Of a DNA stretch of 64,000 bases, positions 1 to 64,000 are shown piece after piece; the stretch's first letter is position 1, and the number at the start of each line of letters is the position of its first letter. The position numbers and the translations under genes are program-made. Below the pieces are notes generated by a model. It saw only the letters and a program-made list of their open reading frames with translations. It was not told where the DNA came from and did no database searches. The stretch is from a virus (Duplodnaviria; Heunggongvirae; Uroviricota; Caudoviricetes), in the IMG/VR virus record IMGVR_UViG_3300022555_003200; one strand, written 5' to 3'.

Positions 1-1869
1 AGATCCAGGGATGATGCCGATAGTGTTTTCTCTGGCTAAAGTCGCTCCCTTCCTGTGAACCATAACGTTCTTTCCAAAATGGCTTTCGACAGTGGCGTAG
101 TTGTGAGCAATGTTTATCATTCCGCTCATGTCGATGCTGCCACCAAGAGTGCTGTTAAACACATTTACAATGCGCTCCATCATTAGCTTGCGGTTAGCCA
201 GCGCAAACTCGACACAGTATTGCATTTCAAGTAGGTACTTCTGACCTTCAGTGCTGTCTATAGGAAGAAATGCCAAGTCAGACTCCTTTGGAACTGACGA
301 AAACCACTTTGCAGTCATTTCCTTAGCGAGGTCATTGTAGTGCTTAGCAACCTTAAAGCCAATGTTCCTACTTCCCGAGTGAATCATGATCCAAATAAAC
401 CCAGTCTGATCCTTCTGTATTTCGATAAAATGGTTCCCACCGCCGAGCGTCCCAATCTGCTTCAAGGCAGACTGGTACTCCTGCTCAACAATACTTGAGT
501 CGACTAGGAAAGCCTGGCGAATTGATCGCGTTTCAGGCATAAGCTGCTCGTTCTGTTTTTCACCGTGGTGACTAAACCCTACCGGTACAACCGTTCTGAT
601 GCCGCCGTGATGCTCCTTCGAGCCTCCAAAGAGCTTCTTAATGACCTCTTTGGTGATCCACTCAGTTGTCCACGGAGTCTTTAGAGCGCACATACCACAG
701 TTTCCTGTTGCAAACACGTTCCCGTTTCTTCTTGCGATAAAAAATCCAGACGGGACTGTAAAGCAATACTTAAACCCGTCTTCACTTTTAGCATACGACA
801 TTTTAGTTTTTGGGTACCCGTTCATTCCTATTTTAGTGCTAGTTGATCTAAATACTCGATAGTCTAATTCACTATCTAGCCCGCTTCTCCCAATATCTGT
901 CCGAAGAACACTCCTAAATCCACACGAGGAGAAGACGTATTGAACAAAATCAGCGTCTTCCCGATTCCGAGTAAAGAATACTTGATCTTTCTCGTTACCG
1001 TCCCAATGTAGCACTTCATCATTTACTACAAGAAGCTGCTCAAAACTAGCATTCCAAAATTGCTTTAGACCTTTCTCAAGAATAGGAGGAGAAAATCGTA
1101 TATGAGTTACACCATCATACTTATTGACACTTTGTATATATTTTATATTAGCATCATTCAGTAGCTTTATTGCACGCTTAACTTTCCTATCTTTTTTGAC
1201 CCTGAGTAGCCCCCGAGTTCTGTCTATGTAGCCGTCGGCACAGAACATTACCATTACTCTTAGCTCGGCGTCTGTAAGACTAACACGTGTTATTAATTCC
1301 GGAGTAAATGTTGTTACAAATCTATGCCTGTATCCTGTTTTTGTGGACAAGTGCTTTTGAAGTATTTCAGAAGCCAAGTCTACTTGATACTTAGAGAAGT
1401 TGGTCTTCCTATCGTTAAGGAATACTAAACATCTGTGATCTTCACTAACCATTTGGTCAATGCCATATTTTGTTTTAAAATGTATAAATTTTTCGCACGG
1501 CACCTTTATGTAGTTCTCAGGCGTAACAAGTCTAGCTGCCCCAGTATCTGGACAGTACTCCATTACTTTTTCATCCTTGTACTCCGAAATTTTCTTCCAT
1601 CCAAAACCAGTAAGAAACTCTGTATCTTTGTCAACACAACCGATATCCACACCAACCGCGTTAGGAATAACCACACGCTCCGCGGCCAACACGCCACCGA
1701 TTGGCATGCCATATCCAGAGTGGCAGTCCGGCATGATCGCGATGTGGTGGAACGCGAATGGGAGCTTCGAGAGGTTGCTGATCTGTGACAGAGCAGACTC
1801 CTCGATCGATCCCTCCGCAGACCATATGAATGCCGGGACTTTCATTTCTTCATTTTTGAACTTGTACAT
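1..1869 (-). CDS. rtcB: RNA-splicing ligase RtcB, 5'-truncated by the window edge and interrupted by an intein. Extein parts are 1639-1869 (N-extein, 77 aa) and 1-699 (C-extein).
   Basis: Minus-strand translation from the ATG at 1869 gives MYKFKNEEMKVPAFIWSAEG...MPDCHSGYGMPIGGVLA...AVGVDIG, then the intein, then CGMCALKTPW... Joining the exteins restores the RtcB active-site motif GVDIGCGM. The ORF runs off the window start. Confidence 0.85.
   Translation of the reverse strand, partial: MYKFKNEEMKVPAFIWSAEGSIEESALSQISNLSKLPFAFHHIAIMPDCHSGYGMPIGGVLAAERVVIPNAVGVDIGCVDKDTEFLTGFGWKKISEYKDEKVMEYCPDTGAARLVTPENYIKVPCEKFIHFKTKYGIDQMVSEDHRCLVFLNDRKTNFSKYQVDLASEILQKHLSTKTGYRHRFVTTFTPELITRVSLTDAELRVMVMFCADGYIDRTRGLLRVKKDRKVKRAIKLLNDANIKYIQSVNKYDGVTHIRFSPPILEKGLKQFWNASFEQLLVVNDEVLHWDGNEKDQVFFTRNREDADFVQYVFSSCGFRSVLRTDIGRSGLDSELDYRVFRSTSTKIGMNGYPKTKMSYAKSEDGFKYCFTVPSGFFIARRNGNVFATGNCGMCALKTPWTTEWITKEVIKKLFGGSKEHHGGIRTVVPVGFSHHGEKQNEQLMPETRSIRQAFLVDSSIVEQEYQSALKQIGTLGGGNHFIEIQKDQTGFIWIMIHSGSRNIGFKVAKHYNDLAKEMTAKWFSSVPKESDLAFLPIDSTEGQKYLLEMQYCVEFALANRKLMMERIVNVFNSTLGGSIDMSGMINIAHNYATVESHFGKNVMVHRKGATLARENTIGIIPGS
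700..1638 (-). mobile_element. Intein of 313 aa inserted in RtcB exactly at the catalytic metal-binding Cys, which serves as the +1 residue. It carries a LAGLIDADG-type homing endonuclease-like core.
   Basis: It begins CVDKDTEFLT, an intein block A-like ChxxDTxh pattern. It ends ...NVFATGN and is immediately followed by CGM. It is AT-rich relative to the flanks. A LAGLIDADG-like motif LRVMVMFCADGYIDR is present. Confidence 0.7.
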
Positions 1870-2449
1870 ATGGATTTATTCTCTCTTTTTTGCGGCATTT
1901 TGAGTTATAGAAATCAAGATTATTGTAGATATTTCCTACCAGCGTGCACGGCGTGAACTCATATTTACCAAATTTTAAACCTCTTCTGGAATCTATCCCG
2001 TCGGCGTACTCATATGATGTCACTACATAAAGCCCCTCGTCACGCGTGCTTGGGTAGCACTGTAAAATGTCTCCTTCATATATTTGTAGTTTCTGATCCC
2101 GAAATTTACCATCAATTACTCCAGCGGCTATATTTTTTGTGTCATGAGACAGTCCCTCAAAACTCCAGTCAAACAAACCTGGTAGCTCACCTCTTCTCGG
2201 GTGGCAGCGCCGATACATCCATTTAATTGTGCCATCCGGCTGCTGAATTGCTGCTTCGTATCCAACGATTCTATGATTGCTTACAAGCCTATGCAAATAC
2301 AGATCAGCCATTTTGTGCCTTCTTATTGCAGTAGACGTTCGTTCCCGCAAGTACGCTTTTGAGCATTTCGATCTGCTCCTCCAGCCGTTGTTTAGACCAG
2401 TCTTTATAGCTATACCCACAGCAACATGGTGTTTCCCAACAGTGTGCAC
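1850..2449 (-). CDS. Hypothetical phage protein, possibly YopX-like, with an IYEGDIL motif. An alternative start at 2311 gives MADLY...
   Basis: ORF of 199 aa. It has no recognisable catalytic motifs. It is ambiguous which start is used. Confidence 0.4.
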   Translation of the reverse strand: MHTVGKHHVAVGIAIKTGLNNGWRSRSKCSKAYLRERTSTAIRRHKMADLYLHRLVSNHRIVGYEAAIQQPDGTIKWMYRRCHPRRGELPGLFDWSFEGLSHDTKNIAAGVIDGKFRDQKLQIYEGDILQCYPSTRDEGLYVVTSYEYADGIDSRRGLKFGKYEFTPCTLVGNIYNNLDFYNSKCRKKERINPYVQVQK

Positions 2450-2461
2450 AGTCAGATAGGC

Positions 2462-3190
2462 TCATGTTTTGAACTCGTTTTTGATGTTAAACTTCCTGAG
2501 ATTTCTCTTAAACTCGTTAAGAGCTTTCGGCAGGTAGTGGTTGTTCTGAATGCTCTCGTATAGTCCAGCGTCTCCGGACAGGATCCTATCGCACAGCTCA
2601 CGGACTTTAAGGCTTATGTACGTCTTAGGGTTGTTGCCAACAGTACGATCGAGCGTAAGAAGCACTCTGTGCATTAAGGCCTGCTGCCTGGCCATAATAA
2701 GATCATGCATCGCGTGGTTGACGATCCACTGTATGTCCGATTCAGTAATTGCTGCAATAGCCGCCGTCTCCTCTGGACCAAACTTGGTAGGATCTATGAT
2801 AGCGACCTTTCGGTCACTCTTGTTCGGCGTTGCGGACGGCCTAAAGAGAATGTGCATGGACTTGAGCTCGAAATTCGCCTTGTATGCGAATATCTTGTTA
2901 ATGTTTTTGTACACAGTGCTCTTTAAAGATGTCTGCTCGTATACCACCTTACCTTTAAGCAGTGCTCTGTACTGTATGAGCCAGTGCACAGTCTCTTTGA
3001 TGGGAACACACAGAAAGATAACATCGGAACGCTTAATCCGGTCTGTCACCTCGTCGTGGCTTTCGTTCTTGTCTACACAATAGATATCTAATGCCTTAGG
3101 CATGTGCCTTAGAAGCCCTTGCAGTATGAACGACCCTATCTCGCCCTTGTAGCCGACTACTAGTGGCGCCCTGAATGGAAAGTTCTCCAT
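2462..3190 (-). CDS. NAD(P)-binding Rossmann-fold dehydrogenase, similar to prephenate/arogenate dehydrogenase (TyrA).
   Basis: N-terminal VVGYKGEIGSFILQGL matches GxGxxG. It is followed by ...DVIFLCVP...TSLK, the arrangement typical of the TyrA NAD-binding domain. Confidence 0.4.
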   Translation of the reverse strand: MENFPFRAPLVVGYKGEIGSFILQGLLRHMPKALDIYCVDKNESHDEVTDRIKRSDVIFLCVPIKETVHWLIQYRALLKGKVVYEQTSLKSTVYKNINKIFAYKANFELKSMHILFRPSATPNKSDRKVAIIDPTKFGPEETAAIAAITESDIQWIVNHAMHDLIMARQQALMHRVLLTLDRTVGNNPKTYISLKVRELCDRILSGDAGLYESIQNNHYLPKALNEFKRNLRKFNIKNEFKT

Positions 3191-3193
3191 GAA

Positions 3194-3664
3194 TTAAACC
3201 GCCTTCCCACGCCTCTCAGCGAGTGAGTACCCGTCTTCATCAGTAAGGTTGAGAATACTGTGACCGGACTTGCGGCGAAGCTGCTGCAGGATGTCGGCCG
3301 CAACAGATCCAGGCAAGTGCCCGTTGAGCTCCTGTAAATATACAAACGCGAACACATTTTTGGCGTTGTCGTACCCGAGCCGTCCGCTTATCCAGCCGGC
3401 ACGATTCGCTAATACTTTATTGGGTATTCTTGCCGCGTATAGCTCTGGAACTGAGTCTCTAAACTCAGAGTCAAGATGGGTCTCCGCGTCCTTGGAGTAG
3501 ACCATTCTCTTTGACGGCAAGTGGTACCACCAAACTCCGAGGTGCTCTGGCTCTCCAGGAAGTGCCGAGTGAGTTGCAACAATGGCATTCGGAAACACAA
3601 TCTGGCCTCCGCGTGCCTCGAGAACATTCGTAAGCTTCAACAGATGACTAATTAACTCGTCCAT
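3194..3664 (-). CDS. Hypothetical protein.
   Basis: ORF of 156 aa with good coding appearance and no recognisable motif. Confidence 0.4.
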   Translation of the reverse strand: MDELISHLLKLTNVLEARGGQIVFPNAIVATHSALPGEPEHLGVWWYHLPSKRMVYSKDAETHLDSEFRDSVPELYAARIPNKVLANRAGWISGRLGYDNAKNVFAFVYLQELNGHLPGSVAADILQQLRRKSGHSILNLTDEDGYSLAERRGKAV

Positions 3665-4068
3665 GTAATTTCTCCTTTGTATGAACTGCTGTGACTACAC
3701 ATAACTCTATCATTACGACTTATTATTGTCAATAACTATTTTTGTACTTTAGAGTGCTTCTTGTCGTACAGAACTTCACATATTCCAAGGGCAAATCTCT
3801 TGTTCTTGCTTACTGAAAGAACCATGTCGGCCATACAGCAAAAGCACGTTCCGGCAACTGGCTTAGTTGTTGATGTATTCTTCGCTTTTTTGTGCACCAT
3901 ATGTACCTCCTTTTCTAAACTTCGGTTCTAGATACTCAATTACGTACTTAGCGTAGTCATGCAGAACTTCGCGGCCCTCAAACACAAAAACGTCACCTTT
4001 CTGTGTAGCCGCGTACAGCTGCTTGAACTTTTTAAAGTTCTCTGTTGTAAATACTATGTTTGGACTCG

Positions 4069-4389
4069 TCATGCTACTTTCGTCGTTCTCTTCGCGTATT
4101 TCTTTCTCGTACCCGCGTCTTCTATCGGGTTCTTCGGGACATACCGAAACCCGCAATCAGTCTTGTTACACTTTCCGCAGTGAGATGTGTTCCCGGGACA
4201 TGATGGCCCATGGATGAACACGCCAAGCTGCTTTTGAATGGATGTTTCGAGCTTAACGAGCCTGCTCTCCTCTTTCTGGTGCTTCTTGCGCTGAATGTTA
4301 CTGACAGAGCTCATAAGGCGCTCAAAGTTTGTCCGGTACTGCTGCTTAACACGATCAAGATCTTCAAAAGTGTACTCCACTCTGCCCAT
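4069..4389 (-). CDS. Hypothetical small protein with a Cys cluster (CPGNTSHCGKCNKTDC).
   Basis: ORF of 106 aa. It overlaps the alternative ORF 3863-4156 in another frame, so only one of the two is probably real. Confidence 0.3.
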   Translation of the reverse strand: MGRVEYTFEDLDRVKQQYRTNFERLMSSVSNIQRKKHQKEESRLVKLETSIQKQLGVFIHGPSCPGNTSHCGKCNKTDCGFRYVPKNPIEDAGTRKKYAKRTTKVA

Positions 4390-4398
4390 TTATTTCTC

Positions 4399-4617
4399 CT
4401 ACCATTTTATACGTGTAAGTTCTGTGCACCGTTCATACAGCTGCTGCAAAAACACTCCTTCGTCTTTCGAAAGACTGCGGCACGAAACTACTTTAGCTCG
4501 AACTCGCTCGAGCCTGAGTGCCGCGTCAACTTGGATCCTCTTTGCCCCTCTCGATACCCTATCATCCACTTCTTTAAGCATGAACCTGGCTGAAGCGTTA
4601 TCAATCGGATTAGCCAT
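4399..4617 (-). CDS. Hypothetical small protein.
   Basis: ORF of 72 aa. Confidence 0.3.
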   Translation of the reverse strand: MANPIDNASARFMLKEVDDRVSRGAKRIQVDAALRLERVRAKVVSCRSLSKDEGVFLQQLYERCTELTRIKW

Positions 4618-4802
4618 AATCGGTTATAACTTCCCGTCCTTCATCCACTTCGGCGTATACTCAATGTCATATTTCGACAATACCTCCTTAGCCGCTGCGA
4701 CCTCCTTGGTGCGCATTTGCCAATTCCTCTTTCCACGCCGTCCGCGCAGGTTAAATTTCGCCTTGTGTACTTCCTGCTTTTGCTCTGCTGTAAGATGCAT
4801 TG

Positions 4803-5312
4803 CTATCTCCTGTTTTGTACTAGGTTAAAGTTGTCAGGCCTTTTGGCCATTTCTTCTCGTACTCGCTCCAAAGACACCGGCGTAAACTCCCAGGAATCAA
4901 CTCCGATATCAAAGCTCTTTCCCTGCCCCTCCAGGTGGCCGTGGCTGTGGCCAAACAAATGGCAGGTATTGTAGTGAGACCGCGGCCACACCCGCATTGC
5001 ATAATGGCAGAGTGTGAACTCCTCAAACTCTAAAATGCGACCTATTTCAGCGAACCTGCTTTTGTAATCCCAGATCTGCTTGTCATGGCTTCCTACAACC
5101 ATGTGAATCTTTCCGTTTAGCCGGTCCAGGATCTTGCCGGCATCACCAAAGCAGAAGTCCCCTAAGTGGTACACACTGTCCGTAGGCCGCACCACACCAT
5201 TCCAGTTAGCGATCATGGCCTCGTTCATCTCCGTAACGTCACTAAAAGGCCTGTCACAGTACTTAATAACGTTCTTGTGGTTGAAGTGGTGATCAGACGT
5301 GAAGAATATCAT
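4803..5312 (-). CDS. Calcineurin-like metallophosphoesterase.
   Basis: Motifs SDHHFNH, HLGDFCFGD, VVGSHDK and GHSHGH. The start at MIFFTSDHH (5312) abuts the upstream gene stop. Confidence 0.7.
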   Translation of the reverse strand: MIFFTSDHHFNHKNVIKYCDRPFSDVTEMNEAMIANWNGVVRPTDSVYHLGDFCFGDAGKILDRLNGKIHMVVGSHDKQIWDYKSRFAEIGRILEFEEFTLCHYAMRVWPRSHYNTCHLFGHSHGHLEGQGKSFDIGVDSWEFTPVSLERVREEMAKRPDNFNLVQNRR

Positions 5313-5313
5313 T

Positions 5314-5850
5314 CTAAGCAGTTCCTTCTTTCCGCAGCAGCGCTTCCTTAGGAAGCAAGCTGACAGAGGAATTGAATAGGCTGTGGACACACTGGCGGGT
5401 CACTCCAAAGAGCCTCGCGATGCTGTCCCACGTGTACCCGCGATTCCTGAGGAATATAACCTCTAAGCGGTTGCACTTGGCACGAGTTTTGGTGTGCTGT
5501 TTATACCTTTTTGCAGCGAACTTAAACCTTGCTTTCACTGAATTGGCGCATCCATAGTTAATGCCCAGTCTTTCCGCGTTCTCGCTAATGGACTTGGTCT
5601 CATCCCAAAGCCTTTGGTAGTTCTTTGCCACCTTCACATTCGTGTACTTAGGAAGCTTATACCTGAGTACAAGATCGCGCAGTGACTTATACTGCTTAAC
5701 CCCAAGAATCCTCATGTTCTCCTGGAATGTAAGATCTGGATTGTAAAGACACAGCTGACGAATAACGCCCTTCTGCTTCTCACTACCCTGGTACATGGCC
5801 GAACTAGGGCCATACTTCCTCATTAACTTCCGAGCTTCCTGTACTAGCAT
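5314..5850 (-). CDS. Hypothetical protein with a C-terminal HTH resembling sigma-70 region 4. It is a putative transcription regulator.
   Basis: C-terminal RGYTWDSIARLFGVTRQCVHSL. An internal Met start was chosen to avoid overlap with the upstream gene. Confidence 0.4.
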   Translation of the reverse strand: MLVQEARKLMRKYGPSSAMYQGSEKQKGVIRQLCLYNPDLTFQENMRILGVKQYKSLRDLVLRYKLPKYTNVKVAKNYQRLWDETKSISENAERLGINYGCANSVKARFKFAAKRYKQHTKTRAKCNRLEVIFLRNRGYTWDSIARLFGVTRQCVHSLFNSSVSLLPKEALLRKEGTA

Positions 5851-5860
5851 CTGTTTCTCC

Positions 5861-6442
5861 TTAGCTGATCTCAAATCCGCCACTGGCCGCACAGAACCAA
5901 GCGAACTCTTGAACGTTTTCTTCATTGAATGGGTAACTCTTATCTTCGTCGTCGGTAAATCCTGTACCGCTGCATGAGTTGCATCCGTCCTTAACTTCCA
6001 TGTCGTTCCGTTTGCCAGTCCCCTTGCACAGCCAACATTTCTTCTTCGGAAGGCTTTCTAAGTGTTTTTTGTACGCGTCAGCGTACTTTTTCACTTCACC
6101 TGAGTCAATGAGGCTCTGGAGACGGTCTGAGAGCTTACTGGCCTTGCTAGAGACGATTAGATGCCCGTCATTGTAGCTACCGCGCTCCATGTCACGATCG
6201 CTTAGGATGTCGCCGCATGTGGTGCACACGTACTTCCAAAGAGGCCGCCACCACCACACGTTGTTCCTGAAGTAGGACCCCTTAGTGTCCTGCTGCCACT
6301 TGAAATACGCGTCAGTGCTCTCCTTGTCTTTGAAGTCGAATGTCGGTTTCTCTTTTCCAGGAAGTACTCCGTATAGATCAAATCCCATTTTGTGTTCCTC
6401 CAGAGTTAGGCGTGTTTCAAGATAGTAGCGGGCTTCTTGCAA
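5861..6442 (-). CDS. Hypothetical protein carrying CxxC pairs.
   Basis: ORF of 193 aa containing CTTCG, CWLCKGTG and CNSCSGTG. Confidence 0.4.
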   Translation of the reverse strand: MQEARYYLETRLTLEEHKMGFDLYGVLPGKEKPTFDFKDKESTDAYFKWQQDTKGSYFRNNVWWWRPLWKYVCTTCGDILSDRDMERGSYNDGHLIVSSKASKLSDRLQSLIDSGEVKKYADAYKKHLESLPKKKCWLCKGTGKRNDMEVKDGCNSCSGTGFTDDEDKSYPFNEENVQEFAWFCAASGGFEIS

Positions 6443-6824
6443 ACCATGCTACGCCGCCAAGTATTCCATATGTCTCACGTATACCGTTCCAGATCTCCTG
6501 TAGCTCTTTCATACTCCTTGGCCAGCCCCAGTAAGACACAATATGAACGTTTCCGCGCTTGGTCCACCTAGCGTCGTGTATTTCAAGGCTTAGTGATCTT
6601 TTTCCTGGTAACTCAGACTGCCTGTATAAGTTCATTACAATTGTTCCGTACCGGACAGGAAGATAGATCCAGGTGGCTGAGTAGTCGAGCTTACCACCAA
6701 GCTTGGTGAAGAACCGGATAACCGTACTCTCACTCAACCACCTGGATTTTCCCATTTTATCGCATTCTCTTGTTGAAGTAACCGCCGGTTTCGCTTCCAT
6801 GCAACCACTTCTCAACGTACACAT
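6417..6824 (-). CDS. Hypothetical protein.
   Basis: ORF of 135 aa. Confidence 0.3.
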   Translation of the reverse strand: MCTLRSGCMEAKPAVTSTRECDKMGKSRWLSESTVIRFFTKLGGKLDYSATWIYLPVRYGTIVMNLYRQSELPGKRSLSLEIHDARWTKRGNVHIVSYWGWPRSMKELQEIWNGIRETYGILGGVAWFARSPLLS

Positions 6825-7014
6825 CTGGATGATCCGGCCTACGCGGGATCACCTGCCGTATAAACATGTGATTCCTGAGGATCAGTGTAACCGTATCAGG
6901 AACGCCCCTCTCTCCGGCTGTCTCACGGATCTTGCCGTACCTGCATTGACAACAAAACTCTGCATTCACCCCGTGCCTACACCGCTCTATGCCAAGCTCA
7001 AGAACGTTGTTCAT
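6757..7014 (-). CDS. Hypothetical small protein.
   Basis: ORF of 85 aa in a leftward gene run. It overlaps the end of 6417-6824 in a different frame. Confidence 0.25.
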   Translation of the reverse strand: MNNVLELGIERCRHGVNAEFCCQCRYGKIRETAGERGVPDTVTLILRNHMFIRQVIPRRPDHPDVYVEKWLHGSETGGYFNKRMR

Positions 7015-7026
7015 TGCCGCTGTCTC

Positions 7027-7212
7027 CTAGTTTATGTTCGTTACGTTGACAATTGACGCGTTGACACGCCACTTATGGCCAGCGCACTTTGACTCGATCT
7101 TCTCGAGAAACTCCACAAGCTTTACTTCGATCGCGTGTATTCCATCCGGAGAAGTCTGCCGGCCGCGCTCGTTGAAAAACTTCTTAACTTTCGGTTTGCT
7201 GATGTACGACAT
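7027..7212 (-). CDS. Hypothetical small protein.
   Basis: ORF of 61 aa. Confidence 0.3.
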   Translation of the reverse strand: MSYISKPKVKKFFNERGRQTSPDGIHAIEVKLVEFLEKIESKCAGHKWRVNASIVNVTNIN

Positions 7213-7433
7213 TAGAACTCCTTCTGCTTGAACAAAGCTATATGTTTACAAGCGGTTTGTCTGAACAAGAAGCTTGGGCAGGAGCACACATACTTGTAAT
7301 TCTTCGTCCCATGCACCCGGATTTTAGCCACATCGTAAGACTTTGTCGGATCGGTTTCAGAAGGTACTTTGGTGTACTTTCTCGCTCCGAAACGGTTCAC
7401 ATTCTTGCTGCGCTTAACAACATTGATCTTCAT
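7212..7433 (-). CDS. SWIM-type zinc-finger small protein.
   Basis: CSCPSFLFRQTACKHI fits the SWIM pattern CxCx(n)CxH. It lies directly downstream of a copy of the conserved promoter motif. Confidence 0.45.
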   Translation of the reverse strand: MKINVVKRSKNVNRFGARKYTKVPSETDPTKSYDVAKIRVHGTKNYKYVCSCPSFLFRQTACKHIALFKQKEF

Positions 7434-7449
7434 ACTTCCCCTCGCATTC

Positions 7450-7489
7450 TATATTACGGCTGTTTACGGAAAAAATTATGATATTTTTT
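7450..7489 (-). promoter_or_regulatory. Copy A of the conserved 40-nt phage promoter-like motif, on the minus strand, driving 7433-7212.
   Basis: Reverse complement reads AAAAAATATCATAATTTTTTCCGTAAACAGCCGTAATATA. It is nearly identical to four plus-strand copies. Confidence 0.6.
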
Positions 7490-7503
7490 GAACTATTTTG
7501 ATA

Positions 7504-7553
7504 GGCCAAATCGTCTGCGGGGCACCCCCCGATACCCCGCAGACGATTTGGCC
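7504..7553. terminator. Perfect 19-bp GC-rich hairpin with a 12-nt loop. It is the probable transcription terminator or 3' stabilising structure for the DUF932 gene.
   Basis: GGCCAAATCGTCTGCGGGG, then CACCCCCCGATA, then CCCCGCAGACGATTTGGCC. It sits immediately 3' of the stop at 7560 on the minus strand. It has no canonical U-tract. Confidence 0.5.
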
Positions 7554-7559
7554 TAACTA

Positions 7560-8735
7560 TTAAAACACCATTTCCAGGACCTTGCCGGCAGCCCTGTCGA
7601 TCTTGATCCTTTCGTCAGTGTAAGTGCACTCCTGAGAGAGCTCAGTGAGGCCATTGGCGATCGCCCACGCTGACCGAGGAGAGCCGTAGCGCTCTTCTTT
7701 GACGGCCACATCGTAGGCATCGGCAATGATCTTCTGAGAGAGTGGGGCCTTGGCCTTCACGGCAAACGCGATAACAGCCTCAACAACCGCTTCCTTGCTG
7801 GCACCAGGTCCGGCGAACTCAAAAGCACGTGCCTTGCGGATCTGTGCCTCAAGATCAGATACCGAAGAGTTGGCGTAGCTGATCAACTCAGCGCGAATGC
7901 TCGAAAACGCCTTGGTGTCGGCATTGCCGATGTGGCGGATGCGGACCTCTTCGACGTTTTTGGCACCCCAAACAATGTGGTTCCCGCACACCGCGTCGTA
8001 CAGGAACGACATGACACCTACGCTGGCAGCACCAACCTCAGAGTTCCAGAGGAAGAACCCGCGCCCGAGGCCGTGACCGGTACCATCGTTTACCGGATTA
8101 GTCTCGTTAACCATGAACACGAACATGTCGTGATCGGAGGCGTAGAGTCCGGCCGGTGCGATCGTGTCACCTTCATTGATGGACAAGCCACCCTTCTGCA
8201 GACGGAGAACGTCTGCGCTTGTTGCGATACGGGTACGTTCGTTCTTAACACCGGCAGGACGTGCCGGCGGAACCTGCCACCCCATCGGAACATACCTCTG
8301 GAGGCTGCTGATAATGTCCGCGTTCCAAACGCGCTTGTACTTGAGCGAAGTTGCTGCACGAAGAACCAAGCTGCCATTTTTATGGAACATAAGCTTGGCG
8401 TAGTTTTCTTCCTCATCAATTGGCTTGGTAAAGCCATGGTTAAGGTTTTGGACTGCGAGGGTTGATGGGAGTGTGCGGAGATAGCTTGCAGGAGCGTTAA
8501 CCTTCTGACAGACCTGGCCGAACGCCCAGTTCGTAAGCTTGGCTGGTATACGAGCTTTTCCGGAAACAAAGATCTCGCTGCCGTCTGCTTCAAACCGTAG
8601 GTCTGAATACTTCACTTGCACTTCTTGCGCGGACTGCTTGTACCCTTCACACGCTTGCTGCATTTCGTTGAGGTCCCAGAAACGTTCATCTGACGGACGT
8701 GTTGCCCACTGATTTGACGCTTTGAAGAGCTCCAT
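7560..8735 (-). CDS. DUF932 / TIGR03299-like phage/plasmid protein.
   Basis: Segments LVLRAATSLKYKRVWNADIIS..., GLYASDHDMFVFMVNETNP and GFFLWNSEVGAASVG are characteristic of the DUF932 family. Confidence 0.55.
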   Translation of the reverse strand: MELFKASNQWATRPSDERFWDLNEMQQACEGYKQSAQEVQVKYSDLRFEADGSEIFVSGKARIPAKLTNWAFGQVCQKVNAPASYLRTLPSTLAVQNLNHGFTKPIDEEENYAKLMFHKNGSLVLRAATSLKYKRVWNADIISSLQRYVPMGWQVPPARPAGVKNERTRIATSADVLRLQKGGLSINEGDTIAPAGLYASDHDMFVFMVNETNPVNDGTGHGLGRGFFLWNSEVGAASVGVMSFLYDAVCGNHIVWGAKNVEEVRIRHIGNADTKAFSSIRAELISYANSSVSDLEAQIRKARAFEFAGPGASKEAVVEAVIAFAVKAKAPLSQKIIADAYDVAVKEERYGSPRSAWAIANGLTELSQECTYTDERIKIDRAAGKVLEMVF

Positions 8736-8946
8736 TGTGTTTCTCCTTTTGGCTACTGTGGGGATTACCCCTACCGTGCCGCTGTACTGCTTTGCCCGGT
8801 CAACCTTGACCGTGAGAGGATACTAGCATGGTAAGCCCTTACTGTCAACATATATCGTTAATTATTTCGTATCTGTATCTTGTTGATACATAACGAGTTA
8901 CAATTACTACAAAAAATAGTTAAAAATATATTCAAATAAAAATAAG

Positions 8947-8984
8947 AAATATCATAATTTTTTCTTGAAACAGCCGTAATATAG
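8947..8984 (+). promoter_or_regulatory. Copy B of the conserved promoter-like motif.
   Basis: AAATATCATAATTTTTTCTTGAAACAGCCGTAATATAG, ending 13 nt before the ATG at 8998. Confidence 0.6.
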
Positions 8985-8985
8985 G

Positions 8986-9300
8986 ATGAGGGCACACATG
9001 AAAGACGACACCGGATTCAGTTTCAAAGATTTTACAACGCTCGAGAAGATGTTTCCAAACGGCTTCCTTATAATGCACGCGAACTCGGATGGAATGGTGC
9101 AGTATGCAAGATTTAATCCACGAAGAATTGAGTGCATTGAACTTTGGGAAAAGTGGATCGTAGAATTTGCCGAAGCACATGGTCCAAACTTCTGGAAAGG
9201 GTTTATCAACAAAGACGAAATCCCTGACTTCTTCCCAGATGAGTGGAACAACACAAGTGGCGGACTCGAAGATGTTGATCTACCACCAAACAATGATTAG
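8986..9300 (+). CDS. Hypothetical early protein.
   Basis: ORF of 104 aa. The real start is likely the ATG at 8998 after GGATGAGGG. Confidence 0.4.
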   Translation: MRAHMKDDTGFSFKDFTTLEKMFPNGFLIMHANSDGMVQYARFNPRRIECIELWEKWIVEFAEAHGPNFWKGFINKDEIPDFFPDEWNNTSGGLEDVDLPPNND

Positions 9301-9309
9301 GAGAACACA

Positions 9310-9498
9310 ATGAACGATGGATTTGTAGCAGCGATGCTTTTTATAGGCGGACTCGTTATTGGGGTGGCTATTATGATGATCGTGTGGAGTACCAATGTAG
9401 AAGGAGCCATCAAGACTCGCTTTTCACTAATCAGTGCAAGCTGTATCACATCACAGAGGTCAGTATCATTCGATGAGAGACACCAGATCAAGTTGTAA
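9310..9498 (+). CDS. Small membrane protein.
   Basis: Hydrophobic segment AAMLFIGGLVIGVAIMMIVW. Confidence 0.4.
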   Translation: MNDGFVAAMLFIGGLVIGVAIMMIVWSTNVEGAIKTRFSLISASCITSQRSVSFDERHQIKL

Positions 9499-9766
9499 AA
9501 AACATTGCTGGCATGACACCGTAGAAGTGACCGAGCGTGTGTGTCTCCAGAAAAAAGTTGGGGACTACGGAGTGTGCTCTGGAGGATTTGACGGAAAGAT
9601 AATCAAGTCGGTTAACACAAAAAGACAGATGTGCTGCCAGTGCTCTCTGGACAGGACCCCTCGTGAGCTATAAGCAGATCTCGGCGGCCATTATCGGTGT
9701 TGTGCTGGTGCTCCAGGCGTTTGCGACTAAAGGTGACATTGTTACTTTAGTCCTTGCTGTGGCCAT

Positions 9767-10216
9767 GTGCACGCTCCTAGGAGGCTGCTAATGATAAACC
9801 TATCTCCATTTCCATGGCAGAACATGACTGGTGAGACTCTTCGTTGCTACTTGGCCTCCACTGCCCCAGTTGAAGAGATTCACTTCATTATGCCGGAAGG
9901 GTGGGAAGACAAAGCTAAATGGATAGGTGTGGATACTAGTGCATGGACAAGAGAGCACTGCGCGGTGTGTATAGCTAAAGCAAGAGCCATCTGGGCCGAC
10001 GCTATGCTGGCAGAACTATCAAAAAATCTTACCGGGCAGTCTGGATACGACATACAGAGGCTAAAAATTGTTACACAAGTAGGAACAACAACGTACCCGT
10101 ACAACGGTGGAATACTGAATGAAATGAACGATGCAGTGCTACGAGCAAAAGAGCCTCCGACACTGCACAACCCCGAGCCACCGGATCCTCTAAAAAATAC
10201 CTCGAATCAAGGATAA
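9767..10216 (+). CDS. Hypothetical protein.
   Basis: ORF of 149 aa. Confidence 0.4.
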   Translation: MHAPRRLLMINLSPFPWQNMTGETLRCYLASTAPVEEIHFIMPEGWEDKAKWIGVDTSAWTREHCAVCIAKARAIWADAMLAELSKNLTGQSGYDIQRLKIVTQVGTTTYPYNGGILNEMNDAVLRAKEPPTLHNPEPPDPLKNTSNQG

Positions 10217-10375
10217 CATGCCTAAACGGATGAGAAAACAAAAGCAAAAGACAATATCATATAAAGAGTATGCCAAGAAGCTTGAAGAGATCATTGCGAT
10301 GGGCCGGCCAGTTGCGGATACGCTCATTGACTTGATAGAGGAAGCCAGCAAGTACAAAATAAAGGACAAGACAAA

Positions 10376-10699
10376 ATGAGCCTCGACGTACGTCTAACCA
10401 AAGTCATGCCAACAGACGTTTACTCGGCTAACATTACACATAACCTCGGTAAGATGGCTAGAGAGGCTGGTATTTACGAGTGTATGTGGCGCCCTGAAGA
10501 GATCGGCATAACTAAAGCATCACAGCTTATAGCCCCACTTGAGACTGGCCTTGAGGGTTTAAAGAAGGATCCTGAGTACTTTAAGAGGTTTGACTCAGGT
10601 AACGGCTGGGGGTTGTACGTAAACTTTGTTCCTTTCGTTGAGAAGTACCTTGCTGCTTGCCGGGATAACCCGGATGCAGACGTGTCGGTGTCACGATGA
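10376..10699 (+). CDS. Hypothetical protein.
   Basis: ORF of 107 aa. Confidence 0.4.
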   Translation: MSLDVRLTKVMPTDVYSANITHNLGKMAREAGIYECMWRPEEIGITKASQLIAPLETGLEGLKKDPEYFKRFDSGNGWGLYVNFVPFVEKYLAACRDNPDADVSVSR

Positions 10700-10882
10700 C
10701 CTTCCGCGAGCGTGTATCAGAAGCTCTTAAGATAAAGAATGCCTTTGATAGGGACAAGAAGCTCCGCCTGATAGTAAACAGGTTCATAGCTAAATCCGGG
10801 GTAAACCCTAGGCTCTTTGACGGAACCTTCATTAAGATCTCCAAGAGGAAGCGACACGGAGTCGATCGGAGGCAGTCTTAAA

Positions 10883-11035
10883 TGAAGAAGCTAGGTAAGT
10901 GTAAGAAAAAGTACTGCTCTTGCGGACACCGCGAAGAGGCACATTCATTTTGTGAATGCCCAGAGTGCGGCATGGAGCACTGCGAGTACGGATGCCGCTG
11001 CGAGCTACGTGACAAGGGAAAAGATCGCAAATGAC
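10883..11035 (+). CDS. Cys-rich micro-protein with a KKYCSCGHR motif.
   Basis: MKKLGKCKKKYCSCGHREEAHSFCECPECGMEHCEYGCRCE... It is a paralog-like counterpart of 11680-11805. Confidence 0.35.
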
Positions 11036-11258
11036 GAAAGACTCTGATCATTTTTGTGATTTTGAGCCACTAGCTAAGTGCCAGTACGGTGTTCCTTTCA
11101 ATGGACCTGAGGGGTGGTCTGACTGTGGTGATCCGGCGTGCTACAGGGTTTGGTGGAATGATTACAATAACGACTTCATGTTTGTCTGCAAAGAGCACTT
11201 TGACACTATTTTAAAGTCAGAAGAGGAGATCGAGTGTGGTGAAAAGAAAGAAGCTTGA
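11031..11258 (+). CDS. Cys-rich small protein.
   Basis: ORF of 75 aa with several Cys. Confidence 0.35.
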   Translation: MTKDSDHFCDFEPLAKCQYGVPFNGPEGWSDCGDPACYRVWWNDYNNDFMFVCKEHFDTILKSEEEIECGEKKEA

Positions 11259-11366
11259 GCGCACAAAACTGTGGCATGAGGCTTACGTTAACAAAGCTAA
11301 GCGAATCGTAAAGTTCTGCAACAAATGCGGCGAGTACTGGACTCTCGATGATATATGCTCTAACCC

Positions 11367-11669
11367 GTGGTGTCCGGAGGAGATGGCATGAAGATATTCG
11401 GTCTCAACGTGTTTACGGACGTAGAACTAAGAGACGTTAAACACAAGAGTCACTCCGAAGGATACAGGAGCGGGATCGAGGACGTAAAGGTTCTCCTTGA
11501 AAACAAGGAACGGCACGAGTTCTTCTTCAGTCCCGTAACTATAGTCACTGGAAACAAGCTAAAACTTAAGAACGCAGCGTTTCTTGGGGGTGGTACAACT
11601 AACTTCGGATGCGACGTCACTATTGAGGGAATGACCATACTTAAAAGTGGAGCTATTTGTACAAAATAA
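11367..11669 (+). CDS. Hypothetical protein.
   Basis: ORF of 100 aa. Confidence 0.35.
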   Translation: MVSGGDGMKIFGLNVFTDVELRDVKHKSHSEGYRSGIEDVKVLLENKERHEFFFSPVTIVTGNKLKLKNAAFLGGGTTNFGCDVTIEGMTILKSGAICTK

Positions 11670-11679
11670 TGGAGGTATT

Positions 11680-11805
11680 ATGGCAGAGCCGTTGAAGAGA
11701 ACAAGCAAGAAGTGGTGTTCATGCGGGTACCGCAACCGTAAGGGTGCCAAGGGGTACCACGAAGACGGAAACCACCACAAGGGTTCCGGCGGAAAGAAGG
11801 CATAA
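11680..11805 (+). CDS. Micro-protein with a KKWCSCGYR motif.
   Basis: MAEPLKRTSKKWCSCGYRNRKGAKGYHEDGNHHKGSGGKKA, preceded by a GGAGG ribosome-binding site. Confidence 0.35.
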   Translation: MAEPLKRTSKKWCSCGYRNRKGAKGYHEDGNHHKGSGGKKA

Positions 11806-12005
11806 TGAATTATAAACTAGGAGACAAAGTTAAGAAAGTCGGCGGAGACTACACATTTGAGGGCACGGTAGTGGCTGCTTTTAACAAGATCTCTGGAGTA
11901 GAGCGCTTTGTTGTTGAAGATGACCGTGGAGTTTTGCATGTCTACAGCGCCAAAGTACTTGCACGTTTAGAAGGAGCTAAGAGTGAAGATAACATTCAGA
12001 AGTGA
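11805..12005 (+). CDS. Hypothetical small protein.
   Basis: ORF of 66 aa. Confidence 0.35.
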   Translation: MNYKLGDKVKKVGGDYTFEGTVVAAFNKISGVERFVVEDDRGVLHVYSAKVLARLEGAKSEDNIQK

Positions 12006-12213
12006 GATAAGCGACCGTGGTCGGGCCACAGAGTTCATAATACACATTGATGAGCTTGTTCTTGGAGCGGCCTATGAACTCAGAGAGCTTGTTCCTAAGG
12101 AGTACGACAGTGATATTCAAGGACGCGTCATAGATTACATGTTCTATGAGGCAAAGCGTCGTGTTAAAGAAGTTATTCTAGCTGGTAGAAAGACTGCCGA
12201 GAGCATAAAATGA
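11983..12213 (+). CDS. Hypothetical small protein.
   Basis: ORF of 76 aa. Confidence 0.35.
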   Translation: MKITFRSEISDRGRATEFIIHIDELVLGAAYELRELVPKEYDSDIQGRVIDYMFYEAKRRVKEVILAGRKTAESIK

Positions 12214-12361
12214 ACGCTGATACAAGCAACAGCTGCCTGCCGTCAAAATCCGTATACACTCAGTATGTGACAATCCACTTCGACGTACGCGAGTATGAGC
12301 GTAAAAAGTCGTGCTGGGAGTGGAACCAGAGGTTCAAGTCTAGTCATGAGGACGATCAAAC

Positions 12362-12841
12362 ATGAGTTCAGCTAAGTTTAAAACAATGCGGCATATTGAA
12401 ACTGTACGAAACTACCTAAACACGTGTATTAGGGAGCTTCTAGAACGTCAGGAAACGCATGATCAAACTAAGCTTGAATCTCCGGAGTTTGAGATATTTG
12501 AGCTGTACACTAAGAAACTGCGTAAGTGTACCTATGGGTCAGACACCTATAAACAGTATCTCAAGGAGATGGATCCGGCGCTGCAGCACCATTATGCACA
12601 CGGCAGACATCATCCAGAGCACTTCCCAGGTGGTGTAAGTGACATGACCCTCATTGACGTGCTTGAAATGCTCTGTGACTGGAAGTCGAGCAGTATGCGC
12701 CACAACGACGGCAATATATTGAAGAGTATCGAGATCAACACCACGCGGTTCAACATGGAGCCGCAGCTCGTATCTATATTGAAGAACACTGCGAAGTGGC
12801 TTGATGATCTGCAGGTCCAGCATAAGGCACAGGAATCGTAA
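12362..12841 (+). CDS. Hypothetical protein with a His-rich motif (HHYAHGRHHPEHF).
   Basis: ORF of 159 aa. It may be a metal-binding or HD-like hydrolase, which cannot be confirmed from sequence alone. Confidence 0.35.
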   Translation: MSSAKFKTMRHIETVRNYLNTCIRELLERQETHDQTKLESPEFEIFELYTKKLRKCTYGSDTYKQYLKEMDPALQHHYAHGRHHPEHFPGGVSDMTLIDVLEMLCDWKSSSMRHNDGNILKSIEINTTRFNMEPQLVSILKNTAKWLDDLQVQHKAQES

Positions 12842-13158
12842 TGAAAAAGTACATCTGCTCAACTGAATACTTTCCTAACTGTCGCGTTCATGATGGTGGG
12901 TTCACAGGTAGCATACAATTCTTTGAAACTGCTGACGAGCTAAGGGACTGGGTGCTAAAGTGCATGAACGACTCGTCAATACAGGAAATTTACGACCCGG
13001 AGGGTGGCGAAGCCGGGCTAATAAAATACGAACTTGATGGCAGTCATCATCGGTGTACCGGCGTCAACCTCTACATTGAAAAAGACTTCTGGAAGGTGGC
13101 TGATGACGGTAGTGGAAACAAGCGGTGGGTAAAAGAAGAGCGGGAGGATCCTAAATGA
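12841..13158 (+). CDS. Hypothetical protein.
   Basis: ORF of 105 aa. Confidence 0.35.
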   Translation: MKKYICSTEYFPNCRVHDGGFTGSIQFFETADELRDWVLKCMNDSSIQEIYDPEGGEAGLIKYELDGSHHRCTGVNLYIEKDFWKVADDGSGNKRWVKEEREDPK

Positions 13159-13460
13159 GGTGCTCGTGTGATAGATGGAATACTAACATCAAACACATAG
13201 ACGACGCGTTCGTCATGTTGGCAACACATGGAGTCAGGTATGCGGGCGAACAGTTTGTGTATTGCCCGTGGTGCGGATGCGTTCTAAATACAAATGGAGA
13301 AATAGCGTGACAGTCCTACTTTGGTTCTGGGTTTGGGGTAGACTTAAAACAGAAACATGGCACGGCACACTTATGTGGCTGTTGAGTGGTGTATGGGCCG
13401 TCTACTTTGACGTTCGTATTACACAGTGCTTAGGGGCAATCGCCGGAGTTAGCAGATAGC

Positions 13461-13829
13461 ATGCACAGCCTCATGAAACAAGCACGTGCAGCCAGCAAAA
13501 ACGCGATTGCGCCGCACAGCGGAATACACGTTGGGTGTGCCATTCGCACTGTTTTTAAAAAAGTGTACACCGGATGGAACATCGAAGGCCCATGGATGAC
13601 GTCAATACACGCGGAAGTCGGAGCAATATCAAGGATGACTGGCCCGTTTTTAGACAGAATTGCTGAGATCGCTGTTTACGCAGAAGGAGTTAACTTTACT
13701 CCATGCGGAGCATGCCTAGACTGGATTACTCGCTTTAGCAACAGCAGCACATTGTTGTTCACACACAATGGAAAGAATGCGAGATCATTTGTTGTAAAAG
13801 AATTGTACCCAGAATATCCTAAAAGATAG
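13461..13829 (+). CDS. Cytidine/deoxycytidylate deaminase-family zinc enzyme.
   Basis: HAE and PCGACLDW motifs are spaced as in CDA-fold deaminases. Confidence 0.65.
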   Translation: MHSLMKQARAASKNAIAPHSGIHVGCAIRTVFKKVYTGWNIEGPWMTSIHAEVGAISRMTGPFLDRIAEIAVYAEGVNFTPCGACLDWITRFSNSSTLLFTHNGKNARSFVVKELYPEYPKR

Positions 13830-13832
13830 TTG

Positions 13833-13861
13833 TTGACTTTGAAATCAGTTTCTGCTAGATT
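13833..13861 (+). promoter_or_regulatory. Sigma-70-like promoter with layout TTGACT-17-TAGATT.
   Basis: Sequence lies upstream of 13985. Hexamers and spacing were read directly. Confidence 0.45.
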
Positions 13862-13984
13862 TGCTTTGCTTGGGAGGACAGCTTTTTATGCCTAGAATAT
13901 TAGTCTTGGCCGTTAGTAGGTGTAGAGGCGTCGCTGTCTCTTCCAAGCCACCGAAAGCGGCCATCTTTATTTTAGGGGAGTAAC

Positions 13985-14671
13985 ATGACAAACAAGGAAT
14001 TGATTCTCAGCATCACCGATAGGAACAAGGAGAAACGAATCAACAAGATCCTTGGGCTTATCACAAAAAATTATGAGATCCAGGTAGCAAAATCTACCGA
14101 CGTGTTCCCTACGTCTAATGACCTAATTAACATCGTCATTCCCGCGAAAGTACAAAAGAATAAACTCTCCATCTTTGCCCACCACGATGTCTTTCCTAAC
14201 TCGCTTGGGTACAACGACAACTCGACCGGTGTCGCTACACTCTTAAAGCTCCAAGACTCTGTGCCTGACAACGTTGAACTTGTGTTTACAGACGGAGAGG
14301 AGCGCGGCGGTCAGGGATGCCGGTACTACCTCGAACACTCATGCCGACCTAAGGAAGCCATCAACGTTGACGTTGTTGGCCTCGGTGAAAAGATCTTCTA
14401 TGAACAGTACGGAGCCGTTAGTACGTTTCCAATACCGGAGTCGTTTGAGCTCTTTAAGCACATTCCTTTTAGTGACAGCTATATTCTAAACAACTACAGA
14501 GTGCCTAACATACTGATCCTTACAGGAAAGCGTAAAGAGTCACTCATACACAACATCTTTGAAGCACAGCATTGCGGAAGAAATGACGGCAAGATTGATC
14601 TGATCTCTGAAACCATCATGGACCAGGTCTTTGACAACATTGTACACATGGTGGGAGGACGGTACAAATGA
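13985..14671 (+). CDS. M28-like zinc metallopeptidase.
   Basis: Motifs FAHHD, DNSTG, FTDGEERG, VDVVGLGE and a distal His match the M28 metal-ligand pattern. Confidence 0.45.
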   Translation: MTNKELILSITDRNKEKRINKILGLITKNYEIQVAKSTDVFPTSNDLINIVIPAKVQKNKLSIFAHHDVFPNSLGYNDNSTGVATLLKLQDSVPDNVELVFTDGEERGGQGCRYYLEHSCRPKEAINVDVVGLGEKIFYEQYGAVSTFPIPESFELFKHIPFSDSYILNNYRVPNILILTGKRKESLIHNIFEAQHCGRNDGKIDLISETIMDQVFDNIVHMVGGRYK

Positions 14672-14832
14672 ACACTACAACTAAAATTGCAAAATGGACC
14701 GGATTTGTACTAATATTTTCATGTCTTATGCTGAACATCTGGGCTCAAGACAGTAACCCGCACGCGGTCAGAGGATGGGGCTGCGCTACGGTAGCCTCTT
14801 TTTTACTGGCAATTGGCATATAGGAGTCATAC

Positions 14833-15072
14833 ATGAGAAAGAAGTGGGGCTACTACAAGGTTCTTCTGAAAGGAAAGGGATTCTGGGTCAAGCGGCTTGC
14901 ATTTCAGGACGGCAAATCCACATCAATCCAGACTCACAAGAATCGTGACGAGATCTGGGTAATATTTGTACCGCGTGGAACAAAGCACAGTGTTGGTGGT
15001 CACGGGGACGTGTACGAGCTTGCTTTAGGGGAACCAAAAGAGTCAGATATCAAACGTTTTTTGAAAATCTAG
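14833..15072 (+). CDS. Small hypothetical protein, possibly a cupin-like fragment.
   Basis: ORF of 79 aa. Confidence 0.3.
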   Translation: MRKKWGYYKVLLKGKGFWVKRLAFQDGKSTSIQTHKNRDEIWVIFVPRGTKHSVGGHGDVYELALGEPKESDIKRFLKI

Positions 15073-15310
15073 GCTTGTCACACCATAGAGCGTTGCTGGG
15101 TGGGATCCGGGACAACTTGACCACACCGGCCAATAGGCCGGACTAACAGTAACAACAACTAACTCGGTGGCAATTGATAAACCTGACGACCTCCATGGAG
15201 GTTATCGGGCTGAGGTGCTCGGTGGGGTCACCTGCTGAGACAGTGCGCACCACCTCTGGCTTAGTATTTTCAAACTTTTTTAACAACAACCAACAACAAG
15301 GGGGAACACA

Positions 15311-15445
15311 ATGTCAGAAGAAGCGAAAACACCAGCACCGGGAGCGTTCATTGCTTCCTTGAAGCGCAACAATAGCAAGATCCGTGAAGACCGGGCAATC
15401 GCCATTTCAGAGGACTGCTGTGCAGAAGATGCAACCTTGGAATAG
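15311..15445 (+). CDS. Hypothetical micro-protein.
   Basis: MSEEAKTPAPGAFIASLKRNNSKIREDRAIAISEDCCAEDATLE, preceded by GGGGGA. Confidence 0.25.
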   Translation: MSEEAKTPAPGAFIASLKRNNSKIREDRAIAISEDCCAEDATLE

Positions 15446-15539
15446 GGTATTTAGGAGACTCCGTGTTAGCTCTCCAAGAAGCAATGCGCTACCTTGAAAA
15501 CTACGAGAAATAAAAACATAACCAAATGGGGGAGGGAAC

Positions 15540-16301
15540 ATGATTAAGGGTCTTGGGTTTACACACGAAACATTCAAGTTTCCGGTTGGAGAAATGCACG
15601 TTAAGGTGCACAGTTACACCCCGAACGACGAAGTTGCGATTGAGTTCTACTTCGAGAGGACCGAGGAGCTGGTTGAGCTTATGCTCATTGCCAATGCCCT
15701 AAAGCATGCTGGTCTAACCCTTGAACGAATATTTATGCCGTATGTTCCTTTTGGAAGGCAGGATAGGGTCGCTGTATCAGGGGAGTGCTTCTCCTTGGAG
15801 GTATTCGCCGGCATTATCAACTCGCTGGGGGTTGTCGTGGAGATCGCTGACCCACACTCGGACGTTTCAACAGCCCTTATCCACAACTGCCTTGTAATAC
15901 ATCAGCATGAGATCTTTGAACCGATGCTTAGGGAGATAGAGCCGTTTAAGTTGATCTGCCCGGATGGCGGTGCCAGGAAGAAGATCAACAAGATCAGCGA
16001 CCTTCCTTCTATGACCAACCGGATCTTGGGTGTTGTTGAGTGTTCGAAGAAACGGGAGCCGCGGACAGGAGCCATCACCGGAACGGTTGTCTATGCCGAC
16101 TCATTGGAAGGGGACACCTGTGTAATTGTTGACGATATTTGCGACGGAGGCAAGACTTTCATTGAGATCGCCAAGGTCCTTCGTGAAAAGGGTGCCAAGA
16201 AGGTCATTCTCATGGTGTCACATGGCTTTTTCACCAAAGGAATGGAAGTCTTCGACGGCATTATCGACGAGATATACACACTGAAAGGTAAAGTGAAATG
16301 A
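15540..16301 (+). CDS. Ribose-phosphate pyrophosphokinase (Prs)-like phosphoribosyltransferase. It is a candidate ADPR-pyrophosphate synthetase (Adps) of a NARP1-type NAD+ reconstitution pathway.
   Basis: PRTase PRPP-binding loop VIVDDICDGGKT, with a Prs-like N-terminal half. At 253 aa it is shorter than canonical Prs. Confidence 0.75.
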   Translation: MIKGLGFTHETFKFPVGEMHVKVHSYTPNDEVAIEFYFERTEELVELMLIANALKHAGLTLERIFMPYVPFGRQDRVAVSGECFSLEVFAGIINSLGVVVEIADPHSDVSTALIHNCLVIHQHEIFEPMLREIEPFKLICPDGGARKKINKISDLPSMTNRILGVVECSKKREPRTGAITGTVVYADSLEGDTCVIVDDICDGGKTFIEIAKVLREKGAKKVILMVSHGFFTKGMEVFDGIIDEIYTLKGKVK

Positions 16302-16729
16302 GCGATAAGGAAAAAGACATGAACAGGCAACTTGGGGAGTTTAAGGCCCGTGTTGAAAGTTTGGATATCATCCTAACGCTGAAAGATCAGCTGATAGAAG
16401 AAATCGAGGAAGCTCTGGGCATAACGGGGCACTCGAAGGAAGTAACCGGCGAGAATGCCTTGGATGCGATAGCCGACCTCAAGCGTGAGAACGCAGAGTT
16501 GGAAGAAAGGCTGAAAGAAAATGATTGGCAGTTTGTTCAAGTCAAAAAATGTATTGAGCGCAAGGATAAGGAAATGGAAGAACTCCGCACTCGTAACGCT
16601 GAGTTGGAAAAGATTATGGAGGATGCTTCAAAAGGAGATTATGCGTTTGATTGTGCATTTGAAAAACTGGAGGCTGAAAACAAAGAACTCCAGAACCGCC
16701 TGTCCACTCTTGAGAAGGAGGGGAAATGA
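16298..16729 (+). CDS. Coiled-coil protein.
   Basis: Heptad-rich and E/K/L-rich ORF of 143 aa. Confidence 0.4.
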   Translation: MSDKEKDMNRQLGEFKARVESLDIILTLKDQLIEEIEEALGITGHSKEVTGENALDAIADLKRENAELEERLKENDWQFVQVKKCIERKDKEMEELRTRNAELEKIMEDASKGDYAFDCAFEKLEAENKELQNRLSTLEKEGK

Positions 16730-17151
16730 GCCAAGTCGTTGATCCATATTGCGATGTAAATAGGTGCATCGAACGCCTCCGTAACGAGTTCAAAAAGTAC
16801 GGTAACCTTGTTATCGGGTTCGACTTCGATGAAACGATCTTTGACTACCACCACCAGGGACACTGCTACACCGCTGTTATGGAGCTGCTCCGCCGATGCA
16901 GTAAACTTGGGCTCACAATGTGCTTGTATACTAACGAGTCTAATCCTGACAAGCTTAAGTTTAAGCAGGATTACTGTAGGTACTCGCTTGGGTTTATGCC
17001 AAGCTTCACCAATGAGAGTCCGCTGCTTAAAGACGGCGGAAAGCCATTTTTTAGCACCCTGCTTGACGACCGCGCCGGTCTCGGGCAGGCGTATATCGTA
17101 CTGGAGGCTGTAGTGAACGAAATTGAAAAGGAAAGGATACAAGAAAAATGA
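16726..17151 (+). CDS. Small HAD-superfamily phosphatase-like protein.
   Basis: Motif I FDFDETI (DxDxT), a LYTNES Thr/Ser motif, and a DD motif LLDDRAG. Confidence 0.5.
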   Translation: MSQVVDPYCDVNRCIERLRNEFKKYGNLVIGFDFDETIFDYHHQGHCYTAVMELLRRCSKLGLTMCLYTNESNPDKLKFKQDYCRYSLGFMPSFTNESPLLKDGGKPFFSTLLDDRAGLGQAYIVLEAVVNEIEKERIQEK

Positions 17152-18614
17152 TTTCACCCATTGTACTCAAGGATTTCTACAAAACAGACCATAGAAGGCA
17201 GTACCCGACAGGAACTGAGATCGTGTACTCCAATCTAACGCCTCGCGGGAGCCGTGTGCCTGGGGTCGACCACGTGGTCGTGTTTGGAATCCAGTATTTT
17301 GTCAAAGAGTACTTGATTAAGCGGTGGAATGAGGACTTTTTCAACCAACCAAAAGACGAGGTTGTTCGCAAGTACAAACGGCGCCTTGATAATGCTCTTG
17401 GAAAAGACTCTGTTCCCATTGAGCACGTTGGGGAGCTTCATGATCTTGGATACCTTCCTATTCTGCTCAAAGCTCTTCCAGAAGGAACTCTGTGTCCGAT
17501 GCGTATTCCGATCCTAACGATCCGGAACACCCACCCGAAGTTTTTTTGGCTAACAAACTTCATGGAAACAGTCATGTGTAATATCGTGTGGGGCCCAACC
17601 ACTTCAGCATCTACAGCCTACGCCTACAGAAAGATGCTGGATGGGTACGCGGCAAGGACATCTGACATTCCGGAGTTTGTCAACTGGCAGGGCCATGACT
17701 TCTCGATGCGAGGAATATTTGGGATTGAGGGAGCCCTAATGTCTGCTGCTGGCCATCTGCTTAGCTTTACGGGCACGGACACGGTCCCAGCGATCGACTT
17801 CCTTGAAGAATATTACGGCGCTGACTCTGACAAGGAGATGGTAGGTGGCAGTGTTCCGGCAACGGAGCACTCGGTCATGTGCCTCGGTGGTCTTCTGTCA
17901 GAAGAAGAGACGTTTCGCAGGCTCCTTACTGAGATCTATCCTACTGGCATTGTCTCTGTTGTGTCTGACACATGGGACTACTGGAATGTGATCACGAAGA
18001 CCCTTCCGGCTCTAAAAGATGTAATTATGAACCGGAACGGTCGGCTTGTGGTTCGCCCCGACAGTGGTGATCCTGTGAAGATCATCTGTGGCGACGCTGT
18101 GAGTGATGATCCAGCAGCCAAAGCCGGCACTGTTGAGCTTCTGTGGAACACCTTTGGCGGCTACACAAACGCTAAAGGGTTCAAGCAACTCGACAAGCAC
18201 ATTGGGGTAATCTATGGCGACAGCATCACACTTGAGCGGTGCGAAGCCATTTGTGAAGGTCTTGCACGAAAGGGGTTTGCGTCCACGAACATGGTGTTTG
18301 GCATCGGAAGCTACACTTACCAGTTTGTGACACGTGACACCTTCGGGTTTGCCATGAAAGCTACCTGGGGCATCATCAACGGAAAGCCTGTGACTATCTA
18401 CAAGGACCCGAAAACCGATAGCGGGATCAAGAAGTCCGCCCGCGGGCTCTTGCAGGTTAATCAAGATGCTACAACCGGAGAGCTCACGATGATTGAAGAT
18501 GTCACGCCAGAACAAGAGGATCTTGGGCTGCTTACAACCGTATTTGAAGATGGCAAAATCGTAACCGAGTACACACTTGCAGACATTCGCAAGCGTCTCG
18601 GGTGCATAAAGTAG
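17148..18614 (+). CDS. Nicotinamide phosphoribosyltransferase family (NAMPT/NadV-like). It is a candidate Namat.
   Basis: The 488-aa length and overall profile match the NAMPT family, including GTDTVPAIDF and the GIGSYTYQ region. Confidence 0.8.
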   Translation: MISPIVLKDFYKTDHRRQYPTGTEIVYSNLTPRGSRVPGVDHVVVFGIQYFVKEYLIKRWNEDFFNQPKDEVVRKYKRRLDNALGKDSVPIEHVGELHDLGYLPILLKALPEGTLCPMRIPILTIRNTHPKFFWLTNFMETVMCNIVWGPTTSASTAYAYRKMLDGYAARTSDIPEFVNWQGHDFSMRGIFGIEGALMSAAGHLLSFTGTDTVPAIDFLEEYYGADSDKEMVGGSVPATEHSVMCLGGLLSEEETFRRLLTEIYPTGIVSVVSDTWDYWNVITKTLPALKDVIMNRNGRLVVRPDSGDPVKIICGDAVSDDPAAKAGTVELLWNTFGGYTNAKGFKQLDKHIGVIYGDSITLERCEAICEGLARKGFASTNMVFGIGSYTYQFVTRDTFGFAMKATWGIINGKPVTIYKDPKTDSGIKKSARGLLQVNQDATTGELTMIEDVTPEQEDLGLLTTVFEDGKIVTEYTLADIRKRLGCIK

Positions 18615-19171
18615 GGGGCGTTATGATCGAATACAGCTCTGACGAAGCAGCAAAAAAAGTAACTGTGACCGGATGGATGTCTAAAGACGGTCACTTTTGG
18701 GGAGACAATGAGCACATGGCCCGCTGGTCCGGATGCACTCACTTGAAGTGCGAGTGTGGAGCAACCATGGAAAAGGGGTGGACAAAGTGCGAGTCCTGCA
18801 GAGAGAAATCAAAGCAAGAGAAGTTTGAGAAGTTTAAGGTCATTCAGTGGGACTACAAGACGCCAATCTCCATCTATGACACGGACACCTACTTCTTTGA
18901 CGAGCAGGACCTGCTTGATTACTGCGACGATGAAGGGTTGGAGCCAGAGGAACTGCAGCTAGTGCTCTGCAAACAGAACCGACGCCGTGTCCTTAACGTG
19001 TATGAGTTCCTTGAAGACGATGTTCACGAAGACTGGGACCCATCTGCTGATCTCGAAGCTGCCGTTATCGCCTTCAATGAAGCCGTGGCCAAGGACCCTT
19101 ACCAGACATGGTTTGCCACGGACACTCGCGTTACGTTAGCACCAAAAGAGAAAGAAGCGGAGAATACATAG
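18602..19171 (+). CDS. Hypothetical protein with a zinc-ribbon (CECGATMEKGWTKCESC).
   Basis: ORF of 189 aa. Confidence 0.4.
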   Translation: MHKVGGVMIEYSSDEAAKKVTVTGWMSKDGHFWGDNEHMARWSGCTHLKCECGATMEKGWTKCESCREKSKQEKFEKFKVIQWDYKTPISIYDTDTYFFDEQDLLDYCDDEGLEPEELQLVLCKQNRRRVLNVYEFLEDDVHEDWDPSADLEAAVIAFNEAVAKDPYQTWFATDTRVTLAPKEKEAENT

Positions 19172-19431
19172 TGAGACCCGTATTCAGGGCGGCGTCGTTT
19201 GAGGAAGTAGCTAGGAGGCCAAAACCCCCTGAAACTACTTTCGAGTTTGCCGTTGCTGAGTTACGGCGAAGGATGGTAGAAGTCTTGGGAATATCCGCCG
19301 AGTATTTTGGAGTGGATTGTGCCGTAACAAATGGCGAACGCAATATAAATGTGTTTGTAAAGCCGGTTTGTCCAGCAGAGTTTATTACAATAACGTGCCA
19401 AGTGGCACCAACAACAAACAAGGGGGAATAA
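19169..19431 (+). CDS. Hypothetical protein with the N-terminal motif PVFRAASFEEVARRPKPPE, from a GTG start.
   Basis: A GGAG ribosome-binding site precedes the GTG. The N-terminus is shared with the 52080 protein. Confidence 0.4.
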
Positions 19432-19432
19432 A

Positions 19433-20017
19433 ATGAAGGGGTTTTTAATTGGAATGGCAGTGGTTTTAGGGGTGCTTGCTTTTATAGCACTCTGCGTGTT
19501 CGGGTTTATCACAGGGAACTACAACTCACTCGTCCAGCAGCGTATTGAGTGCGTTACGCAGTGGGGCCAGGTCGAGACACAGTACCAGCGCCGGTTCGAT
19601 CTTATTCCGAACCTCGTGAATGCTGCTCGTGGGTATATGGAGCATGAGCAGGTCGTGTTTAAGGCAATAGCAGATGCTCGTAAGAATTACGCCGGATCTA
19701 AGGGTGACGACAAGGTTAAGGCCCAGGGTGAGTTGGACGGTGCTATCTCAAGACTGTTAGTGATTATGGAGAATTATCCAAACTTAAAAGCCAATGAGAC
19801 CGTTCAGGGGCTGATGTATGAGCTTGCAGGCACTGAGAACCGCATCAATGTTGCCCGTCAGCGGTACAACGAGTCCGTACAGATCTACGACACGTCCATT
19901 CAGTCATTCCCGGGCAACATCTTCGCCGGCTTCTTCCACTTTGAAGCCAAGACGATGTACACCAGTCAGAAGGGTGCCGAACTGCCCCCCCAAGTTAATT
20001 TGGAGGTGGCTAAATGA
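19433..20017 (+). CDS. lemA: LemA-family membrane protein.
   Basis: N-terminal TM helix, then NYNSLVQQRIECVTQWGQVETQYQRRFDLIPNLV..., a typical LemA profile. Confidence 0.75.
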   Translation: MKGFLIGMAVVLGVLAFIALCVFGFITGNYNSLVQQRIECVTQWGQVETQYQRRFDLIPNLVNAARGYMEHEQVVFKAIADARKNYAGSKGDDKVKAQGELDGAISRLLVIMENYPNLKANETVQGLMYELAGTENRINVARQRYNESVQIYDTSIQSFPGNIFAGFFHFEAKTMYTSQKGAELPPQVNLEVAK

Positions 20018-20514
20018 GCCGGCGAGTTTGGTTAGTACCGATGATGTGTGTTTGGGCTCTCATAGCCTGTGGCTGCGATGTCTCTACTACAGCTGTGGAG
20101 AAAGTGCCCACTATCCCGGAAGCTACCGGCTATGTTGTTGACCAACTTGGCTTGTTAGACTCTTCGGCTGTGGATCAGATCACAACATTTTGCAAGTCTG
20201 TTGAACCACAACTTCAGGTTGCCGTACTGATCGTGAACTCCACACAGCCGTGGTCGATTGAGCAGTTCGGCATCAAGGTAGCAGAGAAGTGGAAGGTTGG
20301 GTTTAAGGGCAAGGATAATGGCGTTATTGTTATCCTGGCTAAGAGTGACCGGAAGATCCGCATCGAAGCCGGCCGCGGAGCCGAAGCGTTCTTGCCTGAC
20401 GCTAAAGCAGGCAACATCATCCACGATATCATTGCGCCTCATTTTAAGCGGGGCGACTGGAAGGGTGGTATGGTAGCGGGACTTCAAGCAATCAACAAGG
20501 AGGTGAGACAATGA
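20014..20514 (+). CDS. TPM-domain (TLP18.3/Psb32/MOLO-1-like) protein with an N-terminal signal/lipoprotein-like segment.
   Basis: Segment LVPMMCVWALIACGCD, then GYVVDQLGLLD...KDNGVIVILAKSDRKIRIEAGRG. It occupies the conserved position after LemA. Confidence 0.6.
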   Translation: MSRRVWLVPMMCVWALIACGCDVSTTAVEKVPTIPEATGYVVDQLGLLDSSAVDQITTFCKSVEPQLQVAVLIVNSTQPWSIEQFGIKVAEKWKVGFKGKDNGVIVILAKSDRKIRIEAGRGAEAFLPDAKAGNIIHDIIAPHFKRGDWKGGMVAGLQAINKEVRQ

Positions 20515-20882
20515 AAGAAGTCGGAGACGTAATTGTGTTGGCAGGCAAGTCTGTGACCATTGAATCCTGCACAGGGTGTGGTGCAGAAATGGTAAACGTA
20601 CAGTACATTCCGGTAACCTCAGTCGAGCTGGACACATTGCGAGAGCTAGAGCTGCGTATGTGCAGCACCGATGACAAAAGAGTATGCCAGGAGTGTGGAG
20701 AAGAGCTCGCGTCCAGTCGCAAAAGAAAAGAAGAAGAGGATGAAGAGGAAGACCGTCAAAGAAGAGACGATGACTCCTCAGGTCCTAGCTTTGGCGGAAG
20801 CGGCGACGACGATTCCGGAAGTGGCTTTGGTGGATTTGGCGGAGGTGATTTTAGTGGCGGAGGCGCTACGGGCGATTTCTAA
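20511..20882 (+). CDS. Zn-ribbon protein with an acidic linker and a Gly-rich tail.
   Basis: CTGCGAE...CQECGEE, then an E/D-rich stretch, then SGFGGFGGGDFSGGGATGDF. Confidence 0.45.
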   Translation: MKEVGDVIVLAGKSVTIESCTGCGAEMVNVQYIPVTSVELDTLRELELRMCSTDDKRVCQECGEELASSRKRKEEEDEEEDRQRRDDDSSGPSFGGSGDDDSGSGFGGFGGGDFSGGGATGDF

Positions 20883-21106
20883 TGACAAAAGGCGACGCTG
20901 ATCAAATCTCGATATTGTTTCACACCCATCCTGTAATAGCGTGGGTAATCGCCATCGCCGTGGTCATTGTTGTCTTGTATGTCATTGCAAACTCTGACGA
21001 TGATGGCATATTTGGTGGTGGCTGTGATGACGGAGACGGCGGTGGTGGGTTTGGAGGTTTTGGTGGTGGTAGTTTCGGAGGCGGTGGTGCATCAGGAGGA
21101 TTTTAA
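20882..21106 (+). CDS. Small TM protein with a Gly-rich tail (GGFGGFGGGSFGGGGASGGF).
   Basis: A TM helix and Gly-repeat that parallel the C-terminal segment usually fused to TPM proteins. Confidence 0.45.
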   Translation: MTKGDADQISILFHTHPVIAWVIAIAVVIVVLYVIANSDDDGIFGGGCDDGDGGGGFGGFGGGSFGGGGASGGF

Positions 21107-21120
21107 CAGGGGGGTGAAGC

Positions 21121-21360
21121 ATGGTAGGCGCGATGTTTGTTTTACTTCTTGCAATCTTCGGGTATTTTGGATTTCAAGAAGGCATGAAAAAGTGGGAACA
21201 GTTTCTTAACGACCGTAGGGAAATACTGAAGAGCCTGGAAGCTGAGGCGCTTAAAGGAGCGGCAAGTAAAACACAAGCTCCGATGAGCAACATACAGTTT
21301 ACGGCTTTACTTGAAACAAACTGGCTGACATGGGCCAAATCAAAAGGGATCATCAGATAA
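21121..21360 (+). CDS. Small membrane protein.
   Basis: Hydrophobic N-terminus. Confidence 0.35.
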   Translation: MVGAMFVLLLAIFGYFGFQEGMKKWEQFLNDRREILKSLEAEALKGAASKTQAPMSNIQFTALLETNWLTWAKSKGIIR

Positions 21361-21364
21361 GGAG

Positions 21365-21580
21365 GTGGTAGAAGTGTTTAGATTCATCGAGCTGTTCGGA
21401 ATGTTGATACTGCTGTGGTTTGTAGCGAATTTTGTCCATTATATTGTGTGGACAGCATCTGGATATGAAGGTCCGTCCAATATCCTGTTTGGAATGTCAA
21501 GTGGGTGGATAAAAAATGCAAAAGAAATGCAAGAAGAGTCGAAGCAAAGCACCAAACCAGCAACGAAAAAGGGGAATTAA
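21365..21580 (+). CDS. Small membrane protein.
   Basis: Two hydrophobic segments. Confidence 0.35.
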   Translation: MVEVFRFIELFGMLILLWFVANFVHYIVWTASGYEGPSNILFGMSSGWIKNAKEMQEESKQSTKPATKKGN

Positions 21581-21581
21581 A

Positions 21582-22622
21582 ATGGAAAAAAGTAAACAAG
21601 TATTTGGAATAGGGGGAGCCGTCGTAGCATTTATCGTACTGTTTGTGGCATTGCTCACATTCGGCTATGTAAATGTCCATCCTACAGAAGTTGCTGTTGA
21701 AGTGAACAAGTTCGCCGGTAAGGTTGTGCCAGAGCCCAGGGGGGTTGGGTACCACTTGTTTAATCATTGGCAGACGGATATGGTGATCTACCAGATATCC
21801 GCACGGTCATTCCCACATGACTCCATGAAGTCGGACCAGCACTCTAATGAGTGGAATATGTCACTCAAGACCATTGACGGTCAGGGTATTGACGTTGACA
21901 TGACGATCATTTACTCGCTCAATGCCAAAGACGTGCCGGCGCTTCACGCGTCAGTAGGTCCTGGGTACGAGGATCAGATTCTGCTTCCGCAGGTCCGGTC
22001 AGAGGCTCGTATTGCGATCGGGCAATACACGGCTGAGCAGATGTACGATGGTAAGATCCGTGAACAAATCCAACAGTCCATTAAAACAAAACTTCAAGAC
22101 GCTCTCAGCAAATATCCTGCCATTAACATTCAGGATGCCTTAATGAGGGATTTCCGGTGGCAGAATGCCCAGTTCCAACAGGCTATTGAGTCCAAGAAGC
22201 TGGCCTCACAGCAAGTTGAGGTCAACAAGAACTTGGCTGCTGCTGCGGAACAGAACGCCTTGAAACTTAAAGCGGAAGCCGAGGGGGAGAAGTTCCAAGC
22301 GATCCAACAAGCACAGGGTCGTGGGGAGTCTCTTAAAGCGGAAGCCGAGGGCAATGCCGCAGCTATTAAGCTGAAAGCAGATGCCGATAGGTACCGTCTT
22401 GAAGCTGAAGCTGCTGGTAACCTTGCTCGGTACAAGGCTGAAGCAGAAGGCAAGAAACTGTCTGCCGAGGCTCTTGGTGGTGGTCAGAATGTCGTGAACC
22501 TTGCGTTTGCGGAGAAGCTGTCTCCGACGTTGCAGATTTGGGGTATTCCGGTCGGTAATAACAACACCTCTCTTATGGACGTGTCCGGGGTGTTCGGAAA
22601 GATGTTAAGCAAGAAGGAGTAG
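21582..22622 (+). CDS. SPFH/band-7 (HflK/C-, flotillin-like) membrane protein.
   Basis: N-terminal TM helix, an SPFH core, and a C-terminal Ala/Glu-rich coiled coil containing KAEAEG repeats. Confidence 0.8.
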   Translation: MEKSKQVFGIGGAVVAFIVLFVALLTFGYVNVHPTEVAVEVNKFAGKVVPEPRGVGYHLFNHWQTDMVIYQISARSFPHDSMKSDQHSNEWNMSLKTIDGQGIDVDMTIIYSLNAKDVPALHASVGPGYEDQILLPQVRSEARIAIGQYTAEQMYDGKIREQIQQSIKTKLQDALSKYPAINIQDALMRDFRWQNAQFQQAIESKKLASQQVEVNKNLAAAAEQNALKLKAEAEGEKFQAIQQAQGRGESLKAEAEGNAAAIKLKADADRYRLEAEAAGNLARYKAEAEGKKLSAEALGGGQNVVNLAFAEKLSPTLQIWGIPVGNNNTSLMDVSGVFGKMLSKKE

Positions 22623-22781
22623 CAAGAAATGGCTGCTTGGGGGATTCAAGAGGAAACTAGCCGGGGAGAAGTCCTCGTTAACAGCACCTCCACTGGCGTG
22701 TTGCTAGTACTGTTCGCCAGTCCCCGAGCAGCCTATTTACTCGCACAGCATAACCAACAACTAACATAAGGAAAAAGAACC

Positions 22782-23069
22782 ATGGTAAAGCACACGAAGA
22801 ACCACCCACTCGGTCTAACGGCTAAGCAAATCGCGGACCTAGCGGGAATAAGTGTCTCTGAAATCAACTTGGCGGAGAGCTCCGCTGTGTACCCACACAG
22901 AGCAAACGGGACGCGATATGTGATCGCCCACAAGCATCACTTTCGCGACAAAGTTATCGACAAGATCGACTTAGACATCAAAAAAGCTAAGGAGATCCTC
23001 AGGCACCTTAAAAAGGAAAAAGCTCAGCGGCAGCAGGCTCGTCAAGAAGCGATTACACCAAAAGCATAA
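22782..23069 (+). CDS. Small HTH DNA-binding protein.
   Basis: LTAKQIADLAGISVSEIN helix-turn-helix. Confidence 0.45.
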   Translation: MVKHTKNHPLGLTAKQIADLAGISVSEINLAESSAVYPHRANGTRYVIAHKHHFRDKVIDKIDLDIKKAKEILRHLKKEKAQRQQARQEAITPKA

Positions 23070-23814
23070 ATAACAAAAGTTGCGTAGGAGGCAAAGGTGG
23101 GTTGTGTCAGCATCAGGGCGTGCCAGAGTAATACGTTGGGTGTTGCGGCTTGGCGTATGAGGGTAGGCACAGGAGTCGGAAATGGTCAGCGGTGATCGCA
23201 AACTAGCCCGCGAGAGTATCCGTAGCCCCAATACCCGGTTAGCACGAATAAAACCCCCGGGAAACTGAACCCTCATGTGGTGCTGTGGGTAACAATTTGA
23301 CAAAGAGTATTCCGGGACGCCGGCGGGTTGAAGCTCGAGGTTACAGGCGCTATTCGCTCATACAGGAATTTAAAGCGAAAAACCTACGTCGAGATACTCT
23401 TTAATTTGCGTAGTCGAATAGCGGGAAACCGTGCTATTAGGGGATAAACTCCCTAAAGTGATTGGGCTGTAGGCTTAGAAGTAGCCATCAGCTAAGAAAC
23501 GTCGCCCGGCCGTTACTCTCAGAGGGGCTAAGTAAAAACGTACCAATCTATACGGCTACAAACTAATGTTGGTGGTGTTTTTAAACTATGCTTGGGGAAA
23601 GACCGCAACCAGTGAACCAAGACCACCAATCGTTTGGAGCTGTGGCGTGTTACACGCACAGATAGTGGGGCGAGAGGCCGGTTGTTCAGAATTGACCGGC
23701 AGTGGGATGGCCAAAAACCCCGCCTCAGATGAGGAGAAATACCACTTGAGTGGACGGACATGGTGGAAGAACCCGCCGCCCCGTTCGCCGGCTCCAACTA
23801 AATAGGAGAAGTAA
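23070..23814. other. ORF-free region of 745 nt. It is a candidate large structured noncoding RNA or a cis-acting element.
   Basis: There is no credible coding frame, only short non-protein-like ORFs. It lies within a genome that is otherwise more than 90% coding. Confidence 0.4.
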
Positions 23815-24078
23815 ATGACCCCCCGAAAAACGTGTGTGCATTGCCAAGAGTACCCCTCTTGCAGAAATACCTCGGAAGAACCCTACTACGGAATACTGTC
23901 CTGCGGATGTACCACATGTGACTGCCACGCCCCTTCCACTGAGTTCACCTGCACCGAATGCGGAAAAAAGTTTACCATATGGAAACTTCTTTTCAAGCAC
24001 CTAGACGAACACCGTAAACAACACGAAGAAGACATGTACAACAAGTCGGAGGACCCACGGTACACGTGGGGCATTTAA
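23815..24078 (+). CDS. Small protein with a canonical C2H2 zinc finger.
   Basis: CTECGKKFTIWKLLFKHLDEH fits CX2CX12HX3H, with additional N-terminal Cys. Confidence 0.45.
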   Translation: MTPRKTCVHCQEYPSCRNTSEEPYYGILSCGCTTCDCHAPSTEFTCTECGKKFTIWKLLFKHLDEHRKQHEEDMYNKSEDPRYTWGI

Positions 24079-24079
24079 C

Positions 24080-24376
24080 ATGGGCCAATGGGGTGATGAT
24101 TGGGAAGATGATAACTTTGAGGACTGGGGAGAATACAGCGGCGGGGACGCATATAGCAAAGTAACGTTTATGTCACTTGAGTTTCATTGTTTAAAGCACA
24201 CAACAAAGAAGGCCTGGCTTGTGAGCTTCTACAGCGCTAAGCCAATGAAAACAGTAACGGTATGGCTTCCAAAGAGCCAATGCATCCTAAGTCCTGAAAC
24301 ATTTATTGTAAAAGTTCCGGCGTGGCTGGCGGATCAGAACAACCTAACAAAGTATGTAAAAAAGCAACCACTATGA
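24080..24376 (+). CDS. Hypothetical acidic protein.
   Basis: ORF of 98 aa. Confidence 0.35.
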   Translation: MGQWGDDWEDDNFEDWGEYSGGDAYSKVTFMSLEFHCLKHTTKKAWLVSFYSAKPMKTVTVWLPKSQCILSPETFIVKVPAWLADQNNLTKYVKKQPL

Positions 24377-24555
24377 GTAATACTCAGCCAAAGATAATGC
24401 TGCAGAAGTGCCTGATCTGTAACTACACATGCGCGTACGAGGTACTGTCCAAAGAAGACGAGGATACTATCCGTGCAAGCTGCCTTTCCTGTGGGCATCA
24501 GGGAATGTTTACACTACTAGAGGAGGACCACGATGGGCTATCTCGGGATAGATAA
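24322..24555 (+). CDS. Small zinc-ribbon protein.
   Basis: CLICNYTC...CLSCGHQ. Confidence 0.3.
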   Translation: MAGGSEQPNKVCKKATTMSNTQPKIMLQKCLICNYTCAYEVLSKEDEDTIRASCLSCGHQGMFTLLEEDHDGLSRDR

Positions 24556-25480
24556 TCTTTACAAGAACCAGGAAATTCTTATGTTCAAGCGCTGCTACGC
24601 TATGGAGAAGATCCACGGAACATCAGCACATATTAGCCTTGACCGGTCCAGGCAGCTTGTGTTTGGACCTATCATTGGTGTTAACGAGGACGCGAGGCGG
24701 TACACTGAGGCTGAATGGCAAGAACGCTGGCCTGACAAGATTGAACTGCATTTTTTCTCCGGCGGTGAAAAGCACGAAAACTTTATAAAACTGTTTAACC
24801 ACCAAGACCTAGAAAACAAGTTTCGAGCCATGAACATCAAGGAGCTCATTGTTTTTGGGGAAGCTTATGGTGGCAAGCAGCAGGGCATGTCTGGCACATA
24901 CGGCAAAGAGCTTAAGTTTATAGCCTTCGACGTCAAGCTTGGTGGAAACTGGCTTGCTGTGCCTAACGCGGAGTCTGTGTGTGCTCAGCTCGGCATTGAG
25001 TTTGTTCATTATGAAGAGGTTGCCACAGATCTTGATGTTTTAAATGCACTTTCCGAGGCAGACTCTGTCCAGGCTGTGCGGAATGGTGTTGGGCCCGGGC
25101 ATATCCGTGAAGGTGTGGTTTTACGGACTCTTGTTGAGCTCCGGAAGAACAATGGTGAGCGGATAATAGCCAAGCACAAGAATGAGAAGTTCCAGGAGAC
25201 TGCCAAGAAAAGAGAGGTGTCTAAAGAGCGCCTTGAAGTACTCACAGAGGCACAGGCTATCGCGGACGAGTGGGTCACGCGTCAACGCCTCATGCATGTG
25301 CTTGATAGGTTTCCGGATGCTACTATTACAGAAACAGGGGCTATTATAAAAGCAATGGTTGAGGACGTGCTTAAAGAGAGTGTCGGAGAAATTGTTTTTA
25401 GTAAAGAAGCCCAAACTGCTATTGGAAAAAAGACCGCACTTATATTCAAAGAGTACATAAAACAAAGCCTGTATGAATAG
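24533..25480 (+). CDS. ATP-dependent RNA ligase of the Rnl2 family.
   Basis: Nucleotidyltransferase motif I EKIHGTS (compare T4 Rnl2 EKIHGTN). Motifs III/IV VFGEAYGG...KFIAFDV are co-linear with T4 Rnl2. Confidence 0.75.
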   Translation: MGYLGIDNLYKNQEILMFKRCYAMEKIHGTSAHISLDRSRQLVFGPIIGVNEDARRYTEAEWQERWPDKIELHFFSGGEKHENFIKLFNHQDLENKFRAMNIKELIVFGEAYGGKQQGMSGTYGKELKFIAFDVKLGGNWLAVPNAESVCAQLGIEFVHYEEVATDLDVLNALSEADSVQAVRNGVGPGHIREGVVLRTLVELRKNNGERIIAKHKNEKFQETAKKREVSKERLEVLTEAQAIADEWVTRQRLMHVLDRFPDATITETGAIIKAMVEDVLKESVGEIVFSKEAQTAIGKKTALIFKEYIKQSLYE

Positions 25481-25502
25481 CAAAAAAATGTTAAAATTTG
25501 TA

Positions 25503-25531
25503 TTGACAAAGTTGCAAAAACGTGGTATAAT
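25503..25531 (+). promoter_or_regulatory. Consensus sigma-70 promoter TTGACA-17-TATAAT.
   Basis: Exact hexamers with exact 17-nt spacing, followed by AGGAGG and the ATG at 25560. Confidence 0.7.
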
Positions 25532-25559
25532 ACTCTATAACTTAAAATAGGAGGATTCT

Positions 25560-26111
25560 ATGAGTACTATACCATGCAAAGTGCCAAACTGTGAGAAAGA
25601 AGCTGCAAGCAAAAGAAGTGGCCTATGTAACGCGCATTATTTTAGATTGCGTCGCCATGGATCCTATGAGCTACCAATGACCCGGCGAGAAAAACTCATT
25701 AAAGAAGGAAAGTCATATTGTCCAAAGTGTCATGAGACAAAACCTCTAGATGAGTTTGGTAAAGACATACACACGGCTTTCGGAGTGGCGTGCTACTGTA
25801 AAGGCTGCTCTAACAAGAAGGGAAAAGACAGGTACAAAAATAACAAGAGAAAACACCAAGACTACCATCGAAAAAAAGAATTTGGCGTTACTTCAGAGTG
25901 GTACGACACAATGTTTACAAACCAAGACGGAAAGTGTGCTATCTGTAGCAAACTTCAGACTCCTGGAAGGCAGCTGTCGGTGGATCATTGCCATATGTCA
26001 AGCCAGGTACGCGGGCTCCTATGTGACAAATGCAATTTCATACTCGGTCAATGTGGTGACAACATTGAGATCCTCGAGTCTGCTATACAGTATCTCAAAT
26101 GCTACCGGTAG
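25560..26111 (+). mobile_element. Endonuclease VII-family (HNH-like) endonuclease. It is a probable free-standing homing endonuclease.
   Basis: LSVDHCH...RGLLCDKCN motif plus N-terminal Cys pairs. It has its own strong promoter. Confidence 0.7.
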
Positions 26112-26164
26112 TCATTGGTAAAAGGACTGCTCAGATGTTTCACCAGCGTCTGAAAAGCTCATTA

Positions 26165-26204
26165 AAAATATCATAATTTTTTCTTGAAACAGCCGTAATA
26201 TATA
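26165..26204 (+). promoter_or_regulatory. Copy C of the conserved promoter-like motif.
   Basis: AAAATATCATAATTTTTTCTTGAAACAGCCGTAATATAT. Confidence 0.6.
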
Positions 26205-26239
26205 GTGTGTGATGCTACAACCCCCTAGAAAGGTGACTA

Positions 26240-27199
26240 ATGGCGAGACCAATCAAAGAAGGACTAGACTATTTTCCTATGGACTGCGACATCGACCAAA
26301 AACTCGAGGAGCTAGAAGCAGAGTACGGGCTTGAAGGGTTTGGGCTGTATGTGCGGATACTACAGTGGGCATACAAGGACAGATCTGGTGAGGTTGTTAT
26401 AAACGATCAGCATAACCCTAAATGGGCCTTGTGGGTACGCCGGACTGGTATTGAAGAGGATAAACTAAAAAGGATGGTCGAATACATGCTGCACATTGGC
26501 CTGTTTTCACAGAGTAGGTATGACTCGGATGGCACCCTTACTTCTGGTGGCATACAAAAGCGGATTGGTGAGGTAAACAAGAAGAGAGACAGTAACAGAG
26601 CTATTTACGGCGGCAGAAACAATACAGAAACTAGAGTTTCAGCGGGGTTTCAGACACCCGAAACCCTCCAGAAACTAGAAAATGTGGTTTCAGCGGGGTT
26701 TCAGACACCCGAAACCCTCCAGAAACTAGGGTTTCAGCAGGGTTTCAGCGGGGTTTCAGACGTCCGAAACCCTGCTGAAACGCCACAAAGTAAAGTAAAG
26801 GAAAGGAAAGAAAAGGAAAAGAAAGTAAATTGTTCGCCTGACGGCGAGTACACACCTGTTGAGTCTCCTGACAAGCCACCTAAAGAACGCAAACTTGGGC
26901 CTTCTCAAGAGGTACTCGAGCTAATGCAGTACTTCTACAAGTCGTACGAGCACAAGTTTAACCAGAAGTACTTTGCACAGAACTTCAACAACGACAGTAG
27001 GATCTTTAAAGACCTACTAGCAGGTGGGCTTGGTCCGACCAAGATACCTGTGCTCATTGATGCATTCTTTGAAGAAGACGAGGACGAGTTTGTTAAGAAC
27101 AGCACATACACTACAGGGTTATTCAAGTCAGTGATTCATAAATACTTATCTAAAATCAATCCAAACCGCTCGGGCAACCGGGTACTGAAGGTAAAATGA
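26240..27199 (+). CDS. Phage replisome organizer / replication initiator, DnaD-like with a DUF4373-type N-terminus.
   Basis: N-terminal MARPIKEGLDYFPMD...YGLEGFGLYVRIL. The mid-gene carries tandem repeats. The gene sits directly upstream of the helicase. Confidence 0.55.
   Translation: MARPIKEGLDYFPMDCDIDQKLEELEAEYGLEGFGLYVRILQWAYKDRSGEVVINDQHNPKWALWVRRTGIEEDKLKRMVEYMLHIGLFSQSRYDSDGTLTSGGIQKRIGEVNKKRDSNRAIYGGRNNTETRVSAGFQTPETLQKLENVVSAGFQTPETLQKLGFQQGFSGVSDVRNPAETPQSKVKERKEKEKKVNCSPDGEYTPVESPDKPPKERKLGPSQEVLELMQYFYKSYEHKFNQKYFAQNFNNDSRIFKDLLAGGLGPTKIPVLIDAFFEEDEDEFVKNSTYTTGLFKSVIHKYLSKINPNRSGNRVLKVK
26636..26782 (+). repeat. Iteron-like tandem repeats (GGTTTCAG / CTGAAAC elements) inside the initiator gene. 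They are a candidate replication origin.
   Basis: Two near-perfect repeats of about 48 bp, plus degenerate GGTTTCAGC copies and an inverted CCTGCTGAAAC. They encode VSAGFQTPETLQKL twice. Confidence 0.5.
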
Positions 27200-28656
27200 A
27201 CTGGCTACCATTCTGGCAGAAGTTCCTTACTGACGACGCTGTATTTGCCGAGTTCTGCGGGAAGCTCCCAAAGGACATCTTCGAAAATGCCGTGCAGAGC
27301 AACCTGCTTGAGCTAGCCTACCGCTTCGACGACAAGTACTTCAAACGCCCTACGTTCGGCGACATGCTCATGATGCTCGGGGATCTCCCGGACCATGAGA
27401 AGGCTAATATTAAGACCTACGAGAAAACCTTAAACGATATCGCGGCCGTAGTAACCGATGTAAGTACAGAAGTCCTGATCGACAAGGTCTACCAAGAGCT
27501 TGGCCGGTTCGTATTTGAGCGCAACCTCATCAAGATCGTCAACAAGATCACTCCAGGGAGCGACTACAGGCAGTTGGCTTACCAGTTCATGGAGACGGTT
27601 GAGAAGGCACCCAGGAAGCCACTTGGCGATTCGTTTGACAACTCGTTTTTCATGGAGATTGATCAGGCTATAGACCGGCAGAACAGGGACCTAGCTAGGA
27701 TTACACCGGACAAACTAGTCAAGTACTCTGTACCGGCTTTGAATGAGTGCTTGCTTGGAATATTTCCAGGGGAACTTGTTGTAGTAGGAGCCGAGAGTGG
27801 TGTCGGGAAAACTCAATTCGGCGCCGACACAGCACGCATCAATGCGATGGCTGGGAAGAAGACATACTTGATTTGCTTGGAAGGTTCAAAGAATGAGGTT
27901 ATATCTCGGTTCAAGTACGAGATCATCGCCAGGGAATACTTCTCACCCGAGAACCCCAATAAGGGGATGCCAATGTCCTACCCGCTTTATCTTGCCAATG
28001 GGTTGCGAGGGATTGAGCGCTTTGAGGCGATTGCTGAGAAGGAGTTGGCAGCACTTAGGGGTAAGTTGGTCATCTACGGCAAGAACGAGTCAGACCTTCG
28101 CATTGATAAGCTACTCCAGCAGCTCGGTAGGATACAGGATGCAGACCTTGTCGTCGTAGACCACTTGCATTACTTCGGAATGGAAGACGACTCGTCCGAG
28201 GCTTCTCAGCTCTCTGGGATCATGCGGAAGGTCAAGGACCTAACTCAGGCGCGTGGCATTCCTGTGCTTATGTTCTCCCACCTGCGCCGTAAGGCAAGAG
28301 ACAAGAAGATGCCTGACAATGATGATTTCCACGGATCGAGCAATATCGCCAAGATCGCGGATACAACACTTCTAATTGTGCGTCAGTACGACGGGGCAAA
28401 TAAAGACGTTAGCCCGACTATATTTTGTGTCGGGAAGTCTCGAAACGGGTGGGACCCTTTTTACGGATGGCTTGTCGACTTTGACAGGAGTTTAAGGTCC
28501 TATAGTGCTCCGTGGGATCTTGTTAAGATACACCCGTGGAAGGACCCTGAGGCCGTAGCATCTGATAACTGGCCAAAGTACATCATAGACATTGTTGGAG
28601 TAGAAGCATTAAACAGGGTACGTGAACGGGAAGCACAAGACAGGAGGACTAGGTGA
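27196..28656 (+). CDS. dnaB: Replicative DNA helicase of the DnaB family.
   Basis: Walker A GAESGVGKTQF, Walker B VVVDHLHYF, and RGIPVLMFSHLRRK motif H4. Confidence 0.85.
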   Translation: MNWLPFWQKFLTDDAVFAEFCGKLPKDIFENAVQSNLLELAYRFDDKYFKRPTFGDMLMMLGDLPDHEKANIKTYEKTLNDIAAVVTDVSTEVLIDKVYQELGRFVFERNLIKIVNKITPGSDYRQLAYQFMETVEKAPRKPLGDSFDNSFFMEIDQAIDRQNRDLARITPDKLVKYSVPALNECLLGIFPGELVVVGAESGVGKTQFGADTARINAMAGKKTYLICLEGSKNEVISRFKYEIIAREYFSPENPNKGMPMSYPLYLANGLRGIERFEAIAEKELAALRGKLVIYGKNESDLRIDKLLQQLGRIQDADLVVVDHLHYFGMEDDSSEASQLSGIMRKVKDLTQARGIPVLMFSHLRRKARDKKMPDNDDFHGSSNIAKIADTTLLIVRQYDGANKDVSPTIFCVGKSRNGWDPFYGWLVDFDRSLRSYSAPWDLVKIHPWKDPEAVASDNWPKYIIDIVGVEALNRVREREAQDRRTR

Positions 28657-28886
28657 GACTTACGATTGAAGACGCGGATAACGGGTTTGTTTTGCGATAC
28701 GAGGACGCTGACACTAAGAGCGAGAGGTTTATTGCTGTTGAAGATGACGAGCATGCCTCGGAAGCCAGGAATGGTCGTAAGCTTCTTTGGGCGGTTATGG
28801 AGCACTTCGGTATGTTTGGGTCAAAGCACGATGATGAGCGTATTCATGTAGTTATTAAGGATCAAGAGTTAAAGGAGTTTGAGTAA
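28653..28886 (+). CDS. Hypothetical small acidic protein.
   Basis: ORF of 77 aa. Confidence 0.35.
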   Translation: MRLTIEDADNGFVLRYEDADTKSERFIAVEDDEHASEARNGRKLLWAVMEHFGMFGSKHDDERIHVVIKDQELKEFE

Positions 28887-28914
28887 AACCCACACTTTCG
28901 GGGGGTTAACACTT

Positions 28915-28986
28915 GCACCCATAGCTCAATGGTAGAGCAGAGGACTCATAATCCTTTGGTTCCAGGTTCGAGCCCTGGTGGGTGCA
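28915..28986 (+). tRNA. tRNA-Met with a CAT anticodon. It could instead be Ile2 if modified to lysidine.
   Basis: 7-bp acceptor stem GCACCCA/TGGGTGC, a D-arm, anticodon loop CTCATAA, and a T-arm GGTTCGAGCCC. Confidence 0.85.
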
Positions 28987-29007
28987 CTAACATAAAAGGG
29001 GGATAAA

Positions 29008-29388
29008 ATGACAGAGGGACAGGTTTATTGGTGGTTGATGTTGGACAATCTTCAGGGGTGGGGTATGGTTGCCACTATGTTATTCGTTTTTTCAGGCATT
29101 GGGTTGATCGTAGCAAGTGCGTGCAGCTTTATGTCCTACTCTGACTCTGATAGAAAGACGGCTAAGATGGCTGTTGGCGGGGTACGAAGTGTGTTTGTTC
29201 CGGCTTTACTGATAGCGCTTGCACTAAACTTTGTTCCGACGTCAAAGCAGTACGCCATGATCAAGATTTTCCCAAAGATAGCTAATAGCGACATCGCCAA
29301 GGAGATGCCGCAGGATGCTAAGGAGATCTACCAGATGGCGAAGGACTACTTGAAGAGCATGGTTAAAGTGGAAGCAGTAAAAAGATGA
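29008..29388 (+). CDS. Membrane protein.
   Basis: Two or three TM helices. Confidence 0.4.
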   Translation: MTEGQVYWWLMLDNLQGWGMVATMLFVFSGIGLIVASACSFMSYSDSDRKTAKMAVGGVRSVFVPALLIALALNFVPTSKQYAMIKIFPKIANSDIAKEMPQDAKEIYQMAKDYLKSMVKVEAVKR

Positions 29389-29565
29389 GTTACGCAGTAA
29401 CCATGTGCCTCTCAAAAGAGGTGTTCAGTACGGCTGCTGAGGCACAGAAGGTTGTGGACTGGTCAAGGGCATATAAGGACGCTCCAAAACTAAAGATATA
29501 CAAGTGCCCTCTATGTACCAAGTACCACATATCAAGTGCTTGTAGGAGAAGATAAATCTTGACAT

Positions 29566-30000
29566 ATGCGAGAGTACAATAGACAGCGCCGCAAATTGCC
29601 GGAGGTAAAAGAGCGCGAAAGACAGTATCAGAGGACTGATAGAGTCAAAGAGTTGAGGAGAAAATACTATAGTTCTCCGGAGTGTAAGGAACTTAGGCGT
29701 CAATACCGTAAGTCGCTTAAAGGAGCCGAATCAAAACGAAGAGAAGCTCTTAAGTATAACTATGGTATAGGTTTAGAAGAGTATGATAGGCTGTTTGATA
29801 AACAGCGTGGTAGATGTGCTATATGTTTTGAAACATGCCCAGGAAAAAAACGGCTTAGCGTTGATCACAACCATACTACTGGAGCTATCAGGGGCTTACT
29901 ATGCGCTCGGTGCAACTTTATGCTAGGGTACAGCGGCGACTCTATTTTAGTTTTACACGAAGCGGTACGTTACTTGGAGGCATCTAATGAAAAAGAATAA
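29566..30000 (+). mobile_element. Second Endonuclease VII-family HNH endonuclease.
   Basis: LSVDHNHTTGAIRGLLCARCN motif. Confidence 0.7.
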
Positions 30001-30355
30001 AAAAGCACTTCCGACGATGAAAAAGAAGAAAAAAGTATCTCCACAGATCCCGGAAGTAATTCCTCGTGGTACTGCTGGTAGGAAGCGGGATTCCATTAAC
30101 GAGTTCATTGAAGACTTAGGGTACAGTGAAGAGGACAGGATTCTGCTAGCCGACGGGTTTGAGGACGCTTTTGTAGGAATCGCCTGCCAGTTCAATAAGC
30201 CTCTGGCGTGTTATGACTACGACGAATGCATTAAGGTCCTTGTGGGAGAGGGTATGACAGAGGAGGATGCGATCGAACATATGTCCTTTAACGTAGAAGG
30301 CGGATGGGTTGGTGAGACAACCCCGTTATTTTTAAGGAGGAAGGCGTCAAGATGA
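29987..30355 (+). CDS. Hypothetical protein.
   Basis: ORF of 122 aa. Confidence 0.35.
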   Translation: MKKNKKALPTMKKKKKVSPQIPEVIPRGTAGRKRDSINEFIEDLGYSEEDRILLADGFEDAFVGIACQFNKPLACYDYDECIKVLVGEGMTEEDAIEHMSFNVEGGWVGETTPLFLRRKASR

Positions 30356-30494
30356 AATCAATGGAATACACTGTGTGGCGACCCCACAAGAAGCATAAGA
30401 CTAGTGTACAGTGCTCATGTCCTGTTAAGGTTCCTGCGGCAATTGAGCCGACGATGTGTGCCAGCTGTTTCAAGCTTTTGCCAAAGAAGAGAAA

Positions 30495-30854
30495 ATGAAA
30501 AGCATACTTATGGTTAGTGGATCGAGAGGGTATTGCTGTCCGGAACGCGTGCGCAGCATGGTTCGAAGGTTTTCTGATAAGGAGTGGATCTTGATTCATG
30601 GAGATTGTCCAGACTCTCCGGATGGGATTGCAGGTGAAGAGGCGGAGAGGCTAGGTATGGTGGTTGGCAAGTTTCCGTACGTTAGCTCTCTCGGCAGGGC
30701 GGGTGGCCATGTGAGAAACAGGGCAATGGTGGATATGGCCGACATGTGTCTATTTTTCTGGGACGGGGAGAGTTCTGGGACCGGAAAGACTATCGAGTAT
30801 GCCAAGGCTTCTGGAAAGGATCATACTGTATTTAGGACACAGGGGGTTGCTTGA
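30495..30854 (+). CDS. SLOG/DUF2493-like (LOG/DprA-like Rossmann) nucleotide-binding protein.
   Basis: MVSGSRGY...IHGDCPDSPDGIAGEEAERLG...FFWDGESSGTGKTIEYA pattern. Confidence 0.4.
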   Translation: MKSILMVSGSRGYCCPERVRSMVRRFSDKEWILIHGDCPDSPDGIAGEEAERLGMVVGKFPYVSSLGRAGGHVRNRAMVDMADMCLFFWDGESSGTGKTIEYAKASGKDHTVFRTQGVA

Positions 30855-31726
30855 TGTGGCAGGACACTCTTAAGAGGCAGTATAAGCACAAGGTCAATAG
30901 GGAGCAGATTATTTTAAAAGACTGCCCGTACTGTGGTGGTACAAAGTACAACCTTGAGGTGCATTCAAGTAGGGGTGTGTTCCACTGTTGGGTCTGTGAT
31001 GCTAAGGGAACGGTAAGGAAGTTTTTTAAGGATCAACACCTTGAGTTTGACGACAGTGACTGGAAGTCTAGTGAAGCAGTTGTTAGTGTAAGCAAGGAAG
31101 AACTTAGTCTTGACGGGTTTGTTCCGGTTGACTATGAGAAAAATAAAGAGTACTTGGAGAGTCGTGGTCTTACAGCGAGTGACATAGGTACTTATAATCT
31201 TCTTACAGCCACTCAAGGGCGCTATAGGGGTAAGCTCATTATCCCTCTTTATGAGGGAGGTAAAGTAGTTTACTTTGTTTCTCGCCACATGTTTTTCGGA
31301 GGTAGATATTTGAACCCGGTCATAGATAAAAAGAAAATACTTCCGTACTTCTTGGGGAGTGTTAACAGACTGCGCTTATATATTGTTGAAGGAGCTTTTG
31401 ACGCGATTTCAGTTCACAAACTTGGATTTACGGTTACTCCGCTGCTTGGGTCTGGGATTTCTGACGAGCAGGTGGACAAGATTAAGACGATAGGGTTTAA
31501 AGAGGTTGTGGTTGCTCTGGACGGGGACATCAAAGACAAAGCTATTGCGATGTATACGCGGTTAAAGGTGGCTGGTGTGCACACGAAGATAGTTTTTTTC
31601 CCTGGGAATGATGATCCTAACGAGCTTTATCTGGCTGACAGAGACTACTTGAGGAAGATCCTGACAACTCCTACAGAAGTCAGTATTAAAGACAAGTTTG
31701 AGCTTGCCCTGTATGCTAGACGATGA
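30851..31726 (+). CDS. DNA primase of DnaG/TOPRIM type with an N-terminal zinc ribbon.
   Basis: CPYCGG...HCWVC zinc-binding domain. TOPRIM motifs YIVEGAFDAISV and VALDGDIKDKA. Confidence 0.75.
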   Translation: MMWQDTLKRQYKHKVNREQIILKDCPYCGGTKYNLEVHSSRGVFHCWVCDAKGTVRKFFKDQHLEFDDSDWKSSEAVVSVSKEELSLDGFVPVDYEKNKEYLESRGLTASDIGTYNLLTATQGRYRGKLIIPLYEGGKVVYFVSRHMFFGGRYLNPVIDKKKILPYFLGSVNRLRLYIVEGAFDAISVHKLGFTVTPLLGSGISDEQVDKIKTIGFKEVVVALDGDIKDKAIAMYTRLKVAGVHTKIVFFPGNDDPNELYLADRDYLRKILTTPTEVSIKDKFELALYARR

Positions 31727-31881
31727 TCTTTTAACAGCTGTGATATTCAAGCTGTCATCTGAGGACGACGTAAACAAGTTGGCTCATTTAAACAACATGA
31801 TCATTCGCCGGATTCAGCTGCTGCAGGTAATGCAGCGGTGTCCCCCGGCAGCACCGCAAGCTAAACAAGAGGAGCCACCAG

Positions 31882-33324
31882 TTGATAATCCTATTATGCC
31901 CAAGTAAGTGTTTTGTTCAGGGAACCAGGGAAGAGCTTATGTGGATAAGGAGTGTGCTCACTTTTGACGTTCCAGGGGCTAAGTACTCGATGGCGTACAA
32001 GAGAGGCCAGTGGGACGGTAAGAAACGGATGTTTGACATTAGGACGGGTGTGTTTCCGATAGGGCTGTTGTCCTATGTGCTAAGGTCCGGGAAGCTCCGT
32101 AAGATTGACGTTGTGGATAATAGGAAGTTTCCGAAGGTGGACCAGGGACGCCTTGAGCTCAACACAATTGACGTTAATGATCCTGATCGGCATTACCAGC
32201 TAAAGGCGATCGACGAGTGCATTGCTAACAAGAACTGCTTAATTGAGGCTGCCACAAACGCTGGGAAGACGGCCATTTTCTCAGGGTTGATAAAGAAGCT
32301 TGCTCCGGCGCCAACTCTCGTGTTAACACACAGGTCGGAGCTGTTGAAGCAGACTGTGGAGTATATTGAAAGGTACACGGGACTTAAGTGCGGCTTCATT
32401 ACGGCGAAAGACATTCTTATAAGACCAGTTACTGTAGCTATGATTACAACTCTTGTTAATAGACTCGGAGCTGACCAGGAGGTTGATGACTATTTTAAAA
32501 GTCTCCAGTGCGTTATACAGGACGAGGTTCACCATGCTCAGGCGGCGCAGTTCACTGCTGTACTTGAAGCATGCCCGGCGCCTTACCGCTGGGGCTTCAG
32601 TGGCACGGTGCCACCTGCCAACGAATACAACGGAGTTTTGGTGAGGCAGTTTTTGGGAGACGTGGTCTACAAGATCTCAAACGACGAGTTGATAGCGCTT
32701 GACGTGTCAGCGAAGCCCAAGATCTTCATGTATGAGATGGACGTCTCAAGCCAGGTTCGCGGCGTTATCGGAATGGCCAAGGCGGAGCTCGAGGCCAAAG
32801 ACGAGCTCTATTCTGGCCAGCAGCTCATGAAGAAGGTATACGAGATGGTAGTCAAGCTCGGCATCGTGCAGAACAGCGAGCGCAACGGAAAGGCCGTCGA
32901 GATCATCAAGAACAACCCAGGTAAGTCAACTTTGATCGTGGTGGACTACCTTGAGCATGGGGAGATTGTTGAGCAGCTACTAAGTAATAACGGGATAAGT
33001 TCTGTGTTCATATCAGGAAAAGCTGCCCACAGGGCTCAGGCGTTGTCTGACTTCAAGGCCGGTAAACTACAGATACTTATTAGTACAAACATCATTGACG
33101 AGGGAATTGACATCAGCCGGATTGAAGTGTTAATCCTTCTTGCTGGTAAGAAGTCGCGCCGGCAGTTGCTTCAGAGGATAGGTAGGAGTCTTCGCCGTAA
33201 GGAGGGAGAAAATGTTGTGTCGGTGTACGATTTTTGCGACCACGGTAATAAATACTTACTTAAGCATTCGAAAGAAAGAATGTCTATATACAAGCAAGAG
33301 CAGTTTGAAGTAGAGTTTTGCTAG
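31882..33324 (+). CDS. Superfamily-2 DNA helicase (DEAH-like).
   Basis: Motif I AATNAGKT, motif II VIQDEVHH, and motif VI QRIGRSLRRK. Confidence 0.8.
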   Translation: MIILLCPSKCFVQGTREELMWIRSVLTFDVPGAKYSMAYKRGQWDGKKRMFDIRTGVFPIGLLSYVLRSGKLRKIDVVDNRKFPKVDQGRLELNTIDVNDPDRHYQLKAIDECIANKNCLIEAATNAGKTAIFSGLIKKLAPAPTLVLTHRSELLKQTVEYIERYTGLKCGFITAKDILIRPVTVAMITTLVNRLGADQEVDDYFKSLQCVIQDEVHHAQAAQFTAVLEACPAPYRWGFSGTVPPANEYNGVLVRQFLGDVVYKISNDELIALDVSAKPKIFMYEMDVSSQVRGVIGMAKAELEAKDELYSGQQLMKKVYEMVVKLGIVQNSERNGKAVEIIKNNPGKSTLIVVDYLEHGEIVEQLLSNNGISSVFISGKAAHRAQALSDFKAGKLQILISTNIIDEGIDISRIEVLILLAGKKSRRQLLQRIGRSLRRKEGENVVSVYDFCDHGNKYLLKHSKERMSIYKQEQFEVEFC

Positions 33325-33360
33325 TTATTGCTAGTTTATTATACGTGTAAAATAGTTCAA

Positions 33361-33398
33361 AAAATATCATAATTTTTTCCGAAAACAGCCGTAATATA
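33361..33398 (+). promoter_or_regulatory. Copy D of the conserved promoter-like motif.
   Basis: AAAATATCATAATTTTTTCCGAAAACAGCCGTAATATA. Confidence 0.6.
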
Positions 33399-33413
33399 GA
33401 GTGAGGTGATGAT

Positions 33414-33701
33414 ATGGGCTATTACATTCAGACTCCAGGGCATAACACGGGTAAGGCGCAGAGGATATGCGAAGAGCATCAAGAAGCGTTTATTATCCCG
33501 CGACCGACTGTGTTTGCTAAGGTTCCTGATAACATGGGTCTTGTTTGTGTGATCGATAACGGTCTTTTTGACGCTGCCGGATACTGCTATAACTTAAGGG
33601 AGTTTTTGGAGTTCAGCAACCCAGATGATACGCGCCCAAAGACGTGGTTGCTCATGGATAAAAAGAAAGCGGAGAAGCTCAGCGGGTATACGCTTAAATG
33701 A
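33414..33701 (+). CDS. Hypothetical protein.
   Basis: ORF of 95 aa. Confidence 0.35.
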   Translation: MGYYIQTPGHNTGKAQRICEEHQEAFIIPRPTVFAKVPDNMGLVCVIDNGLFDAAGYCYNLREFLEFSNPDDTRPKTWLLMDKKKAEKLSGYTLK

Positions 33702-33840
33702 CAGGGTGCAGGCGTCACAAGCTATTTATAGTTGGCCACAGTAATGACGCATACTATGTTTGTTATATGTGTAATAAGAGGTTTTACAAAGATTCTCCTG
33801 TATACAAGAGACGTATCAGAAAGTTAAGGAGCGGTTCCAA

Positions 33841-34056
33841 GTGAAGATGAAATACTGTCCGGTAAAAACATGTAAGCAGCACGGATTTGCGTGGTCCGGC
33901 GATAAGTTTTGTAACACGTGTGGAGCAGTTTTGTCGTCTAGGGAGTCTAACAAGTGCCCTGACTGTAACGCGGATCACTTTGAGCACCACAAGTTTTGTC
34001 CTAAGTGCGGGTACTCGTTTACTCCAGGAGTGTTATGCAGTCCAAATCAAAAATAG
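33841..34056 (+). CDS. Double zinc-ribbon small protein.
   Basis: CPVKTC...CNTCG...CPDC...CPKCG. Confidence 0.4.
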   Translation: MKMKYCPVKTCKQHGFAWSGDKFCNTCGAVLSSRESNKCPDCNADHFEHHKFCPKCGYSFTPGVLCSPNQK

Positions 34057-34595
34057 TGGCATTGATTGGGGCGCCAGCGTCCGGTAAGACTACACTGGCC
34101 CTCAACCTTGCCACACAGTTGAAGGTCAGGAACAAGAACGCGAAGTACATCCTGGAGTATCCGAGGGACTACATCGAGAAGTATGGGCACCCTGAGCACA
34201 TATCGGAGCAGATGCTAATATTCTTAACGTGGAACAGGCTTCTAGAAAACGCCATCAGCACACAGTATGACTACATCGTATGTGACAGCCCTGTGTTCGT
34301 ATCATACGTTTATGGAGTGTTTAAGGCGGATATGAAGTCCCCTAAGGACCGCATGTGGGTTAGGGAGCTCTTAGACATGACTTTGGAGTCCGCACAGACG
34401 TATGACAAGGTATTTTACATCAAGCCGGGTAAAAAGTTTCCGATCAAGGATAACCTTAGGCACTCCAATTACGAGATTCAGAAGAGGATTGACGAGAGCA
34501 TACGCGGCTTCCTGCGCTTATACAAGATTCCGTACGAGGAAGTGGTCAACACGGACTTGAAAAAGTCCACAGATTACATACTTGAAAGGATCTAG
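34035..34595 (+). CDS. P-loop nucleotide/nucleoside kinase, AAA_28/NadR-RNK-like. It is possibly a polynucleotide or nicotinamide-riboside kinase.
   Basis: Walker A GAPASGKTT. Its size and layout resemble small monophosphate kinases. Confidence 0.45.
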   Translation: MQSKSKIVALIGAPASGKTTLALNLATQLKVRNKNAKYILEYPRDYIEKYGHPEHISEQMLIFLTWNRLLENAISTQYDYIVCDSPVFVSYVYGVFKADMKSPKDRMWVRELLDMTLESAQTYDKVFYIKPGKKFPIKDNLRHSNYEIQKRIDESIRGFLRLYKIPYEEVVNTDLKKSTDYILERI

Positions 34596-34596
34596 C

Positions 34597-35145
34597 ATGT
34601 TTACACCGCATATTGAGAAGATAACTAAGGTGCAGTGGAACGGAGAGGGCCAGGTAGACTTTGAGTTTGACAGGTGTAGCTGGAGTGGGGCTAAGCGCAA
34701 GGACTTTTGGCATCCGGAGAAGGATTGGGAGAAGATTATAGTTCCAGGGGCATTCATCAGGACCTGGACTGTCCAGGGGAGTACTGTAATCGGGTTTGAG
34801 GTGTTCACAGACGACACATTTGAGCATGTGTGGTGTATTGCTAATGACTTTCAGACAAAGGACGAGCGTATGGCCGGTGACAAGGCGTACAATGATTTTA
34901 TTACAAACGAGGGTAATAAGATCGCGTTACTGATCGACAACGGTAGGTCACTAAAGAAAATTGACTCACTTATTGATGACGGTCATAGTGGTAACACGTA
35001 CGCGTGTGCACTTGCTCTTGGGATAGCAAAGGCTAAGAACAGGAAGAACGCGGAGAAGATCAGGAAGGCACATAACAAGATCTGGGGAGTTAAAGAGTCA
35101 AAGGGTGTGGTTAATCCGGCCGTGTTGACATTGACAGCAAAATAA
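34597..35145 (+). CDS. Hypothetical protein.
   Basis: ORF of 183 aa from the internal ATG at 34597. Confidence 0.35.
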   Translation: MFTPHIEKITKVQWNGEGQVDFEFDRCSWSGAKRKDFWHPEKDWEKIIVPGAFIRTWTVQGSTVIGFEVFTDDTFEHVWCIANDFQTKDERMAGDKAYNDFITNEGNKIALLIDNGRSLKKIDSLIDDGHSGNTYACALALGIAKAKNRKNAEKIRKAHNKIWGVKESKGVVNPAVLTLTAK

Positions 35146-35150
35146 CAAGT

Positions 35151-35420
35151 TTGGGGCATAGGGAGTTCCTATACACTTTACTATGACAAAGAGATACTCC
35201 CCGCCCCAGCAGTATTGCGGCAAAGGCTGTTCCTAACATATCAGACGAGGCCCTTAGGGGCCTCGATACATAGCGAACTACAGCCCGCTGCATAACTTCT
35301 GGCATAAGAGGTTCCTAATAAAAATGGGCGCACCCTTCGGGGTGCATAAATACCTCTCGCCAGTAACACAGAGGCATAAACGGTTCCTACAAACTTCTAT
35401 CTGAGAAAATACCGTTCGCC
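35151..35420 (+). ncRNA. Array of four tandem stem-loop units. Each has the conserved GGCAUAA...GUUCCUA motif with covarying stems.
   Basis: Stem pairs are GGGAGU/ACUCCC, GGCUG/CAGCC, AGAGG/CCUCU and AACGG/CCGUU. They flank loops that begin UUCCUA. Internal hairpins include a C(UUCG)G tetraloop. Confidence 0.4.
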
Positions 35421-35443
35421 TCGTCACTAACAGGAGAAACACA

Positions 35444-37399
35444 ATGAAAGCATCGATCCGGTTGTTCAAAGCAGTTCCAGTTTCCGACAGCAGGTTAGCA
35501 AGCGCCGTCAGTAAAGAGATTATGACAGCTACAGTACGGCAGGGTTTTATCTTTTCTCCAGTTGTCGCCGGTAACTACACTGAAAAGGAGCTCTTGAAAT
35601 TGGTCGATGTGGTGTCACGAGAAGTAGGTCTCTCTGGTGACAAGATGAATGCGTCTTTTCATAAGTCGTGGTCTAAGGTCCGTGACGCGAGCCTTGAGCA
35701 GCTGTTTCTTGAGCAGGTTGTTCACTACATAACTACTTACGGATTTGAGGCCATGGGTGTGTACAGCCAGGACTCTGTCTACATACCGGCGGAGAAGCTC
35801 ACTATTCCTAAAGTCAAGCTAGACAAGGTCAGCCTGACTGTAATTAAGGGGTACACAAAGGCTGAGCTAAAAGAAAAGCTTACTACGTTTCTTGGGTCTG
35901 GTATCGCTCTTAGCGATGATACAAAGGTTGACGTCATTGACCTCATTACGTTCATCGGGTTCAGCCAGGCGGAGATATTTGCAGTTAAGAATAAGGAAGT
36001 ACGGGTCGCGCTCTATGACCTCACAAATGTGCTTCCTTCGGACCCGACCGAGTTTTTGCGGTACTTGGTCTACAAGTCCACTAATACGACTATGCTTATC
36101 AAGGACAGGATGACCATAGCTGACATCAAGACAAAGGACAACCTTGCCGTATATGGGCTTCTGAAGAGGTACAAGGATAGCTATGGGCTTGAGAAGCTTG
36201 CTGAGATCTTTTATCGGTTTAAGCCACTCTTTCTGGCATTCAGGACTAAGCCTGGGCTCAAGATAATCATCAATAAGATCCGGAAGCTCGCTGTGAAGAA
36301 TCACAAGCCTATGCCTGAGGATTACTTGAACTCAGTAACGGCAAAGATTAAGTCCGGCACGGGGCTTAATACAAAGGTTATGGACGCTGAGCTGTCTAAG
36401 GCAAACATCTTCAGAAAAATACGCCTTGCGTATGCACTAAAGTACCGGACCACGGACGCGGAGTCTATCTTGTATAAGGTGCGCAATGGCAAGAGCTTCG
36501 CGACGAAGTTCGACTTTCAAGAGCAGGACGTGGCCGATGCAGCTTTGTCCAAGGTTGTCGACTCTATTGCTAACGACATCAAGCCACAGGTCGATGGAAA
36601 GAAGATTTACCTGCCTACTGGAGTTCAGTACTCCCTTCCTACGACAGAGAAGCAGTTTACCGGGGACCTTCCATCCGGAACTTCCGTGTTTGTTCCTAAG
36701 GATATCATTGTAGGTGTTCACTGGGGTAACGTAGGTAAAAACCGAGTTGATCTGGACTTGTCTTTAATTCGTTGCGACGGTGACAAGATGGGATGGGATG
36801 GCTATTACAGGTCAGGAGACAGCGACGTTTTGTTTTCCGGAGACGTTACTGACGCGCCAGGGCCTAATGGAGCGTCTGAGCTGTTTTATGTAAAGAACCA
36901 GAAGCAGGCGTCGTATATCGTGATGCTCAACTACTTTAACTGTGACGGTGGGTGGGGTGAGACCGAGTCCGGCCTTGAAGTTCCGTTTACGATTATCGTC
37001 GCATCAGAGAAGACAAAGAGCATGGAAAGAAACCACGTGGTTAACCCGAATAATGTGGTATGCACCGCGAAGTCAAAGATCAAGGATAAGCAGAAGATGC
37101 TCGGTCTTTTGGTAACGTCTCCAGAAGGAAACAAGTTCTATTTTGCCGAAGGGTACATAGGAAAGTCTATTACGGCGTACGGAGCGGATTACGTGCAGGA
37201 TGCCAGGAAGTCCATGCTGCACTTCTACTCCAATATGATTAGCCTTAAAGACGTTCTCGTAAAGGCTGGCGCTGTGATTGTCACTACCCCAGGCGTCTCG
37301 TTAGAAGACGGGAAGCAGGTTAAAAATGGTCATTGTGACATAGACCTTTCGTACGAGAACATCGCCAAGGATAGTATAGTCAAGATTTTAGTAAAATAG
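35444..37399 (+). CDS. Large orphan protein of 651 aa, function unknown.
   Basis: Long clean ORF. It contains a CDGDKMGWDG segment and no recognisable family signature. Confidence 0.5.
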   Translation: MKASIRLFKAVPVSDSRLASAVSKEIMTATVRQGFIFSPVVAGNYTEKELLKLVDVVSREVGLSGDKMNASFHKSWSKVRDASLEQLFLEQVVHYITTYGFEAMGVYSQDSVYIPAEKLTIPKVKLDKVSLTVIKGYTKAELKEKLTTFLGSGIALSDDTKVDVIDLITFIGFSQAEIFAVKNKEVRVALYDLTNVLPSDPTEFLRYLVYKSTNTTMLIKDRMTIADIKTKDNLAVYGLLKRYKDSYGLEKLAEIFYRFKPLFLAFRTKPGLKIIINKIRKLAVKNHKPMPEDYLNSVTAKIKSGTGLNTKVMDAELSKANIFRKIRLAYALKYRTTDAESILYKVRNGKSFATKFDFQEQDVADAALSKVVDSIANDIKPQVDGKKIYLPTGVQYSLPTTEKQFTGDLPSGTSVFVPKDIIVGVHWGNVGKNRVDLDLSLIRCDGDKMGWDGYYRSGDSDVLFSGDVTDAPGPNGASELFYVKNQKQASYIVMLNYFNCDGGWGETESGLEVPFTIIVASEKTKSMERNHVVNPNNVVCTAKSKIKDKQKMLGLLVTSPEGNKFYFAEGYIGKSITAYGADYVQDARKSMLHFYSNMISLKDVLVKAGAVIVTTPGVSLEDGKQVKNGHCDIDLSYENIAKDSIVKILVK

Positions 37400-37575
37400 A
37401 TGCGTGGATAAATCAACCGGAGGTGTTGCGTGCGTCAGGTGACAGAGTGGTGTGAGAACAAGAGAGAGCTTCAGTTTGCTTTTGATCAGATCGAGAAGTA
37501 CGAGCCCGGTGTTGCTGTGTTTAAGCGGCGCGTAGAAGAGGATGTAGAGCAGTTTTGCGTCTGTAAGGCAACGAA

Positions 37576-37806
37576 GTGAGTGAACGAAAGCCGTATTCAT
37601 GCTGCGGCGGAGATCCTACGTGTTGGCTAAACAAGACAGAGCGGTTTATAGACAGCTTGTTTGCTCTGTACAGCACGGATCCTGAGGCGGCTAAGGACAG
37701 TCTGTTTTCGTACATGGAGTCAGTAGAGATGGACCGGGATTGGGCCCGGGCAAAACTAAAAGAAGCTATAAATAATATAATACCAAAGAAGGAGGATCGC
37801 ACGTGA
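37576..37806 (+). CDS. Hypothetical small protein.
   Basis: ORF of 76 aa. Confidence 0.3.
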   Translation: MSERKPYSCCGGDPTCWLNKTERFIDSLFALYSTDPEAAKDSLFSYMESVEMDRDWARAKLKEAINNIIPKKEDRT

Positions 37807-38153
37807 GCGTACGGGAAAAGCTAAAAAATATATTTAGTAAGCCGATATTGAGCACCATTGGGTTGGTTGGGCTTATCTTTTTTGATGTGTGCCTGATTGC
37901 CATCTGTTTCATTTGCCATCAGTATTGGTGGGCGTTCTTTTGGATTGGGATCACGGCTCTTGTGGGAATGTTTGAAGGATTGTCTTATTGTGTCACTGGA
38001 CATACCATTAGTCAATGGTGGTGGATTTGGTCTGAGTCAAGTCCTCAGATGATGTGGTGGAGTCTTGCCGCGGCGTTCTGTTTCTACGCGGCTATGACCT
38101 GCCTTCTTCTTCATCTTATTTCACCCATTTTGGCCAAGCTAGCAGGTAACTAG
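37803..38153 (+). CDS. Membrane protein with 3-4 TM helices.
   Basis: Hydrophobic and Trp-rich. Confidence 0.4.
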   Translation: MSVREKLKNIFSKPILSTIGLVGLIFFDVCLIAICFICHQYWWAFFWIGITALVGMFEGLSYCVTGHTISQWWWIWSESSPQMMWWSLAAAFCFYAAMTCLLLHLISPILAKLAGN

Positions 38154-40540
38154 TGGTCAATGTTGCAAAGCTCATATCTGCTAAGAATGAAGACAAAACT
38201 AAGCGAGAAGAATGCGCCAAGTGCCCATACTTGTCGCGTATTTTTGTTCCTTCGTACACCTGCAACAATGATTTAGTTGTTGTTGGTGATGCTCCAACAG
38301 GGATTGACGCTGTTGAAGGGGTTCCATTTGGCGGTGAGAGCGGAAAGCTGTTCAGAAAGACACTATCACAGGTAGGTTTTAACGTATCACAAGTAACTTT
38401 TACGAACGCATGCCGGTGCAACCCGCCAGCGAATGAGCCTCCAAAGAAGAAGGCTCTGAAGCTTTGCACTGGCATGTATCTTTTTAATGAGCTAAAGGAT
38501 CTAAAGCCGAAGCTTGTTGTGCTTGTCGGAGCAGCAGCTCTGGAGGCGTTTTTTCCCAAAGAACGCATCATGAGTAGGGCCGGTAATTTCATGCAGACTA
38601 TGGGCATGACTTTTCTTCCTGTTATCGACCCGGCATATTGTATTCGTAATCCAACTTCCCTACCAAGGCTTAGAAAAGATCTTAATACGGCCCACCGGTA
38701 TCTGCACAACGATCTTGGTTCGGATAACAACTTTATCGTTGTGGACACCGAAGATAAGCTTGCCGCGGCGTATAGCGATCTTGTGTTGGCCTCACCAGAG
38801 CTCATTAGTTTTGACGTTGAGACTAATGAGATGCTTGACGTTTTTGACAAGGCGATGAATCTATGGAGTTGCGGATTTGGCCTTGGTGGAGGGAAGTGTT
38901 ACTCGGTTCCTTTGGACCATCCTGAGAACGTTAACATTGAGTTCCGTGATAAGTGTTGGGATCTAGTGAGGACTGTCATGTCAGGACCGTCTAAGAAGAT
39001 CGCACACAATGCCGCGTTTGACCTTAAGGTTCTCGTGAAGATGGGGGTTTCCTATAAGAACTTTTACGCTGATACGATGGTTATGGCGTTTTTACTTGAC
39101 GAGAACAGGCACTCGATAGGCCTTAAGCAGCTGTCAGCAGAGTACCTGGATGGGTGCATGTTCGAGTTTACGAAGGACATGGTAAAGCTGTGCATTTACA
39201 ACTGTGAAGACTGCAACAACACCATGGGGCTGTTTCGCAAGTTTGAGCCCGAGATCCGGCTTAGCCCGGTAATGTGGAGCCTGTTTGAGACTGTTTTGAT
39301 GCCGATGATTGAGGTTATTGTTGGTATGGAGCTTGAAGGGGTTCTCATAGACACTGCCGCGAGTACAGCACTTGCTGGAGATATTCACAGAAGGCTCGAG
39401 GCCGTGTATGAGGCTATCGCTGACACATACCCTGAGTCAAAAGATGTTAACCTAAGCTCTACTAAGCAGTTACGTGATCTTTTGTTTAAGGTACTGAAAT
39501 ATCCTGTTCTCAAGAAGACAGAGTCTGGATTACTAAGTACCGATAATGAGGTTCTTGAGAACCTGTCAAGGCAGGGGTATAAGCTGGCGACGTATCTAAT
39601 CAGAATACGTAAGCATGAGAAGATGCTTTCAACCTATGTGGAGAAGCTTCCGGGGCTTATAAAGGACGATGGTAGGCTTCACGGTAATTTCAATATCTGT
39701 GGTGCCCGCACAGGACGGCTTTCCAGCTCAGGGCCAAACCTCCAGAACATCCCTAGGGACAAGGCTGTAAAGAAGATGTTTGTGGCCTCTCCCGGATGTA
39801 TTCTGCTTCAGGCAGATGCCAGTCAGATGGAGCTCAGGGTGGCTTGTTCTGTTGCTCCGGAGCCGACAATGATACAAGCCTACCAGGATGGGCATGATAT
39901 TCATCGTTTAACGGCCTCTAAGGCCCTCCACGTTGCAGAGAAGGACGTAACCAAGGATCAGCGTCAAATCGCTAAGGGGATCAATTTTGGCTTTGTTTAC
40001 GGGCAGTCTGCAGAAGGGTTCCAGGTGTACGCAGAGACGAAGTATGGGGTTAAGTTGTCGATTGAAGAGTGTAGGGCTTTTCGTAACGCGTACTTCTCAA
40101 CGTATACGGGTTTTGAACCCTGGTACGCCAGGACCAGACGTGTTTTGTCAAAATGCGGGTTTGTGGAGTATCCTACAGGAAGGATGCGCCGGTTTCCAGA
40201 GGCAAAAGGCGTATTAGCAACCAATGTACCTGATGATATCACTAGGCAGGCCGTAAACAGTCCTGTTCAGGGCAGTAGTTCAGACATGATTTTGTTTACG
40301 ATGGTAAGGATGCGACGAATCATAGCCAAGTATAAGCTACCCGTCAGGACGATTCTTACGGTCCATGACTCAATAGTGTTTGAGGGCCCCGAGGAGCCTC
40401 TTTACGATGTTGCTCATGAGATGAACAGTGTATGTTCCATTGACCTTCCTAGAAGCTTTTCGTGGCTAAAAGTGCCTATGAAGTTTGATTACTCGTTCGG
40501 CAAGAACTGGGGCGAACTAGAGGAGGTCAAGGTGAACTAA
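38153..40540 (+). CDS. polA: Family A DNA polymerase fused to an N-terminal family-4 uracil-DNA glycosylase domain and a 3'-5' exonuclease domain.
   Basis: UDG4 motifs VVGDAPTG...GVPFGGESGKL with Cys ligands. ExoI motif FDVETN. Pol motif B RQIAKGINFGFVYGQS. Motif C VHDSIVFE. Confidence 0.9.
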   Translation: MVNVAKLISAKNEDKTKREECAKCPYLSRIFVPSYTCNNDLVVVGDAPTGIDAVEGVPFGGESGKLFRKTLSQVGFNVSQVTFTNACRCNPPANEPPKKKALKLCTGMYLFNELKDLKPKLVVLVGAAALEAFFPKERIMSRAGNFMQTMGMTFLPVIDPAYCIRNPTSLPRLRKDLNTAHRYLHNDLGSDNNFIVVDTEDKLAAAYSDLVLASPELISFDVETNEMLDVFDKAMNLWSCGFGLGGGKCYSVPLDHPENVNIEFRDKCWDLVRTVMSGPSKKIAHNAAFDLKVLVKMGVSYKNFYADTMVMAFLLDENRHSIGLKQLSAEYLDGCMFEFTKDMVKLCIYNCEDCNNTMGLFRKFEPEIRLSPVMWSLFETVLMPMIEVIVGMELEGVLIDTAASTALAGDIHRRLEAVYEAIADTYPESKDVNLSSTKQLRDLLFKVLKYPVLKKTESGLLSTDNEVLENLSRQGYKLATYLIRIRKHEKMLSTYVEKLPGLIKDDGRLHGNFNICGARTGRLSSSGPNLQNIPRDKAVKKMFVASPGCILLQADASQMELRVACSVAPEPTMIQAYQDGHDIHRLTASKALHVAEKDVTKDQRQIAKGINFGFVYGQSAEGFQVYAETKYGVKLSIEECRAFRNAYFSTYTGFEPWYARTRRVLSKCGFVEYPTGRMRRFPEAKGVLATNVPDDITRQAVNSPVQGSSSDMILFTMVRMRRIIAKYKLPVRTILTVHDSIVFEGPEEPLYDVAHEMNSVCSIDLPRSFSWLKVPMKFDYSFGKNWGELEEVKVN

Positions 40541-40548
40541 AATATTTA

Positions 40549-40598
40549 AAAAAATATCATAATTTTTTACGTAAACAGCCGTAATATAGAGTGAAGGA
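40549..40598 (+). promoter_or_regulatory. Copy E of the conserved promoter-like motif.
   Basis: AAAAATATCATAATTTTTTACGTAAACAGCCGTAATATA. Confidence 0.6.
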
Positions 40599-40618
40599 TC
40601 AAACAGGGGGTAGCAACA

Positions 40619-41092
40619 GTGGATTTCAACATGAAGGTCAGAGTCAATGTTGGTGATAAGGTGTTTGACGGGACTCTCAGAGAGGTCATGCAGATAAACG
40701 ATGCGACTCTCAACGACGAGTTCATTAAGCAGCCCAGCACTTATGCGTACTTTGCGGCTCTCTCCGAATTTGCAGTAGCTGACGTTGAGCAGAAGAAGTT
40801 AGCTTTTTCGGTTTTGGAGGCGAACCTTGACGCTCAGAAGAGGCTCGAGCTAAAGGAGACTAAGGTCACTGAGGCTGTTATTAAGTCCGCCATTGTACGA
40901 GATAAGAGGTACCAGATGATGGCAGAAGAGCTCATTGAAGCAGAGCGCCAGCTCGGGATCCTCAAGTCTTTTGTTAAGGCGTTGGAGCAACGGAAGGATA
41001 TGCTGATTCAACTCGGAGCTTCTAAACGCCAGGAGATTAGCTTACATGATTTCGGGATCAATACTGACAAAGTTAGGGCACACAACAATTAA
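40619..41092 (+). CDS. Coiled-coil protein, possibly a UvsY-like recombination mediator.
   Basis: Its size, its position next to the SSB and UvsX genes, and a YAYFAA...coiled-coil arrangement resemble UvsY. The similarity is weak. Confidence 0.3.
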   Translation: MDFNMKVRVNVGDKVFDGTLREVMQINDATLNDEFIKQPSTYAYFAALSEFAVADVEQKKLAFSVLEANLDAQKRLELKETKVTEAVIKSAIVRDKRYQMMAEELIEAERQLGILKSFVKALEQRKDMLIQLGASKRQEISLHDFGINTDKVRAHNN

Positions 41093-41101
41093 ACGGGGGT
41101 A

Positions 41102-42073
41102 ATGCAGATGGGCTTAGACATTGTAAAGATGAGAGAGCAGTCAGAAAAGAAGGCCGGTAAGGAGAACAGGTTTGAGCTGCAGGATGGCGACAACAACATT
41201 AGGATTCTGCCTCCTTCACTTGAGTACTTCTCCAGCAACATACCGTACTTTGGGTACAAGTACATGATGCACTACCAGCTTGGTGTTGAGGGTAGCAAGA
41301 CGGCTGAGGTGTGTCCCAAGACTTGGGAGACGGTCACAACCAAGATACGGTGCCCTATCTGTGAGGTCGCCGCAAAGCTTTGGGCGACAAAAGACCCCGA
41401 AGACGAGAAGCTAGCCAGGAAGATCAGCAAGAAGACTCGTTATTTGTTTAACGTAGTTGACTTGAACAACAAGGATAAAGGCATCCAGATTATGGAGGCC
41501 GGTATTCAGGTCCATACGGATCTTAAGGGGTTTATAGAGAACCCAAAGTGGGGCGACATTCTCGACTTGGACACTGGTAGGGATGTTGTTATTACAAAAG
41601 TAAGTGCCAAGCAATCCCAGAGTGGCTACGCAAGCTACAGCGCGGCTCCAGACCCGTCAGTGTCTTCGGCACGTGGATATCTTCCGAAGAACTTTAAGGA
41701 GGCGATAGAACTTCTTAAAAACGAGGTTCCAAAAGCTAAATCTTATGAAGAGCTTAAGATTACATTGGAGGGAGGCGAAGGTGCCGTTGATGTTGGTGCT
41801 GTACGTGCTGCGGCTGCGGTGGAGAAGCACCCGGCTGATCAGGAAGAGCCAATGAGGAGACACCAAAAGCTTCCTGTTCCAGTGGCTGAGGTGAAGCATG
41901 AAGAGCCTTTGAAGACCCACCAAAAGCTTCCTGTTGTCGAATCCGTGGAGAGTACTTCGGACGAAGGAGGAGAAACCCCCGAGTGTTTCGGAGAGCTGTA
42001 CGGACCAAGGCGCCCTGAGTGCGTTCCGTGCACATTCAAGGCATCGTGCAGGGACAAGTTTTTGAATATGTAG
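41102..42073 (+). CDS. Single-stranded DNA-binding protein of the T4 gp32 type, with a C-terminal tail bearing repeated PLKxHxKLP motifs.
   Basis: IRILPPS...CPKTWE...CPIC zinc-binding core resembling gp32. The tail contains EEPMRRHQKLPVP and EEPLKTHQKLPVV. Confidence 0.55.
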   Translation: MQMGLDIVKMREQSEKKAGKENRFELQDGDNNIRILPPSLEYFSSNIPYFGYKYMMHYQLGVEGSKTAEVCPKTWETVTTKIRCPICEVAAKLWATKDPEDEKLARKISKKTRYLFNVVDLNNKDKGIQIMEAGIQVHTDLKGFIENPKWGDILDLDTGRDVVITKVSAKQSQSGYASYSAAPDPSVSSARGYLPKNFKEAIELLKNEVPKAKSYEELKITLEGGEGAVDVGAVRAAAAVEKHPADQEEPMRRHQKLPVPVAEVKHEEPLKTHQKLPVVESVESTSDEGGETPECFGELYGPRRPECVPCTFKASCRDKFLNM

Positions 42074-42146
42074 TTTGGTGCTGGCAGTTGGGCGGGGGTA
42101 GCTATCCCCGCCCTAACCATTCAATAAACGTAATCAAGGAGATACA

Positions 42147-43256
42147 ATGACACAGGTCGAAGAGCCTTTGAAGAGACATCCGAAGCTGCCGGTGGTCGAT
42201 AAAGGTGTGAAAGGCATTGATCCGAAGTTCATATCAAGCCTTATTAGCAAAGTAGAGGGGGTCGCGTCAGGCACAGAGTCTAAGGTAGATTTCTGGCTTG
42301 ACTCCGGAAACTACGCTCTCAACAAAGTAATTTCAGGCGACTACACTAGAGGGCTCCCTTTCGGGCGCGTTATTGAAGTGTTTGGTGACCCTTCCACAGG
42401 TAAGTCGCTTCTCATATACCACTGGATTGCCGCTGTTCAGCAGATGGGTGGCATTGCCATTTTGGACGATACCGAAGACGCTTACACGGAGCAGTTTGGG
42501 GCCATGCTCGGCATTGACAGCAGTGCGCTCATTCTTCTCAGCTCGCTTACAGTTGAGGAACACTTTGAGAAGGTTTTTCTTGGGTGGAAGGACTCTAACG
42601 GAAAGAGCAAGCCGGGGCTCGTGGATCTTATTTGGGAGAAGGATACTGAGTGCCCTATTTTGATCGCTCTGGACAGCCTTGCGCTGTTGTCTACGAGGCA
42701 CGAGCAGGAGGTGATGCTAGAGAAGCCCGATATGACGAAGGCTAAGCAAATACGGGCAGCTCTAAGGAACTCTGCTAGGTACATGAAGAAGGGCAATATC
42801 ATGCACGTAGTGGCCAACCACGTTACCACCAAGATTGGTGTAATGTTCGGCAACCCCAAGACAACTCCTGGAGGCTCTGGTATGCCTTTTTCAGCGTCTG
42901 TGAGGCTTGAGCTGAACTATTCCGGAAAGATCAAGGATGTGGACAACCCGGACCGTGTTGTCGGCGTAATGTCAACAGCAAAGGGGTCCAAGAACCGCAT
43001 CGCCATGCCGTTTCAGGAGTCTTGCTTGGATATCTATTTCAATAAGGGTGTGGATCCGTTCAGCGGTCTCTTGGAAAACATGATTACGAATGGGATAGCT
43101 AAGGACGGTGAGAAGCGTGGTTACGTCGAGATCGCCGGAGAGCAGGTCCGGAAGAGTGAGTTTAAGGAGTATGTAAAGAAGAACCTGGACAGGCTTAGTT
43201 CTCTGTCTACTGTGGCGCCTGTAGTGGAAAAGGTCGAGGAAGAGGAAAAAGATTAA
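42147..43256 (+). CDS. RecA/UvsX-family recombinase.
   Basis: Walker A GDPSTGKS and a RecA-fold core. N-terminus EEPLKRHPKLPVV. Confidence 0.8.
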   Translation: MTQVEEPLKRHPKLPVVDKGVKGIDPKFISSLISKVEGVASGTESKVDFWLDSGNYALNKVISGDYTRGLPFGRVIEVFGDPSTGKSLLIYHWIAAVQQMGGIAILDDTEDAYTEQFGAMLGIDSSALILLSSLTVEEHFEKVFLGWKDSNGKSKPGLVDLIWEKDTECPILIALDSLALLSTRHEQEVMLEKPDMTKAKQIRAALRNSARYMKKGNIMHVVANHVTTKIGVMFGNPKTTPGGSGMPFSASVRLELNYSGKIKDVDNPDRVVGVMSTAKGSKNRIAMPFQESCLDIYFNKGVDPFSGLLENMITNGIAKDGEKRGYVEIAGEQVRKSEFKEYVKKNLDRLSSLSTVAPVVEKVEEEEKD

Positions 43257-43428
43257 AAATATTTAAAAAGATCCTTGACTTTTTTGGTTTTTATGCTAGC
43301 ATGACGCAATTCTCATAGCACAACTTTGATCATTCAGCAGCAAAGAAGGGGGGCGAACTCTTTTTAGTTTCTTTAGGACTAGATGTTAGTATATTCTTAT
43401 TATAGGTTTTTAATTCGCGAGTAGAATA

Positions 43429-44199
43429 ATGTCAATATCGTACCCCCCAGATTACGAAGATACTGACCAGATAGACGGACTCATGCCGGAGTCTGCCGGC
43501 AATGCAACAATCCCGCACGTAGATGAAAAAAAGTTCCCGCTAACAAAGCAGTGGCTGCAGCTAATCGTAAGATACTCCTTCGTGTACCACCGATCCGTAA
43601 TTGACTTTCTCCAAGAGGCCTACATTCTTGAGTGGGATATGAAAAAAAGAGTGTACGAGTCGCTAGCTCACAAGCAGAACAGTTTTAAAAGGTCTCTATA
43701 TGCTCTCCTTTATCGCAAGCGGAACGATTGGGAAGGTATTTTGGAATATTCCTCTGTTGATAAAGATGGAAAGAAATCTGAATACGGGTTTACGTCCGGA
43801 AAAAGCTATATCGTTACCGAGACTGAGGACGAGATGGCTGAAAGACGCGAGCATGGGAGGCTATTAAAAACAAAGCCGTCCAAGGACGCACCCATTCGAC
43901 GTAAGAAGACCTACCAATCTGACACGATCAGCCTTGACGTTGACCTCGTGGATTCGCTTATTCAGATGCGCCCCTTTGATGAGGTGTACTATCAGGATCT
44001 AGTGGCACATACAGCTATTCTGTTGGCTCAGAAGAGCTCCCTGGCAAGGCAAATGTTTTTGGACAGGGTGAACTTGAAGCTCCAGTGGAACGAACTGAGG
44101 AATGAAGCACATTACAAGGAAGTAGCACATTACAGTTTTTATAACGCCGTTAAATTCATAAAGAGAGTAGTCAGGAAAGAAATGTACTGTTTCGCCTGA
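43429..44199 (+). CDS. Hypothetical protein.
   Basis: ORF of 256 aa. Confidence 0.4.
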   Translation: MSISYPPDYEDTDQIDGLMPESAGNATIPHVDEKKFPLTKQWLQLIVRYSFVYHRSVIDFLQEAYILEWDMKKRVYESLAHKQNSFKRSLYALLYRKRNDWEGILEYSSVDKDGKKSEYGFTSGKSYIVTETEDEMAERREHGRLLKTKPSKDAPIRRKKTYQSDTISLDVDLVDSLIQMRPFDEVYYQDLVAHTAILLAQKSSLARQMFLDRVNLKLQWNELRNEAHYKEVAHYSFYNAVKFIKRVVRKEMYCFA

Positions 44200-44216
44200 C
44201 GATTCCGGAGGACGCT

Positions 44217-47162
44217 GTGCGTTTTGGTCTTGTATCGGACACCCATTTTCAGAATTGGCAAGCGTTCGGCCAATGTCACGAGAACAGGATCTCAAAGAGA
44301 CTCTTAAAGCAGCGGGATAATTTTCTTCAGGCAGTATCTGTTTTTAAGAGAGAGCGGGTCGATTGTATTATTCATGGTGGCGACTGGGGGCATTCAGTCG
44401 GCACTATTAGTAACGAGGTTCTCAACCTAAGCAAGGACCTTCTTGGAAGTTTTGAAACACCGATACTCTTTGTCTGCGGCAATCACGACACACCTATAAG
44501 AACTGCACCAAAAGATCACCACCTGCTCACGAACATACTTGAAGGGTTCCGGGCAACATTTCCACTCGACTTCCCTAATGCAGAATGTCTCGGTAAGGGA
44601 AAGCTGTGTCTGATCAATTTTCAGGACGAGATCGATTACGAGAAGGTCAAGGGGTATGATCTAGTTGTTGTTCATAAGACTCCAGTCGGCGCTCAGTTGG
44701 GTAATTACACCTTTGGCGAGGGAACTAACTGGCGCCGGCTGGCCTCCCAAAATAAATTTGTAGCGTTTGGGCATATCCACCAAATGCAGAAGCTAAGCGA
44801 GAACTGCTTCATCATTGGAGCTCCGATGCCATTTACATTCGGAGATGACGGGCGCCGCGGGGTATGGACGGTCGACACGGACGAGGGCACCTGCACCTTC
44901 CACAAGCTTGATTACCCAGAGTTCATCACTGTCAACAGCCCTGAAGACATTAAGGATGATGGGAACTACTACAAGTTGTTCGGAACCAGACTAAAGATAG
45001 AAAACGAGAACGTGATATCTGTGGTTACTCCAGACACATTCAAGGAGCGGATCAAGGCGCAGGACTTTCATGGGATAGTGCACGAGTGGATAGAGCTCAA
45101 CGGAAAAGACGACACATATTTTGATCTTGTTAAGGACATCTTGGATGAGAAGATGTCGTTTGTGAAGAGCTTTTACAAGGGAAGGCTGGCTAAGGTTTCC
45201 ATTCAAGATTTTTTGTCCATTCAGTCCGCGGAGTACAAGGTTCCGGAGAGTGGCTTCACGCTCATTACTGGAGAGTCGGATGGGTTTAGCAGTAATGGGA
45301 GTGGCAAGAGCTCCATAATAGGCGAGTCAATATGCTGGGCCCTATTTGGGGAGACCACAAAGGGACTTACTGGAGATGATGTTATACGAAATGGTCAGAA
45401 CGACTGCTCTGTTGAACTTCTTCTTGACGCTGGAGGTTCAAATGTGATCGTTAAGAGAAGTCGCAAGAGCGGTTTGTCAGTCATGGTTATCGAGAATGGT
45501 CAGGCGAAGCTCCCTACCGAGGGGATGCTCCAGAAGCAGGCTCAGGAGCTACTGGAGGGCATTCTTGGGTTCGATAAGAGCGTGTTCCTGTCGTCAGTAT
45601 ACTTTAGCCAGGAAAATCTCCTTATGATGGCTAAGATGTCTGACACCGAGAAGACGAGCATGATAACGGACCTTCTTGGGTTTGATCAGTATGACGACTT
45701 GCAGGAGCTGGTTCTTCAGAAGACGACCAAGATAAGCGGGGACATATTAAAGGACGAGCGGGCTAAGACTGAGTCCGAGAAGGACCTTGCCGTAGCCCGG
45801 GCAGTTCTTGATGGGGTTCTGAGGGCTATCGAAGAAAAGGCGCACAAAGTTAAGGAGTGCCTGGCAGCGATAGATACACACAAAGACGGGATCGCTGAGC
45901 TTAAGTCTAACGGGGTTGTCAAGCTTTCCTTTGAGAAGGTTGATTACGACTCAAAGATACGAGAGACAGAGGAGGCTAAGGAAACTATCCACAAGAAGCT
46001 TGAGGCTATCCGTGAGACGGTTGACTTAGTTCATAAGGAGCAGGGGGACTGCTCTGCTAAAATGGTTGTTTTGAAGGTGGAGCTCGACTCTTTGAAAGCG
46101 TCTAGGAAGAAGATTGAGAGCGAGATAAACGTTCTCAGAGGGGCACAGGTAGGTGTCCGCTGTGACAAGTGCGGATCCACAGTGTCAGAGGACAGCGTGG
46201 ACTCTTTTATCAATGACAAGGAGTCCGATCTTGTTCAGATCGATGCTGACAGGACTGTTATTGAGGCGGAGTTAAAGGGTAAGGAAGCTGCTTTAAAAGA
46301 TGTAATGCTTAGGCTAGTTCAGCTTGACGCAAAGGAGGACGGCTTCAAGGCGCAGGAGTCTGAGATCGGTCCAGAGCTGTCCAGGCTTAACCGCCTAAAG
46401 ACAGAGCAGCTGTCGAAGCAGCACGAGCTCGAGATGGCACAAGAACGTATGCGTGGTGAAATTGAGCGACATAAGTCATTTATAGACGAGTATTCGGTAC
46501 GCGCTGACGGTATCCGCAAGGAGAAGCATTGGCTTACAGTAGACAGGGACGATAAAGAAGAGGCCATCAAAATACTTGAAGAAGTTATGGGCAGATTCAG
46601 TACGCGTATCAGACAGTCCGAGGAGAAGATCGAGAAGCTTTCTTTCTGGAAGACAGCCTTCTCACCAAAGGGCATCCGGTCGGTTCTTCTGGACAGGTTC
46701 TGCAATGATATTAATGCGACTATTAACGGGTATTTGTCTACGGTGAGTGGCGGGACCATGAGCATCATGATGACTCCGACTAAGACCACTAAGGCCGGTG
46801 AGGAGCGTAACAAGATCGGGATGCTTATTCGTCTTAATGGCAACGAGACTAAGTATGAGGCGTTGTCAGGCGGAGAGAAGAGACGCGTTGATGTATCGCT
46901 GTGTTTTGGCCTAAATAAGTTCGTGTCGGAGAAGTACCAGGTACCATCTGGTATACTTGGAATTGTTATTCTTGATGAGGTGTTTTCGTTTTTGGACAGA
47001 TCAGGCGAGGAGTCTGTGGCGGATCTACTCTACAGCGAGGGTAAGAGCCGCAATGTGTTTGTAATAGATCATGCGCTTAATCTTAGTAGCTATGCCGATC
47101 AGGTGTGGGTGGTCAAGAAGGAACATGGCATTAGCACGCTGAACGTCAGGAGAGATTCATGA
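44217..47162 (+). CDS. Single-chain SbcD/Mre11-like nuclease fused to an SbcC/Rad50-like ABC ATPase.
   Basis: N-terminal phosphoesterase motifs VSDTHF, HGGDWGH and GNHD. Walker A GESDGFSSNGSGKSS. A long coiled coil containing a CDKCGS zinc hook. Signature LSGGEKRRV. Walker B VILDEVF. Confidence 0.85.
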   Translation: MRFGLVSDTHFQNWQAFGQCHENRISKRLLKQRDNFLQAVSVFKRERVDCIIHGGDWGHSVGTISNEVLNLSKDLLGSFETPILFVCGNHDTPIRTAPKDHHLLTNILEGFRATFPLDFPNAECLGKGKLCLINFQDEIDYEKVKGYDLVVVHKTPVGAQLGNYTFGEGTNWRRLASQNKFVAFGHIHQMQKLSENCFIIGAPMPFTFGDDGRRGVWTVDTDEGTCTFHKLDYPEFITVNSPEDIKDDGNYYKLFGTRLKIENENVISVVTPDTFKERIKAQDFHGIVHEWIELNGKDDTYFDLVKDILDEKMSFVKSFYKGRLAKVSIQDFLSIQSAEYKVPESGFTLITGESDGFSSNGSGKSSIIGESICWALFGETTKGLTGDDVIRNGQNDCSVELLLDAGGSNVIVKRSRKSGLSVMVIENGQAKLPTEGMLQKQAQELLEGILGFDKSVFLSSVYFSQENLLMMAKMSDTEKTSMITDLLGFDQYDDLQELVLQKTTKISGDILKDERAKTESEKDLAVARAVLDGVLRAIEEKAHKVKECLAAIDTHKDGIAELKSNGVVKLSFEKVDYDSKIRETEEAKETIHKKLEAIRETVDLVHKEQGDCSAKMVVLKVELDSLKASRKKIESEINVLRGAQVGVRCDKCGSTVSEDSVDSFINDKESDLVQIDADRTVIEAELKGKEAALKDVMLRLVQLDAKEDGFKAQESEIGPELSRLNRLKTEQLSKQHELEMAQERMRGEIERHKSFIDEYSVRADGIRKEKHWLTVDRDDKEEAIKILEEVMGRFSTRIRQSEEKIEKLSFWKTAFSPKGIRSVLLDRFCNDINATINGYLSTVSGGTMSIMMTPTKTTKAGEERNKIGMLIRLNGNETKYEALSGGEKRRVDVSLCFGLNKFVSEKYQVPSGILGIVILDEVFSFLDRSGEESVADLLYSEGKSRNVFVIDHALNLSSYADQVWVVKKEHGISTLNVRRDS

Positions 47163-47683
47163 CCATTATCGGGATCGACAATGGAATTTCTGGACAAATT
47201 GGTGCTGTGTACGATAACGGCGAGGCACACTTGTGTCGCACTCCTACTATGAAGCTCCTGCACTATACAAAGCAGAAGCAGTATTTTACACGAATTGACA
47301 CGCCGGCTCTTGAGGCTGCTTTTACGAAGATACTTGACTATGCTTTGTCTGTGAACAAGGTTCTTTTGCCGGCTTTTGTGCTTCTGGAGCGGCCCATGGT
47401 GAACCCAACACGGTTTAAGGCCACTGAGTCCGCTGTTCGGTCGTATGAGGCCACTCTGATTGTTATTGAGCGTCTTAAGATTGGGTATCGTGTCGTTGAT
47501 AGTAAGGAGTGGCAGAAGAAGATGCTTCCGGAAGGGCTCAAGGGCCCGGAGCTCAAGAAGGCTTCTTTAGCTGTGGGAAAGCGGACGTTTCCGAAGATTG
47601 ACTTTACGGGGTTCGATGACGCAGATGGGCTTCTACTGGCCGAGTATGGTAGAAGGTTTGGTGGTGCTCAATGGCTAAAATGA
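47159..47683 (+). CDS. RuvC-like Holliday-junction resolvase.
   Basis: N-terminal IIGIDNGISG resembles the first catalytic Asp motif. Its position after the SbcDC gene supports the call. Confidence 0.5.
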   Translation: MTIIGIDNGISGQIGAVYDNGEAHLCRTPTMKLLHYTKQKQYFTRIDTPALEAAFTKILDYALSVNKVLLPAFVLLERPMVNPTRFKATESAVRSYEATLIVIERLKIGYRVVDSKEWQKKMLPEGLKGPELKKASLAVGKRTFPKIDFTGFDDADGLLLAEYGRRFGGAQWLK

Positions 47684-48073
47684 GTCACAAGCCGTTTGTT
47701 ACACAGCTTAGAGAGTGCGCGGATAACGGAACCCGTAAGGAGATAAGTAATGTTTACGGGACGTACCCAGAAACTATTTTGCTGTGTACAAAGTATCTAG
47801 AGATCTGCAGCAGTAATGTTTGCCGAAAAGATCGGAGGGTAAAGTGAGCTACAAGAAGGATTTGACGATGCGAATAGTTAGGACTAAGCATATCATTGAA
47901 TTTTATAACAATACGCGTGCTATGGACTTGATGGCTGATTTGGCTAACGTTCCAAAGGAAGCACGTTTGGTTGAAGTGTGTGAGGCGTGCAATGATGGCG
48001 AGGTTATTATTAAGGGTGCCAGTCGTCCGCATAGCCCCCACAAGCTTGTATTTGAACTTGAGGAGGAGCAGAA

Positions 48074-48724
48074 ATGAGCACACAAGTTGATTTTGGGTTC
48101 TGGGTGTCAATAGTCTCGGACAAGATGGTGGATGGTTGGGTCAAGAAGAAGTACATACCCAGTAGGGATGTTTTGCTGTTCAGCGAGAACGGGGACGACG
48201 GGGAGTTTAAGCACGGTGATATTATTCACAGGCTCTCAATGCGGGATAACGACGGGAAAGTTTTGCAGGGTGTTGATGATGCTGGAGAGGAGTATTACCT
48301 GTCAGAGTGGGTCAGGTCAGAGGATAAGTCTAACGAGCTTAAGGCGCTCGGGTACAAGTCAGACGACTACGAGCGTCTGGTGATTGACAGCAAAATTTAT
48401 AACAGGATGCGTGGGCAGGTTGGTAAGTGGTATGACAAGATCTTTGATGATGTAGAGAAGTGGCTTCGTAAAAGTGGGCTTATGCACATCTCTAAGGGAA
48501 GCATTAAGACAGGGTTTTGTGTGGAGAGTAACCCTGATCATGAGGTCGTTAAGAACTGGGGCGCCCCACTGGCTAAGAAGGAGAACAAGGTTATTCAGAT
48601 GAAGGAAAAGTTTGGGCGCATTGTGGTGTATTTTATGGGCCTTACGGAGGAAGAACGGGAAAAGGTTGATAAGTTCGCCTTAGATGTTGAAGCTAAGTAT
48701 GACTGCACCTGTGATTTCATATGA
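48074..48724 (+). CDS. Hypothetical protein.
   Basis: ORF of 216 aa. Confidence 0.4.
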   Translation: MSTQVDFGFWVSIVSDKMVDGWVKKKYIPSRDVLLFSENGDDGEFKHGDIIHRLSMRDNDGKVLQGVDDAGEEYYLSEWVRSEDKSNELKALGYKSDDYERLVIDSKIYNRMRGQVGKWYDKIFDDVEKWLRKSGLMHISKGSIKTGFCVESNPDHEVVKNWGAPLAKKENKVIQMKEKFGRIVVYFMGLTEEEREKVDKFALDVEAKYDCTCDFI

Positions 48725-49119
48725 ACGACTGTGCTGCTGGTCATTACATAACCAACGTGGTGGTTACGAGAAACCCGTTGGTATGTTCAGGAGGGTTTGG
48801 GCAGCCGCGGTGCATCTACTATCAAATATGCCTTTACCAGAATGGATACAAGCTCAGTAAGAACGGCCGCAGGATAAGGGTTAAGCGAAAGGACTAGTTA
48901 TGTGGATCGTTACTCTTGACGACAGCACTAATGATGAGCAGGTAGAGGTTATTGCGAGTGATCTCGCGGAGCTTCAGCATATACTCGATTACATTAAGGT
49001 TAAGGAAGACAGGTTTGACCTGCTGAACGTTGAGCAGAGATGGCTGCTTCTTGGTTTTGACGGCTTAAGGGATATGGCCGGTGAATATATCCCAGACAAA
49101 ATATAACGGAGGTTAGAAA

Positions 49120-49569
49120 ATGAAAGTGAAACTAGGAACAATTAAGGGGGCGCAGTCTGGATTTATCGCCATTATGCAAGCACAGATGCCCATTAAGTTG
49201 GCGTATGCGGTTAGTAGGAACTTGAAGAAGATCGCCTCAGAGATGGAAGACGTGGAAAAGGTCAGAATGGATCTTATCCGCAAGTATGGTGCTCCTGACG
49301 AGAAGAGCGGTGGTATGCAGGTTACGAAAGAAAACATGGAAGTGTTCGAGAAGGAGTATGGAGACGTTCTTGCAAACGAGGTTGAGCTCGATCTGTGGAA
49401 GCTCCCGTTAAGCAAGCTCTCTGACGCTGGCGTTCGTCTTACACCCACTCAGATCGTTACTATGGAAGATTTCATTGAGGATGATCTTCCGCCAGATGCC
49501 TCTCCAGCTCTCATTGACGATCCGTTGAAGAGATATCCGAAACTTCCAGAAGAAACTCCAGGTAAGTAG
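49120..49569 (+). CDS. Hypothetical protein with a C-terminal [10 protein letters not shown] motif.
   Basis: ORF of 149 aa. Confidence 0.4.
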
Positions 49570-49573
49570 CCCC

Positions 49574-50089
49574 ATGATAGTTCAGGATCGCGAGAAGCTT
49601 ACAATACCATGTAGGGAGACCACTATTGAAGAGTGTAAGTCTCTTGACGTGTTTTCAAAGCTATCTAGCGAACTAGCGGAGAGCCCTGTTCCAGGAGTAG
49701 GGCTCTCCGCGAATCAAATCGGATTGGACGTTAGGGCTTGTGTTGTGAAACTGGAGCTCGGCTTATTTGTCAACATGGTCAATCCGAAGATAGAGGCAAC
49801 CCATTTTCCGACTGTTAGTGAAAACGAAGGTTGCTTGAGCTTCCCCGGAGTCCGTTTGAGCACGGACCGGTACATGCAAGTCACATGTTCGTGGCTTGAC
49901 TTTGATAGTGGTGAGAGCCGTCGTGCAATCTTTTACGGCATGGAGGCTTTTATACTACAGCACGAATGTGACCATCTTGACGGGGTGACACTCTTTGACA
50001 GAGCTTCGAAGCCTGCTTACAAGGTTGGACGTAATGATCTTTGTCCATGTGGTTCTGGTAAAAAACACAAAAAGTGCTGCCTAAAATAA
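49574..50089 (+). CDS. def: Peptide deformylase with a C-terminal SEC-C metal-binding motif.
   Basis: [18 protein letters not shown] and HECDHLDG. C-terminal [13 protein letters not shown]. Confidence 0.85.
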
Positions 50090-50102
50090 GGGAGACGGCA
50101 GT

Positions 50103-51197
50103 ATGGCTAAAGAATGGGGAACACAGGACTTAGAGCAGTTGGACCGGTTGATTAGGGATGGGCACAACGACTCCTCCATAGCAAGGATTATGGGCAGGAC
50201 AATAGGATCAGTTGAGCATCAGACACGTGGTACTAGACCGAAGTGTCAGAGAGAGTGTAAGAGCCAGGAGTCATATCAAGGCATGAACGAGGAAGAGTCT
50301 AGTTTTATTGACAAGATGAACGAGCATCTGAAGTCTCTTAAGTCATATAAGCTTAAGAGAAAGGATAGGAAGCCGCCTAAAAATGGTGACACGTTGGTAG
50401 TACACCTAACGGACTTTCACGCTGGAAAAATAGTCAAGGACCAGGATGGTACAATATACGACGAAAATATTTTTCGTAACAGGATCGAGCACCTCTGTTT
50501 GAATATCCTCAAGATACTTGATAACAATATCAGTAAGGGAGTTCCGATCACTGACGTTGTTATTATAGCGACCGGGGATCTAACTAATGGCGAAGACATT
50601 TACGCCACCCAGGCTTACGAGCAAGAGATGCCGCCTCCAAAGCAGGTAATGCTTTGTGTGGATGTGCTCATACAGCTGATGCTTGCATTTGTGGACAGGA
50701 AGCTCCCGGTTAGCTTCTACGGTGTTCGTGGGAACCACGGTAGGACCGGCAAGGAGACTGATCCCACCTCAAACTGGGACATAATGATCTACAAGATCTT
50801 GGATTTCTGGGTTGAAACACAAAAGCTGTCGAATAAGGTTATAGTAGATTATGCAGAAAACACCGAGGCTCTTAACTTCAAGATCCGCGGGCACAACTAC
50901 CTAGCAATGCACAGGGCCCCGGAGCAGGGTGGGACACCTTCCGGACGCGTTAAGTTTAACGCGTGGGCGCGGGCCAACGAAGCAAAGGCAGTTGTCTACG
51001 GTCATTTTCATCACTTCTCGGTAGATGACGTTGATGGTGTCAGAGTATTTCGTGGAGGGTCTACTGTAGGGGGGGACGGACTTTCAGAGTCCATGGCTAA
51101 GTACTCAGAGCCCACTCAGTGTGTCTGGGGGGTTACAGATGACCGCATAATGACTTTCTTTTACGCGATCGACTTGAATGGGTTGAAGGAAAAATAG
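50103..51197 (+). CDS. Calcineurin-like metallophosphoesterase with an N-terminal HTH.
   Basis: Motifs LTDFHAG, GDLTNGED, GNHGRTG and GHFHH. Confidence 0.6.
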   Translation: MAKEWGTQDLEQLDRLIRDGHNDSSIARIMGRTIGSVEHQTRGTRPKCQRECKSQESYQGMNEEESSFIDKMNEHLKSLKSYKLKRKDRKPPKNGDTLVVHLTDFHAGKIVKDQDGTIYDENIFRNRIEHLCLNILKILDNNISKGVPITDVVIIATGDLTNGEDIYATQAYEQEMPPPKQVMLCVDVLIQLMLAFVDRKLPVSFYGVRGNHGRTGKETDPTSNWDIMIYKILDFWVETQKLSNKVIVDYAENTEALNFKIRGHNYLAMHRAPEQGGTPSGRVKFNAWARANEAKAVVYGHFHHFSVDDVDGVRVFRGGSTVGGDGLSESMAKYSEPTQCVWGVTDDRIMTFFYAIDLNGLKEK

Positions 51198-51349
51198 TAT
51201 GACTAGCCTTGAACTTGCCAAAGAGCGGATTATGAAGGACTTGTGCCCGCTTTGTGGCAAGTTCATTGCTGGTCACAGTGTAATGGTAGTGGATCCAAAT
51301 CTTGGTAACATTTTTATTTGCAGACACCACCTAGAGGGAGAGAAGCAAA

Positions 51350-51763
51350 ATGAAATGTAACGTGTGTGGTCTTGAGCCCGACGGCATTATGATCGAAAAA
51401 GTTAAGCAGTACGGAGTTCCGTTTAAGTGCAGTGCCTGTGGGATGTTGACGTTCCCGATCCAGGCTGTGAATGGGGTAATAATGGTGTGGCCAAAGCCTG
51501 TTCCGGAGACTCACGGATTGATTCATATCCCCGAGAATTTGCGGCCTACGTTTAAGGACACTGTTTGTATGGTTATGTCCACTGGAGGAGGCTGCATAGA
51601 GCAGAGGACTAAGAAGTTTGTTAAGACCAAGGTTGCCCCCGGAGACATTTTGTCTTACGACAAGAACGTTCCATGGCAGCTTGAGGTAGCGGACTCGTCC
51701 GGTAAGAAACATACAGTGGACATGATGAACGTGCTTGATGTTCTGGCTACAATAAAGGAATAG
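51350..51763 (+). CDS. Zn-ribbon fused to a GroES/Cpn10-like beta-barrel. It is a candidate second co-chaperonin.
   Basis: N-terminal CNVCG...CSACG. The C-terminal half matches the GroES fold pattern: GLIHIPE...KDTVCMVMSTGGG...VAPGDILSY...DVLATI. Confidence 0.4.
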   Translation: MKCNVCGLEPDGIMIEKVKQYGVPFKCSACGMLTFPIQAVNGVIMVWPKPVPETHGLIHIPENLRPTFKDTVCMVMSTGGGCIEQRTKKFVKTKVAPGDILSYDKNVPWQLEVADSSGKKHTVDMMNVLDVLATIKE

Positions 51764-52093
51764 ATGAAAAAGATTGTAAACCTTACTTCAGGGGAGATAG
51801 AGGATATGAAGGATCGCGCCTATCGCAGGGACCAGGATAAGCGGGTAATAACGAAGCGTTTAAAATTGGTTAAACAACGCGACAATAAGCTCAGAGACAG
51901 CTCGGGTAAGACCTACTACGAGCAGATAGCGGCAGAGCCCGGAAGACTGCGTAAGCATCATCCTTACGACTGCGGAAATCCGCGATGCGGGCTCTGCCAC
52001 TCTGAAAAACTGTCAGGTAAGCCTAAGATAGTGGACGTAAAACAGGCAATGCACGGAGAGCTGGACGAAGAGGACTACCTTGATGATGAGTGA
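51764..52093 (+). CDS. Hypothetical protein.
   Basis: ORF of 109 aa. Confidence 0.35.
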   Translation: MKKIVNLTSGEIEDMKDRAYRRDQDKRVITKRLKLVKQRDNKLRDSSGKTYYEQIAAEPGRLRKHHPYDCGNPRCGLCHSEKLSGKPKIVDVKQAMHGELDEEDYLDDE

Positions 52094-52724
52094 TGGTGCT
52101 GAGCCGGTGTTTAAAGCAGCTAGCCCTGAGGAAGTGGCACGTAGGCCAAAGCCTCCCGATCCGTATCTGGGCGTTAAGACTAGCGAGGAGTGGGACGCTA
52201 TCCACGCGGAATGGAAAAGGAAGCACCCTATTCTCGCGTGGCTTAAGACTAATGTCTACTATCCGTCCTGTAGGTTCTGGCGTTGGTTTAGTGACGTTCC
52301 TTTCCAGATCAAGTACTTCATCCAACGTGGCATCAGGGGATGGTCGAACCAGGATGCTTGGGGGGCTTACTACCACATATCGTCCGTGACGCTCGGGATG
52401 CTCAAGTGGCTAAAGATCAACAAGCATGGTGTTCCATGCGGATGCATAAATGACGCGGAGCCGTTTGAAGTCGGCCAGAAGCGTTGGGACGATATCATGG
52501 ACAAGATGATCTACTCATTCCAGTGTCTTGTCGATGCCGAGAATGGTAAGTCTGAATTTTGGACGCCCCATCCAGATGCTCCAGAGGTCCACTTGCTTGA
52601 GTATGGGGATAATCCGTGGTCGCAGAAGTATCCGGAGGTCCACTTGATGAACAAGGAAGAGGACGACAAGTACAACGAAGGGATGCAGCTATTTATAAAA
52701 TATTACCAAAGTCTTTGGGACTAA
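52080..52724 (+). CDS. Hypothetical protein with the N-terminal PVFKAASPEEVARRPKPPDP motif.
   Basis: ORF of 214 aa. The N-terminus is shared with 19169-19431. Confidence 0.4.
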   Translation: MMMSDGAEPVFKAASPEEVARRPKPPDPYLGVKTSEEWDAIHAEWKRKHPILAWLKTNVYYPSCRFWRWFSDVPFQIKYFIQRGIRGWSNQDAWGAYYHISSVTLGMLKWLKINKHGVPCGCINDAEPFEVGQKRWDDIMDKMIYSFQCLVDAENGKSEFWTPHPDAPEVHLLEYGDNPWSQKYPEVHLMNKEEDDKYNEGMQLFIKYYQSLWD

Positions 52725-52746
52725 CCAAACAAGGGAGGAAGAAGTA

Positions 52747-53049
52747 ATGAACCTAATACCGTTACGCGACAATGTAGTAATCAAGATGGACAAGGCGGAA
52801 GAGACATCCGCCGGAGGCATATTCATGCCTGAGACTACAAGAGAAAAGCCGTCAGAAGGTGATGTGCTTGCAGTTGGTCCGGGTGTTGATATGGAAGACG
52901 GTAGTGTTAAGCCGGTTGTGGTGAATGTTGGTGACAAGGTTTTGTTCAGTAAGTATTACACTCCTGTGGCTGTTAAGGGCATGGACAGCGTTGTTATCAT
53001 GGGCGAGAACAACATTATTGCAATACGGAAACAGAATGAAAATCTCTAA
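52747..53049 (+). CDS. groES: Co-chaperonin GroES.
   Basis: LIPLRDNVVIK...TSAGGIFMPE...GDVLAVGPG...VGDKVLFSKY, the canonical Cpn10 sequence. Confidence 0.9.
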   Translation: MNLIPLRDNVVIKMDKAEETSAGGIFMPETTREKPSEGDVLAVGPGVDMEDGSVKPVVVNVGDKVLFSKYYTPVAVKGMDSVVIMGENNIIAIRKQNENL

Positions 53050-53227
53050 AGAAGTTGAGGAAATGCTCAAGACTGAGGAGGGAAGGCAGAAGCTTACAGC
53101 ACTCAAGCTTTGTGAGATCGCTGAGCTTTTGAAGAACCAAAGGATATCAATAACGCAGACTCAAAGTAACAAATCACCAAGTATGTGGGAAGCCCTATTC
53201 GGGCATAAAGCCAACGAGTGGTAATAA

Positions 53228-54892
<1,665 letters not shown>

Positions 54893-55513
54893 AGTGATTT
54901 ATATTCCAGACCTCGACAAGTTTGGAAAGCACCCCGAAGGTCTTACAGGGGATGAGATCATCGAGTATTTGACTTACGTTTATAACTCGGTGACAGGTAA
55001 GGATGTTGACGTTTGCCCCAGCGGTATTGTGGAGAAGTTTTACAGTATCGCTGGGGCGAACACCGTAGCGGTTGGCCCTAAAGGCGAGTCACTTATGTAC
55101 AGGCACGATGTTAAGCGCTTTGTTGATAAATTATTTTTTAATACAGACACTTATTTCGATTAGGAGAAGTAGTTAACATGGATTGGTCGAATTTTTTTGG
55201 AACGCGTGTGAAGCATTTGCGGTCCGAGTCTTCTGACATAGAGACCGCACCATTCTCGGAGCCAGTTAAGATCTTTGTTAACGAGGTTAAGTCGATAGAC
55301 ACAACCCCACCTATGGTAAACCTGGCTATCGTTCCAAAAAGTATTACTTGTTTGAGAGACGCTGTGGCACTTGACAGGAAGGTAGCAAAGAGTCTTGAGA
55401 GGAAGCTACGCCCAAGGGTTGGCGACATCGTGTGTGTTATAGAAGACGATCCTACAAACATATACAAGCAAGTCCTGTTTGCTATCGTTCGAAGGGGCAA
55501 AGTATGAAGAAAA

Positions 55514-56254
55514 ATGAGTGACTACAAAGGTCCTATTAAGCCAGAAGGGCACTCGGACGTTTTGAATGACTCGTCTACGAGTTATGTCTATTGCTACTGT
55601 GATCCTCGAAAACCATACAACAAAGTGGTGTACCACAGTAAAGCAGCCTTTGAGCCGTTTTATGTTGGGTGTGGGGTAAAAGGACGTAGATTTAGGCATC
55701 TTACGTCTAATGATGCAAACAAGCTAAAAGTAAATAAAATTCGTAGTATTCAGGCGGATGGCTTAAGCCCAATTGTGCTTATTTTGAAGGAGGGGTTGCT
55801 TCCAAGCTTAGCCCGTTCGATAGAAAAGTTTGTTATAAAAGAATTAGGTACTATAGCGGTAGTGCAAGGAGTAAAGAGAGGCATCTTAACAAATCTAACT
55901 CCTGGCGGAGACGGCGGCCCTACGTGGTTTGGACGCAAGCATACCCAAGAGCAGTTGCAGAAGATGAGTGCAGCACATACCGGAAGGAAGCGGTCAGATA
56001 GTGCACGTCAAGCCATGAGTCGTGCTCAAAAAGGTAAGATTATATCACCAGAGCATCTTGAGAAGCTCCATCAAGGACATAAAAATATGTCCACCGACTC
56101 AAAAGGTAGGATAAGTAAGGCGACTAAAGGCACTAGGTGGGTGTATAACCCGGAGACACTTAAGCGAGAGCGTGTTATAGCTGACTTGTTAGACACCTAT
56201 ATGCAAAAAGGATGGAAGTTAGGGCACCACGGATTCCAACAAAAGGGGGACTGA
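55514..56254 (+). mobile_element. GIY-YIG homing endonuclease with NUMOD3-type DNA-binding repeats.
   Basis: YVYCYCDP...PFYVGCG...R GIY-YIG core. C-terminal repeated H/K-rich NUMOD-like motifs. Confidence 0.75.
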
Positions 56255-56521
56255 ATGAAGGACAAATCTTCGCTAAAGTCTGTCGAGAAGGTTACCGTGT
56301 TCACGAAGACCCCGCCTAAAGTTGTTAAGGTGAAGGGCGGGTACATTTACGAGTTCACGACTGTTATGTCCATCCTAAACCAGAAGGAAGTACACGCGAC
56401 CAATGTCAGTATTAGTGACATTAAGAAGTTTTGCGATATTAAGAACAGGTTGGGTGCTTCAAGTACTGGCAAGGATAGTGAGACTCAAATGGAGTTTCCG
56501 TTTTAACTTAAGAGGATATGT

Positions 56522-57253
56522 ATGGAAGAGAAGGATAGGATTGAGGAAGAGACACGAAGGGCGCTTGCTCTTCATGGGTTCGACGAATTACTAACGGCGC
56601 AGTCGCTTGGGCTCGACCTGGATTATGTTGCAGATATACGTAAGAAGATGAAGCAGTATTTTAAAAAGAACCCAGATGAGAGCCTTGTGGTTGCAGAGAA
56701 CATATCGGCTCTCATTAAGGAAGGCCACATGCAGGTTATGCGGAACTTGTGGGAGATGCGTGAAATCTACAGGAAGCGTGGGCAGCGTCCGTCGTGTGAG
56801 GTCTGTTCTTCAGATGTTCGAGAAGACACTTCCCAGTCAGTTCCGGCGTTTTACTGCCCAAAGTGTGGAACACACGTTAAGACGATACTGCGAGACTTTA
56901 TAGAGATGGCACAATTGGAACTCGAAATAATCGGAGCTATTTCTGCTCAGAACGATAAGCTTATTAGCAATATGGCTAAGATGGATTTGTTAATCAGAGC
57001 TACTCCGCCAACATTGGTGGGTGAGGAGCCACCTCCCCAAAAGCCTGCCGGGCAGTTGGAGGACAAAAGGCAGGCTAGTATTGGCGACAGTGTAGAAGAA
57101 AAGAACATAGTTGATGGGTATATGAACTTAAGGCCGTTGGATAGAGCTATCTTTATAGAGAAGCTACGGAAGGATTTGGTACGCCTATATGCAGAGTACA
57201 GACAGGAAGGCTCAGCTGGCTCGGACAATAGAGGGGATTCAAACACACTATGA
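56522..57253 (+). CDS. Possible terminase small subunit or packaging accessory protein with a zinc ribbon.
   Basis: CEVCSS...CPKCG. It lies immediately upstream of the putative terminase large subunit. The call rests only on synteny. Confidence 0.3.
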   Translation: MEEKDRIEEETRRALALHGFDELLTAQSLGLDLDYVADIRKKMKQYFKKNPDESLVVAENISALIKEGHMQVMRNLWEMREIYRKRGQRPSCEVCSSDVREDTSQSVPAFYCPKCGTHVKTILRDFIEMAQLELEIIGAISAQNDKLISNMAKMDLLIRATPPTLVGEEPPPQKPAGQLEDKRQASIGDSVEEKNIVDGYMNLRPLDRAIFIEKLRKDLVRLYAEYRQEGSAGSDNRGDSNTL

Positions 57254-59141
57254 TTTTGCAATGGCGAAGGACTACAACGAGTCGCCAGTAGATGTTTGGA
57301 CTTTTCTAACTGATAACAGATTCTTGGGTAAGAGCACAAACAACGGGAAGGCTATTTTTCCGGTGTGGAAGGACGCGCTTACTGAGATCTTTGACGATAT
57401 GAGCAAGACCACTATTGTTCTTACCGGGTCAGTTCGTACTGGAAAGTCCACAATTGCTCTGTATGGTCTTGCTTACGTTTTGTACCGGCTTCTTATTTTG
57501 AAGAACCCATGGGACTACTTTGGGCTCACTTCTTCAAGCCGCATGGCTATTATTTTCTTCAACCTCAACAAGACGCTTGGTGGATCAAGGGGGTTTTCAA
57601 AGTTGCAGGCTTCACTCATCAAGTCGACTTGGTTTAGGAGTAAGGCGTCGTATACTTCTCAGACTAAGTACGGGGATACGCTCGTATTCCCTAATGTTGA
57701 GTTTCTATTAGCGTCTCCGTACTCCAAAGGCTACGGTATCGTCGGGTCAGACGTTGTGTCCGGTATTCTGGACGAAGTTGACACCGAGGACGAGTCCCTC
57801 ACCCAGAAAAGGCGAGTCTTAAACGTCTACAACGCTGCTGAGATCCGGTTTAAGACAAGCTTTGCGAGTGAAGGGAACAGCTTGGGTAAGCTCTTCGTCG
57901 TATCGTCTAAGATGGACGAGATGTCATTTATGGACGCGTTCATTGCCGAGCGCAAGAAGTTTCCTGAGGTAGCTATCTATGACGTTCCTCTGTGGAAGGC
58001 ACAGCCAGCAATGAAGTATTCAGGAAAGACGTTTCCAGTTGCTGTTGGGGACTCGTTTAACCCACCACAGATCCTCAATGACGGGCAGCAGGCGGCCTAC
58101 GTGGCCAAAGGATATAGCATCATTGATGTTCCTGTAGAGTTCAAGTCGAACTTTGCAAGCGATCTTATAAGAGCTTTGCGTGAAATTGCAGGTGTTACCG
58201 TTGCCGGTGTTAGAAAATCGAAGCTGTTCGCATCCAGGCAGGACATTTTAACTTGTCTCGACAACACTAAGCAGAATCCAGTAAAGGTTGAGGTGATTGA
58301 GACCGGGTTAAACGATCCGAGTGAGTACATTAAGTATTTTGACCTAAGCCGGATACGCCTACCTAAGGACAAGCACCGCTTCTTCCACTATGACATTGCG
58401 TTCTCTGGAGAGGGTGACGCTTGTGCCTTGTCTATGGCCGGAGTTAAGGAATGGCGGTCAGTCGACATTCAGAACGAGGACGGGACCTACAGGAAGGACA
58501 TGGTTCCTATAGTTGAGACAGACTTTTCAGTCAGGATTAAAGCTAGGCCTGGGGATAGGATACCGTTTCACAAGATCCGTAAGCTTGTGCTGGACATAAG
58601 AGCTGCAGGGTACTTTATTGAGCTGTTCACAGCGGACTTGAAGAACATGTCTGAGGATACTCAGCAGCTGCTTACTGCCGCGGGAATTACGACAGATGAT
58701 CTTAGCTTGGACAGAACACTTCAGCCATACTTCTCGTTTAGAGACGTTGTTCAGGAAGGTCGTTGGGTATGTCACCACCTTCCTTTGCTAATTACCGAGC
58801 TGGATAACCTCGAACATGACAAGATAGAGGGCAAGATCGACCACCCAGACAGGTTTATCGACAGGGATGCTTCAGGAGAAGAGAAGGTGCTAAAGGGTTC
58901 AAAAGACTTGGCCGATGCTACAGCCGGTGCAGTGCACAACGCCTTAAAGTCTAAGAAGCCTATGAACTTTGACCTTATATCGAAGATGATGGACCGGACG
59001 TCCACAAAGGCGCAGGACACAACCGAGAATATATCAAGGCTTACCGAAACTAAGAAGGGCGAGACGATCGTCGGAACAAAGCAGGGAGACACAGTCGACA
59101 AGATAAATGACATATTTAAACGGATGCATAATCGGGGATAG
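57189..59141 (+). CDS. Putative terminase large subunit (packaging ATPase plus nuclease).
   Basis: Walker A LTGSVRTGKST, Walker B GILDEVDTEDE, and a distal acidic nuclease-like region. The start may be the ATG at 57261. Confidence 0.5.
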   Translation: MQSTDRKAQLARTIEGIQTHYDFAMAKDYNESPVDVWTFLTDNRFLGKSTNNGKAIFPVWKDALTEIFDDMSKTTIVLTGSVRTGKSTIALYGLAYVLYRLLILKNPWDYFGLTSSSRMAIIFFNLNKTLGGSRGFSKLQASLIKSTWFRSKASYTSQTKYGDTLVFPNVEFLLASPYSKGYGIVGSDVVSGILDEVDTEDESLTQKRRVLNVYNAAEIRFKTSFASEGNSLGKLFVVSSKMDEMSFMDAFIAERKKFPEVAIYDVPLWKAQPAMKYSGKTFPVAVGDSFNPPQILNDGQQAAYVAKGYSIIDVPVEFKSNFASDLIRALREIAGVTVAGVRKSKLFASRQDILTCLDNTKQNPVKVEVIETGLNDPSEYIKYFDLSRIRLPKDKHRFFHYDIAFSGEGDACALSMAGVKEWRSVDIQNEDGTYRKDMVPIVETDFSVRIKARPGDRIPFHKIRKLVLDIRAAGYFIELFTADLKNMSEDTQQLLTAAGITTDDLSLDRTLQPYFSFRDVVQEGRWVCHHLPLLITELDNLEHDKIEGKIDHPDRFIDRDASGEEKVLKGSKDLADATAGAVHNALKSKKPMNFDLISKMMDRTSTKAQDTTENISRLTETKKGETIVGTKQGDTVDKINDIFKRMHNRG

Positions 59142-59712
59142 TCGAGATACGTGTATGCCTATAGCTGATTTTACAAACTGGACACCGGAGCACTGTAAGA
59201 GAGTTATCCACAAGTACCAGGAAACTAGGGATGAGAAGTTATTTGATTTGCTTTTGCTTAAATATGACAAGTACTTGGTCAAGCTGGCGTGGAGGTATCG
59301 TAACAGGTTGAACGTTTCTCTGGAGGACGTATATCACACGGCTATACTTGGGTTTGGAAACGCTATGGCACAGTTTAAGCCAGATGCCCCGGCATTTATA
59401 ATTATGAAGGTTATCTGCGCGTATGTTAAGCGTGAAATAGAAGCTAAGTACATTACGATAAAGACGGAGGAGCCTGTGGGGCTCCTGGAGAACGCGCCCG
59501 TTATGACCAGGCCATCTGATGACGCACTCGAGGCACACTTTATTTTTAATGCTCCGTATCTATCTGTTAAGGAGCGGGAGCTGCTGTCGCTTCGATTTGA
59601 AAAAGGTATGTCTTTTTTTGAGATGGGTGAGGTTATCGGTGTTAGCCGACGGGCTGTTTCCAGGAGATTGGCAAAGGTTATAGCTAAGGTAAAAAATGAG
59701 ATCGGAAACTAA
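59107..59712 (+). CDS. Phage-encoded sigma-70-family sigma factor (regions 2 and 4).
   Basis: Region 2-like YHTAILGFGNAM. Region 4 HTH ELLSLRFEKGMSFFEMGEVIGVSRRAVSRRL. Confidence 0.75.
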   Translation: MTYLNGCIIGDSRDTCMPIADFTNWTPEHCKRVIHKYQETRDEKLFDLLLLKYDKYLVKLAWRYRNRLNVSLEDVYHTAILGFGNAMAQFKPDAPAFIIMKVICAYVKREIEAKYITIKTEEPVGLLENAPVMTRPSDDALEAHFIFNAPYLSVKERELLSLRFEKGMSFFEMGEVIGVSRRAVSRRLAKVIAKVKNEIGN

Positions 59713-59965
59713 AAACAAAATAGGGGGTAGTATGCGAACGTTAATAGGGTTGTCCGTAGTGGCGGTTGGTGTTGCGTTAGGTGTATGGCTTGGGGTATGG
59801 GTCATGCTAGTTGGTGGGATAGTTCAGTTAATTAACGGAGTTAAGGCAACTCCAGTTAACGCAACGTGGATTGCTTTTGGTATCGCTAGGGTAATGTTTT
59901 CAGGGTTTTGTGGGTGGGTTTCTGGGTTGATTGGTGTGTCCATCGGAACGGCAATCCTTGCATAG
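59696..59965 (+). CDS. Small membrane protein with 2-3 TM helices. It is a holin-like candidate.
   Basis: Highly hydrophobic 89-aa ORF. Confidence 0.35.
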   Translation: MRSETKNKIGGSMRTLIGLSVVAVGVALGVWLGVWVMLVGGIVQLINGVKATPVNATWIAFGIARVMFSGFCGWVSGLIGVSIGTAILA

Positions 59966-59973
59966 GTACTGAC

Positions 59974-60609
59974 ATGACACGGATAGTAACAATATCTGAC
60001 ACGCACGGGTTGCACACTCACGTTGAGGTTCCAGACGGGGATATTCTGGTTCATGCCGGGGATGTCACTATGGATGGCTCATTCAAGAGCTTTATAAACT
60101 TCCTAGCGTGGTTTAAGAAGCAGCCACATAAGCACAAGGTGTTCATTGCCGGAAATCATGACGAGGTACTTGAGAAGGGCTTTGGCACTGTAGAGGGGCT
60201 TATAGTAGAGTCCGGGTGTGTGTACTTGGAGAACACAGGCTGTGTGTTGGATGGTTTAAAGTTTTGGGGGTCTCCGATGACACCTAGGTTCATGTACTGG
60301 CACTTTATGGAGGACAGGGACAAGATAGGAAGGTACTGGGAGGGGATACAGAAGGGGTTGGATGTTTTGGTAACACACGGACCTCCTTACAAAATACGCG
60401 ACTACGTAATGCACACCTATGGAGACCACCACGTTGGTTGTAAGGCATTGCTTAGTAAGATACAAGAAGTAAGTCCGCGTGTCCACGTGTTCGGGCACAT
60501 TCATAGGGGGTTTGGTGAGGAGAAGATAGGAGACACCAGGTTTGTTAATGCGTCTGTATGTACCGAGGACTACGAGCCGAAGTACAGGGCAATGATGTTA
60601 GATCTATAG
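59974..60609 (+). CDS. Calcineurin-like metallophosphoesterase.
   Basis: Motifs ISDTHG, HAGDVTMDG, GNHDE and a GH.H motif. Confidence 0.7.
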   Translation: MTRIVTISDTHGLHTHVEVPDGDILVHAGDVTMDGSFKSFINFLAWFKKQPHKHKVFIAGNHDEVLEKGFGTVEGLIVESGCVYLENTGCVLDGLKFWGSPMTPRFMYWHFMEDRDKIGRYWEGIQKGLDVLVTHGPPYKIRDYVMHTYGDHHVGCKALLSKIQEVSPRVHVFGHIHRGFGEEKIGDTRFVNASVCTEDYEPKYRAMMLDL

Positions 60610-60846
60610 GATGATGTACCCATGATAAAACTGATTGTAGGTGTTGTGCTCTACCTCTTAGTGGTATTTTGCATAATAAGAGTTTTCGGATACGGCATCA
60701 AGGACAACTGATGTCAGGCGGGGATGGAGCAGAATTGGATAGGCTTGTGATCAGAGTGTGCATTGCAGTTACACTATTTATGGTACTGCTCCTGATAATG
60801 TCGTAAGTAAAACTAAGTCATAGACCACGGACACCGTGGAGAAGGA

Positions 60847-62775
60847 ATGAGACAGATGACTGACAAGATAATTACTGACGGGTTCTTAGCCAAATACAAA
60901 GACAAGACCCCGCCATTTGGGTTTAATGGTCTTGGATATGTTGTATACAAAAGGACATATAGTCGTATTAATCCGGACGGAAGTAACGAGGAGTGGTATG
61001 AGACCGTTGCACGTTGTATCAACGGGGCTCAGGAGATCGGTGCTGGCTATACAAAAGATGAGGCGGAACGGCTATTTGATCACATGTTTAATCTTAGATG
61101 TAATATGGCCGGCCGAATGCTTTGGCAACTTGGGACTTCCGGTATAAAGAGGTACGGAGGCAACGGCCTTTTGAATTGCTGGTTTGTGCAGATGAACGAG
61201 CCAGAGGACTTCTGTTTTTTGTTTGAGAATTTGATGCTTGGCGGAGGAGTTGGGTTTTCTGTAAGCCGCGAAGATGTTTATGAGCTTCCTAAGGTTCAGG
61301 AAGGGGTAAAGATTACTCATTTAAACACAAAGGACGCCGACTTCATTGTACCGGATAGTCGCGAGGGATGGGTAGCGTTGTTGCGTCGCTTGCTCAAGTC
61401 TTTCTTTGTAACGGGACGTTCCTTTAGCTACTCAACCATAATCGTTCGCGGGTACGGAGAGAAGATTCAGGGCTTCGGAGGCACTGCGTCAGGACCGGGT
61501 ATTCTTGTTGAGGGGATAGCAAACATAACGAAGACACTTCAGTCGAGGGAGGGTAAAAAGCTCCGGTCGATCGATGTGCTCGATGTGTGTAACATCATTG
61601 GGAGCATCGTTGTATCCGGGAACATTCGTAGATCCGCTCAGATCGCATTGGGCGACCCGGATGATTACCTCTTTATCCGTGCAAAGAGGTGGGACTTGGG
61701 GCACATCCCTAACTGGAGAGCTCTTTCCAACAATACCATCTTTGCTGATGACTACACTCATATCACAAACGACGTGTGGGAAGGGTACCACGGTAATGGG
61801 GAGCCCTACGGGCTCTTTAATGTGAAGCTCGCTCAGAGGATCGGGCGCGTGGGTGAGCATCGCAAGGACAACTGCCAGGGGGTCAACCCATGTGCTGAGA
61901 TTGCACTGGCTGACAAGGAGTGCTGCAACCTGTCTGAGTTGTATCTAAATAATGTCCAGTCTAAAGAGGAACTGATTGACTGCGCAAAGCTTCTATACAA
62001 GGCGCAGAAAGCGGTCTGCAACCTTAACTTTATCCATGAGGAGACAAATAAGATCGTCCATAAGAACATGCGTATTGGAGTTGGGTGCACGGGCATCTGC
62101 CAGTCATTTCACAAGCTCGAGTGGCTAAATGAAGCATACAAGGCTCTTCGAGTGTTTGACAAGGAGTGGAGTAAGAAGCAGGGGTATAACGAGAGCATTA
62201 AGCTCACTACAGTTAAGCCTAGCGGCACTTTGAGCCTTCTCGCAGGAGCTACTCCCGGTATTCACCCGGCCTATAGCAGGTATTACATTAGGCGCGTACG
62301 CATGTCCTCAGATGATAAGTTGATCGATGTGTGCAAGAAGCGAGGATACAAGGTTGACTACGTATCGAACTTTGATGGGACAGTTGATCACGCGACTATG
62401 GTAGTTGAGTTTCCATGCTTTGCCGGGAATGACGTTATGCTCGCAAAGGACATGACAGCCATCAAGCAGCTGGATCTCGTAAAGCAGATGCAGACCGTGT
62501 GGGCCGATAATGCTGTAAGTGTCACGGTGTACTACAAGAAAGAGGAGATCCCGGAAATAAAGAAGTGGCTTAAGGAGCATTACAAAGAGAACATTAAGAG
62601 CGTCAGTTTCTTATTGCACAGCGAGCATGGGTTTGATCAGGCGCCTTACGAAGAGATAACGGAAGACAGGTATAAGGAGCTTATTGCCGGGCTCAAGGAT
62701 ATAACAAAGACAAATATCGGTACTGAGGACTTGAACGTGGAAGAATGCTCAAAGGGAGTTTGCCCAATCAAATGA
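60847..62775 (+). CDS. nrdJ: Ribonucleotide reductase, likely class II (B12-dependent, single chain).
   Basis: Active-site NPCAEI motif and a C-terminal CxxxC pair. There is no adjacent small subunit. The class assignment is inferred. Confidence 0.7.
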   Translation: MRQMTDKIITDGFLAKYKDKTPPFGFNGLGYVVYKRTYSRINPDGSNEEWYETVARCINGAQEIGAGYTKDEAERLFDHMFNLRCNMAGRMLWQLGTSGIKRYGGNGLLNCWFVQMNEPEDFCFLFENLMLGGGVGFSVSREDVYELPKVQEGVKITHLNTKDADFIVPDSREGWVALLRRLLKSFFVTGRSFSYSTIIVRGYGEKIQGFGGTASGPGILVEGIANITKTLQSREGKKLRSIDVLDVCNIIGSIVVSGNIRRSAQIALGDPDDYLFIRAKRWDLGHIPNWRALSNNTIFADDYTHITNDVWEGYHGNGEPYGLFNVKLAQRIGRVGEHRKDNCQGVNPCAEIALADKECCNLSELYLNNVQSKEELIDCAKLLYKAQKAVCNLNFIHEETNKIVHKNMRIGVGCTGICQSFHKLEWLNEAYKALRVFDKEWSKKQGYNESIKLTTVKPSGTLSLLAGATPGIHPAYSRYYIRRVRMSSDDKLIDVCKKRGYKVDYVSNFDGTVDHATMVVEFPCFAGNDVMLAKDMTAIKQLDLVKQMQTVWADNAVSVTVYYKKEEIPEIKKWLKEHYKENIKSVSFLLHSEHGFDQAPYEEITEDRYKELIAGLKDITKTNIGTEDLNVEECSKGVCPIK

Positions 62776-63041
62776 AAAAGACTAGGCAGCTAAAGGTAGG
62801 TGAGTTGGTTGTGCTTGTGGGGTGCCCGTTTGACGAGCAGATCCCCGGGGAGGCAATGAAATACGCCTGTTTAAAGAGTGAGGTAATGAAAGTTTTAGAG
62901 ACACGAAAGGTTTCGTTTGAAGGCACCTCAGGTCAGTGGATTAAGGTAAGTAAGATCAGCGGATGGATTGATAAGGCGTGGTTCACGCCAGTTATAAGTC
63001 GCCAAAAGAGGTCTTCCGGTGGCACTTCTGGCGAGGTATAG
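62745..63041 (+). CDS. Hypothetical protein.
   Basis: ORF of 98 aa. Confidence 0.35.
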   Translation: MLKGSLPNQMKKTRQLKVGELVVLVGCPFDEQIPGEAMKYACLKSEVMKVLETRKVSFEGTSGQWIKVSKISGWIDKAWFTPVISRQKRSSGGTSGEV

Positions 63042-63227
63042 ATGAGTACAGGAGACATTCCAATGTGCCCAATTTGTAGGCGGTATATGTACCCTCAAGA
63101 GACCCACTCGCACACGGCAGCTGAGATGTGCCCGTTCTTCAGCCGCGTAGCAGAACTTTCACAGAAGCCGTTAGAAGACATTATGAATCGCAGAAAAGAA
63201 GGGCCAACCGGAATGGTGCTGGATTAG
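63042..63227 (+). CDS. Small zinc-ribbon protein.
   Basis: CPICRR...CPFF. Confidence 0.3.
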   Translation: MSTGDIPMCPICRRYMYPQETHSHTAAEMCPFFSRVAELSQKPLEDIMNRRKEGPTGMVLD

Positions 63228-63231
63228 AGTT

Positions 63232-63498
63232 ATGGGCTACCGAAAGCTGGAAATTCCTAAATGTCGCGTTGGAGAGCTCAAGGAGCCTGAGAGAACTGTC
63301 ATGATGAATCTTATCGAGCTGTTTTGTGACACATACGGATTTTACGAATATCTTAGGCTTCCTAAGGAGGCTACCGAGACTGCACTGATGCAGCTTATAG
63401 ATACAGGAATGCTTAAGGTTTTCTCAGATGGTAATGAGTTCTGGCTTGAGGCATACAACGTTGACACAGAGTCTTACGAGACGAAGGGTGAGATATGA
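63232..63498 (+). CDS. Hypothetical protein.
   Basis: ORF of 88 aa. Confidence 0.35.
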   Translation: MGYRKLEIPKCRVGELKEPERTVMMNLIELFCDTYGFYEYLRLPKEATETALMQLIDTGMLKVFSDGNEFWLEAYNVDTESYETKGEI

Positions 63499-64000
63499 AA
63501 TACGGAATGACGGATGTCGGGGCTTATGTGCAGTTGTATGGGAGTAATGTTAGATTCGTGAGTCACTACAAGGACTTTTTGGATGTCTTGTGGAGGAAGT
63601 ACGAGGAGTCTGATTTTGGTGTTCCGGGATCCCCAGTAAAACGGTACGGCAACAGGAAAGGTTGTAAATCATGAACGTAGATAACAATCTTCACATGACA
63701 AATGTCTCCTGGCAGACGGAGTTCATACGTAAGAAGTTTAGTGAGCAGATCAAGAGGGTCGGGGCGTTTGTCATTGACTGCAATGAGCCTAACTGGGATA
63801 GCTACAACGCTGAAGAGGTCAGTGTTAAGACGCTGAAGTTCGCGGCTAATGTTCTTCTTGAGTTGTGCGGTTGGTGCATGGATAACCTCGGGTTCTTTAA
63901 CAACAGGAGTTTTGAGATCTTTACGTGTCCTTCATGTAACGGCGAGGTTCATGTAGAGTTTAACTACGACAACAATTTCGAGATAGACATATACGCTAAG

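Follow-up and report, generated by a model that had tools for sequence, protein, structure and literature searches.

The middle promoters of the Bacillus phage SPO1 have the consensus AGGAGA-N17-18-TTTNTTT and are recognised by the phage sigma factor gp28, which redirects the host core RNA polymerase. Late promoters of phage T4, which involve gp55, gp33 and gp45, carry TATAAATA at -10, make no demand on the upstream sequence and are served by a sigma factor with region 2 only. T4-type phages also possess mobile regulatory cassettes known as 'promoter-early stem-loops' (PeSLs), and the 23-bp promoters of T7-type phages are highly uniform. Promoters of the sigma-28 type pair their -10 with a -35 element that contains TAAA and stands about 15 bp away. 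In SPO1, transcription switches from sigma-A to gp28/gp34 (PMC13401047). T4 middle promoters, of which PuvsX is one example, consist of a sigma-70 -10 element and a MotA box at -30, and they coexist with very strong early promoters built from UP, -35, TGn and -10 elements (PMC2988021). Promoters of sigma-28 (FliA) have the elements (-36)TCTAAAG(-30) and (-15)GCCGATAA(-8) (PMC12784957).

The DNA analysed here is a 64,000-nt window from IMGVR_UViG_3300022555_003200, an uncultivated phage with a genome of ~202 kb. The largest repeat family of the window (D1) is an element that, as judged from its sequence and placement, can be taken with high confidence to be a promoter of a phage-specific class, referred to below as class II. 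Besides two groups of small genes, this class very probably drives the blocks for DNA replication and recombination, and it would represent phage gene control of a familiar kind found in a new phage lineage.

The repeated element as a probable promoter

The sequence-only reading had described five near-identical copies of a 40-nt element located 13-40 nt upstream of gene starts. All five copies are in place (Table 1) and near-identity holds, but the conserved stretch is really ~48 nt long, AAAAATATCATAATTTTTT-(c/a)NNN-AAACAGCCGTAATATAGAGTGAGG, with just 3-4 variable positions and ~44 of the 48 fixed across the copies; the distance from motif end to start codon measures 14-37 nt. The core AAACAGCCGTAATATA and the upstream block AATATCATAATTTTTT are exact in every copy, with 16 of 16 bases common in each block. 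For the core, a search tolerating up to three mismatches returned no site in the window beyond the five; chance predicts 0.45, and none of 100 dinucleotide-preserving shuffles reached five.

Table 1. Features of the window that bear on transcription
Feature	Position	Strand	Remarks
Class I promoter	3704..3732	-	TTGACA-17-TG-TAGAGT
Element copy 1	7442..7489	-	core 7450-7465; TAATAT 7456-7451; precedes 73-aa SWIM zinc-finger gene 7212-7433(-)
Perfect hairpin, 25 bp	7505..7555	-	-51.6 kcal/mol, z=-11.7; between DUF932 gene and copy 1
Class I promoter	8820..8848	-	TTGACA-17-TG-TAGTAT; divergent from copy 2; drives DUF932 gene
Element copy 2	8944..8991	+	core 8968-8983; TAATAT 8977-8982; heads rightward cluster of ~20 small genes
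Class I promoter	13833..13861	+	TTGACT-17-TG-TAGATT
Class I promoter	25503..25531	+	perfect TTGACA-17-TATAAT with TG; drives EndoVII/HNH-like gene 25560-26111
Element copy 3	26163..26210	+	core 26187-26202; TAATAT 26196-26201; precedes replisome organizer 26240-27199
Element copy 4	33359..33406	+	core 33383-33398; TAATAT 33392-33397; between helicase gene and 95-aa gene 33414-33701
Element copy 5	40549..40596	+	core 40573-40588; TAATAT 40582-40587; begins right after polymerase stop codon
Class I promoter	43275..43302	+	TTGACT-16-TG-TAGCAT; heads long unit with SbcCD, GroES/EL and sigma gene
Sigma-70-family factor, 185 aa (candidate reader)	59155..59712	+	sigma-2, disordered linker, sigma-4

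All five copies are intergenic and oriented toward the next gene, whose start codon follows TAATAT at a distance of 20-44 nt. Since intergenic DNA makes up ~5.5% of the part transcribed rightward (our own sum of the gaps), the probability of five co-oriented intergenic placements out of five arising by chance is, by our estimate, ~1e-8. The gene after copy 2 likely starts at ATG 8998. Copies 3, 4 and 5 head, respectively, the replisome organizer/DnaB/primase/helicase, the polymerase and the gp32/UvsX blocks, in agreement with the earlier claim that the element drives the replisome organizer. That gene is followed by a DnaB-like helicase (27196-28656), a primase (30851-31726) and a helicase (31882-33324). 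Iterons are present within the replisome organizer gene at 26626-26782. The block after copy 4 comprises the 95-aa gene, a zinc-ribbon gene, an AAA_28 ATPase, a 651-aa protein and a PolA-UDG polymerase (38153-40540), and copy 5 is followed by a conserved 157-aa gene (40619-41092), a gp32-like SSB (41102-42073) and a UvsX/RecA-like gene (42147-43256). The label 'UvsY-like' previously given to the 157-aa gene finds no support, as its product has no match to the UvsY family in Pfam even at E<=1 and the PHROG families that it matches are of unknown function; the gene is conserved in the clade and adjoins gp32 and UvsX. The hairpin near copy 1 probably acts as an insulator or terminator that keeps the transcription units of the two classes, I and II, apart.

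With TAATAT set at -12 to -7, we infer the start site and the -10 and -35 assignments as follows. Phased A-tracts (AAAATAGTT..AAAAAA) would form a UP-like region upstream of a non-canonical -35 hexamer, ATAATT, which lies inside TCATAATTTTTT. A 17-bp spacer, the last 6 nt of which (CAGCCG) are fixed, would lead to TAATAT as the -10 element, and AGAGTGA would supply the discriminator and start site ahead of the Shine-Dalgarno sequence, giving very short predicted leaders. TAATAT fits the -10 hexamer TAnnnT and is invariant in the five copies, in the related phages L012 and L013 and in contig L006. The element had been said to lack a conserved -35 at 17-bp spacing and not to be a standard sigma-70 promoter. 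The former statement needs amending, in that the hexamer ATAATT is conserved there, but it is right that the hexamer is non-canonical (2 of 6 positions shared with TTGACA). The latter stands: the bases before TAATAT are GCCG, with no TG extension, and a promoter scan called none of the five copies as a -35/-10 promoter on TAATAT, whereas the window holds five canonical host-type promoters with TTGACA-like and TG-extended elements. The absence of a TTGACA-like -35 and of TG sets the element apart from a standard sigma-70/sigma-A promoter.

Folding z-scores of -1.2 to +0.7 at the five copies gave no sign of intrinsic DNA structure, and an Rfam scan of the window returned a single tRNA, with no match at the element; both results speak against a structured element such as a riboswitch, a leader RNA, a terminator or a hairpin promoter. 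The promoter reading draws on the five near-identical, intergenic and co-oriented copies with TAATAT at a short distance from start codons, as well as on the rank of the element as top repeat family, the lack of a structure or Rfam match, and the alignment of its upstream block with the TTGACT -35 of a host-type promoter (repeat family D3).

Related ~200-kb phages, whose polymerases are 47-68% identical to that encoded here, carry diverged versions of the element in two corresponding places, one behind the helicase gene and one behind the polymerase gene. Relatives with polymerases 61-68% identical have TAATATATAGTGA at 0 mismatches in both slots, and farther ones (52% and 47%) have a decayed element before the orthologous 157-aa gene. 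TAATATA(T/G)AGTGA is kept in the relatives while the upstream part varies, the -35 block and the 6 nt leading into TAATAT differing from phage to phage. Positional conservation in relatives, which had been named beforehand as a refutation test, was thus borne out by the orthologous slots; together with a divergence that tracks phylogeny, it argues for vertical inheritance and not recent spread. Class I promoters are canonical in all relatives examined, and the divergence of class II beside them suggests that its reader is fast evolving. A 13-kb stretch (L006 = L008) has a 47-nt element in common with the window, 86-93% identical to the five copies, and no other DNA or protein similarity was found between this stretch and the window. 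Homing-endonuclease-like genes are common in the clade.

Host-type promoters and the phage sigma factor

TTGAC(A/T), a 16-17 nt spacer and TG are common to the five class I promoters of the window; immediately beyond its left edge there is a sixth. The EndoVII/HNH-like gene driven by one of them sits just upstream of copy 3, and the DUF932 gene driven by another (7560-8735, minus strand) encodes 391 aa. The promoter at 43275..43302 and copy 5 can be aligned over their upstream A-tract segments, and no convincing terminator was found between this promoter and the sigma gene.

The sequence-only reading had assigned a phage sigma factor to 59107-59712. The product is indeed a sigma-70-family protein, but its true start is 59155, 16 codons after the one proposed. 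It scores 58.9 bits against TIGR02937 (sigma-70 superfamily; cutoff 42.9) and 1.8e-8 against Pfam Sigma70_r4, and its AF2 model (pLDDT 83) has sigma-2 and sigma-4 domains without sigma-3. The top Foldseek matches of the model are all sigma factors, the best in the PDB being SigB, sigma-S, SigD, sigma-E and WhiG. Among PHROGs only generic sigma families are matched. The best sub-family matches are SigB/F/G and FliA/WhiG, with scores far below every sub-family cutoff; a FliA_WhiG score of 27.7 bits against a cutoff of 189.6 argues that the protein is not a member of that family.

Orthologs of the phage sigma factor number 16 and are restricted to the clade. One of these shares a 215,958-bp contig with the L012 copies of the element; none was found on the element-bearing contigs of L013 (114 kb) and L006 (119 kb), a weak negative given a word-indexed search and incomplete contigs. 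Of 20 invariant columns, 19 fall in the sigma-2 half, and the recognition helix of sigma-4 is variable, although the difference in conservation is modest (0.68-0.76 for region 2 versus 0.56 for region 4). The sigma gene lies only ~6.8 kb before the portal module, where the portal-proximal gap contains no copy of the element and has a related GCCGTTATAC; the phage sigma could serve late genes instead of class II. No other recognisable transcription factor was found among 78 further ORFs, and no RNA polymerase gene in the ~76 kb examined. This covers part of a ~202-kb genome, the rest of which may hold genes for further factors or for an RNA polymerase.

Candidate readers of the class II element

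The chances that the phage sigma factor reads the class II element appear about even. In its favour are the co-occurrence of the two in the clade, the location of the sigma gene behind a host-type promoter, and the parallel between a conserved sigma-2 with a variable sigma-4 and the conserved -10 with a variable -35 of the element. A further point in favour is that GCCG with its A/T-rich -10, and TCATAAT at -36 to -30, share the register of the group-3 sigma-28 elements, in short and partial matches. In the proposed scheme, host sigma-A polymerase would fire the canonical TTGACA/TGnTAnnnT promoters first, including that at 43275, which would head the unit carrying the 185-aa phage sigma gene. 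The phage sigma would then replace sigma-A on the host core polymerase and steer the enzyme to the five promoters of class II, resulting in a delayed-early or middle replication/recombination regulon. For this explanation as a whole, a phage-specific class read by the phage sigma, the sequence leaves the balance roughly level. The label 'middle-class regulon', which derives from gene content only, is plausible. The 'early' look of the small-gene cluster headed by copy 2 counts against the explanation.

Alternatively, host sigma-A could read TAATAT while an unrecognised phage activator or co-activator on -45 to -26 replaces the sigma-4/-35 contact, with the phage sigma reserved for late genes. 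This possibility, modelled on sigma appropriation by MotA/AsiA of T4 or on Mor/C of Mu, seems unlikely. TAATAT does fit the sigma-70/sigma-A -10 consensus TAnnnT, the sigma gene is close to the structural module, and T4 applies the same logic to uvsX and replication genes, with a sigma-70 -10 and a MotA box at -30 (PMC2988021). A dimer could bind at the 7-bp inverted repeat of A/T, AAAAAAT-N6-ATTTTTT, whose centre is near -35.5, but in L013 the A- and T-runs directly adjoin each other (AAAATTTT), and a dyad with a spacer is therefore not a conserved feature. An upstream activator also fails to explain why the 6 nt before TAATAT and AGTGA after it are fixed, and neither the 78 further ORFs nor targeted scans yielded a match to MotA, AsiA, Mor or any other family of transcription factors, a search that for the MotA/AsiA PHROG families is weak with respect to small divergent proteins.

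Recognition of the element by host polymerase in its unmodified form is rather improbable, whether by sigma-A polymerase helped by the UP-like A-tracts at an unusual early promoter or by means of a host group-3 sigma factor resembling sigma-28/sigma-D. The upstream AAAATAGTT/A-tract segment is common to class I promoters, and copy 2, at the head of many small genes, lies in a divergent control region with a strong host-type promoter alongside, but sigma-A alone should be weak at a site with neither a -35 nor TG. Likewise, GCCGTAAT and TCATAAT are in register with the sigma-28 elements, but it would be unusual for a phage to entrust its replication genes to a flagellar or stress sigma of the host, and class I is invariant across the clade whereas class II diverges phage by phage.

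A main role other than promoter activity, be it as a repeated site of recombination or homing, a site bound by proteins of replication or packaging, or a mobile regulatory cassette passed between phages, is highly improbable, for although the unrelated-looking L006 stretch has only the 47-nt element in common with the window, identity within the genome (~44/48) exceeds the usual need of a promoter and homing-endonuclease-like genes are frequent in relatives, the strict orientation, fixed proximity to ribosome-binding sites, orthologous positions with divergence tracking phylogeny, -35/-10-like geometry aligning with a bona fide host-type promoter, and lack of a consistently adjacent endonuclease gene all speak against it.

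Comparison with described promoter systems

Like PeSLs and T7-type promoters, class II consists of near-identical promoter units repeated between gene modules. As with PeSLs, a strong stem-loop precedes one copy and a near-identical copy occurs in an otherwise dissimilar contig (L006), but the stem-loop is found at only 1 of 5 copies; unlike in T7-type phages, no single-subunit RNA polymerase was seen in the ~76 kb examined. The element partly resembles sigma-28 promoters in having (-36)TCATAAT(-30) and (-15)GCCGTAAT(-8) in the same register and a G/C-rich 'extended -10' that abuts an A/T-rich -10, the agreement with the consensus being 4/7 and 5/8 positions, respectively, in short, A/T-rich and partial matches. 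The phage sigma, in contrast to group-3 sigma factors, has no sigma-3 domain.

As in T4 middle promoters, a phage-specific element takes the place of the -35 next to a good -10 (TAnnnT), the genes predicted to be controlled are uvsX, gene 32 and replication-type genes, and a class of strong early promoters exists alongside. The phage further shares with T4 gp32, UvsX, a gp46/47-like SbcCD and a T4-type portal, but its polymerase is a PolA-UDG fusion and not of family B, and it encodes a full two-domain sigma that is absent from T4. A T4 middle promoter was rejected because -35 to -26 reads ATAATTTTTT and contains no MotA box and no MotA or AsiA family was matched among the 78 ORFs, and a T4 late promoter because the core is TAATATAG, the upstream 30 nt are conserved and the sigma has region 4.

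Compared with SPO1, the element is unrelated in sequence to the middle consensus and far more uniform (~44/48 positions fixed), and the phage sigma is not detectably an ortholog of gp28. The UvsX-like recombinase has its nearest relatives in SPO1/SP-10-type Bacillus phages (~32% identity). As in SPO1, a small factor of the sigma-70 family is encoded, with no RNA polymerase found in ~76 kb, and early promoters of the host sigma-A type exist side by side with another class of different consensus, to which the replication genes belong. Two features of a gp28-type system are present here, namely an encoded phage sigma and a distinct consensus before non-early functions.

The five-copy element

A promoter-like repeat described in the sequence-only reading was found at all five coordinates claimed for it, and the element, here termed class II, is real and highly non-random. 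Its 16-nt core, AAACAGCCGTAATATA, is identical in the five copies, and scanning the window with up to three mismatches adds no site; the chance expectation for the core is 0.45 occurrences, and none of 100 shuffles reached five. The upstream block AATATCATAATTTTTT is identical at the same five sites. The 40-nt length originally assigned to the repeat is too short, as the conserved unit spans ~48 nt and reads AAAAATATCATAATTTTTT-(c/a)NNN-AAACAGCCGTAATATAGAGTGAGG. The element ranks first among repeat families in the window, and every copy is intergenic and oriented to match the next gene, with 20-44 nt separating TAATAT from the start codon. Five class II copies in total occur within the ~76 kb examined of ~202 kb.

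The proposal that the element is not a standard sigma-70 promoter was borne out. If TAATAT is taken as the -10 element, a 17-bp spacer separates it from ATAATT, a hexamer that agrees with TTGACA at two of six positions, and TG is absent before TAATAT; the canonical host-type (class I) promoters of the window differ clearly. Fixed in the element are the 6 nt that directly precede the -10, CAGCCG, and the 7 nt that follow it, AGAGTGA. In repeat family D3, a host-type promoter is aligned to sequence that lies ahead of copy 5, the two having an A-tract segment in common followed by TTGACT opposite CATAAT, which places the upstream block of the element at the -35 position. Folding gave no significant secondary structure for the element and Rfam gave no match, and its reading as a hairpin, terminator or RNA element was rejected on these grounds. 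Judging from sequence and placement, the element almost certainly represents a phage-specific promoter class, one that is conserved across a new clade.

The full 29-base pattern had no match in IMG/VR. A 22-base pattern had six metagenome matches, one genome match and one viral match, and only L006 (the same contig stretch as L008) has flanks in common; the Patescibacteria and groundwater matches to this pattern involve the core alone and are attributed to chance. For the 16-mer core by itself, 41 of 42 IMG/VR matches have unrelated flanks. The L006 copy shares 86-93% identity with the five in the window and precedes a receiver-domain gene on a 119-kb contig (Ga0209083_1000121). Besides the element, no DNA or protein similarity of L006 to the window or to any clade locus was found, and its GC content of 47.7% matches that of the window (47.4%).

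Host-type promoters and genome context

Host-type promoters occur five times in the window (see table), with a sixth just beyond its left edge. The sequence (A)AAATAGTT is found directly upstream of both promoter classes, in the window and at L062 7639-7650, and also inverted in the gap near the portal gene; it may be an UP-element-like or protein-binding module. The perfect promoter at 25503 precedes an EndoVII/HNH-like gene, a layout repeated in the relative-phage locus L012 (1484-2520), and such genes with their own host-type promoters are likely free-standing homing endonucleases. Relatives carry inteins in the portal, recA and helicase genes. A perfect hairpin stands between a DUF932 gene driven by a host-type promoter and copy 1.

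Features of the window
Feature	Position	Strand	Remark
Class II copy 1	7442-7489	-	
Class II copy 2	8944-8991	+	
Class II copy 3	26163-26210	+	
Class II copy 4	33359-33406	+	
Class II copy 5	40549-40596	+	
Class I promoter	3732	-	TTGAC(A/T)-16/17-TGnTAnnnT
Class I promoter	8848	-	TTGAC(A/T)-16/17-TGnTAnnnT
Class I promoter	13833	+	TTGAC(A/T)-16/17-TGnTAnnnT
Class I promoter	25503	+	TTGACA-17-TG-TATAAT; 12/12 match
Class I promoter	43275	+	TTGAC(A/T)-16/17-TGnTAnnnT
Host-type promoter segment in D3	43256-43285		
(A)AAATAGTT	3735-3745		
(A)AAATAGTT	7497-7505	-	
(A)AAATAGTT	13823-13832		
(A)AAATAGTT	33349-33357		
Hairpin	7505-7555		25 bp; -51.6 kcal/mol, z=-11.7; no flanking U-tract
ORF-free stretch	23070-23565		~500 nt, relatively GC-rich
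Promoter and EndoVII/HNH-like gene	25503-26111		183 aa
Replisome-organizer gene	26240-27199		
Iteron-like tandem array	26626-26782		GGTTTCAG(C/A)GGGGTTTCAGAC..CCGAAACCC
tRNA-Met	28915-28987		anticodon CAT
Gap before 651-aa gene	35146-35443		four GGCAwA-N4-5-GTTCCTA repeats
Polymerase gene	38153-40540		PF03167+PF01612+PF00476
157-aa gene	40619-41092		
~650-aa protein gene	57189-59141		
Sigma gene	59155-59712		185 aa
Gap before portal module	~65.4-65.7 kb		302 nt (L017 6084-6385)

No relevant near-identity match to 20 kb of the window was found among GenBank phages, and the phage thus has no described close relative. A 202,599-bp metagenome contig (ENA ERZ27245625:k141_1198851) agrees with the window at 100% identity over the 3,979 bp that were compared, and a second assembly matches at 99.96%. 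Genes to the left of ~8.8 kb are transcribed leftward and the remainder rightward. The phage encodes a replisome organizer, whose gene contains iterons, together with a DnaB-like helicase, a primase, a further helicase, and a PolA polymerase with a fused family-4 UDG domain that is conserved clade-wide; a gp32-like SSB, a UvsX/RecA-like recombinase and SbcCD are also present. For the 157-aa gene that follows copy 5, the proposed label 'UvsY-like' is unsupported, there being no match to a UvsY family. GroES/EL, NAMPT and a class II RNR are also encoded, and a T4-type portal with an intein lies just past the right end of the window.

Several further features accompany these genes. The iteron array, a probable replication origin, lies in the predicted transcription path of copy 3, and the tRNA-Met gene falls within the replication gene block. 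The repeats in the gap before the 651-aa gene are set among GC-rich hairpins, and the same architecture, with five GTTCCTA repeats and CCCCGAAAGGGG hairpins, precedes the 655-aa ortholog in L012 (5839-6357). Rfam gave no match in the ORF-free stretch, where neither a promoter nor a terminator is obvious. Relatives carry the 7-deazaguanine (queuosine-precursor) genes QueC, QueD/PTPS, FolE and QueE, which suggests modified DNA.

Relatives and the phage sigma factor

A clade of uncultivated phages is delimited by polymerase homologs with 47-68% identity on contigs of up to 216 kb, and none was found in IMG/VR. Four loci of the clade (L012, L013, L014 and L016) are syntenic with the window. The exact element of the window is absent from all four, even at 12 mismatches, and inspection of the orthologous gaps found diverged versions. 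L012 has two copies of GTTAAAAAAGCAGTAA(C/T)TTTT...GAGGC-TAATATATAGTGA and L013 three copies of AAGTT(T)AAAATT...TAGCC-TAATATATAGTGA; in both, they sit in the slots used by copies 4 and 5 of the window, one behind the helicase gene and the other behind the polymerase gene. Positional conservation in relatives, the lack of which the sequence-only reading had named as grounds for refuting its claim, is therefore present. Orthologs of the 157-aa gene are 80% (L012), 71% (L013), 62% (L014) and 46% (L016) identical, and the element before them decays progressively in that order (TAATATAGAGTGA, TAATATATAGTGA, TACTATATAGTAG, TATTATAATAATGA). Class I promoters are canonical in every relative, and the position after recA/uvsX is also conserved. 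The diverged copies together with the constant class I promoters indicate that the -10/discriminator core is clade-wide, while each phage has its own -35 block and its own 6 nt (CAGCCG, TGAGGC or rTAGCC) abutting the -10. At the sequence level, this phage specificity argues for a fast-evolving reader and not for the universally conserved primary sigma factor alone.

The phage gene suspected of encoding such a reader does specify a sigma-70-family protein, though its start was misplaced at 59107, since alignment of orthologs puts the ATG at 59155. The protein scores 58.9 bits against TIGR02937 (sigma-70 superfamily; cutoff 42.9) and falls far below all sub-family cutoffs, the nearest being SigB/F/G and FliA/WhiG through region 4 only. 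An AlphaFold model (pLDDT 83), whose top PDB matches are all sigma factors, has sigma-2, a disordered linker and sigma-4; sigma-3 is absent. A profile search found 16 clade-restricted orthologs, one of them on the contig that holds the L012 elements (ERZ28656093 WOOD18-1 scaffold_36, 215,958 bp) and another on a 214.8-kb contig (ERZ27247363:k141_3129171, 214,834 bp). The order of genes for a 650-aa protein, the sigma factor, RNR and portal is conserved; throughout the clade the ~650-aa protein gene always directly precedes the sigma gene, with an overlap between the two, and its product has a precomputed Pfam domain, MJ0330_N, and a weak terminase-like PHROG match. Nineteen of 20 invariant alignment columns belong to the half of the protein that contains sigma-2, and variation affects the recognition helix of sigma-4, a pattern that parallels the constant -10 core and variable -35 block, though the quantitative difference is modest. 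Neither the window nor any locus examined yielded a second sigma paralog, and no other transcription-factor family was recognisable among 78 further ORFs. The sigma gene lies within a long unit headed by the class I promoter at 43275, and no terminator between the two is convincing.

Proposed regulation and known systems

In the proposed scheme, host sigma-A holoenzyme would fire the class I promoters first, and the unit from 43275 would yield the phage sigma. Under the direction of the latter, host core polymerase would then fire the class II promoters and turn on the replication and recombination genes. That the phage sigma reads the element is the best-supported reading, and the chances of its being correct are about even. 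The fuller proposal, that element and 185-aa protein form an undescribed clade-restricted sigma/promoter pair of uncultivated ~200-kb phages from environmental metagenomes, with unusually long (~45 bp), phage-specific recognition, in which the -35 block and the 6 nt co-evolve with the sigma, is put forward more tentatively. The main rival for class II follows the logic of T4 middle promoters, which combine a sigma-70 -10 with a MotA box at -30, PuvsX being one example (PMC2988021), and which are the functional analogue of class II. Alternatively, late genes may be what the phage sigma serves. Ahead of the portal module, the gap contains a strong intrinsic terminator followed by a T-run and an A/T-rich box, GCCGTTATAC, which is related to the element; the element itself is absent there. 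Portal gaps of two relatives (L019 18536-18786; L020 16189-16701) have a similar terminator, T-run and A/T-rich box, TATATATA (TATATA). A TATAAATG is present as well, with 25 nt between it and the next start codon, and the whole arrangement may represent a distinct late promoter class.

The outcome is a map that sorts the promoters of an uncultivated jumbo-phage lineage into two classes, the host-type one and a phage-specific one heading replication and recombination modules, with a candidate cognate sigma identified for the latter. The temporal programme of such phages thereby becomes predictable from sequence, and the sigma/promoter pair is testable and could be an orthogonal expression part. 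If the pair reading is true, the L006 copy would show the promoter to be a portable cassette that moves between phages, and pairs of this kind would be natural orthogonal transcription switches.

Current understanding is unchallenged because the re-targeting of host polymerase by phage sigma factors is textbook knowledge (SPO1, T4); the system belongs to a well-known kind, and the lineage is new. Several of the consensus sequences of sigma-E, sigma-G/F and ECF factors partially match the A/T-rich blocks of the element, in matches too short to discriminate. Sigma-28 elements are (-36)TCTAAAG(-30) and (-15)GCCGATAA(-8), the GC being an extended -10 (PMC12784957), and the element of the window has TCATAAT and GCCGTAAT at these positions. 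The layout may resemble that of group-3 sigma promoters, a resemblance of short, partial matches that serves as a lead only. The two-class scheme fits the paradigm of some jumbo phages that encode sigma factors and lack their own RNA polymerase (PMC7824862), and it follows that of SPO1, in which sigma-A is succeeded by gp28 and gp34 (PMC13401047).

Follow-up and report, generated by a model that had tools for sequence, protein, structure and literature searches.

The question raised by positions 23070 to 23814 of this phage genome is what a 745-nt interval without a protein-like reading frame contains. The interval lies in a stretch of 64,000 nt of DNA from a tailed phage (Caudoviricetes), here called the window, between an HTH-like gene (95 aa, 22782-23069) and a C2H2 gene (87 aa, starting at 23815). 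A preliminary description, made from the letters of the DNA, suggested a large ornate RNA of the GOLLD, ROOL or HEARO kind or a self-splicing intron, with a pac/cos site or an origin as the alternative. The analysis given here divides the block (23070-23814) into two parts, a 5' conserved structured RNA and an unconserved, non-coding 3' tail. At its 5' end the block very probably encodes a non-coding RNA, compactly folded and about 205-230 nt long, which belongs to no described family and would be either embedded in a transcript or processed from one.

Coding signal and folding energy of the block

The open reading frames inside the block are short and mutually overlapping only. A codon-usage log-likelihood, trained on the 19 longest ORFs of the window, gives all block ORFs of at least 30 aa a score between -21 and +5 bits, compared with +25.7 bits for the HTH gene and a mean of +0.35 bits per codon for the long genes. 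Neither the block ORFs nor the six-frame translations, those of the 3' part included, have a match in Pfam or PHROGs. Comparison of the largest plus-strand ORF (79 aa) with 1.84 billion representative proteins revealed no conserved small protein, its two matches being repeat-type and to long proteins. Each frame contains mixed stop types, and recoding of a stop codon is unlikely because no single type is missing from any frame. The phage is present in many ENA and Logan assemblies as copies that are 100% identical, so that there is no microdiversity to exploit, and gene callers make no call over the block in any of its public contigs. The codon scores, the family searches, the gene callers and the homologue search thus confirm the ORF-free block of 745 nt at these coordinates. 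The surrounding genome had been described as more than 90% coding; a crude estimate of the coding fraction gives 87%.

Taken together with the C2H2 gene, whose codons are atypical, the block forms the longest part of the window that lacks gene-like codon usage. The C2H2 gene (23815-24078, 87 aa) encodes the pattern F-x-C-x2-C-x3-F-x5-L-x2-H-x3-H and scores 23.8 bits in Pfam, slightly below the cut-off. It has a negative codon-usage score, and gene callers pass over it in several of the public contigs. For a phage, a C2H2 finger of eukaryote type is unusual. At the edge of the window, positions 1-1850 hold few ORFs and have no gene-like codon usage at 187-640 and 1023-1849; they are possibly a further non-coding region.

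The many local hairpins reported previously are no more than would be expected by chance. Measured against dinucleotide shuffles, the MFE z-score is -1.0 for the whole block, -1.7 for its 3' part and between -2.0 and +1.4 for windows of 120 nt that begin inside it, which places the block and its local windows within about 1-2 SD of the reference. The single-sequence folding energy of the RNA described below is equally unremarkable (z of +1.35 and -0.91). Thermodynamic stability, as evidence of structure, is not significant for any stretch folded, be it the block, its parts or the 120-nt windows.

Conservation in a related phage

An RNA ligase gene situated 0.7 kb downstream of the block has thousands of relatives and was used as the anchor for finding the nearest relative of the locus. 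The closest RNA ligase, 69% identical in amino acid sequence, is on a 216-kb contig, the fetched part of which is called L043. The two distantly related giant phages presumably originate from lake and peat metagenomes. Contigs of the second phage bear the study label WOOD18, presumably the Stordalen Mire series, and those of the window phage bear BUCK21, presumably a series from a stratified lake. At the DNA level only two items of the region are similar to L043, namely the RNA ligase gene (70% nucleotide and 69% amino acid identity) and positions 23073-23298 of the window, which match L043 3282-3497 with an E-value of 1e-28. The match falls into an uncalled gap of L043, save for a 49-aa ORF that overlaps its 5' end only. 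Matches found by tblastx over the element are in several frames and on both strands, and the conservation is therefore at the nucleotide rather than the protein level. On either side of the RNA the two phages have unrelated genes, and the position of the element relative to the shared genes is reshuffled.

Conservation in relatives without a codon signal, which had been proposed as a check on the RNA reading, is thus found for the 5' part of the block, but the 3' 512 nt are absent from L043 or unconserved there. Between the stop codon of the upstream gene and the RNA homologue, L043 has a perfect 9-bp inverted repeat, ACCATATTG-N10-CAATATGGT (L043 3247-3274), which could be an operator or a hairpin and has no counterpart in the window.

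A blastn search of the 50,697 phage records of INPHARED with the 1.5-kb region and the 207-nt RNA (E<=10) gave chance matches of 22-26 nt only. Exact and gapped motif scans built from the invariant stretches found no copy in IMG/VR and none in JGI metagenomes; in GTDB genomes they gave one chance match, which is inside a coding region and misfits the model. The covariance model R1 and nhmmer profiles detected no further copy in about 1.3 Mb of loci around relatives of the RNA ligase and of a 189/205-aa protein, and the concatenated six-frame translation of the RNA had no match in the protein database. The HTH neighbour is an ORFan and provides no anchor, the Band_7 neighbour has one relative in IMG/VR, which is not syntenic, and the L043 neighbours of the RNA, when used as anchors, have no relatives in IMG/VR. 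Within the window, no part of the block recurs as a second copy or paralogue. A full-text literature search, using the invariant strings and covering surveys of structured RNAs in phages, found no description of the RNA. The RNA is rare, with two representatives across the collections searched.

Another phage of the same lake samples, whose RNA ligase is 57% identical, has an uncalled stretch of 688 nt (L048/L049 2687-3375). This stretch has no similarity to the block and no Rfam match.

Structure of the RNA

The two sequences were aligned with MAFFT from sequence only (alignment A4, 208 columns), and the structure was derived with RNAalifold. The core of the RNA is 202 nt long (23098-23299, plus strand), has its homologue at L043 3305-3501 and is predicted to fold into 55 base pairs. 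Model R1 scores the two RNAs at 243 and 226 bits. The closing helices P1 (23098-23105 with 23292-23299) and P2 (23108-23115 with 23278-23285) enclose a multi-branch junction bearing P3, P4, P5 and a small P6.

The P3 arm (23120-23170) consists of three stacked helices (23120-23124 with 23166-23170, 23131-23135 with 23154-23158, and 23138-23141 with 23148-23151) and ends in the invariant loop GUUGCG (23142-23147). The P4 arm (23172-23228) has large invariant internal loops, one of which, AGUA (23215-23218) opposite GAA (23179-23181), resembles a loop E motif. Its inner helix (23189-23192 with 23208-23211) contains one compensated pair and carries an invariant terminal loop of 15 nt, UGAUCGCAAACUAGC (23193-23207). 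The following stretch is formed by the junction AAUA, P5 and the 3' strand (23229-23277). The stem of the P5 hairpin (23234-23238 with 23257-23261) is invariant, whereas its loop differs in sequence and has 18 nt in one phage and 9 nt in the other, and the small P6 is situated within the invariant strand GGGAAACUGAACCCUCAUG on the 3' side of P5. All these elements are on the plus strand, as is P0 (23080-23094), a hairpin of the form UUGC-N7-GCAA that is seen just 5' of the core in alignments A1 and A2. The P0 stem is identical in both phages while its loop differs at five of the seven positions. P0 may form the 5' end of the RNA or belong to its start signal.

Some of the invariant segments are complementary to each other. 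The L3 segment UUGCGG (23143-23148) and the L4 segment UCGCAA (23196-23201) are a candidate tertiary pairing between two invariant loops. The pairings UACCC/GGGUA and AGUCGG/CCGGUU, also invariant (n=2), can be drawn as further putative tertiary contacts.

Compensatory changes

Of the 55 plus-strand pairs in alignment A4 (n=2 sequences), 14 have changed on both sides and yet remain paired, in five a change on one side has created or removed a G-U pair, and no pair is broken. Each of the 33 substitutions in paired columns is compatible with the fold. The alifold energy is -59.7, compared with -28.9 +/- 4.0 in 300 column shuffles, and the shuffles have 4 compensated pairs on average and 8 at most. 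When the 3' partners are moved by 1-3 columns, 0-2 compensated pairs are found and 31-49% of the cells are paired, as against 100% in the observed register. Helix 2 (P2) and helices 3 and 4 (in the P3 arm) have four compensated pairs each.

The P2 and P3 stretch (alignment columns 13-75) is only 43% identical between the phages, yet every pair is kept, with eight compensated pairs in the P3 arm. In the P4 arm, in contrast, identity is 85%, and it reaches 100% in J4/5 with the P5 stem and in the 3' junction strand; the P5 loop is variable, in its sequence as in its length. Judged from the alignment, this pattern of conservation is that of a functional RNA. The covariation support is strong for two independent sequences, but below R-scape-grade statistics, and the invariant helices P4, P5 and P6, as well as any tertiary pairs, are suggested by conservation alone.

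The fold is specific to one strand. RNAalifold finds 59 pairs and -62 kcal/mol on the plus strand versus 40 pairs and -41 kcal/mol on the minus strand, and the wobble pairs of P1 (three G-U and one U-G) together with all one-sided changes fit the plus strand only. The generic test for an evolutionarily conserved structured RNA thus yields, from two sequences, compensation that exceeds the controls and is strand-specific. These strand-specific compensatory changes indicate an RNA rather than a DNA site.

A DNA-level element, such as a replication origin, a pac/cos site, or a cluster of operators or promoters, would suit the position of the block in a replication module and would have room in the otherwise unexplained 3' tail. 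It is nevertheless highly improbable, since pairing is kept by compensation within a branched fold and the G-U pairs fit only one strand. The block, moreover, has no iterons or any other repeat family beyond chance, no AT-rich tract (the GC content is 0.46-0.54) and no change of skew, the cumulative skew being monotonic; the pac/cos or origin alternative of the preliminary description accordingly finds no support. A better candidate for an origin is a 51-nt tandem repeat at 26636-26781 (2.8 copies, 86% matches), which is followed by an (AAAGG)n run at 26787-26829. Both repeats are inside a Lin1244_N-like gene (26240-27199) just upstream of DnaB, and the region 26636-26829 has the appearance of a replication origin of iteron type within an initiator gene.

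The substitutions do not have the signature of a coding sequence. In the six frames 27-34 of them are non-synonymous versus 3-9 synonymous, and each frame has stops in at least one of the two sequences. A protein-coding gene was rejected on finding no conserved frame, synonymous bias or family match. In the window phage a strong SD sequence and a GTG precede a 32-aa ORF (23097-23195), as might be expected of an unannotated or decayed gene. However, this ORF is without a start codon in L043, its codons change radically where the stems vary, and there are stops in all frames and no family or six-frame matches, and the conserved protein with an unusual start, which the preliminary description had named as a refutation of its own reading, is not seen in L043. 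A self-splicing intron, for which a homing-type Endonuclease_7 gene 1.7 kb downstream might speak, fares no better: the flanking genes are complete, unsplit and different in the two phages, no group I or group II model of Rfam matches, and there is no RT/maturase gene. A hidden protein gene or an intron is hardly credible as an explanation of the block.

Relation to described RNA families

Rfam 15 has no match in the block, either at the gathering score, which was applied to the window, or at E<=10, which was applied to 22600-24100, to 23070-23320 (251 nt, lax filters) and to L043 3000-4000. The matches outside the block are an unrelated tRNA and two chance matches. ARAGORN finds nothing at the locus and only an unrelated tRNA-Met at 28915. 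Both programs agree with the earlier inspection by eye, in which no group I or II, tmRNA or RNase P motifs were recognised, and the Rfam comparison proposed at that time (GOLLD, ROOL, OLE, HEARO, introns, tmRNA and RNase P) assigns the block to none of these families.

GOLLD, ROOL, OLE and raiA were rejected on the covariance models, which do not match even at E<=10. HEARO or IscB omega RNA, TnpB reRNA and IS110 bridge RNA were rejected because no gene of the corresponding kind adjoins the RNA at either locus and Rfam has no match. The same applies to tRNA, tmRNA and RNase P, for which neither ARAGORN nor Rfam gives a match at the locus; a GUCGG/CCGGU pairing reminiscent of RNase P P4 can be drawn, and the remaining core is absent.

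The 3' part of the block

The 512 nt at the 3' end of the block (23303-23814) have no ORF with a coding signal and no folding signal beyond chance. They have no similarity to L043, to the other fetched loci or to the rest of the window, and contain neither a second copy of the RNA model nor the promoter-like intergenic box described below. In L043 the RNA is separated from the next gene by 234 nt, which are uncalled. Directly 3' of P1 a helix can be drawn in both phages. In the window it has 10 bp, AAAGAGUAUU/GAUACUCUUU (23302-23311 with 23393-23402, plus strand), and encloses 81 nt, and in L043 it has 6 bp, CGUAUC/GAUACG, and encloses about 40 nt. Read from the sequences in this way, positions 23302-23402 would form a tentative and weak extra domain; MAFFT and RNAalifold, when applied to the tails, do not recover the helix and find nothing shared. 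The non-coding tail beyond it (23403-23814) has no homologue in the searches and extends to the ribosome-binding site of the C2H2 gene. All in all, the ~510 nt on the 3' side of the RNA are non-coding and specific to the lineage, and would be a variable 3' tail or mere spacer.

It is quite unlikely that the whole block of ~745 nt is a single ornate RNA of the GOLLD or ROOL kind of which only the 5' domain can be aligned. Such an RNA would account for a block that is continuously ORF-free, for the ~234 uncalled nt after the core in L043 and for a helix 3' of P1 in both phages, and it would suit the setting, a lake-metagenome phage that has genes for RNA repair and tRNAs close by. However, GOLLD and ROOL are conserved over ~580-800 nt, whereas here conservation stops at about 23302, beyond which the two tails are unrelated and differ more than two-fold in length (512 and 234 nt). 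The tail has a folding z of only -1.7 with unremarkable local windows, the alignment of the tails gives no common structure, and the GOLLD, ROOL and OLE models remain unmatched at E<=10. The initial reading as a large ornate RNA thus holds in that a structured RNA is present, but this RNA occupies only the first ~205-230 nt and matches none of GOLLD, ROOL, HEARO and OLE.

Genomic context and transcription

The window represents the replication and nucleotide-metabolism module of a ~200-kb phage. It has genes for PolA-UDG, DnaB, primase, a UvsW-like helicase, RecA, SbcCD and class II RNR, and also for a GroEL-like chaperonin, NAMPT and RNA ligase. The polymerase (38153-40540) is a family A DNA polymerase fused to an N-terminal domain of the uracil-DNA-glycosylase superfamily. 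Two genes of Endonuclease_7/HNH type (25560-26111 and 29566-30000) have a GC content of 0.37-0.42 and atypical codons, are related to one gene of L043, and are probably mobile homing endonucleases.

The neighbourhoods of the RNA ligase gene in related phages are tRNA islands, the kind of setting in which stable RNAs of phages occur. More than 20 tRNA genes form a dense array around the ligase gene in one related contig (L124 500-11200), and tRNAs adjoin the ligase gene in L053, L055 and L125 too. L055, a phage contig with a relative of the RNA ligase, also carries a TnpB/Cas12f-like gene (OrfB_IS605) at 370-1578.

The RNA has the same orientation as all its neighbours (plus strand). An intergenic box of ~45 nt, AAAAATATCATAATTTTTTC[CT][GT]NAAACAGCCGTAATATAG, occurs in the window in five near-identical copies, where 0.1 would be expected by chance. 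The copies, at 7449-7488 (minus strand) and at 8945-8984, 26164-26203, 33360-33399 and 40550-40589 (plus strand), are oriented with the downstream genes, and the box probably serves as a promoter or regulatory site specific to this phage. L043 lacks it, and there is no copy near the RNA. Two of the boxes bracket a putative unit of 17 kb, from about 8985 to 26163, with the RNA inside. Simple scans for sigma-70 promoters and terminators gave nothing convincing for the RNA. Since none of its neighbouring genes is conserved and neither a promoter nor a terminator can be recognised for it alone, the RNA would be part of a long transcript.

The fold might instead act in cis, as a riboswitch-like leader or as an intra-operon element of the EAR or put type that alters elongation or RNA processing. 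It is co-oriented with its neighbours and lies within the putative 17-kb unit without a promoter-like box of its own, and its core is as conserved as a riboswitch aptamer. A cis-acting element is nevertheless unlikely, as the downstream genes are wholly different in the two phages, 512 or 234 nt separate the RNA from the next start codon, no terminator-like site or SD-sequestering hairpin follows P1, and no riboswitch, EAR or put model matches. The same observations speak against a riboswitch or other cis leader.

Proposed role of the RNA

The RNA would be made within a long transcript of the early or replication module and would act as a stable processed RNA or as a folded module in the transcript, rather than as the leader of one downstream gene. 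In the proposed structure, the stacked closing helices P1 and P2 would hold the multi-branch junction, and the P3 arm would serve as a scaffold, the sequence of which is free to vary as long as pairing is kept. The P4 arm, the P5 stem and the joining strands, being near-invariant, presumably make up the functional face of the RNA. A protein or a small molecule could dock there or fit into a pre-organised pocket, perhaps with the loop-loop contact of L3 with L4 as a brace. Given its invariant core and the lack of any conserved target gene, the RNA is more likely to bind a partner, either in trans or as part of a transcript.

A more specific proposal is made tentatively and is on the doubtful side. 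The two sequences may be the founding pair of a compact class of jumbo-phage RNAs, in which the core formed by P4, P5 and the junction provides a site of catalysis, a pocket for a ligand or an interface for self-assembly. Self-assembly might, for example, involve contacts of the complementary invariant loops L3 and L4, by analogy with the cages of ROOL and GOLLD or the rings of phi29 pRNA. If the core had such a function, this would be a new functional RNA and not just another conserved cluster of hairpins.

Many of the large or intricate RNAs with mysterious functions, GOLLD and ROOL among them, come from phage genomes, and each new class with conservation of riboswitch or ribozyme grade may point to new RNA biochemistry or to an interaction of phage and host that is new. 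The design of the present RNA is clear, with covarying scaffold arms around an invariant core, and it is found in the early or replication module of uncultivated ~200-kb phages from freshwater and peat. Its status is that of a well-supported candidate from two sequences rather than a characterised system. The analysis establishes its conservation, strand, secondary structure, lack of coding and place outside the known families, and leads by inference to its expression, ends, tertiary contacts and function. The size of ~200 nt suits direct probing, ligand screening and structure determination.

Comparison with known systems

GOLLD and ROOL, which are large ornate RNAs of phages or prophages, form cages that have been seen by cryoEM (PMC12286853). 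The present RNA resembles them as an intricate orphan RNA carried by phages, co-oriented with its neighbours, in a setting of RNA genes and tRNAs, and from lake samples. It differs from them in being 3-4 times smaller (~205-230 nt versus ~580-800 nt), in having no match to their models and in having two representatives.

The stable RNAs C and D of phage T4 (species 1 and 2 RNAs of the tRNA cluster) have a length of ~120-140 nt and an unclear role. These, too, are small phage RNAs, and are derived from a polycistronic early transcript near tRNA and RNA-repair genes. They are, however, shorter, a relation in sequence is not expected, and processing of the present RNA is putative.

EAR and the put RNA of HK022 are cis-acting RNAs that cause antitermination within operons. 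Like the present RNA they are folded elements inside a long operon on the same strand, with no gene of their own to control. They are ~65-120 nt long and have different folds, whereas here no covariance model matches and no terminators to be overridden were identified.

The aptamers of the lysine and cobalamin riboswitches are similar in architecture only. In contrast to those aptamers, the present RNA has no covariance-model match, no conserved downstream gene and no expression platform. What they have in common is a length of ~180-210 nt, a multi-helix junction closed by P1 and a possible loop-loop contact. They also share a loop E-like motif, here AGUA/GAA, and near-invariant junction strands beside peripheral stems that covary freely. 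This resemblance, an analogy of architecture, may serve as a lead.

What the first reader, a model, noticed from the sequence alone, without database searches (positions are those of the whole stretch)
35151..35420. Four tandem stem-loops with covarying stems and a conserved UUCCUA loop motif upstream of an orphan 651-aa gene
Four units spaced about 70 nt apart each contain the direct repeat GGCAUAA-N2-3-[stem]-UUCCUA(A). The stem sequences differ in every unit, but each retains a perfect complement 27-51 nt downstream (GGGAGU/ACUCCC, GGCUG/CAGCC, AGAGG/CCUCU, AACGG/CCGUU). Compensatory change around an invariant loop is the classic signature of a selected RNA or DNA secondary structure. Two units also carry nested hairpins, one of them a C(UUCG)G tetraloop. 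No protein-coding frame explains the region. It could be an sRNA array, a processing or translational-control element for the downstream orphan gene, a protein-binding array, or an origin. It does not look CRISPR-like because the repeats are not identical.
Basis: seen in the sequence. Interest (0 to 1): 0.72.

Follow-up and report, generated by a model that had tools for sequence, protein, structure and literature searches.

The report
Tandem small RNAs beside phage protein
Four tandem copies of a small folded RNA sit just upstream of a phage gene, and the same RNA-gene pairing recurs in about a hundred uncultured phage contigs and three cultured phages; no RNA database lists it, and it most resembles the Y RNA-Ro60 kind of RNA-protein partnership, but with a different protein.

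Summary
Window 35153-35422 (+) holds four units of one RNA motif: outer helix P1 (NNGGC/GCCNN), a 3-nt AUA (once AAA) loop opposite an invariant bulged C, a covarying 5-bp helix P2, invariant UUCCUA, a variable insert, then UA.

A covariance model finds only these four sites in the 64-kb window. Rfam 15 has no match.

A pattern scan found the motif in tandem arrays of 2-8 in about 100 phage contigs. Among 305 distinct units defined by sequence alone, 283 keep all four variable P2 pairs, against about 43 with shuffled partners.

The arrays lie almost always just upstream of, and on the same strand as, homologues of the "orphan" 651-aa gene. That gene is not an orphan: it has more than 2,200 homologue clusters, no Pfam domain, and a predicted helical N-terminal part plus a TerD-like beta-sandwich.

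Seven of seven loci chosen through the protein carry units, including cyanophages S-CRM01 and S-CBWM1 and phage Phass-1. Some units lie downstream of the gene or inside tRNA clusters. Some carry a permuted tRNA-like module that hits Rfam YrlA below threshold.

Best reading: small Y-RNA-like RNAs bound by the adjacent protein, with possible translational feedback through the last unit. No Ro60 gene and no Ro60-binding motif is present.

The parts
35153..35207 (+). Unit 1 (55 nt). P1 35153-35157/35203-35207 (GGGGC/GCCCC, extendable by U35152-A35208). AUA 35158-35160. P2 35161-35165/35197-35201 (GGGAG/CUCCC). UUCCUA 35166-35171. Unstructured 23-nt insert. UA 35195-35196. Bulged C 35202.
   Evidence: Covariance model R1 scores 56.2 bits, E = 5.8e-14. 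This unit was in the seed alignment A2.
35217..35291 (+). Unit 2 (75 nt). P1 GCGGC/GCUGC (one G.U pair). AAA 35222-35224. P2 GGCUG/CAGCC 35225-35229/35281-35285. UUCCUA 35230-35235. Bulged C 35286.
   Evidence: R1 scores 28 bits, E = 1.4e-5; the unit was not in the seed.
35247..35264 (+). Nested hairpin in the variable insert of unit 2 (GAGGCCC-UUAG-GGGCCUC). It occupies the 'P3' position, which in other phages holds a mini-hairpin, a GC-rich hairpin or a tRNA-like module.
35299..35363 (+). Unit 3 (65 nt). P1 CUGGC/GCCAG. AUA 35304-35306. P2 AGAGG/CCUCU 35307-35311/35353-35357. UUCCUA 35312-35317. Bulged C 35358.
   Evidence: R1 scores 46.2 bits, E = 5.2e-11; the unit was not in the seed.
35330..35345 (+). 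Nested hairpin in the insert of unit 3 (GCACCC-UUCG-GGGUGC), with a UUCG tetraloop.
35371..35422 (+). Unit 4 (52 nt). P1 GAGGC/GCCUC. AUA 35376-35378. P2 AACGG/CCGUU 35379-35383/35412-35416. UUCCUA 35384-35389. Bulged C 35417. It ends 9 nt before the Shine-Dalgarno sequence and 21 nt before the start codon.
   Evidence: R1 scores 56.8 bits, E = 3.9e-14. This unit was in the seed alignment A2.
35432..35446 (+). Shine-Dalgarno AGGAG (35432-35436) and ATG (35444-35446) of the partner gene, immediately 3' of unit 4.
   Evidence: In 62 of 76 related arrays the last unit ends 7-40 nt before the ATG; the median over all 76 is 20 nt.
35444..37399 (+). The 651-aa partner protein. Predicted parts: a basic all-helical N-terminal part (about residues 1-385; residues 121-385 have pI 9.6), a TerD-like beta-sandwich (about 387-570) and a small C-terminal domain. 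It belongs to a family that is almost always adjacent to these RNA arrays.

Best explanation
The region encodes an array of four small structured non-coding RNAs of one previously uncatalogued, phage-specific family. The array is transcribed on the + strand together with the 651-aa gene.

Each unit has a constant module and a variable distal module. The constant module is P1, a 3-nt AUA loop (AAA in unit 2) opposite a bulged C, P2, then single-stranded UUCCUA...UA. The distal module is an A/U-rich segment, a hairpin or, in relatives, a tRNA-like domain.

I infer that the constant module is the binding site for the adjacent helical + TerD-like protein. RNA and protein would then form a ribonucleoprotein, the way Y RNAs (YrlA/Yrl) pair with Ro60. 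I also infer that the A/U-rich spacers let host RNases cut the array into units of about 50-120 nt. Because the last unit abuts the ribosome-binding site, the same protein-RNA contact could feed back on translation of the gene.

Shown here: the structure, its covariation, its strand, its family-wide linkage to the gene, and the YrlA-like and tRNA-embedded variants.

Inferred only: transcription and processing into discrete RNAs, binding by the protein, and the biological role. A role in RNA or tRNA metabolism or counter-defence is a guess from the tRNA-cluster and RNA-ligase context.
For: Structure and selection:
- RNAalifold recovers P1 + P2 + U14-A49 on 52 units.
- 98% of cells are paired, 7 of 10 pairs change on both sides, and the covariation score is 0.677 against 0.245 when shuffled.
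- With units defined by sequence only, 283 of 305 keep all four variable P2 pairs, against a mean of 43 (maximum 57) with shuffled partners; P2 shows 54 distinct tetramers.

Strand: G.U 75 against A.C 24. No array lies on the strand opposite the gene.

Linkage to the gene:
- Loci retrieved by the RNA pattern alone place 86 of 118 arrays 0-120 nt upstream of a homologue's start. Most of the rest are contig ends or homing-endonuclease insertions.
- All seven loci retrieved through the protein carry units: L026, S-CRM01, Phass-1, L151, L152, L153 and S-CBWM1, down to 30% protein identity.
- The three divergent phages share a clade-specific change, UUCCUA to UUCCUU, in most of their units.

Acts as RNA genes rather than only as a leader:
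- The array lies 1.25 kb downstream of the gene in Phass-1.
- A unit follows the stop codon in S-CRM01, and an array does so in L139, where a terminator follows it.
- One unit sits between tRNA-Pro and tRNA-Glu, 2.5 kb from the gene, in S-CBWM1.
- Several arrays have their own near-consensus sigma-70 promoter.

Y-RNA likeness:
- Units with long inserts hit Rfam YrlA at 33-45 bits, E = 7e-7 to 2e-3, some over the full model.
- The same two-domain RNA also occurs circularly permuted, as a tRNA whose anticodon arm is capped by P2-P1 (L019, L100, L109).
- Phage phiLo has two Y-RNA-like genes directly upstream of its Ro60 gene (PMC12135203).

Protein and spacers: the helical part is basic, with many invariant Arg/Lys. 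Spacers are 82% A+U, with a median of 13 nt.
Against: - There is no expression, processing or binding data of any kind.
- The protein has no recognisable RNA-binding domain. Its only assignable fold is TerD-like, a Ca2+-binding stress-protein fold.
- The protein is not Ro60/TROVE by sequence or fold.
- None of 305 units has the Ro60-binding motif GNCGAAN0-1G.
- None of the window's own four units has a tRNA-like module.
- The tight, conserved spacing of the last unit to the start codon fits a cis-regulatory operator just as well.
- No conserved protein neighbour points to a pathway.
Confidence: 0.55

Rival explanations
1. A purely cis-acting 5'-leader. The units are tandem operators, bound by the gene's own product or by a host factor or ligand, and their only function is to control translation or stability of the 651-aa mRNA.
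For: In 86 of 118 arrays the last unit ends within 120 nt of the start codon on the same strand. The typical gap is 7-40 nt, so P1' nearly touches the Shine-Dalgarno sequence. In the window no promoter or terminator separates the array from the gene. UUCCU can pair with AGGAG-type Shine-Dalgarno sequences (read from the sequence).
Against: Units occur downstream of the gene (Phass-1 at 1.25 kb; L139 and S-CRM01 just after the stop codon). One sits inside a tRNA cluster 2.5 kb away (S-CBWM1). Others are separated from the gene by inserted homing-endonuclease ORFs. Some units carry complete tRNA-like modules or are embedded in a tRNA. UUCCU is kept in phages whose gene has no Shine-Dalgarno sequence (L010, L013, L021, L038). 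Copy numbers of 2-8 with conserved sub-types are hard to explain for a single operator.
Confidence: 0.2
2. Decoy or sponge RNAs acting on host factors independently of the neighbouring protein. Possible targets are tRNA-directed defence nucleases, tRNA-modifying or processing enzymes, or an RNA-binding regulator. Gene linkage would then reflect only co-expression.
For: Some units carry tRNA-like modules. Some distal loops look like anticodon loops (CUGUUAA, CUGCUAA). Arrays sit beside or inside phage tRNA clusters. The window and one relative encode an RNA ligase. Multi-copy arrays are typical of sponges.
Against: The invariant part is the non-tRNA-like P1/AUA/C/P2/UUCCUA module, which is present in every unit, whereas only about 6% have tRNA-like inserts. 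The RNA-gene linkage holds across protein identities of 30-68%, and no other gene is conserved nearby. That argues for a direct partnership.
Confidence: 0.12
3. Self-processing or processing-signal elements. Each unit would be a small ribozyme or a dedicated RNase substrate that cuts the polycistronic transcript.
For: The units have a small conserved core with variable helices, occur in tandem in phages, and include circularly permuted versions. Known small self-cleaving ribozyme classes show these features (from general knowledge).
Against: No match to any Rfam ribozyme family, even at E <= 10. There is no candidate cleavage-site signature and no reason for exclusive linkage to one protein family. 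Nothing was tested biochemically.
Confidence: 0.05
4. A DNA-level element: a replication origin, iterons or a protein-binding DNA repeat within the replication module.
For: In the window the array sits between primase/helicase genes and the DNA polymerase, SSB and UvsX genes. The repeats are spaced about 64-82 bp apart.
Against: Complementarity is strand-asymmetric: G.U 75 against A.C 24. The orientation relative to the gene is fixed. The stems covary while the repeat sequence itself is not conserved. In other phages the array sits in tRNA clusters, not replication modules. GC skew shows no switch here.
Confidence: 0.03

Closest known systems
Y RNAs and their Ro60/Rsr partner, especially bacterial and phage YrlA (Rfam RF02553) and the Yrl1/Yrl2 genes upstream of Ro60 in Thermus phage phiLo (PMC4201824; PMC12135203)
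   Same: Small modular RNAs encoded next to the gene of their protein partner, often in tandem and directly upstream. Each has a stem closed by the 5' and 3' ends with a conserved internal loop or bulge, plus a variable distal module. In a subset of units the distal module is a permuted tRNA-like domain (T arm, closed acceptor-like stem, D arm) joined through an anticodon-like stem, and these units hit the YrlA model at 33-45 bits.
Type III toxin-antitoxin antitoxin repeats (ToxI/CptI/TenpI upstream of ToxN-type endoRNases)
   Same: A tandem array of short structured RNA repeats directly upstream of, and co-transcribed with, the gene of the protein that binds and processes them (from general knowledge).
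   Different: ToxI-type repeats are near-identical 34-36-nt copies. Here the copies differ (67-81% identity over the 21-nt core) and only the structure is kept. The protein has no ToxN/AbiEii similarity and no PADLOC hit. The elements are carried by lytic-type phages, and only 2 hits were found in 185,579 species genomes, both on short MAG contigs.
Autoregulatory mRNA leaders that mimic an RNA-binding protein's primary target (ribosomal-protein leaders, T4 gp32/RegA operators)
   Same: A protein-binding structured RNA placed so that its 3' end abuts the ribosome-binding site of the protein's own gene. Here the last unit ends a median of 20 nt before the ATG.
   Different: Such operators are single sites confined to the leader. 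Here there are 2-8 copies, some far from or downstream of the gene.
TerD-family proteins (PDB 2qz7, 2kxt, 3ibz)
   Different: The Pfam TerD model is not matched by sequence. The domain is embedded in a 650-aa protein with a large novel helical N-terminal part. No ter operon context is present. Full-length structural relatives are seen only in other phages: Campylobacter phages IBB35 and CP21, and Siphoviridae sp. ctFn287.

Membership tests
Y RNA / YrlA (Ro60-associated) | Encoded next to a Ro60/Rsr (TROVE + vWA) gene and bound by it | tested here: not met
Y RNA / YrlA (Ro60-associated) | Conserved Ro60-recognition motif GNCGAAN0-1G (CGAA) near the 5' end (PMC4201824) | tested here: not met
   None of 305 distinct units has it in the first 20 nt. 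CGAA occurs anywhere in only 34 units and at no fixed position.
Y RNA / YrlA (Ro60-associated) | Modular fold: a stem formed by the 5' and 3' ends with an internal loop or bulge, plus a distal effector module | tested here: met
   P1 and P2, with a 3x1 internal loop and a large distal junction, are supported by covariation.
Y RNA / YrlA (Ro60-associated) | tRNA-like distal domain (T arm, closed acceptor-like stem, D arm) and a score at or above Rfam's gathering score for RF02553 (69 bits) | tested here: not met
   Window units give no Rfam hit at E <= 10. In relatives, 9 units score 33-45 bits, which is significant but below the gathering score. About 6% of units have such inserts.
Type III TA antitoxin RNA array (ToxI-like) | Near-identical tandem repeats upstream of a ToxN/AbiEii-type endoRNase | tested here: not met
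   Copies are 67-81% identical over the 21-nt core and unrelated elsewhere. The protein has no ToxN-like Pfam hit and no PADLOC hit.
CRISPR array | Identical direct repeats separated by unique spacers of uniform length | tested here: not met
   The repeats are not identical and the unit lengths are 52-75 nt. No cas-like neighbours were found.
Riboswitch or other catalogued cis-regulatory RNA | Match to a described aptamer family, with an expression platform, confined to a 5' UTR | tested here: not met
   No Rfam 15 match. There is no terminator or anti-terminator. Some units lie outside 5' UTRs.
tRNA | Cloverleaf recognised by ARAGORN or the Rfam tRNA model | tested here: not met
   The only tRNA in the window is tRNA-Met at 28915-28987. 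In relatives a tRNA model matches only where a unit is inserted into, or carries, a tRNA-like module.
TerD domain (partner protein) | TerD beta-sandwich fold | tested here: met

The most novel reading that the evidence does not exclude
This is a new, phage-specific class of ribonucleoprotein. A family of small RNAs with a P1/AUA.C/P2/UUCCUA scaffold and exchangeable distal modules (mini-hairpin, hairpin or tRNA mimic) serves as partners or adaptors for a novel helical + TerD-like protein that is unrelated to Ro60. On this reading it would have arrived independently at the Y RNA-Ro60 design, and it may act on host or phage tRNAs, for example in quality control, repair or evasion of tRNA-targeting defences.
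Probability: 0.4. Interest if true: 0.85.

Novelty: new variant of a known kind. Interest (0 to 1): 0.8.

Why it matters
If the reading holds, a very common protein family of uncultured phages gains its first functional handle: a dedicated set of small RNA partners. The family has more than 2,200 clusters at 90% identity, members that are 50-68% identical across hosts whose units range from about 28 to 59% GC, and no annotation anywhere.

It would also be a second, independent example of the Y RNA design (a protein-binding stem plus a tRNA-mimic module), built on a non-Ro60 protein. That bears on why tRNA mimicry is coupled to RNP scaffolds.

The system can be tested now, because three cultured phages carry it (S-CRM01, S-CBWM1, Phass-1).

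On the practical side, the motif deserves an Rfam family. It also exposes probably spurious ORF calls in deposited phage genomes.

Tried and rejected
- Known RNA families: Rfam at gathering score over the whole window, and at E <= 10 over 34900-35700, gave only chance hits.
- Close DNA relatives among 50,697 phage records: none.
- Back-translated peptide scan of viral contigs for the protein: no confirmed relative. The RNA pattern scan worked instead.
- Other domain architectures of the N-terminal part: a phmmer search against 1.84 billion representatives gave 1,155 hits; in the 150 listed, all full-length ones are about 600-700 aa.
- Defence-system membership: no PADLOC hit.
- A conserved protein neighbourhood: none beyond the RNA array.
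- UUCCU as an anti-Shine-Dalgarno element: rejected as the general role, because it is kept where the gene has no Shine-Dalgarno sequence.
- Kink-turn reading of the AUA loop: rejected, because the two positions after the loop covary as Watson-Crick pairs.
- Distal loops as anticodon mimics (CUGUUAA, CUGCUAA): only 7 of 305 units, so this was left as a lead.
- The tRNA-embedded versions as real intron-containing tRNAs: no plausible 7-nt anticodon loop remains after removing the unit.
- Literature: eight searches found no description of this RNA or protein family. The library is incomplete, so prior description elsewhere cannot be excluded.

Full report
**1. The observation**

Window 35146-35443 is a 298-nt gap between an unannotated 187-aa ORF (34582-35145) and the 651-aa ORF 35444-37399.

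It contains four direct copies of a 21-nt core with start-to-start spacings of 64, 82 and 72 nt. GGCAWANNNNKTTCCTA matches exactly four times in 64 kb, all here.

The 'GGC' of the repeat is the inner end of a second, outer helix: GGGGC/GCCCC, GCGGC/GCUGC, CUGGC/GCCAG and GAGGC/GCCUC. One invariant C bulges between the two 3' strands.

Each unit therefore reads: P1 (5 bp), AUA (AAA in unit 2), P2 (5 bp), UUCCUA, variable insert, UA, P2', C, P1'.

The region folds far better than shuffles (z = -5.45). Only 41-64-aa ORFs on the opposite strand overlap it.

**2. Not a catalogued RNA**

Rfam 15 gives nothing at gathering score in the window except tRNA-Met at 28915. It gives only two chance hits at E <= 10 in the region. 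ARAGORN finds no tRNA here.

**3. The motif is a widespread family**

I scanned with a two-unit pattern, GGCATA-N4-GTTCCTA-N40-70-GGCA.A-N4-GTTCC.

- It matched 25 viral contigs.
- It matched only two short MAG contigs among one genome for each of 185,579 prokaryotic species.

The element therefore belongs essentially to free phage genomes.

A MAFFT alignment of 52 short units (A2) gives this consensus: NNGGC-AUA-RRNRG-UUCCUAwwAAA...wUUA-CYNYY-C-GCCNN.

RNAalifold recovers P1, P2 and an invariant U-A extension without any prompting. On the stated structure, 98% of cells pair and 7 of 10 pairs change on both sides. The covariation score is 0.677, against 0.245 for shuffles and at most 0.20 for slid registers.

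Those units had been picked using complementarity, so I repeated the test with units defined only by their invariant letters. That gave 305 distinct units. In 283 of them all four free P2 positions pair, against a mean of 43 (maximum 57) when the 3' strands are dealt to other units. P2 shows 54 different tetramers.

G.U pairs (75) outnumber A.C (24), so the gene's strand is the one that folds.

The covariance model R1 finds exactly the four window units, at E = 4e-14 to 1e-5; the next hit has E = 2. Units 2 and 3 were not in the seed.

**4. Linkage to the 651-aa gene**

The loci were fetched by RNA pattern alone.

- In 86 of 118 arrays the last unit ends 0-120 nt upstream of the start of a homologue of the 651-aa protein, on the same strand.
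- Eight more arrays lie 121-600 nt upstream.
- Fifteen run into a contig end.
- None lies on the opposite strand.

The exceptions are informative. Homing-endonuclease-like ORFs are inserted between array and gene in L135, L091 and L151. L063 has an interrupted gene. In L139 the array follows the stop codon directly and is then followed by a terminator.

The reverse also holds: all seven loci fetched through the protein carry units. They are the syntenic relative L026 (68% identity, five units), L151, L152 and L153, and three cultured phages at about 30% identity.

- S-CRM01 has an array upstream of g174 and one unit just after its stop codon.
- S-CBWM1 has one unit 13 nt upstream of gp22 and another between tRNA-Pro and tRNA-Glu, 2.5 kb away.
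- Phass-1 has a seven-unit array 1.25 kb downstream.

No other neighbouring gene is conserved. Several arrays have their own near-consensus sigma-70 promoter. The window's array does not.

**5. The distal module and the Y RNA connection**

- In 228 of 305 units the insert is a short, A/U-rich, weakly structured segment (median 24 nt).
- In 68 units the insert is a stable hairpin, as in window units 2 and 3.
- About 6% of units are at least 100 nt long.

The long ones examined contain a T arm, a closed acceptor-like stem and a D arm, joined through an anticodon-like stem. This is the circularly permuted tRNA mimic that defines bacterial YrlA Y RNAs (PMC4201824).

Nine such units hit Rfam YrlA (RF02553) at 33-45 bits, E = 7e-7 to 2e-3, some over the whole model. 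All are below the gathering score of 69.

In L019, L100 and L109 the same two-domain RNA is written the other way round. There a tRNA-like gene carries an anticodon arm extended by the junction, P2, the AUA/C loop and a closed P1.

Such permutation indicates that the folded two-domain RNA is what is selected, not its position in an mRNA.

The closest published architecture is Thermus phage phiLo. Two Y-RNA-like genes lie directly upstream of its Ro60 gene and bind the Ro60 protein (PMC12135203).

**6. The partner protein**

It is not an orphan. It has 2,210 homologue clusters at 90% identity, and the best 120 are 51-68% identical. The N-terminal part alone finds 1,155 clusters at 50% identity. 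In the 150 listed, all full-length ones are about 600-700 aa.

Pfam, PHROGs and PADLOC return nothing. NCBIfam gives only a weak local hit in the TerD-like region.

The AlphaFold2 model is confident (pLDDT 85, pTM 0.85). It shows a helical N-terminal part (residues 121-385 have pI 9.6), a beta-sandwich at about 387-570 and a small C-terminal domain.

Full-length structural relatives exist only in other phages: Campylobacter phages IBB35 and CP21, and an uncultured siphovirus.

No TROVE protein was found among the roughly 57 window ORFs scanned. None of 305 units carries the Ro60-recognition motif GNCGAAN0-1G.

**7. How it most likely works**

Shown: a selected RNA fold on the sense strand, in multiple non-identical copies, inseparable from one protein family, with exchangeable distal modules that include tRNA mimics.

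Inferred: the invariant P1/AUA.C/P2/UUCCUA...UA module is the docking site for the adjacent protein.

Inferred: the A/U-rich spacers (82% A+U, median 13 nt) allow host RNases to release single units.

Inferred: the RNP acts in trans, the way Y RNAs scaffold Ro60.

The last unit ends a median of 20 nt before the ATG (21 nt in the window, 9 nt before AGGAG). Occupancy of that unit could therefore also throttle translation of the gene.

I give this combined reading 0.55. The rivals are a cis-only leader (0.20), decoys independent of the protein (0.12), processing or ribozyme elements (0.05) and a DNA element (0.03).

The biological role is open. The recurrent placement beside or inside phage tRNA clusters and the RNA ligase genes hint at tRNA or RNA metabolism, but nothing more can be said.

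**8. Comparison and novelty**

It works like a Y RNA-Ro60 module, and some members are probably homologous to YrlA in their distal domain. It still fails the defining membership tests: there is no Ro60, no Ro60-binding motif, and scores stay below threshold.

It is not ToxI-like (copies not identical, no ToxN), not CRISPR, and not a described riboswitch.

I found no description in Rfam 15 or in eight literature searches, but the library is incomplete. I file it as a new variant of a known kind. There is a 0.4 chance that it is better regarded as a new RNP class.

**9. Caveats**

- Retrieval by a consensus pattern favours canonical units, so diversity is underestimated.
- Units within and between arrays are related by descent, so shuffle statistics overstate independence. 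The slid-register control and the 54 different P2 tetramers mitigate this.
- E-values from the quickly calibrated model are rough.
- No transcript, processing or binding data exist.

Noticed in passing
window 15540-16301, 17148-18614, 34005-34595: The phage encodes NAD+ salvage genes: PRPP synthetase, nicotinamide phosphoribosyltransferase and a NadR-like AAA_28 kinase domain. The last lies two genes upstream of the RNA array. Phass-1 has nicotinamidase, PRPP synthetase and NAMPT just upstream of its homologue of the 651-aa gene.
   Followed up: partly
window 24533-25480; L151 10664-11542: An RNA ligase (PF09414) is encoded in the window, and another lies 2.7 kb downstream of the homologue in an unrelated contig. 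This is a weak hint of an RNA-repair context.
   Followed up: no
L003 4448-4744 and 3465-10376 (IMGVR_UViG_3300037067_006484): This phage contig carries 34 tRNA genes and a bacterial-type RNase P RNA (RF00010, 148.8 bits) directly upstream of its RNA array.
   Followed up: no
L028 4791-4937 (S-CRM01 g173c, NC_015569 132391-132537, minus strand); L029 8022-8321 (Phass-1 WIC39680.1): These annotated 'hypothetical protein' ORFs lie on top of RNA units of the array and are probably spurious calls.
   Followed up: partly
L135 1222-1653; L151 5271-5993; L091 851-1570; L063 (- strand, just downstream of the array at 6957-7073): Homing-endonuclease-like ORFs (GIY-YIG-like, NUMOD3, zinc-finger type) are inserted between the array and the gene. 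In L063 the homologue's reading frame breaks off after about 35 codons, which suggests an insertion or intron.
   Followed up: no
L026 7545-7665: In the window's closest relative, an extra element of about 110 nt closed by a long stem (GGTAGTCTAC...GTAGACTATC) sits between units 1 and 2 of the array. It has no counterpart in the window.
   Followed up: no
window 38153-40540: The family A DNA polymerase carries an N-terminal uracil-DNA-glycosylase-like domain as well as the 3'-5' exonuclease domain. The same fusion occurs in the syntenic relative L026.
   Followed up: no
units in L008 9607-9657, L011 7058-7111, L019 (- strand) 1713-1764, L024 7043-7095 and 7401-7456; L004 2608-2659, L012 1958-2012, L154 449-503: Recurrent distal-loop sequences are shared by unrelated phages. 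CUGUUAA and CUGCUAA are identical to tRNA-Asn(GUU) and tRNA-Ser(GCU) anticodon loops. A second type carries UUGGCG. This suggests conserved unit sub-types with specific partners.
   Followed up: partly
all units, P2 and the start of the junction (window 35161-35168, for example): P2 is always 5 bp, closed by an invariant G-C pair and followed by UUC. This resembles a tRNA T stem with G53-C61 and U54-U55-C56, so the scaffold may derive from an acceptor/T-arm minihelix. This is a resemblance only; position 58 is not A.
   Followed up: no
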